NCBI GenBank assembly: GCA_008632985.1 | Contig: QPGO01000005.1 | Coordinates: forward strand, 62,001 to 126,000 | Origin: Psammoneis japonica | Taxonomy: Eukaryota | Length of the DNA stretch: 64,000 nucleotides | Direction of reading: 5' to 3' | Part shown: positions 1-64,000 of the stretch, in pieces | Layout: the number at the start of each line of letters is the position of its first letter | Position numbering within the stretch: the stretch's first letter is position 1 | Program-made: the position numbers and the translations under genes | The notes under the pieces: model-generated | The model's input: only the letters and a program-made list of their open reading frames with translations | Databases searched by the model: none | What the model was told of the DNA's origin: nothing

Positions 1-466
1 TTGGGGGCAAATCCACCTCATCACTCCAAAGGTCTTGTGGTATAGACCTGTAGGCGCACCCTCCAGTCCAATCGATTGTGCAGATCACATCCGCTTGCTC
101 CAAAGCTGAGGCGAGCTTCGAGGAATCATCAGTCTCTGATAGAAATTGCCAGCTGAATTCTCTCCAACCCGATTCTGCGTCTAATCGACGCCATCCTACT
201 TCCTCAGGTAGGGTTACTGCATACATGTCAAGTCGACTTGCGTCTTCTTCAGATATTTCGGGATATGCCAATGGATTATCGTCCGTACTAGCATGGTCCG
301 GAGCCGGACGACAACACCAAACACTCAGCTGACAGCCTAGTTCTAGCAGTGACTTTGCGAGGCTTCTACTCAAGATACCATTCCCGCTAAAAGGACTATA
401 GGTAAATTCATATGTCAAGAGCACAATGCGAAGAGGGTCGTTTGCTGCTGCCGTCAGATTGCCCAT
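1..466 (-). CDS. Glycosyltransferase family 4 (GT-B) protein, N-terminal part; runs off the window start
   Basis: Manual translation from ATG at 466 is open to position 1: MGNLTAAANDPLRIVLLTYEFTYSPFSGNGILSRSLAKSLLELGCQLSVW...ADVICTIDWTG. This resembles the GT4 N-terminal 'RIxLxxYEF..G.G....LA..L...G..V.V' pattern. Not in the ORF track because it has no stop. Confidence 0.7.
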   Translation of the reverse strand, partial: MGNLTAAANDPLRIVLLTYEFTYSPFSGNGILSRSLAKSLLELGCQLSVWCCRPAPDHASTDDNPLAYPEISEEDASRLDMYAVTLPEEVGWRRLDAESGWREFSWQFLSETDDSSKLASALEQADVICTIDWTGGCAYRSIPQDLWSDEVDLPP

Positions 467-2123
467 GATGCCGCATGTAACAATATTCATATTTGCATGT
501 TTTTACAACAACATCGGACCTCCACGATTCAAATCAGAGATCCAAGATTCGAACCCCGTGTGCGATGCTCAGTCTCGAATCCCGCGGAAGCCGAGTCACG
601 AATGCGATATTTGTTCCTAGCTTCGCGCTTGTTTAACTTCGCGTTTCCTTTAGATGGCAGCTGCATCTGCTCATAAAAACTGCTCATAATCTTTCTAACG
701 CACTGATTATCACCTCTCAACTTTTGGTACAATAAAGTCACTGATTGATTGTTGCATCGCAATTACAGCTTTTAATCACTGAAAGTGCAGACGAATCTTA
801 AAATTCTGGCTACTTTCCCACACCGCACTGTTACTTGCGCTCTTTTCTGCTGTCATCTCGGCGAACGAAAAATGCCAAAAAAGGGTCTGTGTGCCCATCC
901 GTTCAGAACCGAGACTTATTGTGTTTGAGACCCTGTCCATGATGGACGCTCTTGTGATGTAATGTCAAATCATGTTATGAGCTTTCTAGACACTGCTTCC
1001 CTGGTGCTCTTGGCATCTTGCATCAGGTTCACCTCACTCACCCACACGTCAAGAGCCTGTGGTTGTGGGTGAAAATGCCAACTCTTTGGAGTCGTCTCCG
1101 CCGTTGACACACTGGTCTCTCGTCCTCTGTTGCAAGCGGTGAGCAGAGATCAAGCAACTGCGCCCAACACATGGAGGCAAGCCATCCTTGCTGGCTTGGT
1201 GAGTGCCTCTCAACTACAGACCAAGAAACTCTTGGTTCTTCTCCTCTCAGCAAAATCTTTGTTGTGGGACCCGGGAATGTGGAGAGTCCTCCACCAGCTG
1301 CCACAGCAACAACACAATGTTTGCAGAGCACTCTCAGACATGAGAAAATGAGCCTCATCAGCCTTGACCTTGAGCTGAGAGCATGACTCTTTTTTTTGTT
1401 CACACACACAACAGTGCTGCTGTGGCAAATGTCTTTGTGCAAAACTCTGTGCCACATGCTGCATTGTTGAATGCTGCCAAACAATTCTGTCACACTGTCA
1501 CAATGAAGTGCTGTGGTGGTGCAATGTTTCTGACACACCACCTTGTGAGAAGCACACAAGGCTGCCACAACACAACAGCCACAGCCACAAAAGAAAGAAC
1601 AGGCTTCTTCCTGGCAATGAGCTGACTGTCAGGAAAAGAGCTTTTTAAGGAATCAGAAGCAAAGCATGCCTTGAGCATGATTTGTGCTGCACCCAATGAT
1701 CTGTGCTCTTTGCTGCAGCTGGCCTGTGCTGTTGTGCAATGTTGGCAACTTGTGCACAACATGCAAGCCTTGGCACAATTGGGCCAAACGTGCACTGCAT
1801 CATGGTCTCATCATGGCTGATGACAACATCAGGAGGTTCATGAAAGGGCATTTTCCTTGCACATGAGCTGTGCAAAAATCACGCAGAACAAGAAATGGCC
1901 CTTGGCAAATGGAGCAGAGCAATTTTTGTCACAACACAAAGCACTTTTTCTCCACTTTTTGAAAGTGCATCTTTTTTTCAAAAACAAAAAAAGAGTCAAC
2001 AAAGCTCATGTTCTCATCCTCTGAAGATTCACATGGGTTGTGTCTGGGGCCAGAGAGAGAAGCTGCATCAAGGCTTGGTTGGCACAACCAAGTGCCAATT
2101 GCTGAATTGACTGTGCAGGTCAA

Positions 2124-2435
2124 TGTTGCCCAAAGGAAATCCTCTGATTTTTCCCATGCTGCTGTTTTTTGCACTTGTCCTGGTTGCTGTGGCAGCTGCA
2201 GTTTGCCTGGAAGTTCTCAACAAAGTTTGATCTTGTGATGCAACAGGTGCCCCCACTGATGCCACAACGCAATTCAAACAAACCAGATGATTGACTCCAA
2301 AGAGTGAGACAAAAGAAGGATGGTGAGATTGGTGAGGAATGAGTTCTCATTTCCAAAGTGTCACAAGATCCACCACATCAGTGGCTGAAGTGTCGTCTTT
2401 TCAACAACTCTGCACCTGGGTTGGATGCTCCAACA
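2124..2435 (-). repeat. 3' LTR of outer copia element
   Basis: Aligns to 12436-12768 (shared cacttgtcctggttgctgtggcagctgcag, catttccaaagtgtcacaagatccacca). Begins TGTTGGAGCATC on minus, right after a purine-rich AAGGAGTG (PPT-like). Left boundary approximate. Confidence 0.7.
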
Positions 2436-3799
2436 CACTCCTTGTGCTTGCAACAACATTCTGCCATTCATGTGACCTGCCCTTGTTGGCCATGTTGCAG
2501 TCTTGTGGTTCACCAGTCTGCTTGGAACTCTTGGTGTCACTGCCACTCACTTCAGGACTCTTGATGTCCTGCAACTGACAAACACACAAATGTGTGTGCT
2601 TGTTTCCATTGCTGCAATCAATCAAATCATCAAATGAACATGCAAATCCACAGACACTTCCACAAAGTGTGCTCCACATGAGCAGGATGAGATTTCTCTT
2701 TCTCACTCTCATCTTTCAAACATCCAATCTGATCCATGACCCAACTGTTGATTGTCTCTGGAGTCAAATCCAGGGATGCCATGTTGGCACAGTGCCACTT
2801 TTCTCACAGTTTGGTGGTTGCCAGGTCTGATGGCAGAAAAATGCTGCCAAGTTCCTGGCATCAAACACAATCCCTTTGGCATCCATCATGAGCCTGCATT
2901 GCTCTCATGCACTGGTGGGATCCAAATCCTGCAGTTTCATGAGGGGACCACAAATCCCACTCATGCTTGTGCCAAAGGCAGGAAAGCCAACACTTGACTT
3001 GCAGCACAAGAGGTCAATGTCAGTCTTGTTGAGGCCAAGAAAGGTTGGTCCTTTGCACAAATGAACAGCTTGTTTTGTCTCCAGGAATTGGCTCCCAGGA
3101 CTTGCCAAAATTCTTTGGTCTTGCGTGCTTTGATGGCATGCACGCTTCAGTGTTTGGGATGCAACCCCTTTGTTGCCAAGGATGAAGAACATCAGTGCAG
3201 CAGCAGTGAGATGCTCAAGCATTTCACAGCTTGTCTTCACCTCTGTCAAGGGGCTCTGCAGCTCCCTCATTTTGTGGCACCTTTGCAACCACAGGGCTCT
3301 CCTCCATGGGCCCTTGTTTGTCCAGCCCCCATGTTGGGAGCACTGGCTTGGATCCTTGATCCTCATTCTCTTCTGCAATCCTTTGACTTTGCATGGACAA
3401 ATGGCATTGCAACAAATGCAAAGACTGGGGGGGGAATGTCAATCCCCATGCTCTCATGCAATCCTTGAGTGCATTTCTCATCACACAATGTCAATCTCTC
3501 ATGTTCTTGCAGCTTTTCAAGGTCACAAAACCTCTGCCAACAGTCCCGCAGCTGCTGTTGGGTGTGGATGTCATCACCAAAATCCAACTCAAACTTGCAG
3601 CTGTCAGTCATCTTGTGTGACCACTCTGAAGAAATCACAGTTGCCAATTGCCTCCATTGATGAGCTGCATCCACAGATTGTGATTGCTGTTGAACCTTTG
3701 GCATGGTGCTCTTCCAGGTGCCAGGGATCTTTCACCCACATGCATCAGAATTCTCATCTGACATCACAAAGAACAGGACTTGTGTCTGTCACACTTGAA

Positions 3800-5440
3800 G
3801 TTGACAGCCCATGACAGCTCACAAAAACTTTTAAGACTTCTTGCCTTGTGATGGCTTTGTCATGAAGTGTCCCAATGCATCATTGGCAGGACAATGATGC
3901 ACTCACAAGTTGCCCTTCTTGATCTGATTAGCAACAAACAAACAGCCAATGTTGAGCACTTGTGACTGCTTGCCAGCACTCTTGCACCCATCAGTCTCAA
4001 GCAGGACAGTGCTCTTGTTGTCCTGGCACAGGACATTCTTGTCAATTGGACATGCCTCTGGTGCTCCATGAACAACTTTGTCTGCAGCATCACAGTCATG
4101 GCATCATTGACTCCAACAAGTTCAGCTTCTGTGTTGCTTTGGGTGTTGAGCTTCTTGTGCTTGTTTGAGATGGCCTGCACTGCTCCGCCACCCATTGTCA
4201 CAACTCCTCTGGCTGGTGTGACTCTTTGAATTGGGGTGTGCTGCAAATGATGCATCCACACACCACTTGACAACTCGGAGGTCCTTTGTGCTTGTTTGCA
4301 GCAACTTCATTTCTTGTCTCTGGTTCATGTGCATGAGACAACAGACCAGCCAGCTTTCCCGATCTTTGTTGGCAGGAGCTCTTGCATGCATGACATGGTG
4401 ACAGCAGAATGTGTGTCCACTTGGCCTCTCTCTTGTGCACAAACAGTCCCTTGGCCACCCATGTGTGGAAGGTCTGAGCCTTCTCATCTGACAATCTTGT
4501 TCCATCAGTGTCAAATGTCTTCTCTCCCCTGGCTGGTGTCACAGTGAAATCCACACTCTTTGACTTTTCTGGAAATTGGTCAATCATCTTGTAAATGCAG
4601 CCTGCCATCTTGACTTTCACTTTGCCCTTTTGGCTGAAGTCCAAAAACTTCACCATGGCTTCCATGCATCTTGTTTAGCCAGCTTGAAAATTTGTCATTT
4701 GCTTTTGGGTTCTTGTGGCTCAATGGCAGGTTGTCCACATGAAATCAAATTATGTGCTGCTTGCTGTTGACCACTCAATTGGCAATGCATGGATCACATG
4801 GGTTGAACTTAAACCCTGTCTTCTCCAAGTCATTGCAAAATTGATTGCACCACAATGGAGCCATGATTGGCATGCCGTAGATGGCTCTAATGACTTGGAT
4901 GCAAAGGACTGTCTTTTGCCTTTTTCTGGAACCACATGAGGTCTGTGCAGGTTGGGATCAATGCTCACTGGCATGTCCACTGGCACTCCTGCAATCTTCA
5001 TCATGAGCCAGTCTTCACCTTCTCCAGGCTCTAGCATCATTGTTGGCACAAATGCACCGGGAATGATGGCACTCATTTCATTGTGTTTTTCATGGGCATC
5101 AACAACTGTCATCATCATTGTCCCCTCAAGGGATGTGGCAGGGCTGACTGACTCATCTTTGTCTGGCCACTCTCTGGTTGGTTCCCCACTGCCTGTTGCA
5201 GGCCATTTGCCCTTTTGTGTGACCGTTTTGTTCTCAGCTGGGAACATCAAGGCTGTCATGGCCTTGGTTCTCTCAGTTGGAGTCTTGTCCTTGATTGATG
5301 CTGGTGCAAAGCACACTTGGTTGTGCAACTGTTTGATTTCTTTCTCTGAGGTGTCATGCCCCTTTTGGCCAAATGCTTTGAGAGGCCTCTGTGGAGCAAA
5401 TGTTGTCAGGCAAAACTTGTGCCCTCTCCACTTTTGAGTT
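3800..5440 (-). pseudogene. Copia RT/RNase H remnant (outer element)
   Basis: Frameshifted fragments 4750..5328, 4198..4665, 4122..4514 and 3860..4273 carry RT/RNase H motifs (SPATSLE, DAHEKH, KWCVDASFA, KLNTQSNTEAELVG, MTKPSQG). Confidence 0.85.
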
Positions 5441-6155
5441 GGTCATTGATCTCACACATGAAGTGCACAAGTGCCATTGCCATTTCCACTTCACATTCTA
5501 AATCATCCTTTGGATTGGGACTCATGATGGCATGTAAATGATGGCAGTGCTCAAGCTTGTGTTGCTCCTTTGCTGTCCTTCTGGCATTTGCCACTCCTGT
5601 GAAATAAACTTTCTTGTCTTCATTTCTCTGTGATGTCATCAATGTTGAAGGATGCTCCACTTCTTGTTGTGACTCTTCCTGGCACAGCATTTGCTTCTTC
5701 TTCCATTCAATTGCCTCCCCATCTTGGGTCTTCCTGGGGTTCTCTGTCTTGTTGGGGTTTTTCACTTTCACAGTGACTGTTGTCTTCTGGGTCTTCTTCG
5801 ACCTTGTGCTCCTCTTGAACTTTGTGCTGTTGATCAGGACTGGACCTTTTGTTGGCTGGCATCTCATTGGCCTCTCCTTTGCACTCATCATCTGAGTCAG
5901 GTTTGTTTTTGTGGTGTTTGTCTTCTGACTTGGCTGCACAGTGTGCATTGTTGTTTTTGTTTTCTGTGCTTTCATCATTGCTGTCTCTGTTGCTTTTGGC
6001 TTCATTGTTGTCCAGGCACTCCTGCAGTCCAGTCAGCATCACGCAGATTGTCTCTGCACTTTCCTGCAAACTTGAATTCCTTGATGACTTGTTGTTTGGC
6101 CATTTGCTTGACAGCCACAATGTGCATGTCAGCCAAGGGTGCAGAGGTGCACTTG

Positions 6156-6391
6156 AGTCAAGATGCAGTCCCACAGCTGGGTGGGATGGATGAGACCTTG
6201 GAGGTTGGTGGCAATGTGAGTGGCAACAGAGCAAACAGATGCTTGTTTCAAAGTCATTGTCTAAAAATTATGACGAAAGTCGTTGGTTCTGTTTTGAATC
6301 GATTTGTGTGATGAGTTGATTGTTTCGAAGAAATGAGCTGAGTCTGGGTTGCAGTCGTGAGATGCGACCAGAATGACGTTGAGTTGTGACT
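6156..6391 (-). repeat. 3' LTR of nested element (AGTC...GACT termini)
   Basis: Colinear ungapped match to 9218-9453. Confidence 0.92.
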
Positions 6392-6412
6392 CTCCCTCTC
6401 AACCGAGAGAGC

Positions 6413-8870
6413 TCACCAGCCCATGAGAGCCTTTCCAGCCGTGCGGAACGCATTGGTCTGCAGTCCCTTCGTGAACTGATTGGCTGGTTGCTCTGGAGTG
6501 CTGACAGATTGGATGTCGATCTCCAATTGTTCGACTTTAGTCCTAAACCAGTGGCACGGGATGCCGATGTGTTTGGCTTGCGGAGACAACTTGGGCATGC
6601 ATGCGAGCTTGAGGCATGCGGAGTTATCTTCACACACAACAGATGCAGGCAGGACATTCTGCTCAACAGGCGAGTCATCGGTGCCTTGGTTTGCAAGCTC
6701 AAAAGCCTTGGAGTGAGTCGTGACAGGGTTTTGGTGGTCAGACTTTCCAAATGCGTGGTGGTTGAGCTCCTTGAGAACTTCACGAATGGGGATGAGATCG
6801 CGCACAGCTTGAGAAAGTGCGACACATTCTGCTTCCACAGTCAACAATGCTGCAAGAGTCTGCAGCTTGGACACCCAGACAAGCGGGCAGCCAGCGCAGC
6901 AGATGAGGTGTCCAGTCCTGGACTTGACAGAAACTGGGTCTTGACCATCTTCCACACCAAACAACCCCGCGAAGTCAGAATCGACGCAACAATCAACTCG
7001 ATGATCTTGTGCAGGCTTGAGAATGAGACCTGCAGCAGCAGCAGCTTTGAGGTGTCGGAGCATCCGCTTCACTGCAGCAGTGTGGGATGCTTGGGGTGCA
7101 AACGAAAATCGAGCCACTTGATGTGCAGCACATGCAATGTCTGGCCGGCTGTTTGCTGCCAAGTGCACCAACATTCCAACAACTGAGTGACAATCGCAGG
7201 GTTCATCAAAAGGCAGGCCGTCCATGTCGGCACCAACAGCCGCAGGTGGAGCTGGAGCAGATGCTCCATTGCAATCCTGCATCTGTGCGGTGTGCAGGAC
7301 CTTGTCAATTAGACCGGGTTGAGTGAGTAGAAATCGACCCTCGAAGAGCTTTTCGATCTTGACACCGAGAAAGTTGCCGACTTCTCCTTCGTCTCTGAGT
7401 TCAAACACATGTTGATGTTCATCGTCCGAGACTCCCAACTTGCGAATTTCTTCTTCAAGAGCTTCAGCTGAAGCTCCAGCAAACACTGTGTTGTCAACGT
7501 GCACCACACACATCACACCCTCTTTGAAATACAAACAGGGGTCCACAGTTGAAGGCATCCATCCGCGCTCGATTAAACCAGCTCGTGACTTCTCGTGGAA
7601 GCCCTTGGGAGAGTGTTTTAGGCCACACAGTCCTTTCAAAAGTTTGAGGACCATGTTGAGTCCCGACCTTGGCGCAAAACCCTTCAGCGGTGTTTTGTGA
7701 ACTTCCTCGGCTACATCAGCTTGGCAGAAGGCTGTGGCATGGTCCACCTGACGTGCAGTCCATCCTTCCTTCAATGCCGCAGTGAGCATGAGTCGGATGC
7801 TGGACCATTGCATGACTGGTGCACAGGTTTCAAAACAATCCACTCCTTCTTTCTGCAAATCACCGCGGATGCAGCATTGGGCCTCACACTTGAGAGGGGT
7901 TCCATCTGGGAGTCTCTTGAGCTTTTGGGTGCCCATGTGCCTGGAAGTGCATTCATCTGCAGCTGATGCTTGACTGCTTTCCAGGCTCGACGATGCACGA
8001 GTGCATTGACCTCAATTTTCATTGCCTTGATCCATTCGTCGGCGTCCGGACCTTTCAGAGCATTGTGCAATGAAGGCACATCAGGGTCCTTGGTCTTCTC
8101 ACTAGCTGCGCGGGCTTGTGGATCATTGACATTGATGGCGCCACTGTCCAAATCTGTCTCAAGAGTTGCCAGACAAGCCAGTCGAGCCTCGTGTCTGATC
8201 GGTGTTGGCATTTCCTCGACGGTGCTGAAGCAGACTTCATCTGTGAACTTGGTGGAGTTGAGCTGTCCCTTGGTTGACCTTGAAGACCATCACAGCCCTG
8301 ATGCTCCCTCTGGATTCGTCATGGGAGGTGTCTCAGCTGGGGGAGGAGCTGTTGGTTCCGTTGGCGCTTTGGGTGGTGGAAGTTCGTTGCTGTCTTGAGG
8401 TTCAGGTGGCTGAATTGGCACAGATTCTGCAGAGTCTGTGGGAGTTTGAGTCGCAGGTGGGGCTGGTGGTGCTGGCTGAAGAGTCGCAGGTGTGACTTGA
8501 TTGGGAACGTTGTCGCAAGAAATGGATGAATCTGGCACAGCAATTGATGGAGTGGGCTCAAAATGGCCGTGAATGCGTGTCGCTCTGGCTGGTTCTTGCT
8601 CTTTACGTTGATGCTCTGGAGGGGCAAGCCACTCATCGTGCAGGTGGACCAATTGATCCTTCTCCAGAGGGATGCACATTGATTGGTTGAGATGCAAGTG
8701 CTCCCAGTGATCAGGTGGATCCGTCTCCCTCTCGATTGATGGCACGGCAGTGAAGAGATCGTCAAAGACCACATGACACTGAGGAGTGACGCTTCTCTCA
8801 GTGCACTGAACCAAACAGGAAAACCAGAGGCACCGTGGGAGCTGGTGTGTGTGCATGTAGAGCAGATTTG
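6413..8870 (-). pseudogene. Copia pol: post-integrase linker, RT and RNase H; hypermutated
   Basis: ORFs 6413..7936, 7771..8211 and 8290..8931 contain VTPQCHVVFDD, WIKAMKIEVNAL, GVDCFETCAPV, KGLCGLKHSP, DPCLY, HVDN, RPDIAC, VDSDFAG, EAECVAL, CEDN, QPANQFTKGL. Confidence 0.92.
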
Positions 8871-9217
8871 CACGCTTTTCTCCCACTGGTGGTGCCAGTG
8901 TCATTTGGTTGTTTAAACCCTGTCTCAGCACACGTCATTGCATCCTGACTCTCCCACTCATCGCAGGCACCTGGCATGGGCAGTGCCGCATGGCGGACAT
9001 CATGTGTGTGCAACGATTTGTCATTGGGAGACAATCAAGATGGCTGCAATGTTTAACTAGAGGAATTCTTGGTTGAACTCAACTTGCCTCATTTGCATGT
9101 TGAAGTTGGTTGCATTGGGCACATGTGCGCCACAGGAGGCGACTTTTTGGAAGTGCCCACACATGTGGATAGGTGGGTCGAACCCGAGGCCACGCGGGAA
9201 CGTGAAGGGTCACAACC

Positions 9218-9453
9218 AGTCGAGATGCAGTCCTGCAGCTGGGTGGGATGGACAAGACCTCGGAGGTTGGCAGCAATGTGAATTGCAACAGAGCAAACAG
9301 ACGCTTGTTTCAAAGTCGTTGTCTAAAAATTATGACGAAAGTCATTGGTTCTGTTTTGAATCAATTTGTGTGATGAGCCAACTGTTTCGAAGAAAAGAGC
9401 TGAGTCTGGGTTGCAGTCATGAGATGCGACCAGAATGACGTTGAGTTGTGACC
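9218..9453 (-). repeat. 5' LTR of nested element
   Basis: Colinear match to 6156-6391; followed on minus by a PBS-like sequence. Confidence 0.92.
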
Positions 9454-12330
9454 ACTTGCAGGGGTTCAATGTCTTCCCCGTGTGCAGGTTCACAGTGCAG
9501 TGACCACCCCTGGGCAAGTTGAAACATGGTTGCAGGCAGATGCTGTTGACACCACTCACTTCCACAGTGTTTGTCTTGTCATTCTCAACACAGGAAACAA
9601 CAAGTTCCCCAAGCTTGAGCTGAAAGTGTTTGTTGCAGTCGTCAAGGTTTCTTCATTGCACAACAGCATGTGGACTGCAAGTGTCAGAAATCCCTTCCTT
9701 TTCTGGGTGCACATTTGATGTGACTGTGTTCCAGATCATGCCTTGCTCACACACCAACTTGGGTGTCATGTTGTGCAGCATGTGATGTCATGCACAGTGG
9801 CTCTGGTTCACTCCTTGATGGCCTGGATGCTTTGTTCAACTTCAGGAACATGGTCCTTGGCATTTGCAGATGTTTGCTCTAGATTCATGCCATCCGTGAG
9901 TTCCACCAGTGTGTCCTCCTTGAACTCTGGATCACACTCAACAAAATCAATCTTAAACAGGGTTGTGTTGTGCTGTCAGAGAATCATGTCCAAGGCTTTG
10001 CAAACATGCTCGTGCTTCTTTGACTTCAGTCTCACACTTGATCCGCACTTGATCATCTTGTCAACAACATGCAGTGTCTTGCCAATGCATGCTTTCATGA
10101 CATCAATGCAGATGGTCATGTGTCTTCTCTCCACTTCTCAGAGATTTCAGGTGGAAGTGCAAAAGTGTCGTTCCTCTCATGGGAATGGTGTGCATGCTTG
10201 GTCTTGCCTTTGAGTGCATCTGTTGGTGGACCCCATGTGGCCACCATTCCATCCATGTCTTTGGGAACAATGGATGGGTTTTTCACCTGATTGGATCACA
10301 AAACTGGCTTGAAATCCCTCACACTGGGTGTTCCAGCCTCACAGCATGGCCTGAGTGCTTCCTCAGTGTTCACCACTTCTCTTTCAGTGCAGCCTTTCAC
10401 ACTCTGTTTCACAGTTGGGACAGCAGCTCCCAACACACACTCCTGTTGTGCTCATTGTTGGTCTTCTTCATGACCTTCTTGTCCTCAATTCAGCAGCATG
10501 CTCACGTGCAACTCATCTTCTTGGAGTTCTTTCCAAATGGCCAAGAAATTGCTGGCTTGGTGCAAATGCACATGGCCTGATGTTGTTGACTTTGAACACT
10601 GCAACTTGTTTGCCAGTCTTCTTGTCCAGCAGACAGAACTCATCCACCACTCTGTTGTCACATGCAACACAGCACTTGCTCTTCACATCCTTCAGACTTG
10701 GAATGTTTGCCACTGCACTCCACAATCCAAGCTTCACATCACCCCATCCTGGCACAGGAGTGCAGTCTTTGTCCACTCCTGCACTGGTGAACAGATCAAT
10801 CTTGGTCCTTGCCAGTCACACACTGTGCACCAGTTTCCAACTTGCTGCCATGCAAAGGGCAGAGCTGTTGCCAAGGATGAATTCATGTGACTCAATGGCA
10901 ACATTGGCTTTGCTCAAACTTGTCTCCAGCCTTTCTTCAGCCCATTCATCAACTTGAAACCCACACCACACAATGTTTCTCTTGTTGCTGCTTGCTGATG
11001 AGCAGTCTTTGTCTCTTTGTGCATGACTGGGTCTCCTGGCATCCAGTTTCCTGCCAGTGTTCTTGTGCCAGTCCTTCTGATGGATCTCATCCTTGTGCTT
11101 GAAGTCTGAGGACTTGTGGCCTGCTTCACCACAAAAGTGGCACACTGCAGCACCTTGGTTGCCACTCTGGGCATGACTCTGGTCTTGTGGGTTCTTGGAC
11201 TTGTCGCCAGTCCAATCTCCATTCTTGGTGCTTGGACATTCATCATTCTGCTTGTGCCACCTCTTGCATGGATCATTGTCCTCCTCAGGATGGTTCGGCA
11301 ACACATCCATTGCCTTCTTGAGGGTCTTTGGACATGAGTCCCTTCCCAGCAGGCTGCAGTCTCTCACAAGGCTCTTCTTGAGGTTCTTGCAGAAATGGTC
11401 ATCACTGTTCTCCACAAACAGGTGTGCAGTCCATGTCTTGAGTGCAGCATCTTTTGGCATGGTTTGATCCACTGGGGCAGCACAGTCCTTGTGCTCCTTG
11501 GTGTTCTTGACAGATCCATCTGGCATCTTGCTGCCAAGACCTTTGCTTGTGGCATCCCCTTGATTCTTAAATCTTGGTGGGTGGTCATTCAGAGTGACTT
11601 GTCCTCCAACTGTTTCACTTCCTGTGTGTGCTTCAGGGACTTGGCAAGTGTGTGGAACAGGTGTTGTCCTCTCATGGAGTCAAGTGCAAGTGACTGGATC
11701 AGCTTCAACAGTTTGATTGGGTCATCTCTGATCCTCTGGCAATTGGGAAATCAGCTCCTTGCACTCTTTGCTTCATCAGCTTGGCACACAGCAATCATCT
11801 GGGATTGCTGCGGGTGCAGTGCTCTTGTTCTCTTCAAGCTTCTTCACTTTGTTGTTGCAGTCATGCAACTTGATCTTGCACTCATGTTCAAGATGTCTTT
11901 CTTCTCCAGGATCGTGCACTCATGTTCAAGATGTCTTTCTTCTCCAGCTCTCTCATTGCCTGTTCCTTGCAGTTTGCATCACCTGATGCTGGCACTGTTG
12001 TCATTGCCATCGCCAATGCACAGGTCTCTCACCAGCAAAAAATTCATGTGTGTCATGTCTTCTGGAGACCTTGCCAGATGCATGCCTTTGCCACACTCCT
12101 TTTGCACAAGGTTGATGGTCTTTCTTTCCTTGGCATCTTTGAACATCACATTGTGCAAGAAGAGTTGCTGTTCATCGATGATGGGCGAAACTTCTTTTCT
12201 GGCTTGAAGCTCTTCCTCGGGTCAGTCTTCTTGTTCTCAAAGCAGCAAGACTTGTGGCCTCTGCCACACCTGCCTTGGTTGTGTCCTCAGCCTTTGGCAC
12301 TCGTTCTGCCTCCTCCTCTGCCACTCACAA
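9454..12330 (-). pseudogene. Copia gag-protease-integrase remnant (outer element)
   Basis: 10816..11526 has a gag-like region plus CCHC knuckle remnant (CHFCGEAGHKSSDF) and protease remnant; WGPPTDALKGKT and integrase remnants at 9480-10290. Confidence 0.8.
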
Positions 12331-12435
12331 TGCATGTTTCCTGTCTCGGATGGTCAAATGGAGGAGGCTGGTGCCGCGCACACCAAACACAGTGCTTGTG
12401 ACTATTTGGGAGTGAGCGTTAAAGCAACAAGTCAA

Positions 12436-12768
12436 TGTCACCAAAAGAGAATCCTCCAAGGTTTCCTGTGCCACTCATCACACTTGTCCTGGTTGCTGTG
12501 GCAGCTGCAGCTTGCCTGGAAGTTTTCAACAAACTTCAATCTCATGACACAGCGGGCACACGTTGTGTGTGACACCTCAGCGCAACTCCAACAAACCAGA
12601 TGATTCACTCCAAAGAGTGGGACAAAAGAAGGTTGGTGAGATTGGTGATGAGTGTGTTTTCATTTCCAAAGTGTCACAAGATCCACCATCTCAGCAGCTG
12701 AAACACCCCTTTTTCAACAACTCTGCACCCAGGCTCCTCACATTTCCCACTCGTTTGATGCTCCAACA
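12436..12768 (-). repeat. 5' LTR of outer copia element
   Basis: Direct repeat of 2124-2435, ending gatgctccaaca on plus; lies upstream of gag on minus. Confidence 0.7.
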
Positions 12769-13146
12769 CCAACAACCCCAGATTGACCACACAATGCGAG
12801 ACCAAAGATGAAGATCTTCACATCTCTTGCACTGTAGGTTTGGCCACAAGAAGCTGGGGTTGCATGCCTGTCGTCTCGCTCGTTGCGTCATGTTCACTGT
12901 ACATCATCTTGCCCAATCTGGGCGGAGTGGTGTCCGCACGCCTGCTGCCTGGTTGCTGGTGTCACGACCAGAAGGGATTGACACGACGCACGCACGCACG
13001 CGACCAGCGATCACGATCGATTCGTTTGATTTGCACGACCACGACTATTTAGCTAACAAACACCACTCAAGACGGAGCATGTCAGCAATGAGCTGCATGT
13101 CACACCTCAATCCTCGTAAAACGTTGTTTCACAATAGCCAGCTATC

Positions 13147-14199
13147 ATGAAACTGATACTTTTTCCATTCTTATGCCTCTTTTTGTGCTCCGTCCTCGGA
13201 AGTGATGTATCTGATGATTCCACCGAGTTTGATGGCTTGTCGTGTGGGCAGTGTGTGGCGTGCTGTGCGGAGCTAGCGGCCAGGGCTCCACAAGAGGCAA
13301 GCGAACATAAAGCGAATGTGACAAAACTTGGCACTTCACACGATCAAATTAACGACGAAATTTTGGAGAAGAAGATTAAGGCTCTCCAAGAGAGCTTGAT
13401 GTTTAGTGAAGCGGCTCGAATCCGATTGAAACATCAGCTCCTCGCTCAAAAACCCAAGCCATTAGCAGACATTTCACAACAAAATGATATTGCGCATATT
13501 TCAGTTAATAAAAACAGAATAGAGGAATTGGAGCGAGAAAATGCGTCGCTGAGAGAGTCTCTTGCGGGGCTGAAGACAGCATACAACGAAAAAATGAGTC
13601 AATGCCGACATCGAATGCTGAAAGCAAGCCACAACAAGAATCATCGACAAATGAAGCTATTTGTTACACAGCAGAAATTTTCAGAGCTTCGCGAGCATGC
13701 AGCTGCGACACGTGTCAATGTGACTTTGATTCTGGAAGATGCCTCCCGCTTTGCGAAAGACGCTTGGGAACGAACTGTTTCCTTTGGAGACTGGGCACAC
13801 TTCAATGCAGTCTGGATTTGGGATAAATTTATTGATTCATTCCAACCTGGATGTATTGATCTAGTCAATCAAGTCAGATGGTTGTATCGCATTTGCTTTA
13901 CTGTGCCAGCGACAACCTTAAAGCGGGGAACAGATCATTTCTTGAATAACTCGTTGCAGCATTCGTTACCCGAGCAACTGAGGAGATACACGACTGAACC
14001 CAACACTGAACATGGAAATGTCGAGACTGTTCATTCAAGACGATTAATAGTGCTTCTATGGTTGGAAGTTCTGGTCGTCTTGACTGTGTTCTCCTGTTGG
14101 TGGAACCGGTGCAGCGGCAAACGTAAACACAAGGTCATAGAAGAGAATGATGACGCACCGGTATGCGTCAGTGAATATCAGAATGTAGGAAGGTTCTAG
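13147..14199 (+). CDS. Hypothetical protein: signal peptide, coiled coil, C-terminal TM helix
   Basis: 350-aa ATG ORF with normal dinucleotide composition; hydrophobic N-terminus, heptad-like middle, LIVLLWLEVLVVLTVF followed by a basic tail. Confidence 0.75.
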   Translation: MKLILFPFLCLFLCSVLGSDVSDDSTEFDGLSCGQCVACCAELAARAPQEASEHKANVTKLGTSHDQINDEILEKKIKALQESLMFSEAARIRLKHQLLAQKPKPLADISQQNDIAHISVNKNRIEELERENASLRESLAGLKTAYNEKMSQCRHRMLKASHNKNHRQMKLFVTQQKFSELREHAAATRVNVTLILEDASRFAKDAWERTVSFGDWAHFNAVWIWDKFIDSFQPGCIDLVNQVRWLYRICFTVPATTLKRGTDHFLNNSLQHSLPEQLRRYTTEPNTEHGNVETVHSRRLIVLLWLEVLVVLTVFSCWWNRCSGKRKHKVIEENDDAPVCVSEYQNVGRF

Positions 14200-14402
14200 T
14201 ATCAAGCCAATTATACAGTAGTGGCAACAATTGTTCTAAGTGTCATGCTGCAATGCTTCAACGGCAACAGTTCGATCAGACTTGTTACGGATCATTCCTG
14301 TATTGCCGCATGATTGTCTTTCTGGCATTATTCCTATATTCGTGAGAGTTCTCTCGGCCATAAAAACAGTGAGTGACAATGGAACGGCGTAATGCAGAAT
14401 CT

Positions 14403-14945
14403 TCATTCCGTGGTAGTTGGTCTTCTTGGCAGACTGTCACGACGCAAGCTTTTCTCTTTTCTTCGCAATCTCTCAAGCTCCGAGAACCTCTTACGTACTG
14501 CTTGATCTTGCGGTGAACTTTGCGTTCTTCTTTCATTACGCGCCATTAAGGAAGAACGTTCATCTTGGGGTTTTGACTTCGACATCGTCGGATTCTTTCT
14601 TGCTCCAAGCAACTGCATTCTCCTTGTCGCTTCGGCCAACATATCCGGTGAAAGTTCTTGATCGCCGAACATTGTCTCGTTTTCTTTTCTGTCAGTTTCT
14701 GACGCCGTTGAGTCCATGTATTGATGCACGAAAGATTTTGAGCTCCAATTATGAGACTTGCTTGCCTCTTCTCGACATTCCTTTCCTTTACTTTCCCAAG
14801 CAGTTTTGGTCGCGTTGTGGCGCGATAGAGCTCGGGCACGTTGCACGTTGGGCTGGTGCTTTTTCTCGCGCACGAAACGTGTTGTCCATGACCTGACGTC
14901 ACCTGAGTTGGTCGCGTTTTTGGCCTGGCTCGCCGTCTTTACCAT
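14403..14945 (-). CDS. Hypothetical hydrophilic protein (possible)
   Basis: Charged ORF from ATG 14945 in normal-composition DNA; no recognisable domain. Confidence 0.35.
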   Translation of the reverse strand: MVKTASQAKNATNSGDVRSWTTRFVREKKHQPNVQRARALSRHNATKTAWESKGKECREEASKSHNWSSKSFVHQYMDSTASETDRKENETMFGDQELSPDMLAEATRRMQLLGARKNPTMSKSKPQDERSSLMARNERRTQSSPQDQAVRKRFSELERLRRKEKSLRRDSLPRRPTTTE

Positions 14946-15029
14946 GAACATCAACAGCAAGCAGTTACCTCCGTTCTTGCTAACTCATCTTACGATGTGC
15001 AATCTTTGCTGCCTTCATTGCTATCTCCG

Positions 15030-16095
15030 CTTACAAGCCTTCCTCTTCATTCCTTCTCTCGTCGCTTCCCAAGCTCCCGTCTTTCTTCGGACACCTGCGC
15101 TGTTGCTGCTCTTCGCAAGCTTCGCCTCCCCGGCCGTCCTCCCTCCGTCCCTTGTCAACACTCCCTGTCCCTGTGGCCATGCAATCCTTGATGCTTATGG
15201 TGACCATGCCTTTTCTTGCTGCCATGCCCACAAGTCCAAGCTTTCTGATGGTCTCCGCGATGCTGTTTTCATCCTAGCCCAAACCCTGGGACCCCTTGCA
15301 GAGTTCTGTCGCTCCCCTGATGACGCTCATCTCAAGCCTGCCAACCTGCTCCCCACCCGCCTGCTTCTCCATCCCGCTGATGTCGGCATTTCAATTCCCC
15401 CTCCCGCCTCCCTTTCCGCTCCTTCGCGTCATCATTACATTGCAGTGGACGTCACCGTCCCTCAAGCTCCTTCTCGCCCTCCTCCAGGTCTGCCTGCTCC
15501 CTCTTCTCCTGTTTTAACTGAGGCACACCACTCGAGCGCGAGATTGAAGTTCCTTGGCCCCTCTGCTTCCTCTGCTGATGGATCCCTTGTTGTTTCTTTG
15601 CTTGACAATGATGGCATCTCCCTGCTCCCCTTCACCGTCGATCACCTTGGTGGTCTCGGCTGCTTTGCTCACCGCTTGCTCTTTGGCCCTGCGTCTTCTT
15701 CCATCTGCTCTCAGCCCAAGCCGCCCTGGTCCTCTTCCTCTGACTTTCATCACTCTGTTGCCTCCCACTCCGCCTTCCTCTGTGCTTTGTTGTCTCCATC
15801 TGCAATCCTTCCATCCGCTGACTTCGCATGGCGTCGCCTGTCCGCCGATCGCTTTGGGAGCGCCTGCCGCACAGCCTCCCCATCCCAGTGGGCCACCCAA
15901 ACCCTTGGCTACAACGTCGTTCTTCACCTTTCTACGCACATCCTCCAATTCACTTCCTCCCTCCCTGCTCCCTCCTCACCTGTGCCTTCCTCTAAACGCC
16001 CTTTGTCCTGTGTCCTTCGGCCCTTCTACTCTGCCATCACTGCAGCCACCTCCGTGCCTCCCTCTGCTGTTCCCTTCCGCTCTACATGGGCTCTC
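15030..16095 (+). mobile_element. 5'-truncated non-LTR retrotransposon with restriction-like endonuclease (CRE-like), C-terminal region
   Basis: CPCG..LDAYGDHAFSC zinc finger, then HPAD (RPAD-like), AVDVTV and LLPFTVDHLGGLG, the RLE motif series of CRE/R2-type LINEs; very C/T-rich sense strand. Ends approximate. Confidence 0.8.
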
Positions 16096-16099
16096 TTAA

Positions 16100-19000
16100 T
16101 TTTCTGTTTTAAGTGCAAAACGCGAGAGCTGCTTTTTTGAATGAGCAGTCTCACTCCCTGTAGAAAGCCCTCTTCACACCAAAGTTTAGATGGAAATGAG
16201 CTGTTGGGATTTCATGGTTTGATGACTGGTGTGTGCTCAGTCTCGCTGATTCCCTGAACTTGCCGTGTGGACTGCAAACACACCCCTGATGCTGCTGTTG
16301 CAGCTGTTGCCATGTCAACCAGGTGCAGAAGCCAAAAAGTGAGCACAAGACCTGCAACTCATCAAAAGTTGCAAATGCAAGTTCACCTCATCATCAACAA
16401 TCATGAGTGCGCCATTTGCTGCTGTGTTGTCTGTTTGTCCTGCAAGAAAAACCACCAGCAAATCGCACCCTGCAATGTTCCAAAGTGAGCAACCAATGGC
16501 AAGTCCGCCCATCGAGCATCCAACCCCAACTTGACCTGATGGAGGAGGGTGCCTCCAAGCTCAAACAGCTGGTCATGGTCAGCCCAGACATTGCAGACAT
16601 GCCTCAGCTTCATTTTGTTTCTGGGGAAATTTGCCAGAGTGGCCCTCACAAGCCCAAAATCCATTCTTGCCACCCCAGCACATGCATGGTGCAGCTTCTG
16701 GCACTTTTCCTGTGAAGAGCACAAAGATGTTCAAAAGCCATCAATGGTGAAAATGGCACTCATTTCAAAAACAGCCCACTGAATCCATGCTGCCATGACC
16801 TCTCCGCCCCCCCCCCCCCCCCCCCCCCCATCCCATGGCTGGCATGCATGTCTTGTGGCATTGTGGCATGATGGCTCAGTGTGTGGAGCGGTGGCTCTGT
16901 GGTGGCACTGTTCTGATGGTTTGCCCTTGTCTTGCTCACACAGTGGCATGTTTAATCTTGCACTCCAGAGCAAGGTGGTGGCACTGGATTCAATGCTGCT
17001 GTGCTGGCTCTTTGTGAGTGACTTGTGGGTTGACTGTGTGTGGGGCGGGGAGACCTCAGCTGGAGTGGTGCAAATCATTTGGGGATGCAGCAGGAGCTGC
17101 TTCATGGGGATTGTTTGACTCACCACATGCCTTGACTTGGAGCTCAAAACAAAAAACACCTGGAACAACTTTGAGTGACAGTCACAGGCCATCATTGTGT
17201 GCACTTGATTTGTGTTGTTTGGTTCTTTTGTGTGTTCTCCAGTCCAGCTGAGTGGGAACAATCTTGAGTCTTGTCCTTGTTGTCAGGCATGCTGGAGAAC
17301 CACTTCATGTCAATTGGGTGCACAAGATGACCATGGCTCAGCTTGGAACTTGACAAAAACACCTGGAGTGACTTTTGCATCACAGCTGTGAACCATCATC
17401 ATTGTTGTGCACATGATTCATTTTGTTGTGTGCCCTTCCAGTTGAGCATGAACAATCTCATGTCTCATGTGCTGGAGCTGCTTTGCATTGTTTGGGCACA
17501 CAGTGACTTGACTTGAAAATCAACAAAAAAAACACTTGGTGGACTGACTTTTGTGTGGACTTTTTTGTGCATTTGATTGCTGCACCGCAATGTTCTGGGT
17601 TCACTGGGCAACATGTCCTTTTGGCCCAGCATGACTTGCTTTGCACACTCTTGGAAACAAATGCCAGAGAAACTGTTGTGTTGCAAGCTCTTGGAAGCAA
17701 ATGCCAGAAAAACTGTTGTGTGGCAATTTTGCCCTGTTGCTTTGCTTGGAACTTGACAACAATTGGAGCAGCTTTCATGTGTTGATTTGGACTGTTTTTG
17801 CGTGTTGGTTTTGTTTGTTGGTCATTTGGAGTTGGGGTGTGTCTTGCCAAACAAGCTGTGGATCACAATGGCAGCACATGTGTGGCCAGCCAGCAGGAGT
17901 CTTCAACAACTTTGAGGCTGTGAAACCCTTCTGGGCCAGTCAAGCTGTCATCAAAAAGCATGACCACAATGTTCAGTGGTCAACTTGCATTGAAAATTGG
18001 ACCTGGAAAACAGAGTCATGGTGCGCGCCATGGGTGCACCACAAGACTCCTTGCAAATTGCCCCCCCCTCCCCCCACCACCACTGGATTGAGCAGAAGTG
18101 CAGTTTTTGCATTGACAAGGATCTCACTTTGGGGCAACACTGAGAGCAAGAGCATGAACAGGCACTTTGCAAGGACTGGCCCAAGTGTGACAAGCAAACA
18201 TGGCCATTTCAACCAGTCTCCTGCCACTTCAAAGTTGGGGTCTTTCACCTTCACCCCATGTGCTTTGCTTCCAAGTGGTCATCATGCAAAACAAGCAAGA
18301 AAAACCCATCCTTGTAAAGAAAGAAAAGCAACAAGAAAGATGAGAGCAGCACTGCAGGCACTTGTTAACATGCAGAAAAAATGCCTTGTTGACAAGGGTC
18401 TTTCCAAATCCCTGCCATGGGATGAGCAGTGGGTGGCAAGCAGACCAGATGTTTGATGTTTGCAGAGAATGAGGAAAGAGATTTGCTGGGTCCAAAGGGG
18501 GTGCACCAAATGCCACAGAGCAGGTGCCAACATGGCACATCTGCACAATGTGCTGGCATCACAAATTGCAGAGACCAGAGAAAAGCCAAGATCAGCATGC
18601 CCCTGTGTCAACCAGTGGAATGACACCATGGGGGCAGAGCTGGCCCTTGGCGGGAGGGTGCTGAGCTTTGATGAGTCACTTGCTGTGCTGACAAGCAAGA
18701 GATTGGTTGGTGCTTTTGGACAGGAGAGCAAGAAACTCAAGGGCAGCACAACATTGAAAGGTGTGTGGGGGTGGCGGCCTGCCATTAAAAAAAATTGTCA
18801 CACCTCTCTTTCCTCCATCCAAGACTCATGTGACCCCTTGCCTGCTGTGACAAGAGAAAAGAATCCACAGAGCAGATCACTCAAAAGCCATTTGGCAGCA
18901 AAGCATGCTGGGCATGTGCTCCCCTGTGGGAGCTCTCCAACATTTGTTGTGCCTGACATGCAGGGGAGACAACCACAACCTCAAGGATTTGTGCAAACAA

Positions 19001-20480
19001 GATTTTGCTCATGCTGAGCTCATGTGCTGTGACCAAACAATTTGAGCAACAAGTGGCGAAGCTTCACCAGCTCCTTGCTTTTTGGCAAAATGTCATGCCG
19101 CGCAAGATCCGTGTGACCCCAAATTCCATGTTGGCAAATTTTTGAAGTTCTCTTGCATGCACAAGTGGCTGGTGCACACACACTGGATTTTGCAGAGTTT
19201 TTGAGTGGGATGGCTTTGTGTCACACTTCATTGACCAACTCTCACACAAAAAATCAAGCTGACAAAGTGCTGCACATTCCCTCATGGTGAGAAATCTCCT
19301 TGAAGAGCTGCTGTGCATTGCTCCTGGTTGCCATGAAAACAAAGTGTGTGGCACAACCTGCTTTGTGGTGCTCCTCATTCTTTGCCTGCCATGAGTCTTT
19401 GTTGAAGGTTGTGCTCTGGGAGCAGCCGTGGCTGAGAGCGCAACCCCAAACATTCAAAATCAATGGATCCAGCATGAACTGCTTTTTTTGCCATTTTCTC
19501 CTGGAGAGATGCTGCAGTGCACATGCTGCATGCTTAAAAGCAGCTTGCTGTTTCTGAACAGAAAAACAGTCTGGCAAGTGTGCTCTCCATCTAACAACAT
19601 GTGCTGGCGCCAGCTTTGGTGAAGCCATGCTCTGAACAAACCTCAGACAGATGCACAAACTTGGCATGTGCACATGTTTTTCCTCTTTTCTCTCCCATGT
19701 GACAAGTGCAAAATGTGTCTCTTTTTGTCAGGGAGTGTCTCTTCATCAGATCATGGACACCATGGACAAGTTGCTTGCACTTCAATTGTCCACATGATGA
19801 AAGCGGGCACCACTTTGCATGCACATTTTTTCTCCTTTGTCAGAGAGGAGTGTCTCTTTGACAGATTGTCAACACCATGGGCAAGTTGTTGACACTCCAA
19901 TGACATGATGAAATTGGGCACAATCACTCAACCCCATTTTTAACTCAACTTTTCTCTGCTTTGACTGCAAAAAAGTCGGAGGCATCAACTCCTCCTCTCT
20001 GGGACGGCTTGCTGCTGTGCACAAGCTCTGCAGTGGCATGGACATGGTTGCATGTCATGCTCCTTGCCTTTGCATGGGTGTCACACCTGGTCAAAACAGC
20101 CGTCTTTGCTGCAGGATTCTCTTGTTTGCACATCAAATTAGAAACAGATTGAGTGGCCCATTGGCCCATTTTGATGATCGACAAGAGATGGGCCATGTGA
20201 CAGCGATGAGTGTTTCTCTCCACTGCATGTCTGTGGAGTTGTTGACACACTGCTGATGCCATCAAAAAGCGTGGCTGCGCCCTCTGCAGCTTTTCCTGTT
20301 GCCTTTTCTTTGTCATCAGACAAGAGGGAGAAGTGGTCTTCACTTGATGCGTCTTTCTTGGACAAGGACATGTTTGCATTCTCTGTCGCTGATTTTTTTC
20401 ACTTTCTGGAGCGCGTTGCGATGCCAACCTGCGGCGGCGGCGGGAGCACCGTGCTACGGCACATGCTGTCAGCTGTCAGA
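16100..20480. repeat. TpA/CpG-depleted repeat block 2 (unclassified elements); poly-C run 16807-16829
   Basis: Same composition as block 1; no domain confidently recognised. Confidence 0.8.
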
Positions 20481-20497
20481 AACATGCTGCCAGCAGC

Positions 20498-21184
20498 ATG
20501 GTGACTCAACGGCTTCGCCATGCCTCTGTGCTTCTATTTGCTCGAATCATCACGAGTGGCTCAGCATGGATGTCACCGATTGTCGTAAAATCGCATAGAG
20601 TTGAAAACGGCTGGTCAAAAAGCCGTCGTTCATTTCTTCATGAATTTGTGACAGCTTCTGGCGGAACGCTGCTTTCAACGTTTCGCTACAGTCTCCTGCT
20701 CTTGCTCAACCAGAAGAATTCAAGAATGTAGGCACACAAGCTCCACCCCCTAACGATGAGACAAGTCCTTTCACGCACTTAGCAACGGTGTCCAGATTAA
20801 AGATTTTCGTGTTGGCACTGGGTCTGATGCTGTTCGAGACGGAAGTACGGTTTCGTTCAGTGCAGCGGAAGGCTGTTGAATCTAAACGGTGTTATCTTTT
20901 ACAACACCAAGAATAACAATCCTGATGGTTTTGGGGCGATACCGCTGACTTTCACGCTTGGAAAAGGACAAGCTCTTCCTGGACTTGAAAGTGCACTTGT
21001 TGGAATGAAGAAGGGTGGAATTCGTCGCATCATTGTTCCGGCTGATCTTGCCTACTCTAAGTATCCTGATCTAGAGCCAAAGCCAATGAGTACAATGGAC
21101 CAACGGGCTCTTGATTCGGTTGTCAAGAATCCTCGGCGAGATGCCACCATTCTCTTTGATGTGCAACTTGAACGTTTCAAATGA
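20498..21184 (+). CDS. Thylakoid-lumen FKBP-type peptidyl-prolyl isomerase (three apparent -1 frameshifts)
   Basis: Signal peptide ending GSAW, Tat motif SRRSFL, ALA cleavage site, then IKDFRVGTG and FTLGKGQALPGLESALVGMKKGGIRRIIVPADLAY...LFDVQL. Frame changes near 20683, 20778 and 20855. Confidence 0.8.
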
Positions 21185-21479
21185 TGTTGCTATTCAATTT
21201 ATAGCTTACTTGCTACTGGAGATTCTGTTCCTCTAAAGCATTTATAGAATGAGCATCAACCAGTCATCTTCGTCTGCATCGATTGTACCATCCTCAAAAA
21301 GTTCGATATCGTCGGAGAGGAAACTCGAAGACTCCTTTCGCACAAGATGAAAGAGGCTGACAACTAAGGCACTCATTTGAGCTTGGTGTTTACTCAAAAG
21401 GCAGGGAACAAGAGCTAGGGTTTCTCGGAAAGGATGTGGAAAGCGTCCAATAGACTATCATGAGTGTGTTGTAGTACAT

Positions 21480-23006
21480 TCGGCATGAACCAACTCGAGC
21501 TGCCGTCGCTGGGACACTGGCCGATTTCTTCACGGGCGTTGCCAGTACAGTATGTTTGTCCCGAATGTGCTCTTTTGGGGAGAAGCCCAGCTTCATACCC
21601 TCATCGACAAGGACAGAACACCGCTTTCTGTACACGGAGAAGAAGGGGAAGCAATCGCTGATCTCATTGCCTTTGGCTATTTTGATTGATTCTCAAGATA
21701 CGGCTGCGATTGAAGCTGGTTTCAGCGTTGGCTGTGCTGCTTTGATTTAGTTACAAGCATCATCTTGTCGGCCTGAGCTTGGGCACTGGCATCGTTGGAG
21801 GGCACTTTTGGGGGCCACTCTTTGTTGGGTGTGCGGCCAGCCACCTCTTTTCCAGATGTAATCAGAATGTTGTCGCATTGGACTTTGGATTGGCTGGGGC
21901 ATGCGTCTTGCAGATTTCATTTTGTCGCGATCCTTTGCATCATGGGAAGCAGCCACGTCATAGCATTTCGTGTGCACATGGCCATCACCATGCTTATATT
22001 GACCTTGTCCATAAGCGCCTTTTACCCCGATCAGAATATCAACGGTGTGACGGCGATTGACTACTCTGCTGTATTTCCTTTGTTGTTGGTGTCGTGTTCT
22101 GTTCCTGTATATGGCTACCCGACACGCTGTCTATTCCAAGGAGCAGCGTTGCCAGAGTCACATTATGCTGCCCCCGAAGTATTGTGTGAGCCTGGAAAAG
22201 AGGGTACGCCAATGGTGGCGGGATACGGCGAAACCGTTGGCATTGAAGAATTAGGAGACGCCCACGAAAATTTTCGCAATTAATCATCATCGAACGACGA
22301 GAACATTCCTTTCTTACGATCGTTACATGAACAACCCGATGATTCGATACAGAGTTCGCCAGAACAGAGAGGACAAGATCACGAGTTAACTCGAGGCGAC
22401 ATTGAACGGGCATGTACAGAAGCGCAGAACGTAGATTTGGCCGCATCTAGACAACTGGCGGAAGTGAAAGAGCGCCGTCCTTCAAACGTCATTCATTTGG
22501 TCCGTCCAGATGCTGGAGATCGAAAACTATCGTCGCAGCGCGAGAATAGCGCAGATTTCGGTGAGGATGGCGACAGGCTTTCGGAAATCCTTTCGCGACC
22601 AATGACCAAACCCAGAAACAATTCTATTGGTCGGCATCGTCGCGTCCGTTCGACCACAGACATTCATCCTTCTCTAACAGCACCGATGTTCAAGGTACCG
22701 GGACACAATCGCTGTAGAAGCATCAAGAGTACCGGCCGCCACTCTCTTTGCAACTCTATGTGTAGCCGAAAGAGTGGTCCAGAAGAGCGACTGACTCGTG
22801 TTTCTAGTTTCGTTGAATTGAAGGAGTTTCGTCCTTCTTTGTTTGACGGAACACGCCAACGAGCTGCATCTATGAATCGCCCACCATCTCTCCCGAAAGC
22901 GGGTTGGCATCGTCGAACAAAATCAGAGTCCTTGACCTTGAGTGATGTCGGTGTGGCATTGAGCAACGACATTGAGCGGTCCTCTATGGGAGCTAGCAGT
23001 CGGTAG
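21480..23006 (+). pseudogene. CLC chloride channel/antiporter 3' remnant
   Basis: MFVPNVLFWGEAQLHTLIDKDRTPL, GLSLGTGIVGGHFWGPLFVG (CLC GGxFxP motif) and hydrophobic segments, spread over several frames with in-frame stops; no 5' half seen. Confidence 0.65.
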
Positions 23007-23508
23007 TCGGCGTGTACACGACGAAGCGTTACACCATTGGACTATTTTGAGTTTGAAGCATCGCGGACGTTGACTGCTGTCATCGCAAGCGCTACGACCG
23101 CCATCGTAGTCTATTGACATACGTGCGGAATAAGTTACACGCAAATAAAGATTGCTATCTTGTACTGTTAGTCTTTCTACTTGTATTGGAATAGTTTCAA
23201 AGCGTGTTTCAAATTTGAAATACACAAATGTCAACAGTTGATATAGAAATCGGTCGCGTAGGGTACATGTCTCAAGAGCGCCATCAAAAGATGGCCCTCA
23301 AGCTTTTACGTATCTTCAGGTGACGGGGATGGAGTGGGAAAAGTGCAGCCGGAAAACAACTTACGAGAACAGATGTCGCAAAATGATAGGAAAGAAATGG
23401 ATCGGTCCAGTGGCTCCTAGCAATGGTGCATCCCATCGAAGTGCATCTTTGGTTTGATTCCGTTTTTCTTTCCTTGTACATCTTACGATACATCGTTCGC
23501 GTTCATCG

Positions 23509-23739
23509 TCATAGCACGAAGTGCTTCCAAACATCGCTTGGTTCTGCTGATGGTGCTTTTGATGGCACGTTACCACAAGCTGCACTTGGCATTGCAGAGG
23601 GAAATGCTGAGGGCTCCGTAGAAGGGTTGGTCGTCACATTGGCTGGCTGAGTGGAAGGGTCAGTCGACGGGACTTTACTGGTTGGTAAAATGGGGACAGC
23701 TGATGGACAGGAGTGACATGGACTCCAGGCCGGAGACAC
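23509..23739 (-). pseudogene. Pro/Ser/Thr (PSxxP) repeat fragment of a cell-surface-type protein
   Basis: PSTDPSTQP..PSTEPSAFPSAMPSA..PSKAPSAEPS; short, with no clear gene model. Confidence 0.35.
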
Positions 23740-24338
23740 GCATTCGATTTGCCCCGACCTTCGGACTTCTTAACTGGCAACACCTACGCCACCTAGAGAC
23801 AACACGCCATCAAGCAAAATGAGTTGTATAACTGCCAAACAAGAGCAAGCTCTCAATCCAGAGGAAGGGCGAGCCATCCTTGGAGATTGCGGCATTCCGG
23901 CTTGGCAAACAACAAACACATGGTGCGAGACGACAGTTGTGAGCGAAAACAGAGCGAAAGAAAAGAACGTTTTCGAAGAGATTTTGTGTGTCGTGACCGT
24001 TGCTAAATTTCTCTATCACTATCATTTTTGTGTATCTTTGTAGAATCAATACCATGATTTCGTATGTAGAAATTCGTATAACTTGGTACTTTCAAAATTG
24101 TTACCAATTCCTACGTACCCTCTACGGTAGCCCTACATAACGCCAAAAAAAAACTGCCCCAGCCACGCCGACGATCACATTGAACATATACCGTATGAGC
24201 GTACCCCGTACCGTTCAAGACGATGGCGCTCAGGGCGTAGCTGCCAAGGATTTACAAGTCTAGCTGCTAGCTGCCGCACGAGAAGACCGCAGCTAAACAT
24301 ATCACCATGGTATCGACTTTGAATGACCGTACTTGACA

Positions 24339-25169
24339 ATGAGTAACGGATTGAACGTGCCGCAGTTGGCGTTTGGACTCTACAAGGTACCGGCGTCCGA
24401 TGAGGGCGAAGAAATAGTGCTGCAAGCCATCGAGGCTGGGTATCGCCATTTTGATACGGCAAGCTTCTATGGGAACGAAGCCATGCTTGGACGAGCCCTT
24501 AAGAAGAGCGGATTACGACGAGAAGACTTCTTTGTCGTTAGCAAAGTATGGAACGACGCTCAGAAAGCAGGAAGAGATGCAGTCCGTCAGAGTGTTGTTG
24601 AGAGCATTGCGGCGTTGGATTTCGGGGGCTACTTTGATTTATTTCTGATCCACTGGCCGGTGCCCGGTTCTTTTGTCGATACTTACAAAGAATTAGAGCT
24701 ACTCCATAAAGAAGGAAAATTGAAAAGCCTTGGCTTGAGTAACTTCAGTCCCCAGGAATACCAGGAGCTCGTCGACAAAGGGAATATCTCCGTGCCCCCC
24801 GTGGTGAATCAGTTTGAGGTATCCCCTGCAATGTATCGTGCCTACCTTGTGAAGTACTTTCAGGACCGTGGTATCCTTGTAAGTGCCTCAAAATCTCTAC
24901 ATCGAGGGGCATCATTGACAAGTGAACCCATCCAGAAAATAGCTTCCAAGCATGCCGCAACTCCTGCGCAAGTCATGCTACGATGGGGCATGCAGAAACA
25001 GTTGATTGTTGTTACGAAATCTGCACGGCCATCAAGAATAAAAGAGAACAGAAGTCTCACCCACTTTTCTCTTGATGAAGAAGACCTGGAAGTATTAGAC
25101 AATCTCACATCAGCTGAAGAGGTCAGAAAACGGGAGGAGCTGGAGGTTGAACGAAAAAATCAATTATAG
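24339..25169 (+). CDS. Aldo/keto reductase
   Basis: [49 protein letters not shown] motifs. True start may be ATG 24307 with a 1-nt deletion. Confidence 0.92.
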
Positions 25170-25500
25170 AAAATCTCTTGTCCGGGCAGTTCTGGCGCTT
25201 CAATTATTAAGCTTGATGCTTCATCTTTGGTTACTTCAGTCCTCTTCTGCCCGACACTGTTCGTGACATTTTCTCCCTTCTCCTTGACTTCTTTTTTCCT
25301 TTTAGCCATTTTTGAGAAGAGGTTTTGCGCACGTGCCTTGCTCCTTGTATTTTCTCGAGACGCTGGCCAGCGCAACGCAAGTCCTCAAATCGGACGTTCG
25401 GGGTTAGGAAAGCGACAGAGCAACAGAATGGAAGGGCCAGGGCCACACACGGTTTCAAATCAATATTCGATAGTTAACATCTAAAAAAACACAGACGAGA

Positions 25501-27565
25501 CTAGTAAGACCCCTGTGAAGAGCCAAACGAGAGAGCTGGAGGAGGAGCAAAGGTCTTGAGCCGCTCCTCTGCAATGCTCGTACGCAACGCAAACAGCGCT
25601 TTTGACAGCAACATGAGCGAAGGATTAAACGTTCCATTCGACTCTTGTCGCTTGCCATCGCCAAGTGTGACCGCAATCTTGCGTCTCTTTGGCTTTGGTT
25701 CTTCAGCGGAATCCGCGTTGGGAGTTTCATAAAAGCATTCTCGATCTGAAAAGTTGTTGAATGCCTTGGCTCCCTTTTCGCACTTTTCTAGTAATTTGAG
25801 ATAGAGTTCTCGGCGAAGGCCGTCCGTGTCGCTACGGTGCTTTCCTTTTTCGTAGCGATACGAGTCCCACTTTCCGTGTAGGAGTTCCAAGACGCACTTG
25901 AGCCAATCTCGCAAAGCTACATGCGGGCTAACATTGGAAGCATACTTGGTGTTGAACTCCATTTGTGCTACACGAAACTGCAAGGTAAGAGGCAGTCGAG
26001 CCATGTCTTCCTCGTCGGATCTGAGATTCTGTTTGGAAGGTTCACCAATGTTTGATTGGTTCTTGCGTTCAGCGTCCGCTTCATTCAACATGTCGTCATC
26101 AACAGGATCGGCCTCATCTACCAAATCCCAACTTGGGATTGACTGTCGTGATTGCAAGCTACGCCTTTTGCTTTGTTACTGACAAAAGTGTGAGGAGTAT
26201 ACTTCCAATCGATTTGTGAGGCCGCCCCCTTCTCGGCAGCTTCTCCGTCCAGGAACCCTCTTAGGCATTTTCGAATCAAATCATAATCCGGTTCATCTGC
26301 AAAGCCTAGTTTCGCGACATGATCAAAGGCGGTTCTCAAGAGCTGGACCTTGTTGGCATCGTTGGACATGGCCAGCGGCTCTGCCAATTCTGGCCACTTT
26401 GATTCCTCCACTCCCTTGTTTTTCGCAAGTTCCCGGTTATAGCTCGAGACGTAATAGGCTTCCCCCATGAGCATTTGTTCTGTCTCATCCTTGCTGTTCT
26501 CATAATCACCGTGAATGCGTTCCTTGATTAGCTGGCATTCGTCCCGGTCTCGGTTAGCGGCGTGAGACATCCAGGGCAACCCCCCGCTGACTAAATCACA
26601 AAAGACGTAGAGCAAGCTCCACATATCGTCGCGGCGACTGTAGTCCTTCAATTGATGGATTCGTAGAGATGCGTACATGCTGGTACCTCTGAACTCTGCA
26701 TTGGGTCGTTCTTTTCTCAGGTACCCCTGGTCTGCTTCATCCACAGCCGCACTCCACGTTTGACCCGTCCACGGGTGTTCGGGATCTGCAATTGGCGCAT
26801 CCTTTGGCACAACAATGCTCTTGCTCAGTCCAAAGTCTACCATACAGAACTCCTTGTTGGACCCGTCCGTCCCATATCTGACCACGTTGCTGGGTTTCAC
26901 ATCACGATGAACACTCCAACTTTATGCATACTCTGAAGTAAAGGCAACATTACATCAGCCGTCAAGTAGACCGCATCCACTACATCGAGACGCCGCCCAT
27001 GCTGTCGATGCCTTAGTTGATGCATATCTTCTCCAGGCAAGTATTGCATCACTAGAGCTGACGCGTCATCGTTGCGATAATGTCCCATGAAGCGCGGTAC
27101 ACTCTTGGCTGGCAACGAGGCATCCAAGTGCTTCAGCATTGTAGCTTCTCCCTCGAGTACTCCAGAATTCGCAAAGCTGGATAATTCCACCTTGGCAGCA
27201 ACCACACGATGCTTTGGCTTGTCGCTGCCGGCATCATTGTGAAAATACCTCAAGTCGATACACCGATGAATGCTGCAAAACGTACCACGACCCAGTCGGC
27301 CCAAACAAAAGAAGGGACCCAGGCGCGATCCTGCACCCGGAAAGGAGCCGAAGGACGGCACCAAAATGGCAACTGGTTGTTGCTGGGGTCGTTTCTTGAC
27401 AGTCGTGGGCATCGTTGTGATTTGATCGGCTGCGGCAAGAGGCGTAGATCCGTATACCTGCTGATGGTCATTGGAAGAGGACGATTCAGCAAGAGCGGCA
27501 TTCTCGTCAGGCATTAGCTTTTTATTCTCTGCAGAATCCTCGTCGCCGTCCTTTTCTAAACTCAT
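25501..27565 (-). CDS. Tau-tubulin kinase / casein kinase 1 family protein kinase (two apparent frameshifts)
   Basis: LGRGTF, VAAKVE, HRDVKPSN (frame change just before it at ~26912), DFGLSK, FRGTSMYAS, RRDDMWSLLY; second frame change near 26165. Confidence 0.85.
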
Positions 27566-28145
27566 TATGGAACTAATACAGTGACTTGTGAATGATGTCG
27601 AGAGTGGTATGGACAGTGGGGCTTATGCTGAGCTATGGCAAGTGAAAGTGCCGCTGTTGTTGGTGGCCATGGCCGATCTCAGAAGATGCGATCGCGACGC
27701 GCGGGAGGTGCGAGAAATGACTGGCGACGGACGAAGGGCGAACGTGGAACAAACTGGGTCTGTCCATAGTACGTCTACGTACTACCGGTAACATCCAGTT
27801 GTTCTAAGGTTTTACAAGTGACAGGAAACTATGTCGAGTAGGAAACCCCCAAGCCACAGTTTGTTCTAAATTTGAATCTAATACTTAGAAAGTGCCCGCT
27901 CTCTAGCTAGAGCTGCTTACCACCGCGCCGCGATTTGTTACCTTTTCGTCTTGCCACCATCGAGAGTCGCGAGACGAACATGCCATGCTGCCTTGCTTGC
28001 TGTTGCAATTTAAGCCCGCTCTGTTAATGGTAGACACCTCATAAAAACAATTGCAAAGAAGAAATGGCCTTGCAGAGATGAATGATGCATTGTCGTAAGT
28101 AGCTTTGTTCCCCGCTTTGTGAAGAAATGTTTTCTCTAGTCGCCA

Positions 28146-29394
28146 TCACAGTTGTGCCTCAATGTACGCAACAAAAGACATGGTCATACCACGGCGAGAA
28201 GAGTCATCTGGCGGATGAGCGCCCACCCATCGAATATACTGCCGACGTAGTCGATTGAGTTCAGCTACAGACACGGTACGTCCCAGATTCAACTTGACAG
28301 CTTCGTCGTTGGAAAGGGGAATGGTCACGGTGTTACCCAGGACACCTGCCATTTTCTGAGCCGACATGATGGAGTTACAAACCTGTTGAGTTATGGTGTC
28401 AACCTCGTGCAGAACCTGCGGCATGGCGGTGTGCAGTTAGACCCCAACCATTTTGTACAAACAATACTGGTATGCAAGCAAAGAGGCAAGACGTGCACTT
28501 ACATTCGCTTCCGCTGTCAAGTGCTGTTTTGTTGACATCCCCTCTTTTAATGGTTGCACATCCAACAGGAACGAATCTAGGATCATATCAATACGTTCCT
28601 CCAAAGGCAAGGTCTTTTCAGGTTCATCCGTCAAGGGTTTCTCTGGATCTTTGGTAGTCGTAGGATCGCTTGCATTGTTTGTCACTTGCCCATCCTTTTG
28701 CGGTTGACTTTTTGTAGCTCGTTTGAATCCTGCCCTTTTAAAGCTTGACTTCTTAACCGTAGGCGCTGTTCCTGCAACTGAATCATCATTGATTGAATCG
28801 CTCAAGGCGTGCATGTTGTAGACACTTCGTTGTAACGCATCTTGGGCTGCCACATTTGTTGTTTTAGATCCTCCCCTACTTCCTTCAGGTGCCAAATCGA
28901 TTCGATACAGTGGTTTATCCCATCGATTTCTAGCATCCGGCGGTTCGTATCGAAGCATTAGTTCATCCATAAGCTGGTCTGTAAAGTGACGCTGTTCGTC
29001 TTTGCTGCTCCTATTCCATTGCTTTGCGACTTCAACATTGTTCAGGACCCAGATTACACCATGGCTTTCACCTGCTGCCTTGGAAATACAATGAAGTTCG
29101 TATCGATATCCCTTGATATAATTCATCGAGTCCACACAACCAGAGTGTCTGGGCCCGCTCCGGACACCGCTCTGTCAAATTCAGCCTTGAGAGCACCACG
29201 TGTCTTTTTCTCCGCCTGTGAGTTGGCATAACATTGATTCTTGGTACAGTCGGGGCAAGCCGATTCTTCATTGATTATAATAACTTTTTGAATGATCTTG
29301 TTTGACTTTTCGTGTTGCAACGCCGTTGTTTCAGCAAGTTGGCAAAGACCGTCTTCCCAACACACGGGTGACCCGTCAAGACCAAGCACGGCAT
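28146..29394 (-). CDS. KTI12: KTI12 homolog (Elongator-associated P-loop protein); intron 28416-28502; two apparent frameshifts
   Basis: MPCLVLTGHPCVGKT, EKKTRGALK, DSMNYIKGYRYEL, RYEPPDARNRWDKP, ELNRLRRQYI; GTAAGT...GCAG intron. Confidence 0.88.
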
Positions 29395-30828
29395 AGTTTC
29401 TTCCAATTCAAATATCCTCGTTGGGTCAAACGCTTTCTAAACAACTTACTTTTGCACTTTTCAAAAAGAAAAGGCTTCTACTGGAGGTATGGCGTGTGGT
29501 TGGCGTTTACCTTTTAACTGCACCGAAAGAAGACAGCAAGTAAGGCGGGTGGAGTTTTCGTGACGTACGGCGGCCATACACCGTTGTGGGCGCGCGCATC
29601 CGAATCACCCGACCAAAACGCTTTGAAGCTTTTTGATTTTTGAATTTGAATTTCTCGGCGCCGCTTCACCATGGCGGACCCTCCAACGACGCCGGTTGGG
29701 GACGCTTCCTACTTTAATAGTCCTGGATCATTGTTGAGGAGTAGATTCGATGCACATGTGGAAGGACATCATGGATTTTTGGGCTGTTTCATTCTTTCAT
29801 CGGCGAGGGGGAAAGCATTCGAGAGCACTGCCGGTGGTGCCATGCCGAGGGAGGGATCGTTTACGGCTTTCTCTTGGACGCATCTTTACGCTTGCTTCCC
29901 CTTGATTGCTCTCAACAGGTTTCAATGGAAGCCTTTCAATTGCCCCTTGCCTCTCATGCCCGCAAAAAGCAGTGACCGAAACGAGCGAATGGAGGAGTGG
30001 CACCACGATTCTGTGTTGATAAATGTATGCGACAGTGCTTCTCAGATCTGTAAACTCAACTGCTTGACACTAAATGTCGACCACACCAGAGCCTTTGACA
30101 CTCTCTCTAGGTTGTGCGAGTGTCGAAGCGTGTTTCACGTAACTGTGGCGATTGAACCAGTGTGACACGTTTTTAAGAACTGCACTTTGTGGTCCTTACG
30201 AAGGCGAGGAAGACGGCTGATGATGTCTCTGCAATTCTCTGCAAGATGAAGTCTTGTGGATAACTTGCTCATGTGTTTCGTGCCATGTCTATTCGTATTG
30301 ACAAGGGAAAAGTATTCGGTTTGTCGGTTGAGAAAGGGGCATAGCTCCCTTTACGCGCGAGCAAAATTGCCTTCATATATCTTTACGGCAATTGAGAGTA
30401 TTTGGCGAAAAAGCTACATCCTGGAATTACCACGGTGGGTGACAACGCACTGTCGCAATCCATGTCGAACGTCGCGATATATGCTTTGACGCGTCCACAA
30501 GAAAGTGGATGGACGACCGGAGAGGGGAGACGAAAGGTCGCGTCCCGGTCCTATTTTTTGATAGTTTTGAGATTGAATGGAAACGGACTATTTTGCAACG
30601 CGACAGGGAGCCGTTGTAATTAGCCTGTGAAATTAAAACATCTGTTTGTTAGTAGGGACAGGAGATAGCATAACTGGAAAGACTACTAGTACGCAAACTG
30701 GTAATATTGTACTGTTGTGGTTCACCTGCCCATCATGAGATGGCAACACTCTCTACACCGTGAATGCCATGTATAACACGGAGTCTTTCTTTCTATTTTA
30801 CGGGTACGAGCCCAAATTCTAACAATAT

Positions 30829-32831
30829 CTACAAGGGCATGGTGGAATGTTTACGAGGAAGGTTGTCCAATTTCTTGGTTCTCAACACTTTCAAGTCGTT
30901 GCAAAGGACACGACGGGTTTCTTGTGGCTCGATAATGTCATCAATGAATCCACGTTGAGCCACGACCATGGGATTGGCAAACCTGGAAATGTATTCCGAA
31001 GTGTGCTGCTCCAATTCTGCAGCCTAAAGTTAGGCGTAGGACGATTGGGTGAAGTGATGGTGAGAAGCACAAGACATGGGTAGAAGTAGTCAGTCGTATT
31101 CAAGACGGAAACCTTACCTCTTCGCCGCGAAACAAAATCTCGACAGCTCCCTTGGCACCCATCACCGCGACTTCAGCCCCTGGCCACGCGTAATTGGCAT
31201 CTCCGCGAAGATGCTTGGAAGACATCACGTCGTACGCACCTCCATAGGCCTTTCTGGTAATGACGGTGACTTTGGGAACGTTGGCCTCGCAGTCTGAACA
31301 AACCAAAAACAATAGCAACAGAGCAAGAACAATAGTGAGATTGATGCTCAGAAATTATATGCGGGATGTGTTCAAAGACAGATAGATACTTACAAGCAAA
31401 TAGGAGCTTGGCTCCGTTGCGGATGATACCTCCATGCTCCTGATCCGTACCAGGCAAGAATCCCGGCACGTCCACAAAAGTAACCAGCGGAATGTTGAAG
31501 GCATCACAAAAGCGAACAAAACGTGCACCCTTGGTGGATGCCTCGATATCTAGACATCCCGCAAGAGTGAGTGGGTTGTTCCCAATGACACCCACCGTTT
31601 GACCCTCCATGCGGCAAAAGGCCGTGACAATGTTCTGTGCGGTATCCGGCATGATTTCAAACATGTCACCGTGGTCTACAACCTGACGAATGACGTCCTT
31701 CATATCGTAGGGTGTGTTTGGGTCATCTGGGACAATCCGTTCCAAAGCTGGAATGACACGATCTGCAGGATCCGTCGCTTCTTTGATCGGTAACGATTCC
31801 TTGTCGTTGGAACTTGGCAAAAAGTCGAGCAATCGCCTCATGCCTCGGAGTGCAGCCACATCATTCGGAAAACGATCATGAGCCACACCACTCTTGGTCG
31901 TATGGACGCTGGCTCCACCCAAATCCTCCATGGTGACTTCTTCGTTTGTCACAGTCTTGACGACTTCGGGCCCCGTCACAAACATGTAGGACGTGTTGTC
32001 CACCATAAAGATAAAGTCCGTCATGGCGGGACTGTAGACTGCGCCACCGGCACAGGGACCCATAATGACAGAAATTTGAGGAATGACTCCAGACGCATCG
32101 ACATTGGCCTGAAAGACATCGGCGTATCCACCGAGACTGTCAACACCCTCTTGAATACGGGCCCCACCGGAATCATTCAAGCCAATCACCGGAGCACCCA
32201 CCCTCATGGCCATATCCATGATTTTCGTCATTTTCTGTGCATGAGTCTCACTTAGCGAGCCACCAAACACGGTGAAATCCTACATACCATAAAGCGAACT
32301 AATCGAATGAGAATTCCAGAAAAAGCCATTCTTATGAAACCTCAACCATGCCATACGTACCTGACTAAAGGCATAAACGACTCGTCCATTGACCATACCG
32401 TGTCCTGTAACAATACCATCACCAGGAAACTGTTGACTCTCGTCGTCCATCCCGAATTCTGTGCACCGATGAGCCTTGAGCTGATCGACTTCGTGAAAAG
32501 TACCTTTATCAAACAACAATTCCAATCGCTCGCGTGCCGTGAGTTTACCTTTGCGGTGCTGCGAATCTATACGTCGCTGACCACCACCCAACAAGGCATC
32601 GGCGCGTTCCTTTTCGAGTTGCTGGCGAAAGGCCAATTTGACAATCGACGGGTCCGATGCTGTGGCCTTGTCGCTTTCCAGCACGGCATTTTCCAAACAC
32701 GTCAATCGGGTGCCGTGGTAGAACCGTTTTTCAGCCAAACAGCAAAGCACACCTCGACTACTCTTCAAGGCATTAATACCAGTGTTTCTGAGCGCAAAAG
32801 AGAGAGCGCGGCCTCCTTGAATTGACATCAT
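30829..32831 (-). CDS. PCCB: Propionyl-CoA carboxylase beta subunit (introns 32280-32360, 31294-31393, 31024-31117)
   Basis: [62 protein letters not shown] introns restore the frame. Confidence 0.95.
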
Positions 32832-33089
32832 GGTCTATCGTTCTTCTCTGTGCTGTTTACTCGCTAATTTCTGGGAAGATCCAACACGAGCGACATCGGC
32901 AGATTTTCTCACGAGGATGAGAACCCTGAATCCCATGGATACAGTACTGAAAACACGTAGGAATCTACGCCTGAATTCTTCTTCAAAATGTCCGATCCAC
33001 GTGCAGAATATGTTGCGTTTCGGCGTGGACCTCTTGTGGCGCGAAAAGTGGAGAAACAAGACGCGGGCAAAGTTGCAGCTGAATGACAG

Positions 33090-35420
33090 CAACGTCAGCA
33101 CTGGCTTTCCCAGGACTTTTGACACATCCACCACTGCAAGCACTGCCACCAACTTTGATCTGCCACAAATTGGCTGGAAAGAACACATGCCAAGGTCACA
33201 AAAACTGGTGAGCAGGGGGCTTCTGCAGCAGCAAGACAAGAAGAAAAAGCAAGCGCTTTTTCGCTCTGTGGAAGTGAGAGCAAGTGAGAGACAATGTTCC
33301 CTGCATGAGTTGTGGCATCATCCATGACAACAACTGTGACAGGCAATGCAATGAGATTGTGCTCTTGCACCCCATTGGCAGTGTCCCAGAGAGAAAAGCT
33401 GCAGCAAGATGAAAAAGAGAACAAAGAGCAAAAACACAAACATCTCTTCCCACTGCTCTTCTCCAATGCAACACAACACAGGGCTGGGCTGCACATGATG
33501 GGGCTTTTCTCTGGTGCCAGTGCAGTGAGATCCTCTTCAAACCAGGCAGGTCACACATGACAAAAGGCCTGCACGCAGCACCTGGTTGAGGGGGCGCAAA
33601 AAATGCCCAAGTGCCCCAAACCACATGAGTGTTGAAGCAGCTCTCTCTTCCTGTCAAGGCAAATCCATTGGTGTGGGCACATGTTTTGCAACTGTGGGCA
33701 ACAGCATCAACTTGTGTGCTGGTGCACAAAACAACAACAAGGTGAAGCACCCTGCACACCAGAACAGGTGCTGCAGCATGGGCAAAACAATGCCTCAGAT
33801 CAAATCTGGTTTTTTGAGCACAGTGTTGGTTTCATCTGCAGCACATGTGATGTTTCAGCTGTTGTTTTCTGAAGCTTGTTGGCCCTGTGGTTGGGTCCTT
33901 GTCATCAATCAGACAAACCCCACCAGCAGAGAGGTGGGCAATTCATGACAGTGGGTGAACCACCAACTGGTGGTTGTGTGATCTCCAGCCGCCTTTTTCT
34001 TGCCCCCCAGCCAGATGATGTTCTTGCATTGACCACTCTTCCAGATCCAGCACTCCTCGCCCAGCTGTGGTGGACCACCCAGCTGATGGTTCAGCCCTGT
34101 CAGAGCTCCATTGCAGCAGCAGATCATGGGGCAAGCTCAATGTGACCAACTGTGCCAAGAGGCAGGTGCACAACACAACAGTCTTTTCAGTGCAGGTCTG
34201 TGCATGATTTGCACACATGTGGGAGAAAGCTTGTTCTTTGCACTCAGTTGTGCCAACTGCAAAATCAGGTCCCCAGCAGATGTGAGTCATTGCCTTGATG
34301 TGATGCCAGTGTGGCTGACACGACATCTTTGATTGTGGGTGACAAAGTGCAACACAGTGCAGCATGCATGCAGACAAAAGGTTGTTTTTGTCATGCCCTT
34401 TGTGACATTTGAAGGCTGCAACACATCGCCGTCATGCCCTTTGCGACATTTGAAGGCTGCAACACGTCGCCGTGATGCATTGGCTCTTGTTGGCAGCTGC
34501 ACATTGCACTCCTCCCCATGTGTCGCGCGTCCATGCGGCTCTTTGCTAACGTGCACTGACACTGCATGGTTTTGGCGGAACAGTGTGGGTACGTGCGAAG
34601 GAACACACAGAACTGCACAGAGTTTTGCGCGTTCGACAGTGATCAACGTTGCTGCAGACAACTCCCACTCAGGGTTTCGAACCCCTGGCCTCCTGCCTGA
34701 TGGTTGCGATGAACCACTCCGCTGTGAATTCACAACGCAGCATGCACGCAGACAAAAGGTTGTTTTTGTCACACCCTTTGTGACATTTAAAGGCTGCAAC
34801 ACATCGCCGTGGTGCACCAACTCTTGTCAGCAGCTGCACACTGCAACAGGGGCATGGTGTGGTCTGTGCTGCAGAGGGGATGAGAGGTGCGGGGCTTCAC
34901 AATGATGAAAGTGCCACACTGCCACAAGCTGCTGCTGCTAGAATGAAGGATGCCAGCATTGGGACCACACCCTTGGCTGCTTTGTGGTTGCTGCAGTGCA
35001 GCAGCAGCTTGCTGTTGAACCAAATCTGGCTCTGGGATGGTTTGCTCTCCTCTCCTGCTTCATGACTTGCTCTTTGAGGGAGGCACGTGCTTCACCATCC
35101 TCTCCTGTGTTGCAACTTGCTTGTGCAGAAACCACAACCCATTTTTTTTTCAACACCAACACCAGCACAACTGCTTTTGGCCACTTCCAGAGGAACCCCC
35201 CAAACTGCTCAGACCTTGGTTCCTTTTGCATTTGCAATTTTGACACTGTCACGGGAATTGTGCAACTCACAGTTGGGCCATCTGTCAATGCGTGTTTTCA
35301 TGCCTTAGCCCCATCATCCCTGGAACCTGCTGGAAGATTTGCGATGCTGCTTTTGCACTCCACTGGTGCAATTGCAGCAATGCAATTCTTGTCATTGTCG
35401 CTGGTTATGATTGTCATGCA
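33090..35420. repeat. TpA/CpG-depleted repeat block 3
   Basis: Abrupt loss of TA/CG starting about 260 bp upstream of the PCCB start codon. Confidence 0.85.
34353..34845 (-). mobile_element. tRNA-derived SINE-like (or TRIM-like) unit with ~115-bp direct repeats
   Basis: On minus, A-box-like CAGCGGAGTGGT (~34724-34713) and B box GGTTCGAAACC (~34683-34673) inside a CAGGG/CCCTG stem. Direct repeats at 34353-34508 (with an internal ~41-bp duplication) and 34731-34845. Confidence 0.55.
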
Positions 35421-35792
35421 CTGTGAAACGAGTTGTCCACATCTGTACAGAGATGCCGGCGAGCTCCGATGGAGAGCCAATCACCGACACAACGTACGCG
35501 CCGATACAGAGACAAAAGCAGCATGGTAAGAGCGCAATGTGGACGCCGTCGCATTCGATGCATTCACTGTGCGCTGGCCACTTTTGGGGGGTTCCAGTCT
35601 TTGCTAATTCCTTTCTATCTATCTGAGGAGTAGAGAGTAGAAGTACTATGGTAATGGCAAGTAATGGGATGAACAAAAGGTATGGTTTTCGTAAGCGTTT
35701 TAGAACAGCTCAGTGTTTAAAGTACGGCCCAGCCGCAGGTAGACAAATAATAATGCATTCTCTACATGATTGCGGCCATCTTTGGGTAATTT

Positions 35793-37358
35793 CTAGCAGT
35801 CTTCTTCTTCTTGGCCTCTTCGTACCGTCACTGAAAAAGGAAACAGATGTAATAACGTGAGATATGAGACTTGAATTCGATACAAAAGTCAAAATGTCAA
35901 CGCGAAAAGACACTTACGGGTATTGAAGGAGTCCCATGGATTTTCTTCGTCAACTCCAAGTCTCATCCATTGAACGGCAATTCGTTTGGTCCCCTTGATT
36001 ACGGGGCAACCACTATGGCTTGTGAATCCCTTTTCCATGAGCCCTGTTGTAGGATCCATGTAGCTGAAAAAGGCAGCCGCGTGAAGCTCGGGCTTGACGT
36101 GGACTCCAGCATTGCCAAAGTTGGTTGATCCACCTTGCTCTGGCACGGTGCAGTACATCACCATGGTTGCTAATCGACCACCCGTCTTGTGGGGCAGTCC
36201 TGCACAATCGCCGTCACAGTGTGGACGGTATTGATCCGGCGCAGTATCCTTTTCGTCTTCTCCGAGCCCAAAGTATTGAATGCTCATGATATCTTCTTGT
36301 CCCTCCACCTCAAGACCGTATCCGGTCGCGTGGTTGGCATATTCATAAATACGTCTCGTGACACGAGCAATCGGATCACCCTCTTGCTCCTTGTCCCACG
36401 GAATGCTGACTCCAGCTTGCCACGCCTTGCGGTGGTCCGACAGTTTGCTTCCACCCGACCCGTCCGCGACGGTACCACGGTGCAACTTGGGAGCTGCAGC
36501 GTCTTGGATAGCTTGGCATTCTTCAGCAGAAATAAAATTCTTGAGTACATGAATCTGACTCGCTTGACGTTCGTGCAACACCAATACATCTCGTGTCGTT
36601 TCATTGCGATACGTCCATGTACGTGTTGCAATCGGAGCCGTGGTGGCAAGGTTCTTATCGGCGCATGTGTAGTTTTCCAACAAATTCGAAACATGCTCGC
36701 GAGACTTGGCCTCCAAGGCAATCTGTTCATTCTTTTCCACAAGCTGTGCCGTTGCGACAGTTTCAATGCACTTGACAAAGTCACTGACGGTTTCTTCTGT
36801 GGCGTCTTTAAGAGAGCCGCCGAGCTTGTGTGTGACTTTTTGTTTGCACAACTCGACCGCGTCTGAAGCAAAACTGCTACTTGATGAGTCGTTGCTGTAC
36901 TCGGATTCGTCAATCGTCATGTCCTCGTGAACAAAGTATACTGAAAAAGAATACAGCGGTGTGAGTACGTATGGAATCGGTATGTTATGAACACATCAGT
37001 CACAGCATACCGGTACAGAAATTCCATGAGAACAAAAACTCACCTTGATCGCCCTTTCTCTCTCCCACAGTAATGTAATTCACATGACATCCTTCGCTAC
37101 TGGCATCACACGCTTCCGTCGTGTTGTCGTCCGACACCATGAGGGTGTGATTGACAAAGGAATCGACAATAAAGCCCCTCCGTTTTGCACGGCGCGATCT
37201 TGCGTAAAGTCGACAGCCTTTCCGTTCGAGTCAATCCAGTATATTTTGAGGTTCTTTCCACTTTGGTTCATAATCTCCACATGTCGGCTCTGTGGGTGTA
37301 AAGCCTCGACGACAGCGGCCGTGAATAAGACAGTGAGAATTGCTACTAGAGGCGCCAT
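35793..37358 (-). CDS. Secreted prolyl 4-hydroxylase-like 2OG-Fe(II) oxygenase (two introns, one apparent frameshift)
   Basis: Signal peptide; YRPHCD, RLATMVMY, GGSTNF, HSGCPVIKGTK..QWMR; introns ~36942-37043 and ~35831-35917. Confidence 0.88.
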
Positions 37359-37823
37359 GGTTGATGGTTTGAGTTTTTGTTCTGACTCTCAAGAGCAGTC
37401 TTCGAAGTCACGTCCAACGCACCGCCGTGGAAAAAACGCGAACACTTTTTTTTTTTTGGTCGACGCAAATCCGAACTTTGAAAAATTTAGTCGTGAGCAA
37501 AGGTACCGGTCCTACGTGACATTTGATCGCGCGTACGTGTACAGATCATACTCAGAAACAGTGCGTGTACAATTTCGTGTGACACGTACTGAACGGGCGT
37601 TTGTCACGCTTTCAATCGCTTACAAGACTGCTTTTTTGCGCGAGGCTGACATCAAATCTCTGGCATTGAACTTGTTCACATGACAGATGCTGTCAACACG
37701 ATCAATCGTCATCGCTCAACCCACTTGCAAAACGAATCAACAACAGTCAGCACGATACACAATCACAACAATTCGTTTCATTCTCTTTAGTTTAGCATTA
37801 GAACACACTTGTAGTATAATATA

Positions 37824-38621
37824 ATGTGTAACGGTATTCAATTCGCTCGATGCAAGAAATGTTCGGTTGTTCCACTCAAATCCGTTGGGAATAACAGTTT
37901 GATTGAAAAGCCAAACAACCAAGTACCCAGTAAACAGCTGCCACAAGACGATATTCATCTACCGCCAACACGACGTGTGCAATTCTCCAATCGAGTCGAA
38001 ACCATGGGACCCACATTAACACCCGCGTCTGTCATGACGACGCAAGAAAAGTCACAAATCTGGTGGCAACCCTCGGATTACAAACAGTTTTGGAGCACGG
38101 CGCAAGCCGTGGCCTTTATCATTCAAAAGAGCGACGCTCGAGCCAAGAACGATCCGACGTCGTACACGAGCGTCATGCTTCAAACCTACGCGGCGTGTGG
38201 AAACAAGAAAAAGACCGACGTCAACAAGAAGCTTCGGCGTCAGTTGGAACGTTGGGCCAGAGTCTCACACTCGAGGCGGGGATTGGAGCGACAAGTCATT
38301 CCGCGAATGGGGAATCATCGACACATGCAAAAGCGAGTGCTAACCAAGTGTCTGATTGAGTTGCAACGGACACTTCAGGGGAAACTACCAAATGAACAAC
38401 TCATGAACACCATCCATGCCTATTCAGAAGGCGAGAGTCGGTGAGTACTGTTGATTGAATGAGCTGTGACAATGATTCTTTTGCGAGTCTGTGTCGCTTA
38501 CCTTATACTTTTCTGTCTCTCTTTCTCTTTTTGCAGTCAAGCTAGAACGTTTGCACAAGTCATGGGGGAAGCCGACGCCGTTGCTGCTACGGGATACTAC
38601 CAGTCTGACGACGAGGCCTGA
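37824..38621 (+). CDS. Hypothetical protein of a diatom-type family (intron 38441-38536)
   Basis: RRVQFS..VE, WWQPSDY, RRGLE; spliced SRQARTFAQVMGEADAVAA. Confidence 0.75.
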
Positions 38622-38788
38622 AGAAACGCTTGAACCACCAACTGCATTTTGATTTATGTACCATCGGAGCGCCTTATGTTACACGTTGGAATGAATGATA
38701 AACTTGATATCATTCGTCCTTTATACAATTTTGATCCATAACTTAAAAGAATGCTTGTCTATCGTAGCTTCTATAATTAGTGTCTTCT

Positions 38789-39682
38789 CTATGAGCACGT
38801 TTTGTTCTTGCTGCTGCTGCCCTTGCAATGAACGCAATGGCCGTTCCATCGTCGCGCCCAGTACGCATCGTTGCGACTCTTCTTGTCTTTACCTACTCGG
38901 AAGAATTCGTCAAAGGAAGTTCCGCAAGAAGGACAGCTTTTGTGGTCCAGTGCAAGGGGGTCGGCTGATGGAAACGGGTCGTCCTGACCTACCTTGTACT
39001 CGTTGTTTTTGGTGCAAATGTGCATAAACACCTGTTCGGTCTCCATGTCACCGTCCAAGTCTCCCAACACAACCGTGGACGGATCGAGACGCACCTTTGT
39101 GACGGACGAAAAGCCCGCATAATCACGAATCGCTCGTATTCTGCTTCGGGGTGTCAAACAAATGTACTTGCCACCAGAGTCAAGCCACGAATGCACATTG
39201 TCCAACAAGCTTCTCACGAGGGGAGACGCAGCTCGAGCCTTGGGACCTCGTTGTTGACTTCGAAACATGAACGTATCTAAACACCCCTTGTCAAGAATCA
39301 CGTTGTAATTTTGGTTAAAGGTCTCGTTGGCTTCCAGCACGTTGAGAACTTTATAGTCAAAACTACCGTGGCTGGAGCGGATCGTTTCTTGATCTCGATT
39401 TCTGTTTTGTTCAACGCAAACAGAGCTCACGTCGGTAGCCAAGACATGGCAACGATTTTCACAAATTCGATGCAAGTGTTTCCATAAGTCTCGAGACAAG
39501 CAGGAGCTACCGCATCCAATCTCCAACAACGAGGCACCGCCGCCGTGTGCACTCACGACGTGTTGACCGATGGCATCCAAGAGTGCGGGTGACGGCTGCA
39601 AGATCCATTCCTTTGCAGATGATTCTTCTTGAGAGGCGGTGTGATAGTCATCCCAGAAACGCAGCGTCTTGTCTCTCTGCAT
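38789..39682 (-). CDS. Class I SAM-dependent methyltransferase (EEF1AKMT4/METTL13-N-like) with C-terminal CxxC pair
   Basis: FWDDY, EW, LEIGCGSS, DVSSVCVE, ILDKGCLD; CPSC...CVHC. Confidence 0.85.
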   Translation of the reverse strand: MQRDKTLRFWDDYHTASQEESSAKEWILQPSPALLDAIGQHVVSAHGGGASLLEIGCGSSCLSRDLWKHLHRICENRCHVLATDVSSVCVEQNRNRDQETIRSSHGSFDYKVLNVLEANETFNQNYNVILDKGCLDTFMFRSQQRGPKARAASPLVRSLLDNVHSWLDSGGKYICLTPRSRIRAIRDYAGFSSVTKVRLDPSTVVLGDLDGDMETEQVFMHICTKNNEYKVGQDDPFPSADPLALDHKSCPSCGTSFDEFFRVGKDKKSRNDAYWARRWNGHCVHCKGSSSKNKTCS

Positions 39683-39959
39683 TACTCGTTTTCATTCAGG
39701 TCATGGTGTGCTGCGCGCTGCTTCACATTTCAACTGCAACGAAGAATCAAACGAAAAGAAATGCACCATCATTGTCGTCCGTCCGTCGCTCACTGATCGT
39801 CCGTTCGTGGTGGTGTGCGATGCGACGGCTGGAGCTCTTTCGCCGAAGGGGGCCGCATCCAACATGGCGGGAAGAAAAAATGCAAAACAACGGAACAATT
39901 TGGCGACGCACGCCTTGGCTACTTATAGCAAAAAGTCGCTAACTGGAGAGTAGCTGCTC

Positions 39960-41290
39960 GCATTTTGTGTGCCAGTTGCTGGACATCTCATCCCCACCCC
40001 TGCTTCAAGACTTCAAGAAGAAGTGGCAAGAGGTTGTCGGCATTGGGGTGAGACAAGTGAGCACGGTGCCAGCCAAGTCCAGAGATGTCATTGGCATTCT
40101 TGCTTGTGCTTTTGAGATCTTTAAATTCCATGAGAAGAAATTTAGATTGATGGAAGGTTTCACTCCACCACCTCCCCTCTCTCCCCCAGTGCCCAGCGGC
40201 ACACCCTCGGGAGCTGGAAACTTTCTTTTTTGCAAAAAATGTGACACCCACATTGGGCGCAGCTGCATGAGTGTGCAACAGCACAGATGGCAAGGAGTGC
40301 AACCTTGTGCTCTTCTCCAGCTGACATCACACCACCAAGCAACCCCAGTGCTGCGCGCAGCTGCAACATGCCTTTGCAAACAATCGTGCGCTCCATGTTC
40401 TCCTCATGCGTGTGGTGGATTTGCAGCTGCTGGAAAGCAGCACAACAAACTTGCACTTCACATTGCTCTCTTGTGGAGTCAGCACCAAGGCTTTCTCCAA
40501 CTCAAGAGGTGCATGCTTCAAGTGAGATAAATTTGGATTCCAGGGTCCATGTGCGATCAGAAAGCAACATCAAGGAAGCACCTGGAGGAGCATCATTTCT
40601 GTCATCTGACTGAAGAACTTTCCTCCTTGCTGTCCACTGCTCACAACTTGTGACTGGGGTCACACCCAGCACACCTGATGAACCACACCAACAAAATCAG
40701 CACCAACCTTGCTTTTCCAACCATCGACATCTGACAAGGCCTGATCTGTCACAACAGTGCTGCCAGAAATCCAGACAACAAAGCTCTGTGCATTTTGAAA
40801 CAAAGAAGCTGATCCACAGGAGGAGCACCACTTGGTGTGTGGAGTGATTGCATGGTGTTTGGCCCAAAGCAAAGGTGTGGAGCTGCCAAAAAGGCCTTGC
40901 CTTTTGCTTGGTGCATGATGCACGCTGTGCACAGCAGACTTCTTGAGCTGTTGCTGCTCCTGGAAATGCTGGAGATTTCTTTCAGCAGTGCACCACAGAG
41001 GAGGCAGTGTTTTCAACTTGCCAAACAAGTGGAGACAGTGCTGTGCAGGTCACGATGGTCGTCAGACTCCCTCATGACACAATGTGACATGCAAGGCACC
41101 ACCCAAATCTGTCACTCCCCTTCAGCCACTTGTGCTGCACATCATGTCAGTTGTGATGAGACAGACATTTGGCAAGATGATCTTGGTGAGACAACTGAGT
41201 GATTTCCTTTGTGGGTTCAGCTGCAGTGAGAATGCACTCTTTCAACTTTTTGGTTCTGGCACACCCCGCTTTCTGCTTTCAGTCCTAATC
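39960..41290. repeat. TpA/CpG-depleted repeat block 4
   Basis: Composition shift; no recognised domain. Confidence 0.8.
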
Positions 41291-41897
41291 ACATTCTATT
41301 TAGAGTGCATTTGGTGCAAACTGTAGGCAAGCTGGTTGCAAGGGGGTTGTTGAGCTCATTGGCCCAAGCAGGCGACGATGGAATTTGGAATGAGGAGGAC
41401 CGTGCAATGCCGACGAACGATCTAAAGTGTTGTGTGCCGTTAGGCTCTGCTCGTAGCTGCACAGTGCTCGTAGGGAGTTGTTCCTTGCATGGCATTATGT
41501 GCTGGCCCAGTTTTAAACCCGTTTGCCCAACTTCTGGACAGCCAGGGACCTGCTTTACAATCCTTCAACATTCTGCAAAATTACCGAGGATGAACGAAGA
41601 TGGAAGTGGAGGGTCTCCTGTCTGCTACAGACTATTCTACTGTCCATCAGTCTCAAGCAATGGTACATTCCGGATGATTTCTAGCTCGCGACACTTCAAA
41701 CATCATTCATTTCTAATCGATGCTTATCCTTACTGACTTTATTAGGGTCCTCAACGCGACGTGCTACCGATGAATGCACAAGGACAACTGTCTCCGTTCA
41801 TCCGATGCAGGGAATGCGCTGGAGGAGCACCATTTCAATCATGTCGTTGACACGGCATATACAGAGCCGTTGTAATCAGCACAATTCTGCAAAGGGC

Positions 41898-43129
41898 TTA
41901 CTGTGGCTTCACCCCTTTGGGAAGAGCCATCATACCTTCTACATCCAAGTTTGGCATTTCCGATTCAAGAACCCAGAGCGTTTCGCCAAAATTTGCTAGT
42001 CGTTTCATGAAGACATATCCGTTTTGCTGCAATTACAGTAAAGAGTAAAGGTAGGGAATGACAAAAGGATTATAAAATGAAGGCGTGAGAACTCAAAGTC
42101 GTACGAGATCTACCGGAAGAACACAACGAAACCCTCACAGACTGACCTTTAGCAAATCCTCCATTTGTTCCGACAAACGCTCAGCTGAAATAGCGGTGAT
42201 GCGATACTTATCAAACGGGAAGTTCCACATGACAAAGGCTTCAGCTCCTTCCACATCCAGCGAAAGATAGTCTATTATTTTCGGCGCTTGATTGCGATCC
42301 AAAATATCGATAAAGGGAACAGCGAAGGCGTATTCTGAACGAGCCTTTTGATTTGAACTATCAAAGCCATCCTTGGCAATGCCACCCGTTTCTCCTCCCT
42401 GAAAATCAAAAAGCATTGGTTCAGGTTTCTCGATGGCAGACTGGTTGGTTAAGGCTGCCGCGTTATCGCCCCCAACTACCGCTGCAACGACTTGACAGGT
42501 TCGAATATGCGTCAATCCGCGCCAGTACCACGGGTTGGCTTCCACGCACAGGCCAGTCCAGCCATACGACCGTTCCAAAGCATATGTGTTTGAGAGATAC
42601 ATTGGCGCATTAGATGCCAAATCAAGAAAGTAGCCATTCCGTTTGCCCCGAAACAACTTGATAATGTGTTCGTCCTGGTAGGCCTGCGAGTACCACTTGT
42701 GGCCCGGACCATCACTGACGAAATCAATGCCGCCCTTCTTCTCAGCCTCCTCTTGAAAAAATGATATATCCCCATAATAAACCTGAATTGTTTTCCATCC
42801 ATCGCCGTTGACGATTCTCCTGTCAGTGTTGATGCTGGGTGCGACGGATCGATTGGTCGTCGCGATCTCTGAGGAAGAACGGCGCTTTGCGTGTACTTGC
42901 TGCGGCGGTAGCGGGGTGCTCACGGTGCCAGTTCTTAGCATGGCGTCGGAGATTACATGAAAGACATGACCAAACACACAACCGAGAGAAAACAGTATGA
43001 TTCCCGAAGTCGAAAGTTGTCGGCAGCATCGCTGTCGCTTCACATGGGGGGAGACAATTCCTGCTTTTTTCCGTTGTTTGGCTCCGAGTCTCCGTCACCG
43101 CCGTCGCGTGTATTTCGTTGAGAAACCAT
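41898..43129 (-). CDS. FkbM-family methyltransferase, membrane-anchored (intron ~42027-42147; -1 frameshift in C-run near 43047)
   Basis: SQAYQD, GYFLDLASN, SNTYALE..GWTGLCVEAN, IDYLSLDVEGAE; N-terminal TM segment. Confidence 0.85.
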
Positions 43130-46100
43130 CGTACAAGCTCTTTAGATTCGCCCTTGTGTGACTCTATACAAACTGCGTAAGTCTCTCGCAGCACTGAATG
43201 ATGATCAAGAATCAAGAAGCTGTAAGCTGTCGCTGATGAGCCGCGAGCCGCACAGAGGGCAGAGGCGCGGGGAAAAAGGCGAGCCCTTGGTTGAATAGTC
43301 CAGTACAAATTTTGTGTACATTTCTACTTAGTTCTTCGTAGCATCGTTGACACCAGACACGACAATGGCGTAACAGCAGGCTAGATTTGCAGCTAGTTTC
43401 CTATTTTATGTCCACTGCAGCATTGTCTTCTGGCACGTCAATGTCGCACAAGTGCAGGTCTGTCACCAGCATGTTCGTGTGGCTGGGTAAGAATTGTTGA
43501 GAGTGATGGCAAGAGCAGTGGTTTGCACCAGCAAAGTTGCTCGTCACTTCTCATCCGCACACCCTTCTTGACAAACCAAGACATTTGCTGTGGTTGGCTC
43601 CCCCCACTCACTGCCGCATGTGTGCCACAAAATCTTGCGTTGGTTGCTGTGCCCAAGAAGATCTCCACAAGTGTGATTTTGCTCAACCCGCCACAGTTGA
43701 CAGCAGTGCCAAGCACACACAGGGTGCTTGCGTGTCACTGCAGAACAGCTCTAAATTGCTTGAGGTGAGGTGGCATCATTTTCAAGCCCACATGTCATCA
43801 TTTTGTTGGGTCAGGCTCTGGTCTTCACAGTTTGTTGCATGAAAGCAGCTGGTGCTCAACAACATCTTCCCACAGTTGCCAAAAATGGCCACACCAAGCC
43901 ACAGATGTGTGTGTGTTTGCACATCGCACATGAACAGTTCTGAAGTGCTTGCGTGGAGGTGTCAACACATCCAAGCTCACACACCACTGCTTTGGGCACA
44001 AAAGAATGCTGTGGTGCTCTTGCTCAGAGCACCAGCCAGCCATGACAAGTTTTTGATCCACCAGCACCTCCAGCCTCCAGCACCTCAGCACAATGGACCA
44101 ATCGAATTCTCAGGTGTGTTTGCATGTCATTGCTGAATGGCTGTAGAACAAGACTCATGGGGAACAATGTGCCACAGCACCATGTGTTGTGCAAAGCATG
44201 CCACTTGCAGCACATCCACAAGAGAAACAACACAAAAAACAAGCAGCTCCCAGTGCCCCTGTTGTTGCACCCACACCTCAAGCTCTGCCATTTGGTCCAA
44301 TCCATTTTTTCATGTTGCAACTGATGCAGTTGCAGATGCCACCAATGTGGCTGCTGCCTGCTGGTTCTTGGAGAAAGAGGTGTTGTGACAACAATGTGAC
44401 TGTGCCATCATTGCAAAACTGCTGTGTTCAGTGTTTGGCCTTGTGCAAATTTGAGTGAGTGGGTGGGTGCAACTGCCATTTCAGCAGTGTCTGATGTAAA
44501 ATTTTGTGCACAGAAATGTGCCCAAATTTTGCACTTCATGCAAGACAAGTTCCTTGGGGATTGGGGGGGGGGGGGGGGATGGCAAAACCTGAGAAATGTT
44601 CAGAAATGAAGATGCACACAAACACCCCAGTCAATGTGTGTGGCAAAGCAGCACCATTCCTGTTGGTGTTGTTCATGTGTGAAGGTTGGTGTGCTGTGAC
44701 ATCATGGCAAACAGCCCAATGTTCCATCCTTTGCATGTGCAAGATTTGAAAAGCATTTGGAAATGCAGGGGCACAACAAACAAGCAGCAGTCAGTGCACG
44801 GCTGTGTGGCTGTGGTGTTTGTGCATGCAGGGTGGCACAGCTTTGTGCTGCAGTTGACAGCACAAAGTTCTGTCCTTTCTGTGAGAGCAGCAGAGTTGTT
44901 GCACAAGTTCCTGACCCAATCAGAAGTCTCAAATGTGTGGATGCTAAAATCCCCTGGCAACATGAAATGCACAAAATTCTGACTGAAGCCGGGTTTCATG
45001 TGGCCAAGTCTTGTTCCCCTGCAATCAAATTCAATGCCAATCTCAGAAACTGACACCTCATGTAAAAATTTAAAACCATTTGTGGTTTCAAAATTTTTGC
45101 TTTGCTTTGCTTTGCAAGCCAGAAATGACCTCATGAGCAAATTCCACACACTTGATGACAAGCATTTTTCACACTGTGCTGCAGTGCCTCTTCTTGAAAG
45201 TGTGACATTTTTGATCAAATTTCCCATGCAAGCCAATTGCCTCCACCATGGCATCACCTCTAGCACCCCCATGTTGCCAGAACATTCCCACCACTCAAAT
45301 CACCCCTTTGTCTCCTTTGGGCATGCAAAGAGAAGCGACAGATGTTGGAGCAATCCTGGCAGTCTCGGACAACACACCTGAATTGTCTGATGTTTTTAGA
45401 AAAAAGTTTCTGAAAATTTCAGGCAGCTCTGTCAGCAATGTGCATGAGACCACAACTGGCAGTTGATGGAGCTGCCATTGCAGTGCTAAAAAGTCCAGGA
45501 GTCACTTGTTCTGCACACAAAAGCTCATGCATGAACACACTTGACTCAACCCATGTGACAATGGCTGTCATTGCATGTGGCAGCATCCCTTGCAAAGGGT
45601 TGAAAGACTTCTTTGGAGAGCTGCTTGCCAAAATGTGTGCTGTCTGTCTGTGCATTTGGGGCACAAATCTTTTTGAACATTTTTGGAATTTTGATGGTGC
45701 AACAAATGGCATGTTTTGCCAGGATGGAAGTGACAGTGCTTTGCCACCCCTGCAGTGCTGGAATGGGGGTTTCTGGCTGGCGCAAGACACTGAGAATTGT
45801 GTTTGAGCATTGTGGCTGCATTTTGTGCCTTTTTTGTGACACAGAACTGTGGTGCCATCCAAGGCAAAAAGCTGCTGCAGTGTCCTGCAAGGGTTGCAGT
45901 GAAGATGTCACGCAAGCCCTGTGGAGCAGCCATCATGAGAGATCATTGGTGCACTTGGAGTGTGGTTGGTTGATTTGCCAGTGAGGGGCCAAAAGGACTG
46001 GGTGAAAAAAGATTTGTTGGTGAATGTGGCACACAAGGTGCAATTTTGCTGAAGACTCTCTTGGCACAAAGAAGCTCCAGCTCACTCTCTTGGCTTTTCT

Positions 46101-47349
46101 GCCATTGGCAAGTGACAAACAAAGCTGCATTGATGCCAACATGTGGTTGCATTCAGTGGCAACACCACTGTTGTGCACATTGTTGGCATGGAACAAGGAA
46201 GAGGGCTCTTCAACAGATGTGCACACTGACCATGACCACCATCTTTGAACTGACACCTTGTGCACCAAAAATGGCCTCTTTCTGTTGGCTGCCTTTGTTT
46301 CTTTTCTGACCACTTCCTTGCTGTTTTGATGGTGCTCATGGCAGTCTAACTCAAGCACAGAGCTTTCTTTGCCAACAACCACACTCTGCTCTTGGCCCTC
46401 ATGCTCTGTGCCATTTCCAACATGGCCAGCTCATGGAGTCAGTGTGTGTCCCTCAACTGTGCTTTGTTTCCAGTGCAGACTGCACTGGTGAGTTCCAAAA
46501 TCACTTGGTCATGATTGTGCTGGTGAAAACATCCTCAAGGGAAACTTGCATCAGCATGGTCAATGATGCATGGAAGCCTTCTTGATTGCCATGGGTGTTG
46601 CCATTTTTTTTTCTTGCCTCCAAGTTGAGTGACAGTGCAAACAGCACAGAGCTTGTTGGTTTGCTCTTTTTGTTCTTGTGCATTGCCTTTGATTCCTTCA
46701 TGTCCCCCAGTGGCAGGATGAGGTTTGCCAAAGTGCAGATGTGCCAACAATGTCAGCCCCTGCTGCCAAATGATGTTGGGCATCAACACATCAGCAGTCT
46801 TTTGCATTGCAGTGGCAGGTTGCACCATTGCCAGTGACTTTCCTGTGAATTCCTCCAAGCCACTGTGTTGTCGGCATCTGGACAATTGTGTGTCTTTTGC
46901 ACAATCAAGGAGTTTGGTCCAGTCATCTTGGAAATTTTCGTGATGATGCGACAAATGTTTTCTGTTCTCATTTCTGGCATTGTCTTTGGACACCAGATGT
47001 CCATGCTGGCAGCCAAGCAAGCTGGATGTGACATTGGCGTTTTTTGCAATTTTCTTTCTTAAGTCAATTTGGCACAAGTGCTTGGCACAAAAGAGCAGCC
47101 AGCAAGTTGTCATGTTTCTCCAGAGTTCCAGGGTTGTGCAACACAAGGATGGCACCCAGCAACAGGAAATGCCACTGCCCATGATGAAAAAGTCATTGCA
47201 GCAACAGCAAAGAAGCACCATGTTTTGAGCAAATGAAGAGTGGCAATTGTGTGTGCAAATGCTCTGGAGAGTGCTTTTTAGGAAACCATGTTTCTGAGTT
47301 TGTCTTTTTGCAGGTGGCAGCATGAAGCAGTGCCAGCAGATGGGGTGCA

Positions 47350-47870
47350 GAAAACAAAAGATGTCATTCTTCACATTGTCCTCTCTGTCATGACAGAATG
47401 AGCTGCTTTTTTTTTTGCAGGCACAGCAGTGGTCATTGCTTGCTGCTCAGTCCATTCATTGCAATGAATTGGATGGATTGAGAGACCATTGGCACTGCAA
47501 AGACTGAACCAGCTTTGTGTTTTTGAGTGAAAACAAATTGCCCAAAGCCATGCCATGATGGTCAGAGTGTGCAGCAGGAGAGGGAGCAGTTTCAGGAAAC
47601 CATGCTTCCAAGTTTAGCTTTTCCAGGCAGCAGCCAGCAGCAGACAAATTGCAGGAAACTGAGTGTCATTCTTCATGTCATTGTCCCTGCCATGTCAGAG
47701 TGAGATGATTCTTCTTGTGTGGATGCATCAGTTGTCATCACCCACTGTTCAGCTTGCAATTCACTGCAATGAATTGGATGGGCTGGGATGATGTTGGCAC
47801 TGCAAAGACCATTTTGCACTCATGCGCATGAACACAAATTGTCCAAAGTCATGCCATGATGATTGGGAAC
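47350..47870. repeat. Diverged tandem duplication (~300-bp period)
   Basis: tgtcattcttca, tgcaatgaattggatgg, ttggcactgcaaagac and caaag[c/t]catgccatgatg each occur twice about 300 bp apart. Confidence 0.75.
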
Positions 47871-50519
47871 AACTGAGCATGGTCAAGCTCTGGCTCTCTC
47901 TGGGCAAGAGTGCACAGTGGCAGAGACTGAATGTCACAATTGAGTGGTCAAGCTCTGGCTCTCTGGCCAAGAGTGCACAACAGGAGAGAGTTCTTGGAGA
48001 TTTAGAGAGACAGTCAGTTTGACAAACAAGGATTGTTGTGGAGGGCTCTTGGCTTTTGTGCCATGCAGTTGTTGTCCATCATTTGTTGGTCCTTTGAGCT
48101 GAACAACTGAGCACACCCAACAACTCCAATCCTCAGTTTGGCAACATCCACAAGTGGAAAACACAACTTTGGTGAGCTTCTTTGTTGAAGTGTTCTTGCA
48201 GCATCAAGGATGAGGGACATTGGCAAGTGGCAACCTTTGGCAGTGGCTTGGCTTCCACAAGGTGGTGCTTCTTTGAGCTGCTTGGGAAAAGCTTGGTCTT
48301 GAGCTTTGAACCCATCCAGAGTTCACTGTTGCCATCCTTGAGACAACCATTGATCATTTTGTCATCAATGAGACCCTTGAGCCTCAACTTTATGAAGCTT
48401 TGCTGCCTGAACCAGCAACTTGGATCCTGCAGGCAACTGAGGCAGTGCGTGCCATGCCTTGCAAACACCATCAACATTGGCATCACACACCCCATTTGCA
48501 CTGGCAAGCTGCTTTCACTTTCAATTGTAGAAGGCACAACAGCTTGAGTGCCAGGTGTTGCATGCATTGTGGTGGACAACACAGCAGCCCCATGAGCCAT
48601 CTTTTGTCATCATTGTTGGCATCAAATTCTAACAGCACATTGTTTGGCAAGTGCTCTAAAAAAACACCCCTGGGGTGATGCTCCTTGTGCACATGAAAAA
48701 CACCAGACATGCAAGAGCAAACTGCACTTCACTGATGCAAACAAGAAAAAATGACAATTGTCAAGAAGATGAAGAGATGTCTTGGTCTTTTTCGTGGCAA
48801 ATGCCCCAAGCTGCATCATCTTGTCCCTGCTCTGTGAGCAAAAGGCTGTCCCAGTTGAGTGCAACAGAGTCGCTCTTCTGGCAAAGCAACAGCAGAAATG
48901 GAAAAATGCCAACAAGAGTGACCCGGCTTTCATTGAAACCCCTTGACACATCTTTTGCAAGTCTGCAGACCTCCTGGCTCTGGAAAATCAACAGCAGTGT
49001 TTTGTTGGACCTGCTGGGCTTGTGAGACTTGTCAAGCACAGGCGCATTTTGGTTGGCTCATGCTGCCAAAGAAAAAGAAGGTTGCTGGAACATGGGTGCC
49101 ATAAATCAAAATGATGGATGTTTGACAGTCAACCCATGTGCTGTTCCACAAAGGGCTGAAGACTTGTCTGGATTGGCAATTGTCATTTTTGATGGTGTTT
49201 GGCAATCCATGCTTGAGCACTGGCAAGAGTTGGAAAATGCTTTGGCAAGAGAGGGCATGACTGTTGCAGTCATCCAGCCAGAAGGAGTGCATTTCCATGA
49301 AAACAACTCTCAAGACATTGCAAAGCTGCAGCTTTTTGCACCCTCGTGGACCCTGCCAGAGCATTTTGTGGCAAGTGACAACCCCCCAGAATTTTGGGAG
49401 AGATGTCAGCCCACCAAGTGTTTCATGGGGGAACCAGCAATGATCATGTCAATTGTCAACAACAACTGATGCAAGACAAGTTCAACCTTGCTGTGCAGCT
49501 GGCTTGACTCCTGTTCTGAAGTGCAGAGCATGTCATAAAAACAGAGAATCAAGCAGGATGTTCTGGACATGGGCAGAATTGACAGCCTGGAAAAGGCAGC
49601 CAAAAATGCCCAAAGTGTTGGTGCTGTGAATGCTGTTGTCACTTGGTTTCACAACAGCAAGAATGGTGCCACTCCACAGCAAGAGGCGGCGGTGCCCACC
49701 AGCAAAGATTTGAAAGAGCAGGACTTGCAGGCACCAACCTTAATGCTTCAGGACCACAAATTTGTCATCTGGGAAGCTGTGCCATGCATTGATGTCAGTG
49801 CCTTTGCAGCCAATGAAGTGGCAAAAAGCACTCCATCAAGCATTGGATGGCTCTGGCACATTGCCCATGATGCTCTCAGTGCTAGAAACAAGGTCATCAA
49901 GGGATGCGCCTTTGAAGAGCAGCTCAAGAAGAGCCTTGGAGAGGCTGCCAATCCTGAAGACATTTCTCTTTGTCCAACACAGATGGGAGGAGAGCCTGCA
50001 CTTGCAAGTTGACAGGTTCAAGTCATGCAGTGAACCCAATCTGGAAGAAAAACTGAAGAAAAAAATTGTGGACAAAGCCCAAGCAACACATGAATGTTTG
50101 TGGCTGGGCAGCAAGGAGCTTTTGATGCTGTGCATGTTCAGTCTCCAACTCATCCAAGGTTTGTTCAAGCTGTGGTGGGACAAAAGCACATGTTTTGCTT
50201 GGATGTGACATGCCTTCTTTTCCAGAGGCTGGCAGCATCAAATGTTTGGTCGCATGTTGAATTCTCACTTTTGACAAGGCTGAGCAATGAGCAAGAGCAG
50301 CCTTTTCCCCTTGATCCTGTGGGGAGAAGCTTCTGAAGCACAAGCATTTTGATGAGACAGATTGGGATGAAAGAGTCCATCAATGAAATGTTGTTTGCAG
50401 TTCCTTGATTGGACAGAACATCTTCAGCAACACAACTTTTGCACATGACTCCTCACACCAAGCCCCAGTTGGAGTGCAAGGGTTGCAATGACAAATGAAA
50501 ACCAGCCCAAACAAAAAGT

Positions 50520-51430
50520 GCCAGTGACAATTGAAAAGGCTCATTTTCTCTTTTGTGATCTCCCATGAATGCAAGAATCCTGCAAACACATGGGCTGGGT
50601 GCTGAAGCCTGGATCCATTTCAGCATGCAAAGCTTGTGCAGCAGGCACAAGCCAAACAGAAGAATGCACCAAAAGAAAGCCCACATGAGCCAAGCAAGGT
50701 TTCAAACAAATGAGTGCATTTGGACCTGACAAGAGTCAGAGAAAAGGATGACAAAGAGTCCTCCAAGCCCAGTGGACAACAAGGCTGCACAGCTCAAATT
50801 CCTGGTGTGTTGATGGAAACAAGCAGGAGCACCAGTGAAGCATGTTGGGTGTGATGGTGCAGGAGAGAACAAGGCATTGGAGAAAAGAGCCTGCAGCATG
50901 GATTGGAAGCTTGGCATTGAATGCACACCACTGCATGAGATGCACCATGGCAAAACCACTTGGCACAACTGTCAGCTGCCTCCACAGTGTCCTCTGCAAT
51001 GTCTGAGTCCAGAGCTTTGATGAATGCAGCAAACATGGCTGATGACAAGTGTCTTGTTGTGGCACACAAGGCTGTTGAAACAGTGGACAAAGTTGATGGT
51101 CTGACCTGTGTCAAGAAAGGAGACAGCAAAACAGTTGGATCTCAATGTGAGCACTGGGGCAAAGGCAACCCTGCATTTGGGGACCATTCATGTGCTTGAG
51201 GTGAAGCTGGAACAGTCAAATCAAGAGCTCAGCCATGCCAAAGGTGGCACCAGATTGTGGTGGGGATCATGTGGGAATTTGTCATGAAATGTGGAGCCCC
51301 AAGACCAGTGCAGTCCACACAATGCAAGGCACATCAAATTTGGTTAAAAAGAGTGTTCCAATGATGTCAAAATCACTCAAGCTGTCAAGAAGGACAAGCT
51401 TGATGAAGATGAGCTCATGGATGCTGTGAG
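50520..51430 (+). pseudogene. Ty1/copia integrase remnant (third family)
   Basis: IEKAH..KHMGWVLKPGSISACKAC (HHCC), KHVGCDGAGENKALE, DWKLGIE, RALMNAAN, CEHWG, GEAGTVK. Confidence 0.8.
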
Positions 51431-52632
51431 TTAAAGCCTGCTGAGTGGTGCTTTTAGCACTCTCACATTTCTTGCACACACTTCAACATTGTGAACAAAA
51501 CTGCATCCCAAGACTGTGTAAAAATTGGTGGCTTGGGAATTGCACACACTGGTGCAGGCCAAGGCATCACCTCACACCTTGATGCTGTGGGTGCCAACAA
51601 TGTTTCACAGTTAAAAAATGCCAAGCACTGGGGCTTGTGTGTCAGTGGGATGGCATGACAAGAGTGCAGCACTTGTTGCAAAGGGTGACAAGGCTGAGGT
51701 GGTGAGCAGCGGCGATGCCACCACGGGTCATGATGTGGCACAATTGCCAATGAGGAGACGGGCCAAACAGCAGCTGCACTGCTGGTGCCCACCAAAAAAC
51801 AAGTGCTTTTAGAGGCATCAGTTGATGTTGTCAACTCTGCCACCACTGACCTTCTCAAAACTGTGGAGGAGCATGTTGAAGCAGATTTTGCAGCTGCTTT
51901 TGCTCTGGGCGGCTGCAGTGGAGAGTTGTCCCCCCTCATGCGTTGGCGAGCAAGCTGCCCACAAACACAGCATGACAAATGTCAAGTGCCAAAGATTGTT
52001 GTGGCAGGAAGAATGAAAGTGTTGCAAATGCCCACTGCATTTGAAAATGTTGTTGAGCTCTCTGGCAAGGAGAAGCTCCCAGAGTTTGTCATGCCAGCAT
52101 GGCGTCATTTGACCGCACCAAGTCAGCGCGACTTGTGCACCAAGGCCTTTCATGAGTTGGAGTTTTGGCATAAAATTCTCCACAGTTCCATGCAGTTTTT
52201 GCAGGACAGAAGCACAGGTGGCACCAGAAAGAAGAAGTTCTGAGCACTTGAAACTTGGCTCGCCACAAAGAAAATCTCGTGCCTCGTGCCATGTCAAAGG
52301 TCAACGACCAGCACAGTCATGAATGCTCAAGGTTTGCTTCTAACACATTGGATCAGACAGAAGTTGGTTCCTGGAGTTTGGTTGTTTTGCATCCAACATG
52401 AAACAGACAGGGCCCTGCTGTCAAGCTAAGTGGAGTCTCGGTGTTTTTATGTGTGGCAAGCGGGTTTTCCAGGTTGGCGGCGGGATGGGAAAGCCCGCAT
52501 CGCGCGGAAGAATCGCACGTTCCGGAAGGGCGAAGGTTGGCAAGATTCTTCTTCTTCTTGCAACGGCGTTACTGTGTGTATGGTTCGCCATTCGGCAATC
52601 CGATGTGAACCTAAGCATCGGGAATTGGCAAG

Positions 52633-53514
52633 ATGGCTGCTAAGATCGGCGTGGCACCGCTTTGTCTCTTTCTTTTCCTTTTAGAACCCTTCTCCCTAGC
52701 CTTTGTAATCCCTTCAAAGAGGCACAAATGCTCTTCTGGCACAAGGACGTTTGGCTTGCGTGAGTGGAGAGAAACAGTGCAAGACTTGAGTCAGAAGCCA
52801 ATCCTCCTGCTTCCATTTGCGGCCGACGAAGCACTCATTCAAGGTCAATCGATAAACATTCGCTTGACTGAAGGTCGCTTCTATGACCTGTTTCAAGATT
52901 GCATTGATGATTACGAGTCGATTGTTGGCATGGTGCTCATGGGGGATGACGGGTTGTTGGATGCCATGCCGCTGTGTGAAATTTGTGATTTCGATGTGGA
53001 AGCTGGGTTTCGTGGAAAAGTAACTGTCAGTGTTACTCTCAAAGCTGTTGGGAGAGCAAAGGTTTCAATCACTCAGATGAAGCCAGTCATGATGGGCATG
53101 TGTATAGAACTGGAAGACAACGGAGTAATCGACGTTAAGGCTGCGAACGACCTTGCTGATGATGTTGAACTGGTTATATCAGATATGAGCAGGATAGACA
53201 GCGACGGTGTCAGCATGAAAGAGCGATATGACTCAGCTTTTCAGTTAGCTCTAAATACAGATTCTCGGGCGAATCGAGCAATAAAAGACGAAGGATTGTC
53301 GGTTGACAAAGGCGAAAGGTCCAAAGACGAATTGACAGCAGCAAGCTGGGCGGTATTCTGCAGTGTCTCTGATAAGGCGTCTCTTTACAATGCCATTGCG
53401 ACAACGAGCCTTACGGAACGTCTCGAGCTGGGTTTAAAAGCTCTTCTTGGCGAAAAGTATCGATCAAGCGCAACACCGAAGGGAAGTGACGGCGACATTG
53501 TTGGCTTTGAATGA
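52633..53514 (+). CDS. Plastid-targeted LON N-terminal (substrate-binding) domain-like protein
   Basis: Signal plus SLAF|VIP motif; LLPF..DEALIQGQ..IRLTEGRFYDLF, LKAVGRAKV. Confidence 0.75.
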   Translation: MAAKIGVAPLCLFLFLLEPFSLAFVIPSKRHKCSSGTRTFGLREWRETVQDLSQKPILLLPFAADEALIQGQSINIRLTEGRFYDLFQDCIDDYESIVGMVLMGDDGLLDAMPLCEICDFDVEAGFRGKVTVSVTLKAVGRAKVSITQMKPVMMGMCIELEDNGVIDVKAANDLADDVELVISDMSRIDSDGVSMKERYDSAFQLALNTDSRANRAIKDEGLSVDKGERSKDELTAASWAVFCSVSDKASLYNAIATTSLTERLELGLKALLGEKYRSSATPKGSDGDIVGFE

Positions 53515-53959
53515 GAAACATTCTAAGCTGCTTCTATGTGCCATGTGCCATACTCATTCGTTTCTGACATGGCTCAATGTTGAGACTGGTGATTATTCAG
53601 CCCCTATGTTTTCACGGAATCCTACCATTTTGCGTTACGTGCTCGAGCTACTTTGAGCGAGTCGCGAGTCGCCCCTTTCTTGTTAACAACATAATCTCAT
53701 TCAAATCGTATGTTGAGTCTCTATCCTCTTTAGCAACCTGAGTGCAGCTGTGACTTTCTGCGACTGGCTGCAGGCTTACGCCTTTTCGATTGCCGGCAAC
53801 GAGATCTAGACCTGAAACACATCATGTTCCTGCGACTTTCGGTTACAACGACCTGGTACCGTCATTCTAGAGTTGTGACGAATTTGCGGTAAAATTCGCT
53901 GTGTCTAGAAGGATCACATGAAATAGTTAGCTCGCATGATCGAGAAACTGTTGTGATCT

Positions 53960-54475
53960 TTACTCCGTGCTTCCAAGATCTTCGTAAAACTTCAAAAGCG
54001 CGTCTGCTCTTTCCATCAGTTTAACCACCTCACGAGAGAGAGACTTCTTTTTCTGTCTAATTGCACTATCATTGCAGGAGGAAACCGAGTCAATCCTGGC
54101 AGCCAACGCATCGAGATTTTGGCTTGTCATATAAAGATCCCGCTCTAGATCTCCTTCATAATTTAGGATCCATTGCGGAACAAGATTCCACGCTAGTGAT
54201 GATTCATCATTGTCCCCGTCAACAGCATCTAATCGAGCACGTTCCTTGGCAACTTCTGCTCTCTCTAAAATGGCATCATGCTTCGGCACGGAGTCAGCAG
54301 CTGCTTCCAATTCATCAGTGGCTTGTCGAACTTCAGGCTCAAGATGATCGCCCTCCCACACGTACCGCAGAGCTCCCTTGACACCATATTCTCGAACTAG
54401 TTGTATCGCCACATATGAAACTGCAACAATGGCAACTGAAGCGATGACGGTTGTTGTTCGGCCGCTGCTGCTCAT
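53960..54475 (-). CDS. Membrane-anchored protein with BAG-domain-like C-terminus
   Basis: N-terminal TM; LDALAARIDSV...IRQKKKSLSREVVKLMERAD resembles BAG helices. Confidence 0.65.
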   Translation of the reverse strand: MSSSGRTTTVIASVAIVAVSYVAIQLVREYGVKGALRYVWEGDHLEPEVRQATDELEAAADSVPKHDAILERAEVAKERARLDAVDGDNDESSLAWNLVPQWILNYEGDLERDLYMTSQNLDALAARIDSVSSCNDSAIRQKKKSLSREVVKLMERADALLKFYEDLGSTE

Positions 54476-54706
54476 GGTTGAAGCGCCTTTTTGGTTTTTC
54501 TTCGTGGAGCGGGCGTGTTGTGGTGTCGGTGTCAGTCGTCATGCGCGCCTTCGCGCGAAAGAAAAAGATCTGTAACTGACAAACCAGTACAAAAAGGTCG
54601 TATGTAGAATGTAGTACACTTCCTCCGTAGCCACGTATCTCCGAGTGTCAACTTGGTGTCACCCCCGGCGGCCCCTGGTCTGCTCACAAAATCGAAGGCG
54701 GGAACA

Positions 54707-55506
54707 ATGACGTTCTCACGCTTCGTTTCCTTCAGCCTCATTGCTGCCGGCGCAAGCGCCTTTGTACCACATCATCATGCTCCCAAGCAATCAAAAACTT
54801 TGTTGGAAGCTTCCAAGAGTTCTTGGTGGGGTCCCGCTGCGACGACCGTTCTTGGTTGGGGTTTAGCAACGCAAATTGCAACGGCTTCAGTCGTCTCGCA
54901 ACAGCCTTTACAGCAAGGTGAGGCCTTGTTGTGATAACAATATCATAATCTCATGTAGATAAACTGACACTTTAATCTCTTATATTCTTAGAATATAGTA
55001 CGCCATGTTATCCAACAACGGTCGTCGCTGCTGGTGCCTACCAGCCCGAGGCTGGGTATGATTCATTAGACATGAACATGCCTTCCTACACTGTACAACA
55101 AGTTGGAGTTGACTCTGGTGCTCCAGATCCTGAGAAGGAAGCTGCACAGGCCGCGAAGGATGAGGCGAGAGCAAAGGCAAAGGCCGAACGAGAAGAAGCT
55201 AGATTCCAAGCATATGCAGCCAGGCAAGAAGCAAAGGCAAAATCCGATGCCGAAAAGCAACAGATTCGGGAAAAGGTTCTAGCGGAACGGCAGGCGAAGA
55301 AAGATGCAAAGGCCTCAACATCCACCGATAAAAAGACTAAAGCTGAAAAAGAACAAGCTAAATTCGAGGCGTACGTTGCTAGGAAAGAAGCGAAGGCCAA
55401 GGCGGAGGCTGAAAAACAACGGATCAGAGACAAGGTTGCGGCAGATCGAGAAGCGACCAAAGCGGCTAAAGAAGTGGCGAAGGCAGAGCGGGAAGCAGCT
55501 ACTTAG
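54707..55506 (+). CDS. Plastid-targeted Ala/Lys/Glu-rich coiled-coil protein (intron 54918-54991)
   Basis: MTFSRFVSFSLIAAGASAFVP (ASAFAP motif); the splice joins in frame to 55072..55506; internally duplicated KAE.E.A.F.AY.AR.EAKAK..AEKQ.IR.KV.A.R unit. Confidence 0.8.
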
Positions 55507-55741
55507 AACAACTCTAAAGCAAATGATACGCTTGAAACAATGACAAAGAATCCCGTTAATACTGCTATAGCAAACTGCATTTGCTTAGAATTCCAATTAC
55601 AGCTTTTCGTGAATGAAATCCTCGAGGAAAGAGCGTCTCAACTCTCTGTCATATTATGCGCTAACAACTGCCATCCTGCCGTAGCTCGAACGAAGCTTTC
55701 ACCCTCGCTGTAGCTCACAGAGTCCGGCAGTCGAGAAAAAC

Positions 55742-58714
55742 TCATAAACTCCAGTGTTCCACTAGTTGTTGAATGGCAGAAATTGAAGCATCATTACCAA
55801 TGATTTTGATGCGCCTTTCAAACACGTAAAGCCTAGCATTGTCAACAGGAAACTTTTCGCCATTTTGGCGTGTTGGGTGGTAGCCTGGGAAGGCGTTGTG
55901 ATCGAAAGGACACCAGCCAATGAGTTGCCAACCAGTTCGCCATGCACACCTTGTCACGTTCCAACGTGAGAACTGATCTCCTTGAAGTGACAAGCCAAGC
56001 TTGATTGTTGCTACCGACCTCTTTTCATCCACCGAGTTGGTAAGAAGAGCAATCAAACTTTGGAATGTCTTGAAAATCAATTGCTCGTGCTCGTTTGGGT
56101 CTTCTTCTTTTCCCGTGTATGGGAAATTCCACGAAAAGCACCTCAGAGGGTAATTTCGGGCGATACCGATAACCTGCTGGTTCAGTTGAAGCCTAGTCGC
56201 GTCAACCCCAATCAACGCATCGCTAATTTTGGGACCAGGGGATGGCAAAATTGTCGAGGTGACTAGTGGTGGAAAGCCAAACGAATGCAACGCTCTTGTA
56301 AACTGAAAGTTGCCCTCCCCAAGAAGCATCATTGTAGCAGCCTTGTCACAAAACCAATCAACGGCGGTCTGAGGATATGTCAGTGACTCGAGAACAGGTA
56401 CCAATGCTTCCATAGGGCTTGTCGAGTCATCCTCACCGAACGATTCCGTGTCCGCGTCTCCATGAGCGAAGATGCATTCGCTGCCCTTGGTACATTTTCC
56501 CGATTCGTAAAAGCGACATGGCGGACGAGGTGCGTATATTGAATGTGACTGTCTACAACTTTCACCGTACTTGCAGTTACCTTTAAGGAAATGGATGCAC
56601 GCCATTTTACCCCCTGTAGATGCCTTGAATCTCTGATGTACCGGATTATGAATACCTCTAAGGCTTCTGGCCAATGGCAAAGCCTTCGCAGCAGAACTAG
56701 TCGTGGCAAGCATCGACAGAGCATCGCAAAGAATAGCGCCTTTCGAATATCCATAGACACGCGTGATCATGTCTCGTTCGTCTAGCTCAAAAGCTGACTT
56801 CATCCAAATCTCCGGTGCCTTCTTCCAAGCTGGAGTCGGATCAGAACAGCGCAACCAGCTCGGTTCGTACTTTGCAAGAAAAAGAGTGTTTATGGTATTC
56901 GTGACGATTTCATGAACCGATCGCATGCTGGTAGGATTCAAATCATTAGCCCTGCACCATAACATGTGCTCGCTATCAACCTCTTCTGTCCACTCTCTAA
57001 CATCTTGCTGTGTTTTCAGCTCGGTAGATTTATGCCAATTGTGGTCCCAGTACATGTACGCAGAGAGGTTTGCCAATGCGACAGATGGCACCGAACTGGC
57101 CTGCACATCAGGATAGAAGCTTTCAAGAATGTCCTGATTCTTGTCGGTATTGCTAAAATGATGAATGACTGGCGCTGGCTTGTGGTGGTAAATCGCCATT
57201 AACGCCAAGGTCTCGTGCAGCAGACCCAACCTTCCTCCCTCCAGAACGGTTCTAGCGTCTGTGACACTTAACGGCAATGCTGCCACCAAGCTTCCGTATT
57301 CCGTAGGAACAACCCGTTCCTCGTACATTGTTCCCGCTTGATGACACGTGCCAATTTCAACGAGATAGTCTATCGCGTCCTCGACAGCTTCATCATCCGG
57401 AGGATCGAGGCACCGCTGTAAGACTTTACGCGGGTCGCCCACTCTTAACTTATCATCTGCGCACACCATAGCAAGCACTTCATTGTGACATGAGCTCATT
57501 TGCAACTGTGGCACATCCCACTGCTCCAGATTATTGATGTAGAAGCCCCGAGTGACGAGGCGAAAGACACGTCCGGGACAGGTGCGCCCCGTGCGGCCTT
57601 TACGTTGCTCTGCAATCGATTTTGAACACCAAACAGTACGGGCAATGTAGCTTCGCGTGTCAACATCCCAGCTCACTGCCAAAGCCCGGCATAGGTCAAT
57701 GACACAAGACACGCCCGGGACAGTCACCGACGAGTCGGCAATAGCAGAAGCGAGCAACACCCGGCGCCTTCCCCTATGGTTGTGAGACGACATGTTTCGA
57801 ATGCAGTCTTCAATATCCACAGCAGAATGCAACACGCTGAGCTCAAGACTTTCGCCATTGACGTAAGAAAGGGTCATGTAGAGTTGCTCCAAGTGTCGAT
57901 AAGTCGGTGCAAAGATAAGAAAGGGCGATGCCTTCGGTTCTTCCTCGTCGAGGTTTGATACCAACGATCGAATCAACGACACCATTCCATCAGAGATGGT
58001 CTTGCCCCTGTCTGACTTTAGATCTGCATATGAGTCATGATACATTTGGCGGATGAATCCTTTGTGTTGATAAAGACGAGCATCGTCTTTCAAATCATCC
58101 AAGTACAATGTTTCAACTTGATTGTGCCAAGCCACAAAGCTCTGCATAGTCTCGAGATTGATAGTGTCGATCATGGAGCATCCAGGAACATTGTGAAAAT
58201 ACTCCGCATAGCGACGGTGATTAAATGTAGCGCTCATGAGCACCAAGCGAATATGTTCCCTCGGATGCGTCTGCATGAATTGTTTCACCAACGCCAACAC
58301 CAAGTCACTTTCTGGAGATCGCTCGTGACACTCGTCAACAATGACACACTCGAATTTACTCAAGGCTTCTACTCCATTGTTGCGCAATTCTTCTAACAGA
58401 ATCCCAGCGGTCGTAAACAATAGTTTGGTGTTGTGATTCGACAAGTTGTGATTTCCAACGTGGTATCCAACAGAGCTGCCGCCTAGAGCTACACCACGTT
58501 CCTCCGCCACACGCTTGGCAATAGCAACCACCGCTAGTCTTCGCGGCTGGGAACACAAGATTCGTCCCTGAAGACCGTCGAGCAAAAGAGGAGGAATCAG
58601 TGTGCTTTTTCCACATCCTGTGGGGCCAATAATGATGGTAAGCCTGTTCAAGGTGACTTTCTCGATGATCCTGGATCGGATTCTCTCCGAGATCATGGGC
58701 TTTTCGGAAGACAT
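55742..58714 (-). CDS. DExH-box RNA helicase with two CCCH zinc fingers and a C-terminal DUF2431/BMT5-like Rossmann domain
   Basis: GPTGCGKST, QPRRLA, DECHERS, MSAT, QRKGRTGR; CIHFLKGNCKYGESCRQSH and CRFYESGKCTKGSECIFAH; LLGEGNFQF...DATRL...WNFPYTG. Confidence 0.9.
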   Translation of the reverse strand: MSSEKPMISERIRSRIIEKVTLNRLTIIIGPTGCGKSTLIPPLLLDGLQGRILCSQPRRLAVVAIAKRVAEERGVALGGSSVGYHVGNHNLSNHNTKLLFTTAGILLEELRNNGVEALSKFECVIVDECHERSPESDLVLALVKQFMQTHPREHIRLVLMSATFNHRRYAEYFHNVPGCSMIDTINLETMQSFVAWHNQVETLYLDDLKDDARLYQHKGFIRQMYHDSYADLKSDRGKTISDGMVSLIRSLVSNLDEEEPKASPFLIFAPTYRHLEQLYMTLSYVNGESLELSVLHSAVDIEDCIRNMSSHNHRGRRRVLLASAIADSSVTVPGVSCVIDLCRALAVSWDVDTRSYIARTVWCSKSIAEQRKGRTGRTCPGRVFRLVTRGFYINNLEQWDVPQLQMSSCHNEVLAMVCADDKLRVGDPRKVLQRCLDPPDDEAVEDAIDYLVEIGTCHQAGTMYEERVVPTEYGSLVAALPLSVTDARTVLEGGRLGLLHETLALMAIYHHKPAPVIHHFSNTDKNQDILESFYPDVQASSVPSVALANLSAYMYWDHNWHKSTELKTQQDVREWTEEVDSEHMLWCRANDLNPTSMRSVHEIVTNTINTLFLAKYEPSWLRCSDPTPAWKKAPEIWMKSAFELDERDMITRVYGYSKGAILCDALSMLATTSSAAKALPLARSLRGIHNPVHQRFKASTGGKMACIHFLKGNCKYGESCRQSHSIYAPRPPCRFYESGKCTKGSECIFAHGDADTESFGEDDSTSPMEALVPVLESLTYPQTAVDWFCDKAATMMLLGEGNFQFTRALHSFGFPPLVTSTILPSPGPKISDALIGVDATRLQLNQQVIGIARNYPLRCFSWNFPYTGKEEDPNEHEQLIFKTFQSLIALLTNSVDEKRSVATIKLGLSLQGDQFSRWNVTRCAWRTGWQLIGWCPFDHNAFPGYHPTRQNGEKFPVDNARLYVFERRIKIIGNDASISAIQQLVEHWSL

Positions 58715-58949
58715 GAAAGATTTTTTATGGCTTGCAATATGGGATTTTCTATTCACACTACTGTCGGTAGGATGGGTTAAGAGTCGAGCATTCGCCGTCT
58801 ATTCAAATCCGTCAAGTGCGTTCAATGGAGTTCATTCGGTCCCTGTCCCGTGTGACCGTGTGTTTTGGATGTTCTTTGCTGTTGGGAGTTGGGCCGGTTG
58901 CGCTGTTGGCTGTTGGCTGTTGGCTCTATGTTGACTCTATTGTGATGGC

Positions 58950-61900
58950 TGACAGCCGTTTTGTTGCGCGTTGCGCATGCCACCGGTGACCTTGCTTCCC
59001 ATTGCCGGCATGTGAGCGATCCTGCAGTGACATCATGGCAAACCTGAGCTTTTCTCTGAACAGAAGGTCTTTGCAAGACCATGTGCAGCAAATGCAATGA
59101 AAAGCCCGCACACTGCTTTTGGAGGTCTTCCATGTGCAGCCAAAGTTCTGACAGACAACAGTTCAAAATGGGTCAGAAAAAAGCATGAGGGGCAGGGGCT
59201 TGAGGGGGCTGGGTGTGAGCCTGAGACTCCCAACAGCTTCAGAAGTTTGAGATTTAACAGCACCTTGCTTCTTGTGCTGGTCCTGCCAGTCAAGCACACC
59301 GCTCCAACATTTCCATCACCAGCCAAGCTTTTGGGTGGTCTTTTCTTTTGTGCCTTTTGTTTTCTCATTTTGCCTGCTGCTGACGCTGCTGCTTGTGCAC
59401 TGTCACACTGTGTTGCACAGACAGCCATCTTTTAAACAGGGAAATTTTCAACCCACCTGCGCCAGAGCTTGTGCAGCTTCTGTGTGGGTTGTGAGGTGAG
59501 TTGAAAAAAAGACTCTCAAAAAGAGCCAAGGGATGAGTTAAAAAAACTCTCCAGCCAAGCAACGCTGTGACAAAAAACAGAACACTGTTTTTCAAAGTGC
59601 ATTTGGTGCCCCCCCCCCCCCTTTGCACAGAAATCTAAAAGGCAGCCACCACCAAAGCCAGTGAGAAATCCACAGAGCCAAGAACTTGGGAGAAACAAAG
59701 GTCATTGAGTGTCCTTGTTGCGGGCTGGCGGCGCCGGGACAATCTAACGGACATCCAGGACAGATGATGATCGTGCACCAGATGAGAAAGAAAGTGAGCA
59801 AAGGAGAGATCATCGGATCTCTCCATGCTGTCTGTGCCAGTCTGTCCAACACAAGGGAGTGTGCTCCCCATCTTGGATGTCTGTCACCCTCCCCTGATGA
59901 GCAGCAATGCAATTCTCAACAAGAAAGAAAGAGAGAATCTGAGTGAAAAGAGAGGACCAGACTGGCAGAACAAAGAAGAGCACCAAAAGAAATGGCCAAG
60001 ACTTGGTCCGCAAACACGACAACAATCAATGACAACACCCCATCAAGCGACGAGCATGTCAGGAACAAAACATCCATCCCGCGATCAATGCATCGGTCTT
60101 CGACAAAAAATGTCAAAGGCAGTTCCCAACAAATCTTTTGGATGAATTGAGTCGTGCACCAAAGAATGATTTCATCAATCCACAAACAATCAAGCACAAA
60201 GAGACATTCTGGCAAGTCATCCTGTCGCCAAAAATCATCGGAAGAGATGGGGCCAAAAATTGGAAATCCACCATGGCGAGTGATGCGTTGAAAATGAAGC
60301 AATGGCATCCCACCTGGCAAACCAACACTTCTGCCACACTTTGTGTCGCCCTTGAAAAACACATTGGAGAAACAAAATGAATCACAAAGTCGCTCAATGT
60401 TGGAAGAACAGTGACGTGTCGTAGGTGAGCATCGCACGGCGTTCAAAACGTGGTCATCAAGCAAGGTGTCTTGGGTGGAAAGCAGAGTTCTCAACAGCCT
60501 GACATGTTTCCTCTGCATTGTGGGAATCCCTCCCCTGATCAACAAACCTTGCGGACTGGCGGCATCGGGACAATCTAGCTGATGTCTAGGACAGATGACA
60601 ATCGTGTGCCAGATGAGAAAGAAAGTGAGCAAAGGAGAGATCATCGGATCTCTCCATGCTGTCCATGCCAGTCTGTCCAACACAAGGGAGTGCACTCCCC
60701 ATCTCGGATGTCTGTCACCCTCCCCTGATGAGCAATGTGCAATGCTTGGCAAGAAAGAGAGAGATGATCCAAACAAAAAGAGAGGACCAGAACAGCAAAG
60801 AAAACAAAGAAGAGTGCCAAAAGAAATGGCCAAGACTTGGTCCGTAAATGTGACAACAATCAACAATGACATCCCATCAAGGGACAAGCATGTCGGGAAC
60901 AAAACATCCATCCCACGCTCAATGCATTGGCCTTCGACAAAAAATGTCAAAGGCAGTTCCCAACAAATCTTTTGGACAAATTGAGTCATGCACCAAAGAA
61001 CAATTTTGTCAATCCACAAATGAGCAACAGCAAAGAGACATTCTGGCGAGTCACACTGTCGCCAAAACTCATCGGAAGAGATGGGGCCAAAAAATGGAAA
61101 TCCACCATGGCAAAGGATGCGGTGAAAATGAAGCAACAGCAATCCACCTGACAAGCCAATGCTTCTGTCACCGAATTTGTCGCCCCTGAAAAACACATTG
61201 GACAAAACAAGTGAATCACAAAGTTGCTCAACGTTGGAAGAACAATGACGTGTTGCAGGTGAGCACCGCACGGCGTTCAAATCATGGTCGTCAAGTGCGG
61301 TTTCTTGGTTGAAGGTTGAATTCTCAACAGCCTGACTTGCTTCCTCTGCACTGCAGAAATCCCTCCCCTGATCAAAAAGCACAGGGTCATCATCAGGGAT
61401 GGTTGACAGGTCGGGAGCACCAGGAAAAATGCTGTTTGACACCACAACGGTCTTGACAGCGAAGGAAAGAGGCGACACACTGGAATGGTTGGTGTGATGA
61501 TCAATCGTGCACACTTCCTCTGCACGACATTGCTCCCTCCCTTGATCAGAAAATGAAGGATCATCATCAGCGATGGTGGACAGGTCCAGAGCACCATGAA
61601 AAGCACAAATGGACACAACAACAGTCCTGACAACGGAGGAAAGAGACGTGATGGCAGAAGGCAGCAAGACTCTGTGGTCCTCTTTCATGACCACCCTGCT
61701 TCTGTTGGCCTTGCTTGGACAATGGAAAGAATGGCGGCATCGCATGTCTGAAATTAACGACGGCCCGAACCAAAAATCTGAGTGCAAATCAACTTGACAA
61801 CCAACGGAGCACTGGCAGCATCCGCAAGCATCAGATGACGGTGGGATGTGGGTGGCAAGCAGCTTGGGTGCAACCTTGGTAAGAGAGAGCAGTCCATCCT

Positions 61901-64000
61901 TGAGGTGAACATGGCCATTTTTGCATGGAACAACAGAATGGCCCGAAACAAAAAACTTTGGGGTCTCGAGTGGGCAGGATTGGACTTCAGCAGGAAGCAC
62001 CACCGATTCGGCAGGGAGTTCAAGGGATCCAGCATCAACAACTGCAGATGGCTCACCAACAGATTCCACAACAGACATGGTGGACTTGACAGTCAAGGAA
62101 TTGGCATCCGCAGGATCCATCCGAGCATCCACAGTGAGTGCACCTGCAACATGAGACACAACAGCAGCATCAGTGTTGCATGCAGCAGACCCAGCAACTG
62201 GGCCCAGCTTGGAGGCCTTAAATCCATGAGAGTGCGAAGGATGGGTCACAGATGCAGCAGGAAGCACAACAGCTTTCCCGCATCCGTGAGTGTCACCGGA
62301 AGGGGAAGCATCCTGTTGGCCACAAGCTGGCACATCCTTGAGAAGTCCTTTAGGATGGGCAGTGTACAGAACACTGGTCGGAGGCAGAGTCATGTTTGAA
62401 TCTTCAGCAGGAGGGTGAACACTCTTCAACGCATTGGTCACAGCTTGCTCAAACTGTTTTGGACCACCAGGTGAATGAGTGGCTGAGGCCTTGGCAAGGT
62501 CTTCAGGAGCAGCACCTGCAGTGGCAGCCGGCCGAGGTGAAGAACTTGGAGCAGAAGAGGAATCCGGGAAAGGAGCATCAGACACATCATCCCAACAATC
62601 ACAAGATTGAAAACCAGGACGAAAATGGAGATGAACAGTCCCTGCATGTGTCGTCATGGTGTCATGACCTTCCGAGATCGCTTTGATCACAGCCTTCTGA
62701 AGAGTGCTGAGGTTCAGACAAACCAGAGAACCTTGAGGAGCAGCCACAAAGAGAGGAGCCTTGTCAAAGATCGGTCTGATTTGTGCAAGATCTGCAGTCA
62801 GTGCAGCTTGAGGGATGATGAGGTTCTGAACGATCTCATGACGGAGAACAGCAACAGCATCGTTCTTTGGGCCTTGAGGGGCAAATCCATCCAAAAGATC
62901 TTCAAGAGCAGGGTTCTTGTCTGAATGAAGGGTGTTCAGGAAAATGTGTGCATCGGGTGGGCAATCATGCGGTTTGAATTCAACCAGCATCGTCTTGATC
63001 TTGGTCAAATCAACGGCATTTGGGTTTTTGTTCACCATGGTTGCGAGGGAAAAAATCAAATTCCTGTGCAGAGCTCTGGCATGTGTTCTGCGGTGGTCAT
63101 GATGATCACAAATCAAGAGAGAAAAACAGCTGTGACAAAGATGACAATTTCAACAGAGAAACATCACCAAATCACACAAAGAACGTTGCGATGGATGAGC
63201 ACAGAGGAAGAGGAACAGTGTGCTGCTCCTCACAACCTTGCGGGCTAGTGGCATCGGGACAATCTGACGGACATCTAGGACAGATGACAATCGTGTGCCA
63301 GATGAGAAAGAAAGTGAGCAAAGGAGAGATCATCGGATCTCTCCATGCTGTCTGTGCCACTCTGTCTGACACAAGGGAGTGCACTCCCCATCTCGGATGT
63401 CTGTCACCTTGTTTTTTCCCTCTGAGACTGCAGGGCTCTGCCAGGCAGGGACGACTCAGAAGTGATGAAAGCTGAAGATGAAGGAAACAGGAGATGTGTT
63501 TTCAACCCAGGTGGGTCACTCGGGGACAATGCACAAGGTTTTCTGTGCATTTCTGCGTGACACGCACTTTTTGCACCACAATCGTGTGCAATTTTCAAGC
63601 TCCCACGCGATGCTGTCTTTTTTTCATGCCTCATCCACAAATCGCGCACACCAAAAATGGCACCATGCCGCTGCCATGAACTCGACCATCCTTGCACCAT
63701 CATCCGTGATGACAAAGAAGGCAAGAATGCCAAAAGAGGTCAACAAGACTGAGGTCAATGTGATGATGTGGTTGAAGTTTTGATTTTTGCCGTTTGTCAT
63801 GTCTTGTGGACAGCCTTTTTCCTCATGACATTTTTTATGCCAATTTTTCTCATCCTCAGATTGCAATGCGGCATTCTTCAACATGCAAGGCTCCACTGAC
63901 TTGATGCTTCACACACACAACAATGCACATCTTTGTGGCACGTCAGTGTGATTTTTGTGATGCATGTGTGGGAGGAACTCAAACAGAGCCACAAGCCAAG
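58950..64000. repeat. TpA-depleted repeat block 6
   Basis: TA nearly absent; CpG partly retained in 59.7-63.4 kb. Confidence 0.85.
59718..61375. repeat. ~830-bp tandem duplication; third partial copy at 63236-63408
   Basis: ccagatgagaaagaaagtgagcaaaggagagatcatcggatctctccatgctgtc occurs at ~59778, ~60609 and ~63298; copies A and B stay colinear for about 800 bp. Confidence 0.9.

Follow-up and report, generated by a model that had tools for sequence, protein, structure and literature searches.

A window of 64,000 bp from a contig of the pennate diatom Psammoneis japonica (QPGO01000005.1, positions 62,001–126,000; 'the window' in what follows) alternates between ordinary gene islands and blocks from which the dinucleotide TpA has almost disappeared. 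The question it raises is what process could remove TpA so completely from some stretches of DNA while the genes beside them stay normal. The original prediction, made from the letters alone, correctly took the source for a probable diatom, and proposed that repeats there suffer a context-specific, strand-symmetric conversion of A to G in TA in addition to loss of CpG. As a whole this interpretation is supported, since none of the three observations that it had named as speaking against it was made: transposon relatives are not equally TpA-poor, A-to-G change does prefer TpA, and reads do not restore TA to the blocks. Our favoured reading, with a probability of about 0.6, is in-place, domain-restricted hypermutation of TpA to TpG or CpA, likely by a TadA/ADAT2-type DNA adenine deaminase acting as a defence, together with methyl-CpG decay. 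All results on the signature describe this one 64,000-bp window, not the whole genome.

Block composition

Segmentation of the window by TA density assigns 34,346 of the 64,000 bp to six TpA-depleted blocks, listed here with the gene features used below (o/e, observed/expected ratio).

1111–12900, block 1: 40 TA and 172 CG in 11,790 bp; o/e TA 0.05, TG 1.70, CA 1.90
15173–20446, block 2: 21 TA and 81 CG; o/e TA 0.06, CG 0.25
33096–35345, block 3: contains a repeat of very high copy number, its 41-bp tandem units at ~34334–35000
40091–41174, block 4: 1.1 kb, with an expressed gene on either side; 3 TA and 13 CG
43545–52420, block 5: 30 TA and 44 CG in 8,876 bp; o/e CG 0.09
58929–64000, block 6: 18 TA and 132 CG; o/e TA 0.06, CG 0.44
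20447–33095, largest gene island: normal dinucleotide content
31173–32279, minus strand, propionyl-CoA carboxylase beta gene, inside that island
35889–36995, 2OG-Fe(II) oxygenase gene, the only such gene in the window: matches a prolyl-hydroxylase-type Pfam family, not TET_JBP

TpA o/e is 0.04–0.06 in the blocks against 0.45–0.60 in the intervening gene islands, and CpG o/e is 0.09–0.44 against ~1, with TpG and CpA raised to ~1.8 in the blocks. Pooled values for blocks and gene islands are 0.05 and 0.55 for TA, 0.23 and 0.98 for CG, 1.78 and 1.20 for TG, and 1.79 and 1.20 for CA. The 34,346 bp of blocks hold 117 TA and 479 CG, where ~1,264 and ~1,963 are expected at gene-island density (1,091 TA and 1,695 CG in 29,654 bp), and mass balance between the surplus of TG plus CA (2,527) and the deficit of TA plus CG (2,631) is 96%. 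GC content is equal (0.489 in blocks, 0.482 in gene islands), and AA, TT, AC and GT are the same in both; in the blocks the dinucleotide AT falls a little and GC rises a little, the expected by-products of TAT>TGT and TAC>TGC. The island at 20447–33095 served as internal control. UV-type damage was considered and rejected, TC, CC and TT being unchanged in the blocks.

The loss of TpA and CpG and the richness in TG and CA that had been claimed for six blocks are thus confirmed. Their standing as visible repeats of one another is not: self-BLAST of the window gave only 11 internal pairs, and the blocks are not visibly copies of each other. The TA-rich string cited near 27775 was located at 27776–27790, and the start coordinate given as 950 was right, the TA change-point falling at 988.

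The signature is confined to these six sharp-edged, non-genic blocks, and adjoining genes have normal dinucleotides. At 11 of 11 block edges the TA and CG change-points lie −184 to +217 bp apart. An idea formed by eye, that a margin of TpA loss reaches past the CpG loss, was not upheld by the change-point test (7 edges against 4). Block 5 is the most fully converted of the six; block 6 has kept half of its CpG and extends beyond the end of the window; block 1 is composite, with old parts (TA ~0, CG ~0.05) and a younger Copia remnant nested within. Open reading frames (ORFs) of 90 codons or more are also abundant in the blocks: 34 kb of block sequence holds 154, and 30 kb of genes holds 90.

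Transposon content of the blocks

Recognisable mobile-element and repeat features include the following.

6156–9452, minus strand, truncated Copia-type retrotransposon remnant: 20 TA and 124 CG in 3,297 bp; o/e TA 0.10, CG 0.57
6156–6390 and 9218–9452, direct repeats bounding the remnant: 235 bp, 91.5% identical
6413–8011, minus strand, reverse transcriptase (RT)/RNase H open frame of 532 codons: Pfam RVT_2
4529–4933, second, weak Copia-polyprotein-like fragment: 3 tblastn HSPs, E 8e-6 to 2e-5
2116–2416, plus strand, left copy of a 78%-identical direct repeat: 11 CA/TG double differences from its partner
12428–12729, plus strand, right copy of that repeat
59916–63149, minus strand, nearly Tyr-free open frame of 1,077 codons: free of internal stops, which number 28 and 58 in the other two frames
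59718–60545 and 60549–61378, internal tandem duplications of the 1,077-codon frame

The remnant at 6156–9452 has the features that define Ty1/Copia elements, namely an RVT_2 domain (at 6413–8011, E 5e-24, 85.6 bits, cut-off 31.6), similarity to Copia polyproteins (121 tblastn HSPs across 6416–8856) and flanking direct repeats, which are probably LTRs; integrase and gag were not recognised in it. The weaker fragment at 4529–4933 lies where depletion in block 1 is complete, and the pair 2116–2416 and 12428–12729 may be LTRs of an older element enclosing the Copia remnant. The 1,077-codon frame of block 6 matched no Pfam family and found 13 weak relatives among 1.84 billion representatives, its N-terminal part alone being matched; it probably descends from the coding region of an element not yet characterised.

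Of the 154 block ORFs that reach 90 codons, 150 were searched against Pfam, with no match above the curated cut-offs (the other four were scanned separately). A local tblastn search of the blocks used 164 ORFs from 80 related loci, and so was able to detect Copia-like pieces only. The description of the process as repeat-targeted goes beyond what the blocks show. What can be identified in them is two Copia-derived pieces, the high-copy repeat, a pair of flanking repeats and the tandem duplications; mobile origin is shown for the two Copia pieces and suggested for the repeat-bearing parts, and most block sequence is without recognisable origin. Scans of the window for tRNA and Rfam families returned no matches, and a tRNA-like T-arm string in the high-copy repeat gave no further lead. 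One sequencing run, X2, has spliced joints and is RNA-like; it gives no cover over most of the blocks, which is not evidence of silence.

Direction of change

The RT of the Copia remnant can be compared with its relatives column by column. None of its 13 conserved Tyr is kept (6 are now Cys, 6 His and 1 Val), and the catalytic YVDD reads HVDN, whereas other residue classes are kept at 47–100%, Lys in 16 of 18 columns and Glu in 16 of 17. The 60 single-step changes in 312 conserved columns comprise 18 TA>TG, 11 TA>CA, 8 CG>CA, 3 CG>TG, 3 other A>G, 1 other T>C and 16 transversions, a polarised spectrum that rests on one element and in which a TA- or CG-type ancestor was preferred where several one-step ancestors fit. 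TpA-type changes (29) thus outnumber CpG-type changes (11) and dominate over all other transitions (4); the context-specific A-to-G change at TA that had been proposed is borne out, and an A-to-G change indifferent to TpA is not what the columns show. The 11 CpG-type changes and 16 transversions are as expected for an old relic.

Relatives of the element are normal. Tyr content is 2.3–4.6% in 120 of 120 homologs against 0.2% in the RT frame, and TA o/e is 0.38–0.90 in 80 of 80 related loci, none lower than 0.38. Six of the 80, Copia relatives from metagenomes, have CpG o/e of 0.15–0.29 yet TA of 0.48–0.80. In the RT region TA density is 49.3/kb in 78 relatives and 5.6/kb in the window, where CpG density (40.1/kb) is not lower than that of the relatives (34.7/kb). 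Judged against these relatives, which are not TpA-poor as the opposing case would have it, the TpA poverty is evidently a product of mutation and not the native composition of the family.

Repeat copies and read-derived contigs

Copies of the same sequence within the window have resolved shared ancestral sites differently, which puts the change after duplication or insertion. Eight internal repeat pairs hold 55 double differences of CA against TG, every other double type occurring at most 6 times, and 26 single differences of CG against TG or CA. The repeats flanking the Copia remnant hold 4 CA/TG doubles against ~2 expected from CpG alone, which is insufficient to date the TpA loss after insertion.

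The TA-free blocks recur in contigs built from exact 31-mers of a public run at ~59x depth; these contigs reach 315 kb, and a single one of 7,600 bases spans block 4. The run comes from the same sample and is possibly the assembly's own data, its platform not being on record. In each listed piece the window and the contigs differ by at most 10 other letters. Among the differences listed, 13 of 15 within blocks set TA or CG against TG or CA (6 TA-type, 7 CG-type), and the 9 within genes are of mixed types; the listing leaves out 22 further differences. Likewise all nine variants listed between copies of the high-copy repeat set TA or CG against TG or CA, 6 of them being TA-type. These comparisons indicate that the change occurred in place and recently. 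In all six listed TA-type differences the run has TA and the window TG or CA, an asymmetry without explanation.

Strand symmetry and sequence context

The process is strand-symmetric, as had been predicted. Its products are nearly balanced in the blocks (3,904 TG, 3,765 CA), as are the 6 Cys and 6 His among the lost Tyr, and a runs test for strand tracts gave z of −0.75 to +0.49 in the six blocks, in none of which strand-coordinated tracts were found.

Context matters. Relative to gene islands, survival of TA is 0.70 in TTAA, 0.32 in CTAA/TTAG, 0.24 in CTAG, 0.02 in GTAC and 0.007 in ATAC/GTAT, and none of 65 ATAT survives. NTGC is the most enriched product and NTGA is not enriched, and all four classes that discriminate favour the A that precedes a pyrimidine, giving a conversion order of TAC>TAT>TAG>>TAA. 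From the resistance of TTAA and the preference for TA followed by a pyrimidine, we infer the target motif 5′-TAY, with C best; the estimate is a crude mass balance in which gene islands stand in for the ancestral sequence and CpG decay is assumed to split equally into TpG and CpA.

Proposed mechanism and alternatives

The six blocks would be silent, largely transposon-derived DNA, in which a process acting on DNA and confined to these domains rewrites TpA in place to TpG or CpA, either strand being equally likely. It favours 5′-TAY, C best, and largely spares TTAA; the signature itself, with its direction, symmetry, context and confinement to the blocks, and its origin in place, are established by the window's sequence. 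Ordinary methyl-CpG decay (CpG>TpG/CpA) would affect the same domains, the TpA process being far faster than background mutation, running ahead of CpG decay and near saturation. The outcome would be irreversible inactivation by missense, Tyr becoming Cys or His and ATA Ile becoming Met or Thr. CGA>TGA is the sole route to a stop codon, so almost none would be made, and long open frames would persist in dead elements for that reason. The favoured candidate agent, which we infer together with its targeting signal and its defence function, is a DNA adenine deaminase of the TadA/ADAT2 kind, or something equivalent, that silenced chromatin would recruit and that would produce inosine, read as G; its role would be a genome defence akin to the TpA hypermutation of integrated viruses in Bigelowiella natans.

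Since the signature is symmetric, A>G on one strand is indistinguishable by sequence from T>C on the other, and thymine might be attacked instead: TET/JBP-like oxidation at TpA would yield 5hmU or 5-formyluracil, which mispairs with G and gives T>C. All of the sequence evidence fits this equally, the context simply becoming 5′-R-T-A; enrichment of 5hmU at TpA is known from dinoflagellates, and 5-formyluracil promotes T>C mutation. We consider it unlikely, however, as the order TAC>TAT>TAG>>TAA resembles the preference of TadA and early base editors and the window's one 2OG-Fe(II) oxygenase is of prolyl-hydroxylase type, and we know of no TpA modification of the 5hmU/5fU kind, or enzyme for it, in diatoms. 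The original prediction also offered Pol-eta-like error-prone resynthesis (WA>WG) when T:G mismatches at methylated CpG are repaired, with which the agreement of TpA-free and CpG-poor domains within ~200 bp at all 11 edges is in keeping. The motif of Pol-eta mutagenesis is WA, so that AA is targeted as well as TA. The lack of AA depletion (o/e 1.23 in blocks, 1.17 in genes), with Lys and Glu kept, argues against it, as do the near-complete TpA loss in the RT region where CpG is not reduced and the TpA retained by CpG-poor Copia relatives elsewhere; with TpA loss ahead of CpG loss, this part of the prediction is disfavoured and looks very improbable. Editing before integration, either ADAR-like A>I on element RNA or deamination of cDNA, later fixed by retrotransposition, would suit a sole identified element that is a retrotransposon and the 5′ U preference typical of A>I RNA editors. 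Equal treatment of both strands without strand runs argues against it, there being no sense-strand bias (Tyr>Cys 6 against Tyr>His 6, TA>TG 18 against TA>CA 11). Differences between window and run at the same locus are also of the TA/CG against TG/CA type, blocks without a retroelement signature are converted equally, and TAG, the triplet that ADAR favours, is converted poorly, so that we give this route scarcely any credence.

Joint suppression of UpA and CpG with an excess of UpG and CpA is known from many RNA viruses, and the elements might by nature or selection avoid both dinucleotides, escaping host sensors or RNA decay. Such a native composition is hardly tenable where catalytic and conserved residues are destroyed (HVDN; no Tyr kept of 13), where relatives of the Copia element are normal, and where duplicates have resolved shared ancestral sites differently (the 55 CA/TG doubles). 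A sequencing or assembly artefact on modified DNA gains something from the unrecorded platform of both the assembly and the run, and from their common sample. It too is disfavoured to the point of being a slim chance: noisy long reads would not yield the 31-mer contigs that reproduce the TA-free blocks, misreading of modified A as G should also create CG, which is depleted instead, and block edges are sharp beside normal genes. GC-biased gene conversion, or a general AT>GC bias of non-coding DNA, is rejected, given the equal GC content, the undepleted AA, TT and AT (the last only slightly lower) and a CpG>TpG change that runs the opposite way.

Comparison with known systems

In-place deamination at TpA, the reading preferred here, has one close parallel. 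According to the available part of a preprint on B. natans (Mettrop et al., bioRxiv 10.64898/2026.01.13.699255), integrated viral DNA of this alga undergoes TpA-specific hypermutation: in mutation-accumulation lines 230 of 231 mutations in two integrated viral regions were A>G or T>C and every one of these lay on TpA, low-TpA coding sequences were enriched for reverse transcriptase and DDE domains, and an ADAT2-like adenine deaminase was proposed there also. As in the window, TpA becomes TpG or CpA depending on the strand, beside normally mutating genes. In B. natans the process is confined to foreign or mobile DNA; in the window it is confined to six non-genic blocks, mobile origin being established for two Copia pieces. 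The differences are several. B. natans is a chlorarachniophyte (Rhizaria) and the organism here a stramenopile diatom, and its process was caught in action at mild depletion (Rho TpA 0.45 in an NCLDV region), whereas here the end state alone is seen, near saturation at 0.05. CpG loss coincides with TpA loss in the window, and the preference for 5′-TAY and the resistance of TTAA are features of the window; a term search of the preprint turned up neither CpG nor flanking context nor diatoms. The original prediction knew of no description in diatoms, and our literature search for TpA hypermutation in diatoms likewise found none; as a claim of novelty this holds for diatoms but not for the signature itself, which the available part of the 2026 preprint reports in a chlorarachniophyte.

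Repeat-induced point mutation (RIP) of ascomycete fungi is likewise an irreversible, domain-wise transition hypermutation of mobile DNA beside intact genes, and in both RIP and the window copies diverge so fast that families become unrecognisable. RIP consists of C>T changes, mainly CpA>TpA, and so creates TpA, lowers GC content and makes stop codons. In the window, unlike RIP, the direction is TA>TG/CA, TpA is destroyed (o/e 0.05), GC content is unchanged and stops are removed. Methyl-CpG decay would explain the CpG>TpG/CpA half of the signature, whose direction fits, including the 26 single differences between repeat copies and 7 against the run; it cannot remove TpA, and the six CpG-poor metagenomic Copia relatives keep normal TpA. 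TadA/ADAT2 enzymes, whose natural substrate is tRNA, convert A to I, require a 5′ T or U and prefer C after the A; in tRNA-Arg, TadA naturally acts at U-A-C-G, and YAC was the preferred site of early adenine base editors. The 5′ T and 3′ C of the window's context agree with this preference. We know of no natural TadA/ADAT2 enzyme for which a role in genome defence by DNA editing is established. Diatom DNMT4 enzymes are related to the RIP factor RID and are of unknown function in the part of the source available (PMC9998398).

Significance

Targeted adenine-side hypermutation of mobile DNA has one prior report, the 2026 chlorarachniophyte preprint. A saturated diatom example would mean that the process is not peculiar to one alga, that retrotransposons are hit besides viruses and that completion is possible. 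The window also constrains the enzyme: it prefers 5′-TAY, leaves TTAA largely alone, shows no strand runs, works in the domains where CpG decays and outpaces that decay. In practical terms, repeat finders cannot keep up with the divergence of transposon families in such genomes, gene counts are inflated by relics with few stops, and Tyr-free, Cys/His-rich 'proteins' are usable as a marker of the process. Should the agent be a chromatin-acting DNA adenine deaminase, it would be of interest to base-editing research.

More tentatively, and with the odds against it, diatoms, perhaps with SAR lineages more widely including Bigelowiella, may own a natural chromatin-guided 5′-TAY DNA adenine base editor that permanently disarms transposons and integrated viruses by erasing TpA, alongside cytosine methylation, and does so through missense rather than stops. 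If true, fungal RIP would have a second counterpart of independent mechanism, and genome defence by DNA adenine deamination would have its first natural example.

Composition of the window

At 1-kb resolution, two composition states alternate along the window. Segmentation on TA density placed the borders (TA, CG, TG and CA are written for the dinucleotides), giving six TA-depleted blocks totalling 34,346 bp and six gene islands totalling 29,654 bp.

TA-depleted blocks from TA-density segmentation
1111-12900, block 1
15173-20446, block 2
33096-35345, block 3
40091-41174, block 4
43545-52420, block 5
58929-64000, block 6

Pooled dinucleotide counts, with observed/expected ratios (o/e) in brackets
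Blocks: TA 117 (0.05), CG 479 (0.23), TG 3,904 (1.78), CA 3,765 (1.79)
Gene islands: TA 1,091 (0.55), CG 1,695 (0.98), TG 2,231 (1.20), CA 2,209 (1.20)

Base composition is equal in blocks and gene islands. Compared with length-scaled gene islands, the blocks lack ~1,147 TA and ~1,484 CG and have ~2,527 extra TG+CA, a mass balance of 96%. AA, TT, AC and GT do not differ, and the small AT deficit and small GC surplus of the blocks are by-products expected from TAT>TGT and TAC>TGC. The pooled ratios bear out the two-state loss of TA and CG with gain of TG and CA claimed in the original prediction, whose example of a TA-rich string lies at 27776-27790. The blocks show two grades, one in which TA and CG are both lost (1-6 kb, 10-12 kb and 44-52 kb) and one in which TA is nearly gone and about half of CG is kept (6-9 kb and 60-64 kb); the reverse state (CG <0.3 with TA >0.3) occurs in none of the window's 1-kb windows. 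A Pro/Ser/Ala-rich frame of 461 codons (14755-16140, +; GC 0.57) spans the edge of block 2, with intermediate TA (o/e 0.24) and CpG kept (0.69), and may represent a zone of partial conversion or another kind of sequence.

Organism and block content

The genes in the islands are of ordinary eukaryotic kinds. For one of these, encoding propionyl-CoA carboxylase beta (31173-32279, -), the best of 8,000 scored relatives has 89% identity and the best named relatives are diatoms (Fragilaria crotonensis at 87%, then Nitzschia, Cylindrotheca and Seminavis). Judged by these sequences, the organism, previously called a probable diatom, is a pennate diatom. Run X2, from the same sample, has GT..AG joints at 38439/38536 (within 37699-38669) and at 42026/42147 (120 bases skipped, within 41706-42867); it thus resembles RNA and delimits introns of methyltransferase-like genes. 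Directly adjoining block 6 is an unusual fusion, in which a helicase core (DEAD/DEAH), zinc fingers of CCCH type and, at the C terminus, a BMT5-like (rRNA uridine-N3) methyltransferase domain share one 1,018-codon frame (55742-58798, -).

Features within the blocks
4529-4933, second Copia-like fragment, weak match
6156-6390 and 9218-9452, 235-bp direct repeats flanking a Copia remnant (6156-9452, -)
6413-8011, -, RVT_2 reverse transcriptase (RT) of this truncated Copia retrotransposon, E 5e-24
34334-35000, repeat of very high copy number, built of 41-bp tandem units (units 34390-34478, related copies 34731-34845)
59916-63149, -, open frame of 1,077 codons

Polyprotein similarity of the Copia remnant extends to 8856. 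The blocks contain 154 ORFs with 90 codons or more; a Pfam scan found nothing above cut-off for 150 of them, and the RT was the sole match among the remaining four. The 1,077-codon frame has no internal stops, versus 28 and 58 in the other two frames (P ~1e-13), together with codon-like composition and internal tandem duplications; its 13 weak relatives are limited to the N-terminal 230 residues and belong to no Pfam family, and the frame probably encodes the protein of a diatom mobile element not yet described. The block 3 repeat reaches a summed k-mer depth of ~59,000 in run X1, a public run of the same sample, versus ~59 for flanking DNA, so that its copy number is roughly thousand-fold higher; a satellite or SINE-like family is possible. 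It contains a T-arm-like string, but ARAGORN and Rfam scans found nothing. Loss had also been predicted to be repeat-targeted: transposon origin is evident for part of the blocks and plausible for the remainder, but targeting of repeats as such is not established. The blocks are mutually dissimilar (just 11 internal pairs in a self-BLAST of the window).

Direction of change

The 532-residue RT of the window holds one Tyr (0.2%), 4.7% Cys and 4.1% His; its 120 best homologs have 2.3-4.6% Tyr (none <1.5%) and means of 1.7% Cys and 2.4% His. When it is aligned with 60 of these, none of the 13 columns with Tyr in at least 70% of homologs is kept: six are Cys (TAY>TGY), six His (TAY>CAY) and one Val, and the catalytic YVDD has become HVDN. 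Other conserved residue classes are 47-100% kept. At the codon level 78 of 312 conserved columns have changed, 18 by more than one step and 60 by one step; with preference given to a TA- or CG-type ancestor where several one-step ancestors are possible, these 60 comprise TA>TG 18, TA>CA 11, CG>CA 8, CG>TG 3, non-TA A>G 3 and non-TA T>C 1, plus 16 transversions. The predicted preference of A-to-G change for TA is thus found, with 29 TA-type changes versus 4 other A>G or T>C.

In the homologous RT region the averages over 78 relatives are 49.3 TA/kb and 34.7 CG/kb, compared with 5.6 and 40.1 in the window copy, which has lost ~89% of its TpA but, on balance, no CpG. None of the relatives checked shows such depletion, neither the 120 homologous proteins in Tyr nor 80 related Copia loci from metagenomes in TpA (TA o/e 0.38-0.90 in 80/80), the scan for these loci being somewhat biased against converted copies because one of its two search patterns contains Tyr and the other allows Tyr or His. 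Six loci (L034, L060, L052, L008, L047 and L041) are CpG-poor (o/e 0.15-0.29) with TA kept at 0.48-0.80, which is ordinary methylation decay in other hosts. On these sequence comparisons, TA is the ancestral state.

Changes in place on both strands

Eight internal repeat pairs show 55 double differences with CA opposite TG, every other double type occurring at most six times; such doubles arise when one ancestral YpR site is resolved independently in two copies. An 832-bp tandem pair has 21 of them, of which CpG alone could supply an estimated ~6 at most, so that ~30 ancestral TA, a normal density, would have been converted after duplication. The Copia repeat pair, with 4 CA/TG doubles and 7 singles of CG versus TG/CA, has too few alone to date the TpA loss. 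Equal Cys and His outcomes in the RT rule out sense-strand-only editing of RNA or cDNA, and together with the random order of TG/CA labels along the blocks (runs-test z -0.75 to +0.49) they uphold the strand symmetry originally claimed. The runs test finds no long single-strand tracts in the blocks, a pattern resembling that of many independent hits.

Contigs of run X1, which cover 33000-52999 at ~59x, were checked for TA at block sites and carry the same TA-free blocks; the platform of this run is unrecorded, and its reads may be those from which the assembly was made. Among 24 single-copy differences listed between window and run (22 further ones exist), 15 are in blocks and 9, of mixed types, in genes. 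Thirteen of the 15 are TA/CG versus TG/CA (6 TA-type, 7 CG-type), and all 6 TA-type differences listed have TA in the run and TG/CA in the window. Likewise, 9/9 variants listed among copies of the block 3 repeat are TA/CG versus TG/CA, 6 of them TA-type. Differences of this type suggest that the process acted recently or is ongoing.

Context and domain

The 117 surviving block TA are non-random by context.

TA survival, blocks relative to gene islands
TTAA, 0.70
CTAA/TTAG, 0.32
CTAG, 0.24
ATAA/TTAT, 0.09
CTAC/GTAG, 0.09
GTAA/TTAC, 0.07
ATAG/CTAT, 0.03
GTAC, 0.02
ATAC/GTAT, 0.007
ATAT, 0/65

By rough tetranucleotide mass balance NTGC products are most enriched and NTGA products show no enrichment; in 4/4 classes separating two context models, A with a 3' pyrimidine beats A with a purine two bases upstream. 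With gene islands standing in for the ancestor and CpG products assumed to split evenly, a crude motif would be 5'-T-A-Y (C > T > G >> A) for an adenine change or 5'-R-T-A for a thymine change. TA and CG change-points lie -184 to +217 bp apart at 11/11 edges, and both processes therefore share one domain. A systematically wider TA-free than CG-poor zone was not upheld (7 edges versus 4).

Mechanism

A TpA-specific transition process, strand-symmetric, context-dependent, domain-restricted and near saturation, has acted on this genomic DNA, faster than CpG decay and operating together with it. We infer an enzymatic agent, since the 100-fold spread among tetranucleotide contexts and the kb-sharp edges are hard to explain by spontaneous chemistry or selection. 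The best candidate would be a TadA/ADAT2-type DNA adenine deaminase recruited to silenced chromatin; the block context (5' T, 3' C) matches the tRNA site of TadA (U-A-C-G) and the YAC context of early adenine base editors. Oxidation of thymine at TpA would be just as symmetric as adenine deamination and would fit the sequence equally well; we regard it as less likely. The Pol-eta-like WA mutagenesis offered in the original prediction is disfavoured by the intact AA and by a TpA loss that does not track CpG loss. gBGC, UV damage, RNA or cDNA editing, native composition and artefact were all rejected.

TpA and CpG conversions yield in-frame stops solely via CGA>TGA and destroy TAA and TAG. With stops lost and not created, dead elements retain long open frames (532 and 1,077 codons) and are inactivated by missense changes. 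As TAA and TAG are absent from all six blocks, the number of stop-to-stop ORFs is inflated (with a minimum of 90 codons, 154 in 34 kb of blocks versus 90 in 30 kb of gene islands). In DNA of this kind, gene prediction will return too many 'proteins' that are rich in Cys/His and free of Tyr.

Relation to known systems

A full-text literature search found one description of such a signature, in the chlorarachniophyte Bigelowiella natans (10.64898/2026.01.13.699255), and none in diatoms; the original prediction likewise names no precedent in diatoms. According to the available preprint text, 231/302 nuclear mutations in B. natans mutation-accumulation lines fell in two integrated viral regions, 230/231 of these were A>G or T>C, all on TpA, RT and DDE domains were overrepresented among coding sequences poor in TpA, and an ADAT2 homologue was proposed there too (10.64898/2026.01.13.699255). 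Depletion in B. natans is mild (Rho 0.45), whereas the window blocks are near-saturated (TA o/e 0.05), and that text makes no mention of CpG, flanking context or diatoms (10.64898/2026.01.13.699255). Fungal RIP is a functional analogue of opposite chemical direction; diatoms carry RID-related DNMT4 genes, described as of unknown function in the source text available (PMC9998398).

The mutational signature of the window is real and striking. It is best classed as a new and saturated instance, carried by a retrotransposon in a diatom, of chlorarachniophyte-type TpA hypermutation, to which the window adds a sequence motif, a domain common with CpG decay and the finding that stops are not created.

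Follow-up and report, generated by a model that had tools for sequence, protein, structure and literature searches.

The closest described system is that of Bigelowiella natans, for which the main text of a preprint (Mettrop et al., bioRxiv, April 2026; 10.64898/2026.01.13.699255) describes A:T-to-G:C hypermutation at TpA only, striking integrated viral DNA at about 6e-7 per site per generation. The targets are integrated NCLDV and virophage DNA. In the hot regions, 230 of 231 de novo changes were A:T to G:C, and the de novo rate was about 1000 times background and active in only some lines (10.64898/2026.01.13.699255). Clusters poor in TpA and rich in CpA and TpG were enriched in reverse transcriptase (RT) and DDE domains; an ADAT2-like candidate deaminase was proposed, unproven, and the Discussion notes that ADAR favours a 5' U (10.64898/2026.01.13.699255). 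Our literature searches returned nothing on TA-to-TG/CA hypermutation besides this preprint, and a term search of diatom transposon papers found RIP, dinucleotides, and hypermutation unmentioned. A Rhizoctonia paper that also surfaced concerns ordinary RIP indices.

About half of the 64-kb stretch of diatom DNA analyzed here (the window) consists of sharp-edged, transposon-derived blocks that are depleted of TpA, while the intervening genes are normal. Five of these blocks, at 1000..12740, 16200..20450, 33010..35400, 40150..41280, and 43490..52330, are depleted of both TpA and CpG; in a sixth, at 58940..64000, which extends to the window end, TpA is depleted and CpG is about half lost. In 33.4 kb of block DNA, where genic density would predict about 1,270 TpA, 99 are left; CpG is depleted too, and TpG and CpA are nearly doubled (observed/expected [o/e] for TG and CA, 1.6 to 2.3). 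Counted in 500-nt bins, TA numbers 0 to 6 in the blocks versus about 10 to 38 in genic DNA, and CG mostly 0 to 3 versus about 19 to 39, with TA counts shifting over about 100 to 300 nt at block borders. The genes with a Pfam match, among them those for an aldo-keto reductase, a kinase, KTI12, a carboxyl transferase, and a helicase, are all situated in normal DNA, and the named relatives of the helicase gene are diatoms. A Pfam search of 60 long open reading frames (ORFs) gave no match in the depleted blocks besides the RT, which was searched separately. Within the window, TpA loss is confined to mobile DNA and the rest is normal. Depletion is not clear in two multi-copy pieces (471-822, TA o/e of 0.61; 14950-16332, TA o/e of 0.30, mostly TAY survivors), and repetition alone is therefore insufficient. 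In the second piece, a pyrimidine precedes 17 of the 18 TA that survive; mutation of one strand only was considered there and rejected as confounded, the strand being strongly C/T-rich. Two long ORFs, one of 1,077 aa at 59919-63149 and one of 461 aa at 14755-16137, are without a family match, and we read them as probable stop-free by-products.

The RT in which the pattern was noticed belongs to an element at 6156-9452 (minus strand) that is inserted within an older one at 2116-12729. The inner element has direct long terminal repeats (LTRs) at 6156..6390 (3' LTR, minus strand) and 9218..9452 (5' LTR, minus strand), 91.5% identical over 235 nt by self-BLAST, which was followed by alignment and sorting of the differences into classes. 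It is flanked by a direct CACTTG target-site duplication (6150..6155 and 9453-9458). With its RVT_2-type RT, direct LTRs, and short duplication, it is a Ty1/copia LTR retrotransposon. The LTRs of the outer element, treated in the same way, lie at 2116..2416 and 12428..12729; they are 77.7% identical and carry 12 double differences in which TG in one copy faces CA in the other (TG<>CA doubles).

The RT/RNase H ORF of the inner element (6413..8011, minus strand, 532 aa from stop to stop) matches Pfam RVT_2 (PF07727; E value of 5.2e-24, residues 41 to 253) and contains a single Tyr; a sequence-only reading of this DNA had likewise counted a lone Tyr in 507 aa. Its Tyr content is 0.19%, versus 3.3% across the columns aligned with 60 homologs (binomial P value for at most one Tyr, 3.4e-7). 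Tyr is present in at least 60% of the 60 homologs at 18 alignment columns; the query is gapped at 4 of these, and at the other 14 it has Cys (7), His (6), or Val (1), in agreement with the systematic replacement of Tyr by Cys or His that had been proposed. All of the motif strings quoted in that reading were found in place, namely, HVDN (7490-7501, for YVDD), LCGLK (7616-7630), DCFETCAP (7817-7840), DIACAA (7124-7141), RHLK (7046-7057), RTGH (6908-6919), EAECVA (6818-6835), CEDN (6623-6634), and CHW (6548-6556). Intact relatives do not carry Cys or His in this way: there were 338 homologs with E values of ≤0.001, and among the 120 of them that were listed (identity of ≤58%; precomputed PF07727 match in 117), none is Tyr poor, the minimum being 2.26%.

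The query departs from the conserved residue at 63 of 269 conserved columns. TA-to-TG/CA change accounts for 26 of these departures and CG-to-TG/CA change for 8, whereas each of 14 other dinucleotide transition models, used as controls, accounts for at most 11; 29 departures are attributable to neither TA nor CG. Substitutions are thus not equally frequent at non-TA sites, and the proposed polarity, TA to TG or CA on both strands, is upheld by these counts and by the split between Cys and His. Inactivation of the enzyme without stop codons, as had also been proposed, holds as well. Upstream, tblastn matches are found at 7915-8868 and the homology continues in another frame (ORF 7774-8289), which places a frameshift near 7930-7990. 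The inner element is only 3.3 kb long and has neither an intact catalytic YxDD nor a full gag-PR-INT-RT-RH complement, its YVDD reading HVDN and its upstream homology lying in another frame; it is a dead, shortened copia member.

When the 120 listed homologs were searched against the window with tblastn, they matched the inner element only. A second RT family was found by a separate search, since the inner-element homologs missed the outer relic. The RT fragment of the outer element (4753..5442, minus strand) has no Tyr in 230 aa, and in this second family, the TA model accounts for 9 of 38 departures, the best result among 16 models. The strings KWCVD (4254-4268, minus strand), KHVGCD (50838-50855, plus strand), and CEHW (51146-51157, plus strand), the last two within the block at 43490..52330, were also confirmed, in line with the claim that other copia relics show the same pattern. 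The sequence-only reading was right about the change and its direction, but it framed the change too narrowly. Neither reverse transcriptase nor tyrosine is the target as such; what is seen is a loss of TpA, together with CpG, that runs block-wide across the transposon-derived DNA of the window.

Survival of TpA depends on the neighboring bases. Against the expectation from genic density, 3 of about 375 RTAY sites survive, compared with 30 of about 649 RTAR and YTAY sites and 66 of about 244 YTAR sites. An additive two-strand hazard model describes these counts (TAT, 2.59; TAC, 2.32; TAG, 0.96; TAA, 0.39; deviance, 5.14; 6 df; P value, 0.53), whereas a single-hazard model is rejected (LR, 132.7; P value, 1e-28). 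With 78 intact copia loci as the baseline, the hazards are 2.99, 2.28, 0.86, and 0.66 in the same order (P value, 0.59); both baselines are other DNA, genes or foreign copia, rather than the true ancestors. The excess of products is consistent with this, TG making up about 82% of it in YTAY and CA about 88% in RTAR. TA survival thus fits A-to-G change on two strands at T-A-N, with a 3' neighbor preference of T ~ C >> G > A. The 3'-pyrimidine rule is a preference and not a law, because two of five pyrimidine-preceded Tyr codons in the RT were turned into His. With its 3' pyrimidine, TAY is the word hit most readily, which makes Tyr codons the favored target and leaves TAA and TAG the most spared.

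We consider it likely that the replacement of Tyr by Cys and His is a by-product of post-integration hypermutation at TpA in the transposon-derived chromatin of this diatom. In this process, A:T-to-G:C transitions strike TpA on either strand, giving TG or CA, until nearly none is left, within blocks that are putatively singled out as targets. Most likely, an enzyme deaminates adenine in DNA and the hypoxanthine so formed is read as G; such a deaminase would recognize 5'-T-A-N-3' and favor a 3' pyrimidine. Enzymes of the TadA/ADAT2 type read the word T-A-Y in the tRNA anticodon loop. A deaminase of this type is the candidate put forward for B. natans; Pfam matched no deaminase family among the ORFs of the window. 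A-to-G change on the coding strand turns Tyr into Cys, and the same change on the other strand turns it into His. No TAA or TAG is made, and those present are lost as well, more slowly, so that elements die by missense while all six frames gain long stop-free ORFs.

The same targeted process could instead have its primary lesion on thymine, if the T of R-T-A were modified or oxidized, for instance to 5-hydroxymethyluracil (5hmU) or 5-formyluracil by a TET/JBP-type dioxygenase, and mispaired with G. The resulting change would be T to C, and the A-to-G change would be the same event seen on the other strand. The data are strand symmetric, and A to G at T-A-Y looks the same in them as T to C at R-T-A. 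In dinoflagellates, 5hmU favors TpA, and 5-formyluracil causes A:T-to-G:C change; against this, 5hmU pairs well with A. The window gives no sign of such an enzyme or base, and the sole experimental precedent, in the main text of its preprint, proposes adenine deamination, likewise unproven. We therefore regard a thymine lesion as unlikely.

Repeats that were identical at birth bear on when TpA was lost. A tandem pair of units of about 830 nt (59718..61378, with copies at 59718-60545 and 60549-61378) is 84.9% alike. The copies differ by 21 TG<>CA doubles, 15 CG<>TG/CA differences, and 3 TA<>TG/CA differences, and they share 16 CG and 1 TA. From the CG counts, decay is estimated at about 0.32 per copy. 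Decay on this scale would yield only some 1.75 doubles, and the remaining 19 or so must derive from former TA sites, resolved independently in the two copies after the duplication. By arithmetic on this pair, TA loss has advanced about 7 times as far as CG loss, and its rate is at least about 40 times background per nucleotide. Judged from the two copies, TA loss post-dates the duplication, is independent in each copy, and is faster than CpG loss. All of this, timing and direction included, is read from end states. The doubles of one LTR pair were strand coherent (11 of 12; P value of 0.006 before correction for three pairs), but coherence was absent in the other two repeat pairs, and general TG-versus-CA strand coherence was dropped as a candidate, since the dispersion at 300 nt shows only a slight excess over genic DNA (variance, 1.55 versus 1.34).

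The inner LTR pair, with 4 doubles where CG decay on its own would give about 1.5, does not by itself prove that TA loss followed insertion. When the window was compared with other copies of the inner-element family, the 40 best-supported differences (with 623 further places) included 21 CG-type changes in the window and 4 that read TA to TG/CA, 2 of these being halves of TG<>CA doubles; part of the TA loss of this family could therefore predate its amplification. Such a history would suit editing before integration, in which element RNA (through ADAR/ADAT-like A-to-I activity) or cDNA is edited and the edited copies are then inserted and amplified. The family of 6156-9452 is indeed multi-copy (summed word depth, which does not translate into copy number, of 3,000 to 5,000 versus about 61 to 67 in single-copy DNA). 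Most of its private differences that are near fixation are of the CG type, and its LTR pair is weak evidence for loss after insertion. Even so, we judge pre-integration editing to be very unlikely. The two strands are hit about equally (7 Cys versus 6 His) and a two-strand model fits, whereas the mark of an APOBEC/ADAR-type activity, on one strand only and identical in both LTRs, was not found. Furthermore, LTRs and tandem copies have come to differ by TG<>CA doubles, the blocks cover nested and unrelated relics with common borders, and the 317-nt single-copy flank beyond the outer LTR (12730..13046), outside any LTR, is also TA poor (TA o/e, 0.12).

In that flank, CpG is intact (CG o/e, 0.95), and TA loss is therefore separable from CG loss. 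The zone free of TA reaches about 80 to 300 nt past the CpG-poor one. Conversely, three copia loci of other organisms lose CpG without TpA (TA/CG o/e for L066, 0.63/0.15; for L019, 0.60/0.22; for L069, 0.58/0.26). In the blocks, the CG-to-TG/CA footprint is present and is graded with age, CG o/e being 0.57 in the younger nested element at 6156-9452 (TA o/e, 0.10) versus 0.06 to 0.12 in the outer parts of the same block, which belong to the older host element (TA o/e, 0.02 to 0.04). A second, slower process strips CpG from the same blocks, and it is most simply read as the decay of methylated cytosine.

A sequencing or assembly artefact would arise if a modified heterochromatic base were called wrongly (A as G, C as T) and the error of one strand entered the consensus. 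Long-read basecallers err at methylated motifs, and conflicting strand-specific miscalls would yield the TG/CA outcome. This explanation is extremely improbable on several counts. Contigs built from exact 31-letter words of the X1 run, which is of the short-read type, reproduce unique depleted DNA over 1.2 to 3.2 kb, with 0 to 1 differences across 823-2199, 2180-3370, and 16843-20000 and an undiminished word depth of 61 to 71, the same as in normal DNA; reads in strand conflict would interrupt contigs of this kind wherever a site occurs. The run is from the same sample, and it rules out consensus error rather than representing an independent strain. The transitions are clean, and a 500-aa frame stays aligned. 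The signature also recurs in a JGI metagenome contig (locus L072), with a TA o/e of 0.17, a CG o/e of 0.48, none of 22 surviving TA in RTAY, and Tyr-to-His/Cys change in its RT. Among 150 representative relatives of the second RT, 11, which are 30 to 45% identical to the window, have less than 1% Tyr, and 10 of these 11 were looked up, the sources being ENA, Logan, and JGI. The X1 run, the metagenome contig, and the Tyr-free relatives all show the same signature, which is therefore not an assembly artefact. Selection against UpA and CpG, which would help elements evade host nucleases or sensors and has a parallel in many RNA viruses, can be dismissed almost entirely. Viruses are well known to suppress CpG and UpA together, but here invariant residues are destroyed (YVDD to HVDN; 13 conserved Tyr lost), relatives retain normal Tyr and TA, and it is precisely at these sites that duplicated copies have come to differ.

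If post-integration hypermutation at TpA holds, targeted A:T-to-G:C change is not the peculiarity of one chlorarachniophyte; the repeat landscape of the diatoms, which are of great importance in ecology, bears its mark as well. More tentatively, diatoms, and perhaps SAR protists, may possess a RIP-like but chemically opposite defense, in which a T-A-Y-reading DNA adenine editor directed to transposon chromatin erases TpA completely, kills elements via their Tyr codons, and removes most stops; we hold this to be possible rather than probable. If such a defense exists, the system would not be confined to chlorarachniophytes, having either been kept across supergroups or arisen twice, the window would be the first case to point to retrotransposons as its main long-term target, and kilobases that are stop-free in all frames would be raw material for new ORFs. 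In practice, long false ORFs, inflated LTR divergence, and unrecognizable relics would mislead gene callers, repeat libraries, and LTR-divergence dating in such genomes. A screen that looks for RT free of Tyr and overly rich in Cys/His, for a TA o/e of less than 0.2, and for TG/CA above 1.5 already finds cases in public metagenomes.

Among known systems, RIP of ascomycete fungi resembles the window in making transitions in a dinucleotide context on mobile or repeated chromosomal DNA, each copy independently, and in killing elements by point changes within sharp compositional blocks. Its direction is the opposite: RIP changes CpA to TpA (C to T), making AT-rich DNA and stop codons, whereas in the window TpA is destroyed (A to G), GC rises slightly, and stops vanish. 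The C-to-T change at CpA/CpG that raises TpA and AT is not what was found, as TpA is removed and CA/TG increase; two multi-copy pieces of the window are not clearly depleted. APOBEC3 and ADAR in animals share deaminase-type hypermutation of retroelements with a neighbor preference, but they edit cDNA or RNA ahead of integration and leave their mark on a single strand, whereas the blocks of the window were changed on both strands, after integration. Decay of 5-methylcytosine at CpG in transposons would match the age-graded CG-to-TG/CA change but would cover the CpG half only, as TA loss is faster, has its own neighbor rule, and extends into a flank with intact CpG.

The B. natans system, as presented in the main text of the preprint, is closest. 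There, as in the window, A:T-to-G:C change at TpA gives TpG or CpA on either strand and is limited to foreign or mobile DNA in an otherwise ordinary genome; it leaves TpA-poor, CpA- and TpG-rich clusters, in which RT and DDE domains are among the few genes annotated. The hosts differ, B. natans being a chlorarachniophyte (rhizarian) and the window host a diatom (stramenopile); an origin of the window in B. natans itself was rejected on gene structure (exons of 0.7 to 3 kb in the window versus a mean of 159 bp in B. natans) and on the diatom relatives of the helicase gene. The targets differ too, with a rho of 0.45 in an NCLDV region versus a TA o/e of 0.0 to 0.1 in LTR retrotransposons. The terms "trinucleotide" and "CpG" are unmentioned in the main text of the preprint, whereas the window shows both a 3'-neighbor rule and CpG loss; the CpG component thus lacks a match in B. 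natans, which counts against the parallel. We file the window as a probable further case of the B. natans-type process, new in its retrotransposon targets, its refined motif, and the accompanying CpG decay. Beyond that main text, it adds LTR retrotransposons driven to saturation, the order in which TA is lost first and CpG later, and a neighbor rule, TAT ~ TAC >> TAG > TAA and additive over strands, which any candidate enzyme must reproduce.

The reverse transcriptase (RT) frame of the inner copia element, at 6413-8011 on the minus strand, runs for 532 codons without a stop, matches Pfam RVT_2 (E value, 5.2e-24) and contains one tyrosine in 532 residues. It was aligned with the best 60 of 338 homologs (top identity, 58%). 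Over the shared columns these homologs hold 3.3% Tyr, 1.7% Cys, and 2.2% His, and the query 0.19%, 4.7%, and 4.1%, respectively; at a frequency of 3.3%, the probability of finding at most one Tyr in 532 residues is 3.4e-7. Tyr occupies 18 columns in at least 60% of the 60 homologs, and the query, gapped at 4 of these, shows Cys at 7, His at 6, and Val at 1 of the remainder. The sequence-only reading had proposed that conserved tyrosines were converted to Cys or His by TA-to-TG/CA changes on both strands, without stop codons, and every motif string that it quoted was found in place, including those in two other relics. Intact relatives do not themselves carry Cys or His at these sites, as none of the 120 homologs listed among the matches is Tyr-poor (lowest content, 2.26%). 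The sole Tyr codon of the frame, at 7530 within CLYFKEG, stands where 60 of 60 homologs have Phe (TTT to TAT, a transversion); it is a freshly made T-A-T, so far unerased.

To score direction and context, each conserved-residue codon was taken with the flanking bases of the query, and a departure was assigned to a dinucleotide if one transition inside it gave the observed codon. Among 269 columns with at least 80% homolog agreement, the query departs at 63. Change of TA to TG or CA accounts for 26 departures and change of CG to TG or CA for 8, and the remaining 14 dinucleotide models account for 0 to 11 each, so that substitutions are not equally frequent at non-TA sites. The 29 departures outside both the TA and CG models are ordinary divergence together with a misaligned N terminus beside a frameshift. 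Companion changes of the TA type include Thr to Ala, Ile or Met to Val, Lys to Glu, and Arg to Gly where the preceding codon ends in T, as well as Leu to Ser or Pro, Val to Ala, and Ile to Met.

The original observation and its interpretation were thus correct but too local, as whole blocks are affected and the enzyme is not a specific target. By dinucleotide observed/expected (o/e) ratios, the window switches between two states. Genic DNA has TA at approximately 0.5 to 0.7 and CG at 0.9 to 1.2, while six depleted blocks (approximately 1000-12740, 16200-20450, 33010-35400, 40150-41280, 43490-52330, and 58940-64000) have TA at 0.0 to 0.15, TG and CA at 1.6 to 2.3 and, in their oldest parts, CG at 0.0 to 0.1. 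There are 99 TA in 33,416 nt of blocks versus 1,061 in 27,975 nt of normal DNA, and at block borders the counts change over approximately 100 to 300 nt. No open reading frame (ORF) with a host-gene Pfam match falls within the blocks, which are nests of transposons. In the first block, a 3.3-kb copia element with long terminal repeats (LTRs) at 6156-6390 and 9218-9452, flanked on each side by CACTTG, is nested in an older LTR element; the LTRs of the latter (2116-2416 and 12428-12729) are only 77.7% alike. Inactivation without stops is borne out: because TAA and TAG are almost gone, long ORFs occur in every frame, with 24 of at least 100 amino acids within 7 kb. A 1,077-amino-acid stop-free frame at 59919-63149 (minus strand), which spans tandem repeats and matches no Pfam family, is a false long ORF made by TA erasure, and such frames are a pitfall for gene callers.

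Survival of TA in the blocks depends on neighboring bases (R, purine; Y, pyrimidine), and 86 of the 99 survivors are TAA or TAG. With expectations scaled to genic density, 3 RTAY survive against approximately 375 expected, 30 RTAR plus YTAY against 649, and 66 YTAR against 244. We fitted a model in which the T-A-N word on each strand carries its own hazard and the hazards of both strands are summed. This model gave hazards of 2.59 for TAT, 2.32 for TAC, 0.96 for TAG, and 0.39 for TAA and fitted the ten tetranucleotide classes (deviance, 5.14; 6 df; P = 0.53), and a single hazard was rejected (likelihood ratio, 132.7; P = 1e-28). A baseline of 78 intact metagenome copia loci (317 kb) gave the same answer (2.99, 2.28, 0.86, and 0.66; P = 0.59). 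The model predicts approximately 79% TG from YTAY and 79% CA from RTAR, and the compositional excesses are approximately 82% and 88%; in the RT, 2 of 5 pyrimidine-preceded Tyr codons became His. The neighbor rule is a preference, and tyrosine is the residue that vanishes because its codons are by definition T-A-Y. No such rule is evident for CpG, whose survival is 0.17 to 0.45. We favor an adenine deaminase as the responsible enzyme. Thymine oxidation is an unlikely choice of lesion chemistry, although the strand-symmetric end states are equally compatible with either.

Repeat copies, identical at birth, were used to date TA loss relative to CpG loss. The tandem pair 59718-60545/60549-61378 shows 21 doubles (TG in one copy, CA in the other), 15 CG paired with TG or CA, 3 TA paired with TG or CA, 30 other transitions, 30 transversions, and 6 indel columns; 16 CG and 1 TA are common to both copies. 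With 16 CG intact and 15 half-decayed, CG decay is approximately 0.32 per copy, from which approximately 1.75 doubles are expected. The remaining doubles, approximately 19, must be former TA sites at which one copy became TG and its partner CA. Loss of TA therefore postdates the duplication, proceeded independently in each copy, and was nearly complete while CpG loss was one third done. Its rate was at least approximately 40 times background per nucleotide (background divergence, approximately 3.6% per copy), a lower bound in that TA loss may have saturated early. The old LTR pair (2116-2416 versus 12428-12729) has 12 doubles and no remaining TA. In 11 of these 12, TG lies in the first LTR and CA in the second (two-sided P = 0.006, uncorrected for the three pairs tested), which hints that single events may run along one strand; the other two pairs show no such bias. 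The young LTR pair of the inner element, with 4 doubles (approximately 1.5 expected from CG alone), 7 CG singles, and 2 shared TA, is by itself weak evidence for TA loss after insertion. The nested younger element has TA and CG o/e of 0.10 and 0.57; the older host element has 0.02 to 0.04 and 0.06 to 0.12. None of the window's blocks has lost CpG and kept TpA. At block edges CpG is retained for approximately 80 to 250 nt into the TA-free zone, and a single-copy 317-nt flank past the outer LTR (12730-13046) has 2 TA (o/e, 0.12; P = 5e-4 at genic density) and a normal 22 CpG (o/e, 0.95). Here the TA process seems to spill approximately 300 nt past the element, or an unrecognized relic is present. 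TA loss and CpG loss share territory, yet can be separated.

The sequence was checked against a run, X1, in which 76% of the words sampled from 5500-15499 occur; it shares its sample with the best-matching run and is not independent of the assembly source. Its contigs span unique depleted DNA at 823-2199, 2180-3370, and 16843-20000 with 0 to 1 differences from the window, at a word depth of 61 to 71 versus 66.8 in normal DNA. That the signature is an artefact of a modified base misread differently by strand is scarcely credible, since such misreading would interrupt the X1 contigs at every site and they run through. At single-copy depth in depleted DNA, window and X1 differ at four positions, all of TA or CG type (1292, TA/CA; 3704, CG/TG; 12404, TA/TG; 17802, CG/CA), which could be alleles or mutation still under way in culture. 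The inner element is multicopy, with a summed depth of 3,000 to 5,000 that is not a copy count. Its variants are chiefly transitions (A>G, 122; C>T, 132; G>A, 123; T>C, 156; transversions, 9 to 29 each), and CG-to-TG/CA changes private to the window's copy make up 21 of the 40 best-supported differences; these 40 stand beside 623 further places, and part of this family's TA loss could predate its amplification.

Two multicopy pieces lack clear depletion. The 352 nt at 471-822 are missing from an X1 contig joining 470 to 823, have a depth of approximately 940 to 1,020 versus 61 to 67, and are normal in composition (18 TA; TA o/e, 0.61; CG o/e, 1.27); they are probably a small young or polymorphic insertion that escaped or has yet to meet TA erasure. 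A strongly C/T-rich 1.4-kb element at 14950-16332 (summed depth, 2,000 to 4,250; TA o/e, 0.30; CG, 0.60; no Pfam match) departs from the usual survivor pattern, as 17 of the 18 TA have a pyrimidine on their 5' side and 11 fall in TAY words. It is either untargeted or odd in composition.

Outside the assembly, the RT of the outer element (4753-5442, minus strand; no Tyr in 230 amino acids) retrieved 944 relatives in a full HMMER search. Among the best 150 of these (median Tyr, 3.0%), 11 have less than 1% Tyr and carry Cys or His where intact relatives show Tyr; being only 30 to 45% identical to the window, they are other families. The records behind 10 of the 11 come from ENA, Logan, and JGI. 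Among 79 metagenome loci encoding relatives, one (L072; 2,055 nt) bears the full signature, with TA o/e of 0.17, CG of 0.48, TG/CA of 1.58/1.73, no RTAY among the 22 surviving TA, and Tyr-to-His/Cys changes in its RT; the other 78 have TA o/e of 0.42 to 1.09. Three copia loci of other organisms (L066, L019, and L069), with CG o/e of 0.15 to 0.26 and ordinary TpA of 0.58 to 0.63, serve as negative controls for the TA process. Several loci have lost CpG without losing TpA, and TA loss is therefore no general companion of age or methylation.

Among neighboring host genes, an uninterrupted 1,018-amino-acid gene at 55745-58798 (minus strand) joins a DEAD/Helicase_C core to CCCH zinc fingers and a BMT5-like rRNA methyltransferase domain, an architecture common to diatom and plant relatives. 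Its best unnamed hit is 73% identical, and the named relatives down to 38% are diatoms only (Nitzschia transcriptome, 52%; Seminavis robusta, 43%; Chaetoceros tenuissimus, 41%; Thalassiosira sp., 39%; Cyclotella atomus and Nitzschia inconspicua, 38%), followed by land plants at 30 to 34%. A lone in-frame stop at 32280-32282 separates the minus-strand ORFs 32283-32834 and 31176-32279, which form a continuous carboxyl transferase domain match (profile positions 2-69 and 65-365), and a short intron is likely there. Exons of the window's genes measure 0.7 to 3 kb; in Bigelowiella natans, GC content is 45%, the mean exon is 159 bp, and there are 7.8 introns per gene (Table 1, PMC12730881). Taken with the diatom relatives of the helicase gene, these figures exclude B. 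natans as the origin of the window.

Judged from sequence, the feature is a transposon-directed hypermutation that erases TpA, with accompanying CpG decay. Mutation-accumulation lines of B. natans gained 302 new substitutions, 231 of them in an integrated giant-virus region and a virophage region, and 230 of these 231 were A to G or T to C, all at TpA, at approximately 6e-7 per site per generation in some lines only (10.64898/2026.01.13.699255). The same report describes 124 TpA-poor, CpA- and TpG-rich clusters and 324 TpA-poor coding sequences enriched for RT, endonuclease-RT, and DDE domains, and it proposes an ADAT2-like protein as a DNA adenine deaminase. By term search, the words "trinucleotide," "CpG," "retrotransposon," and "diatom" are absent from its main text, and a term search of two diatom transposon papers found no mention of RIP, dinucleotides, or hypermutation. 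A process of this kind has thus recently been reported from that chlorarachniophyte; here the host is a diatom, and LTR retrotransposons are driven to saturation with a defined T-A-Y preference.
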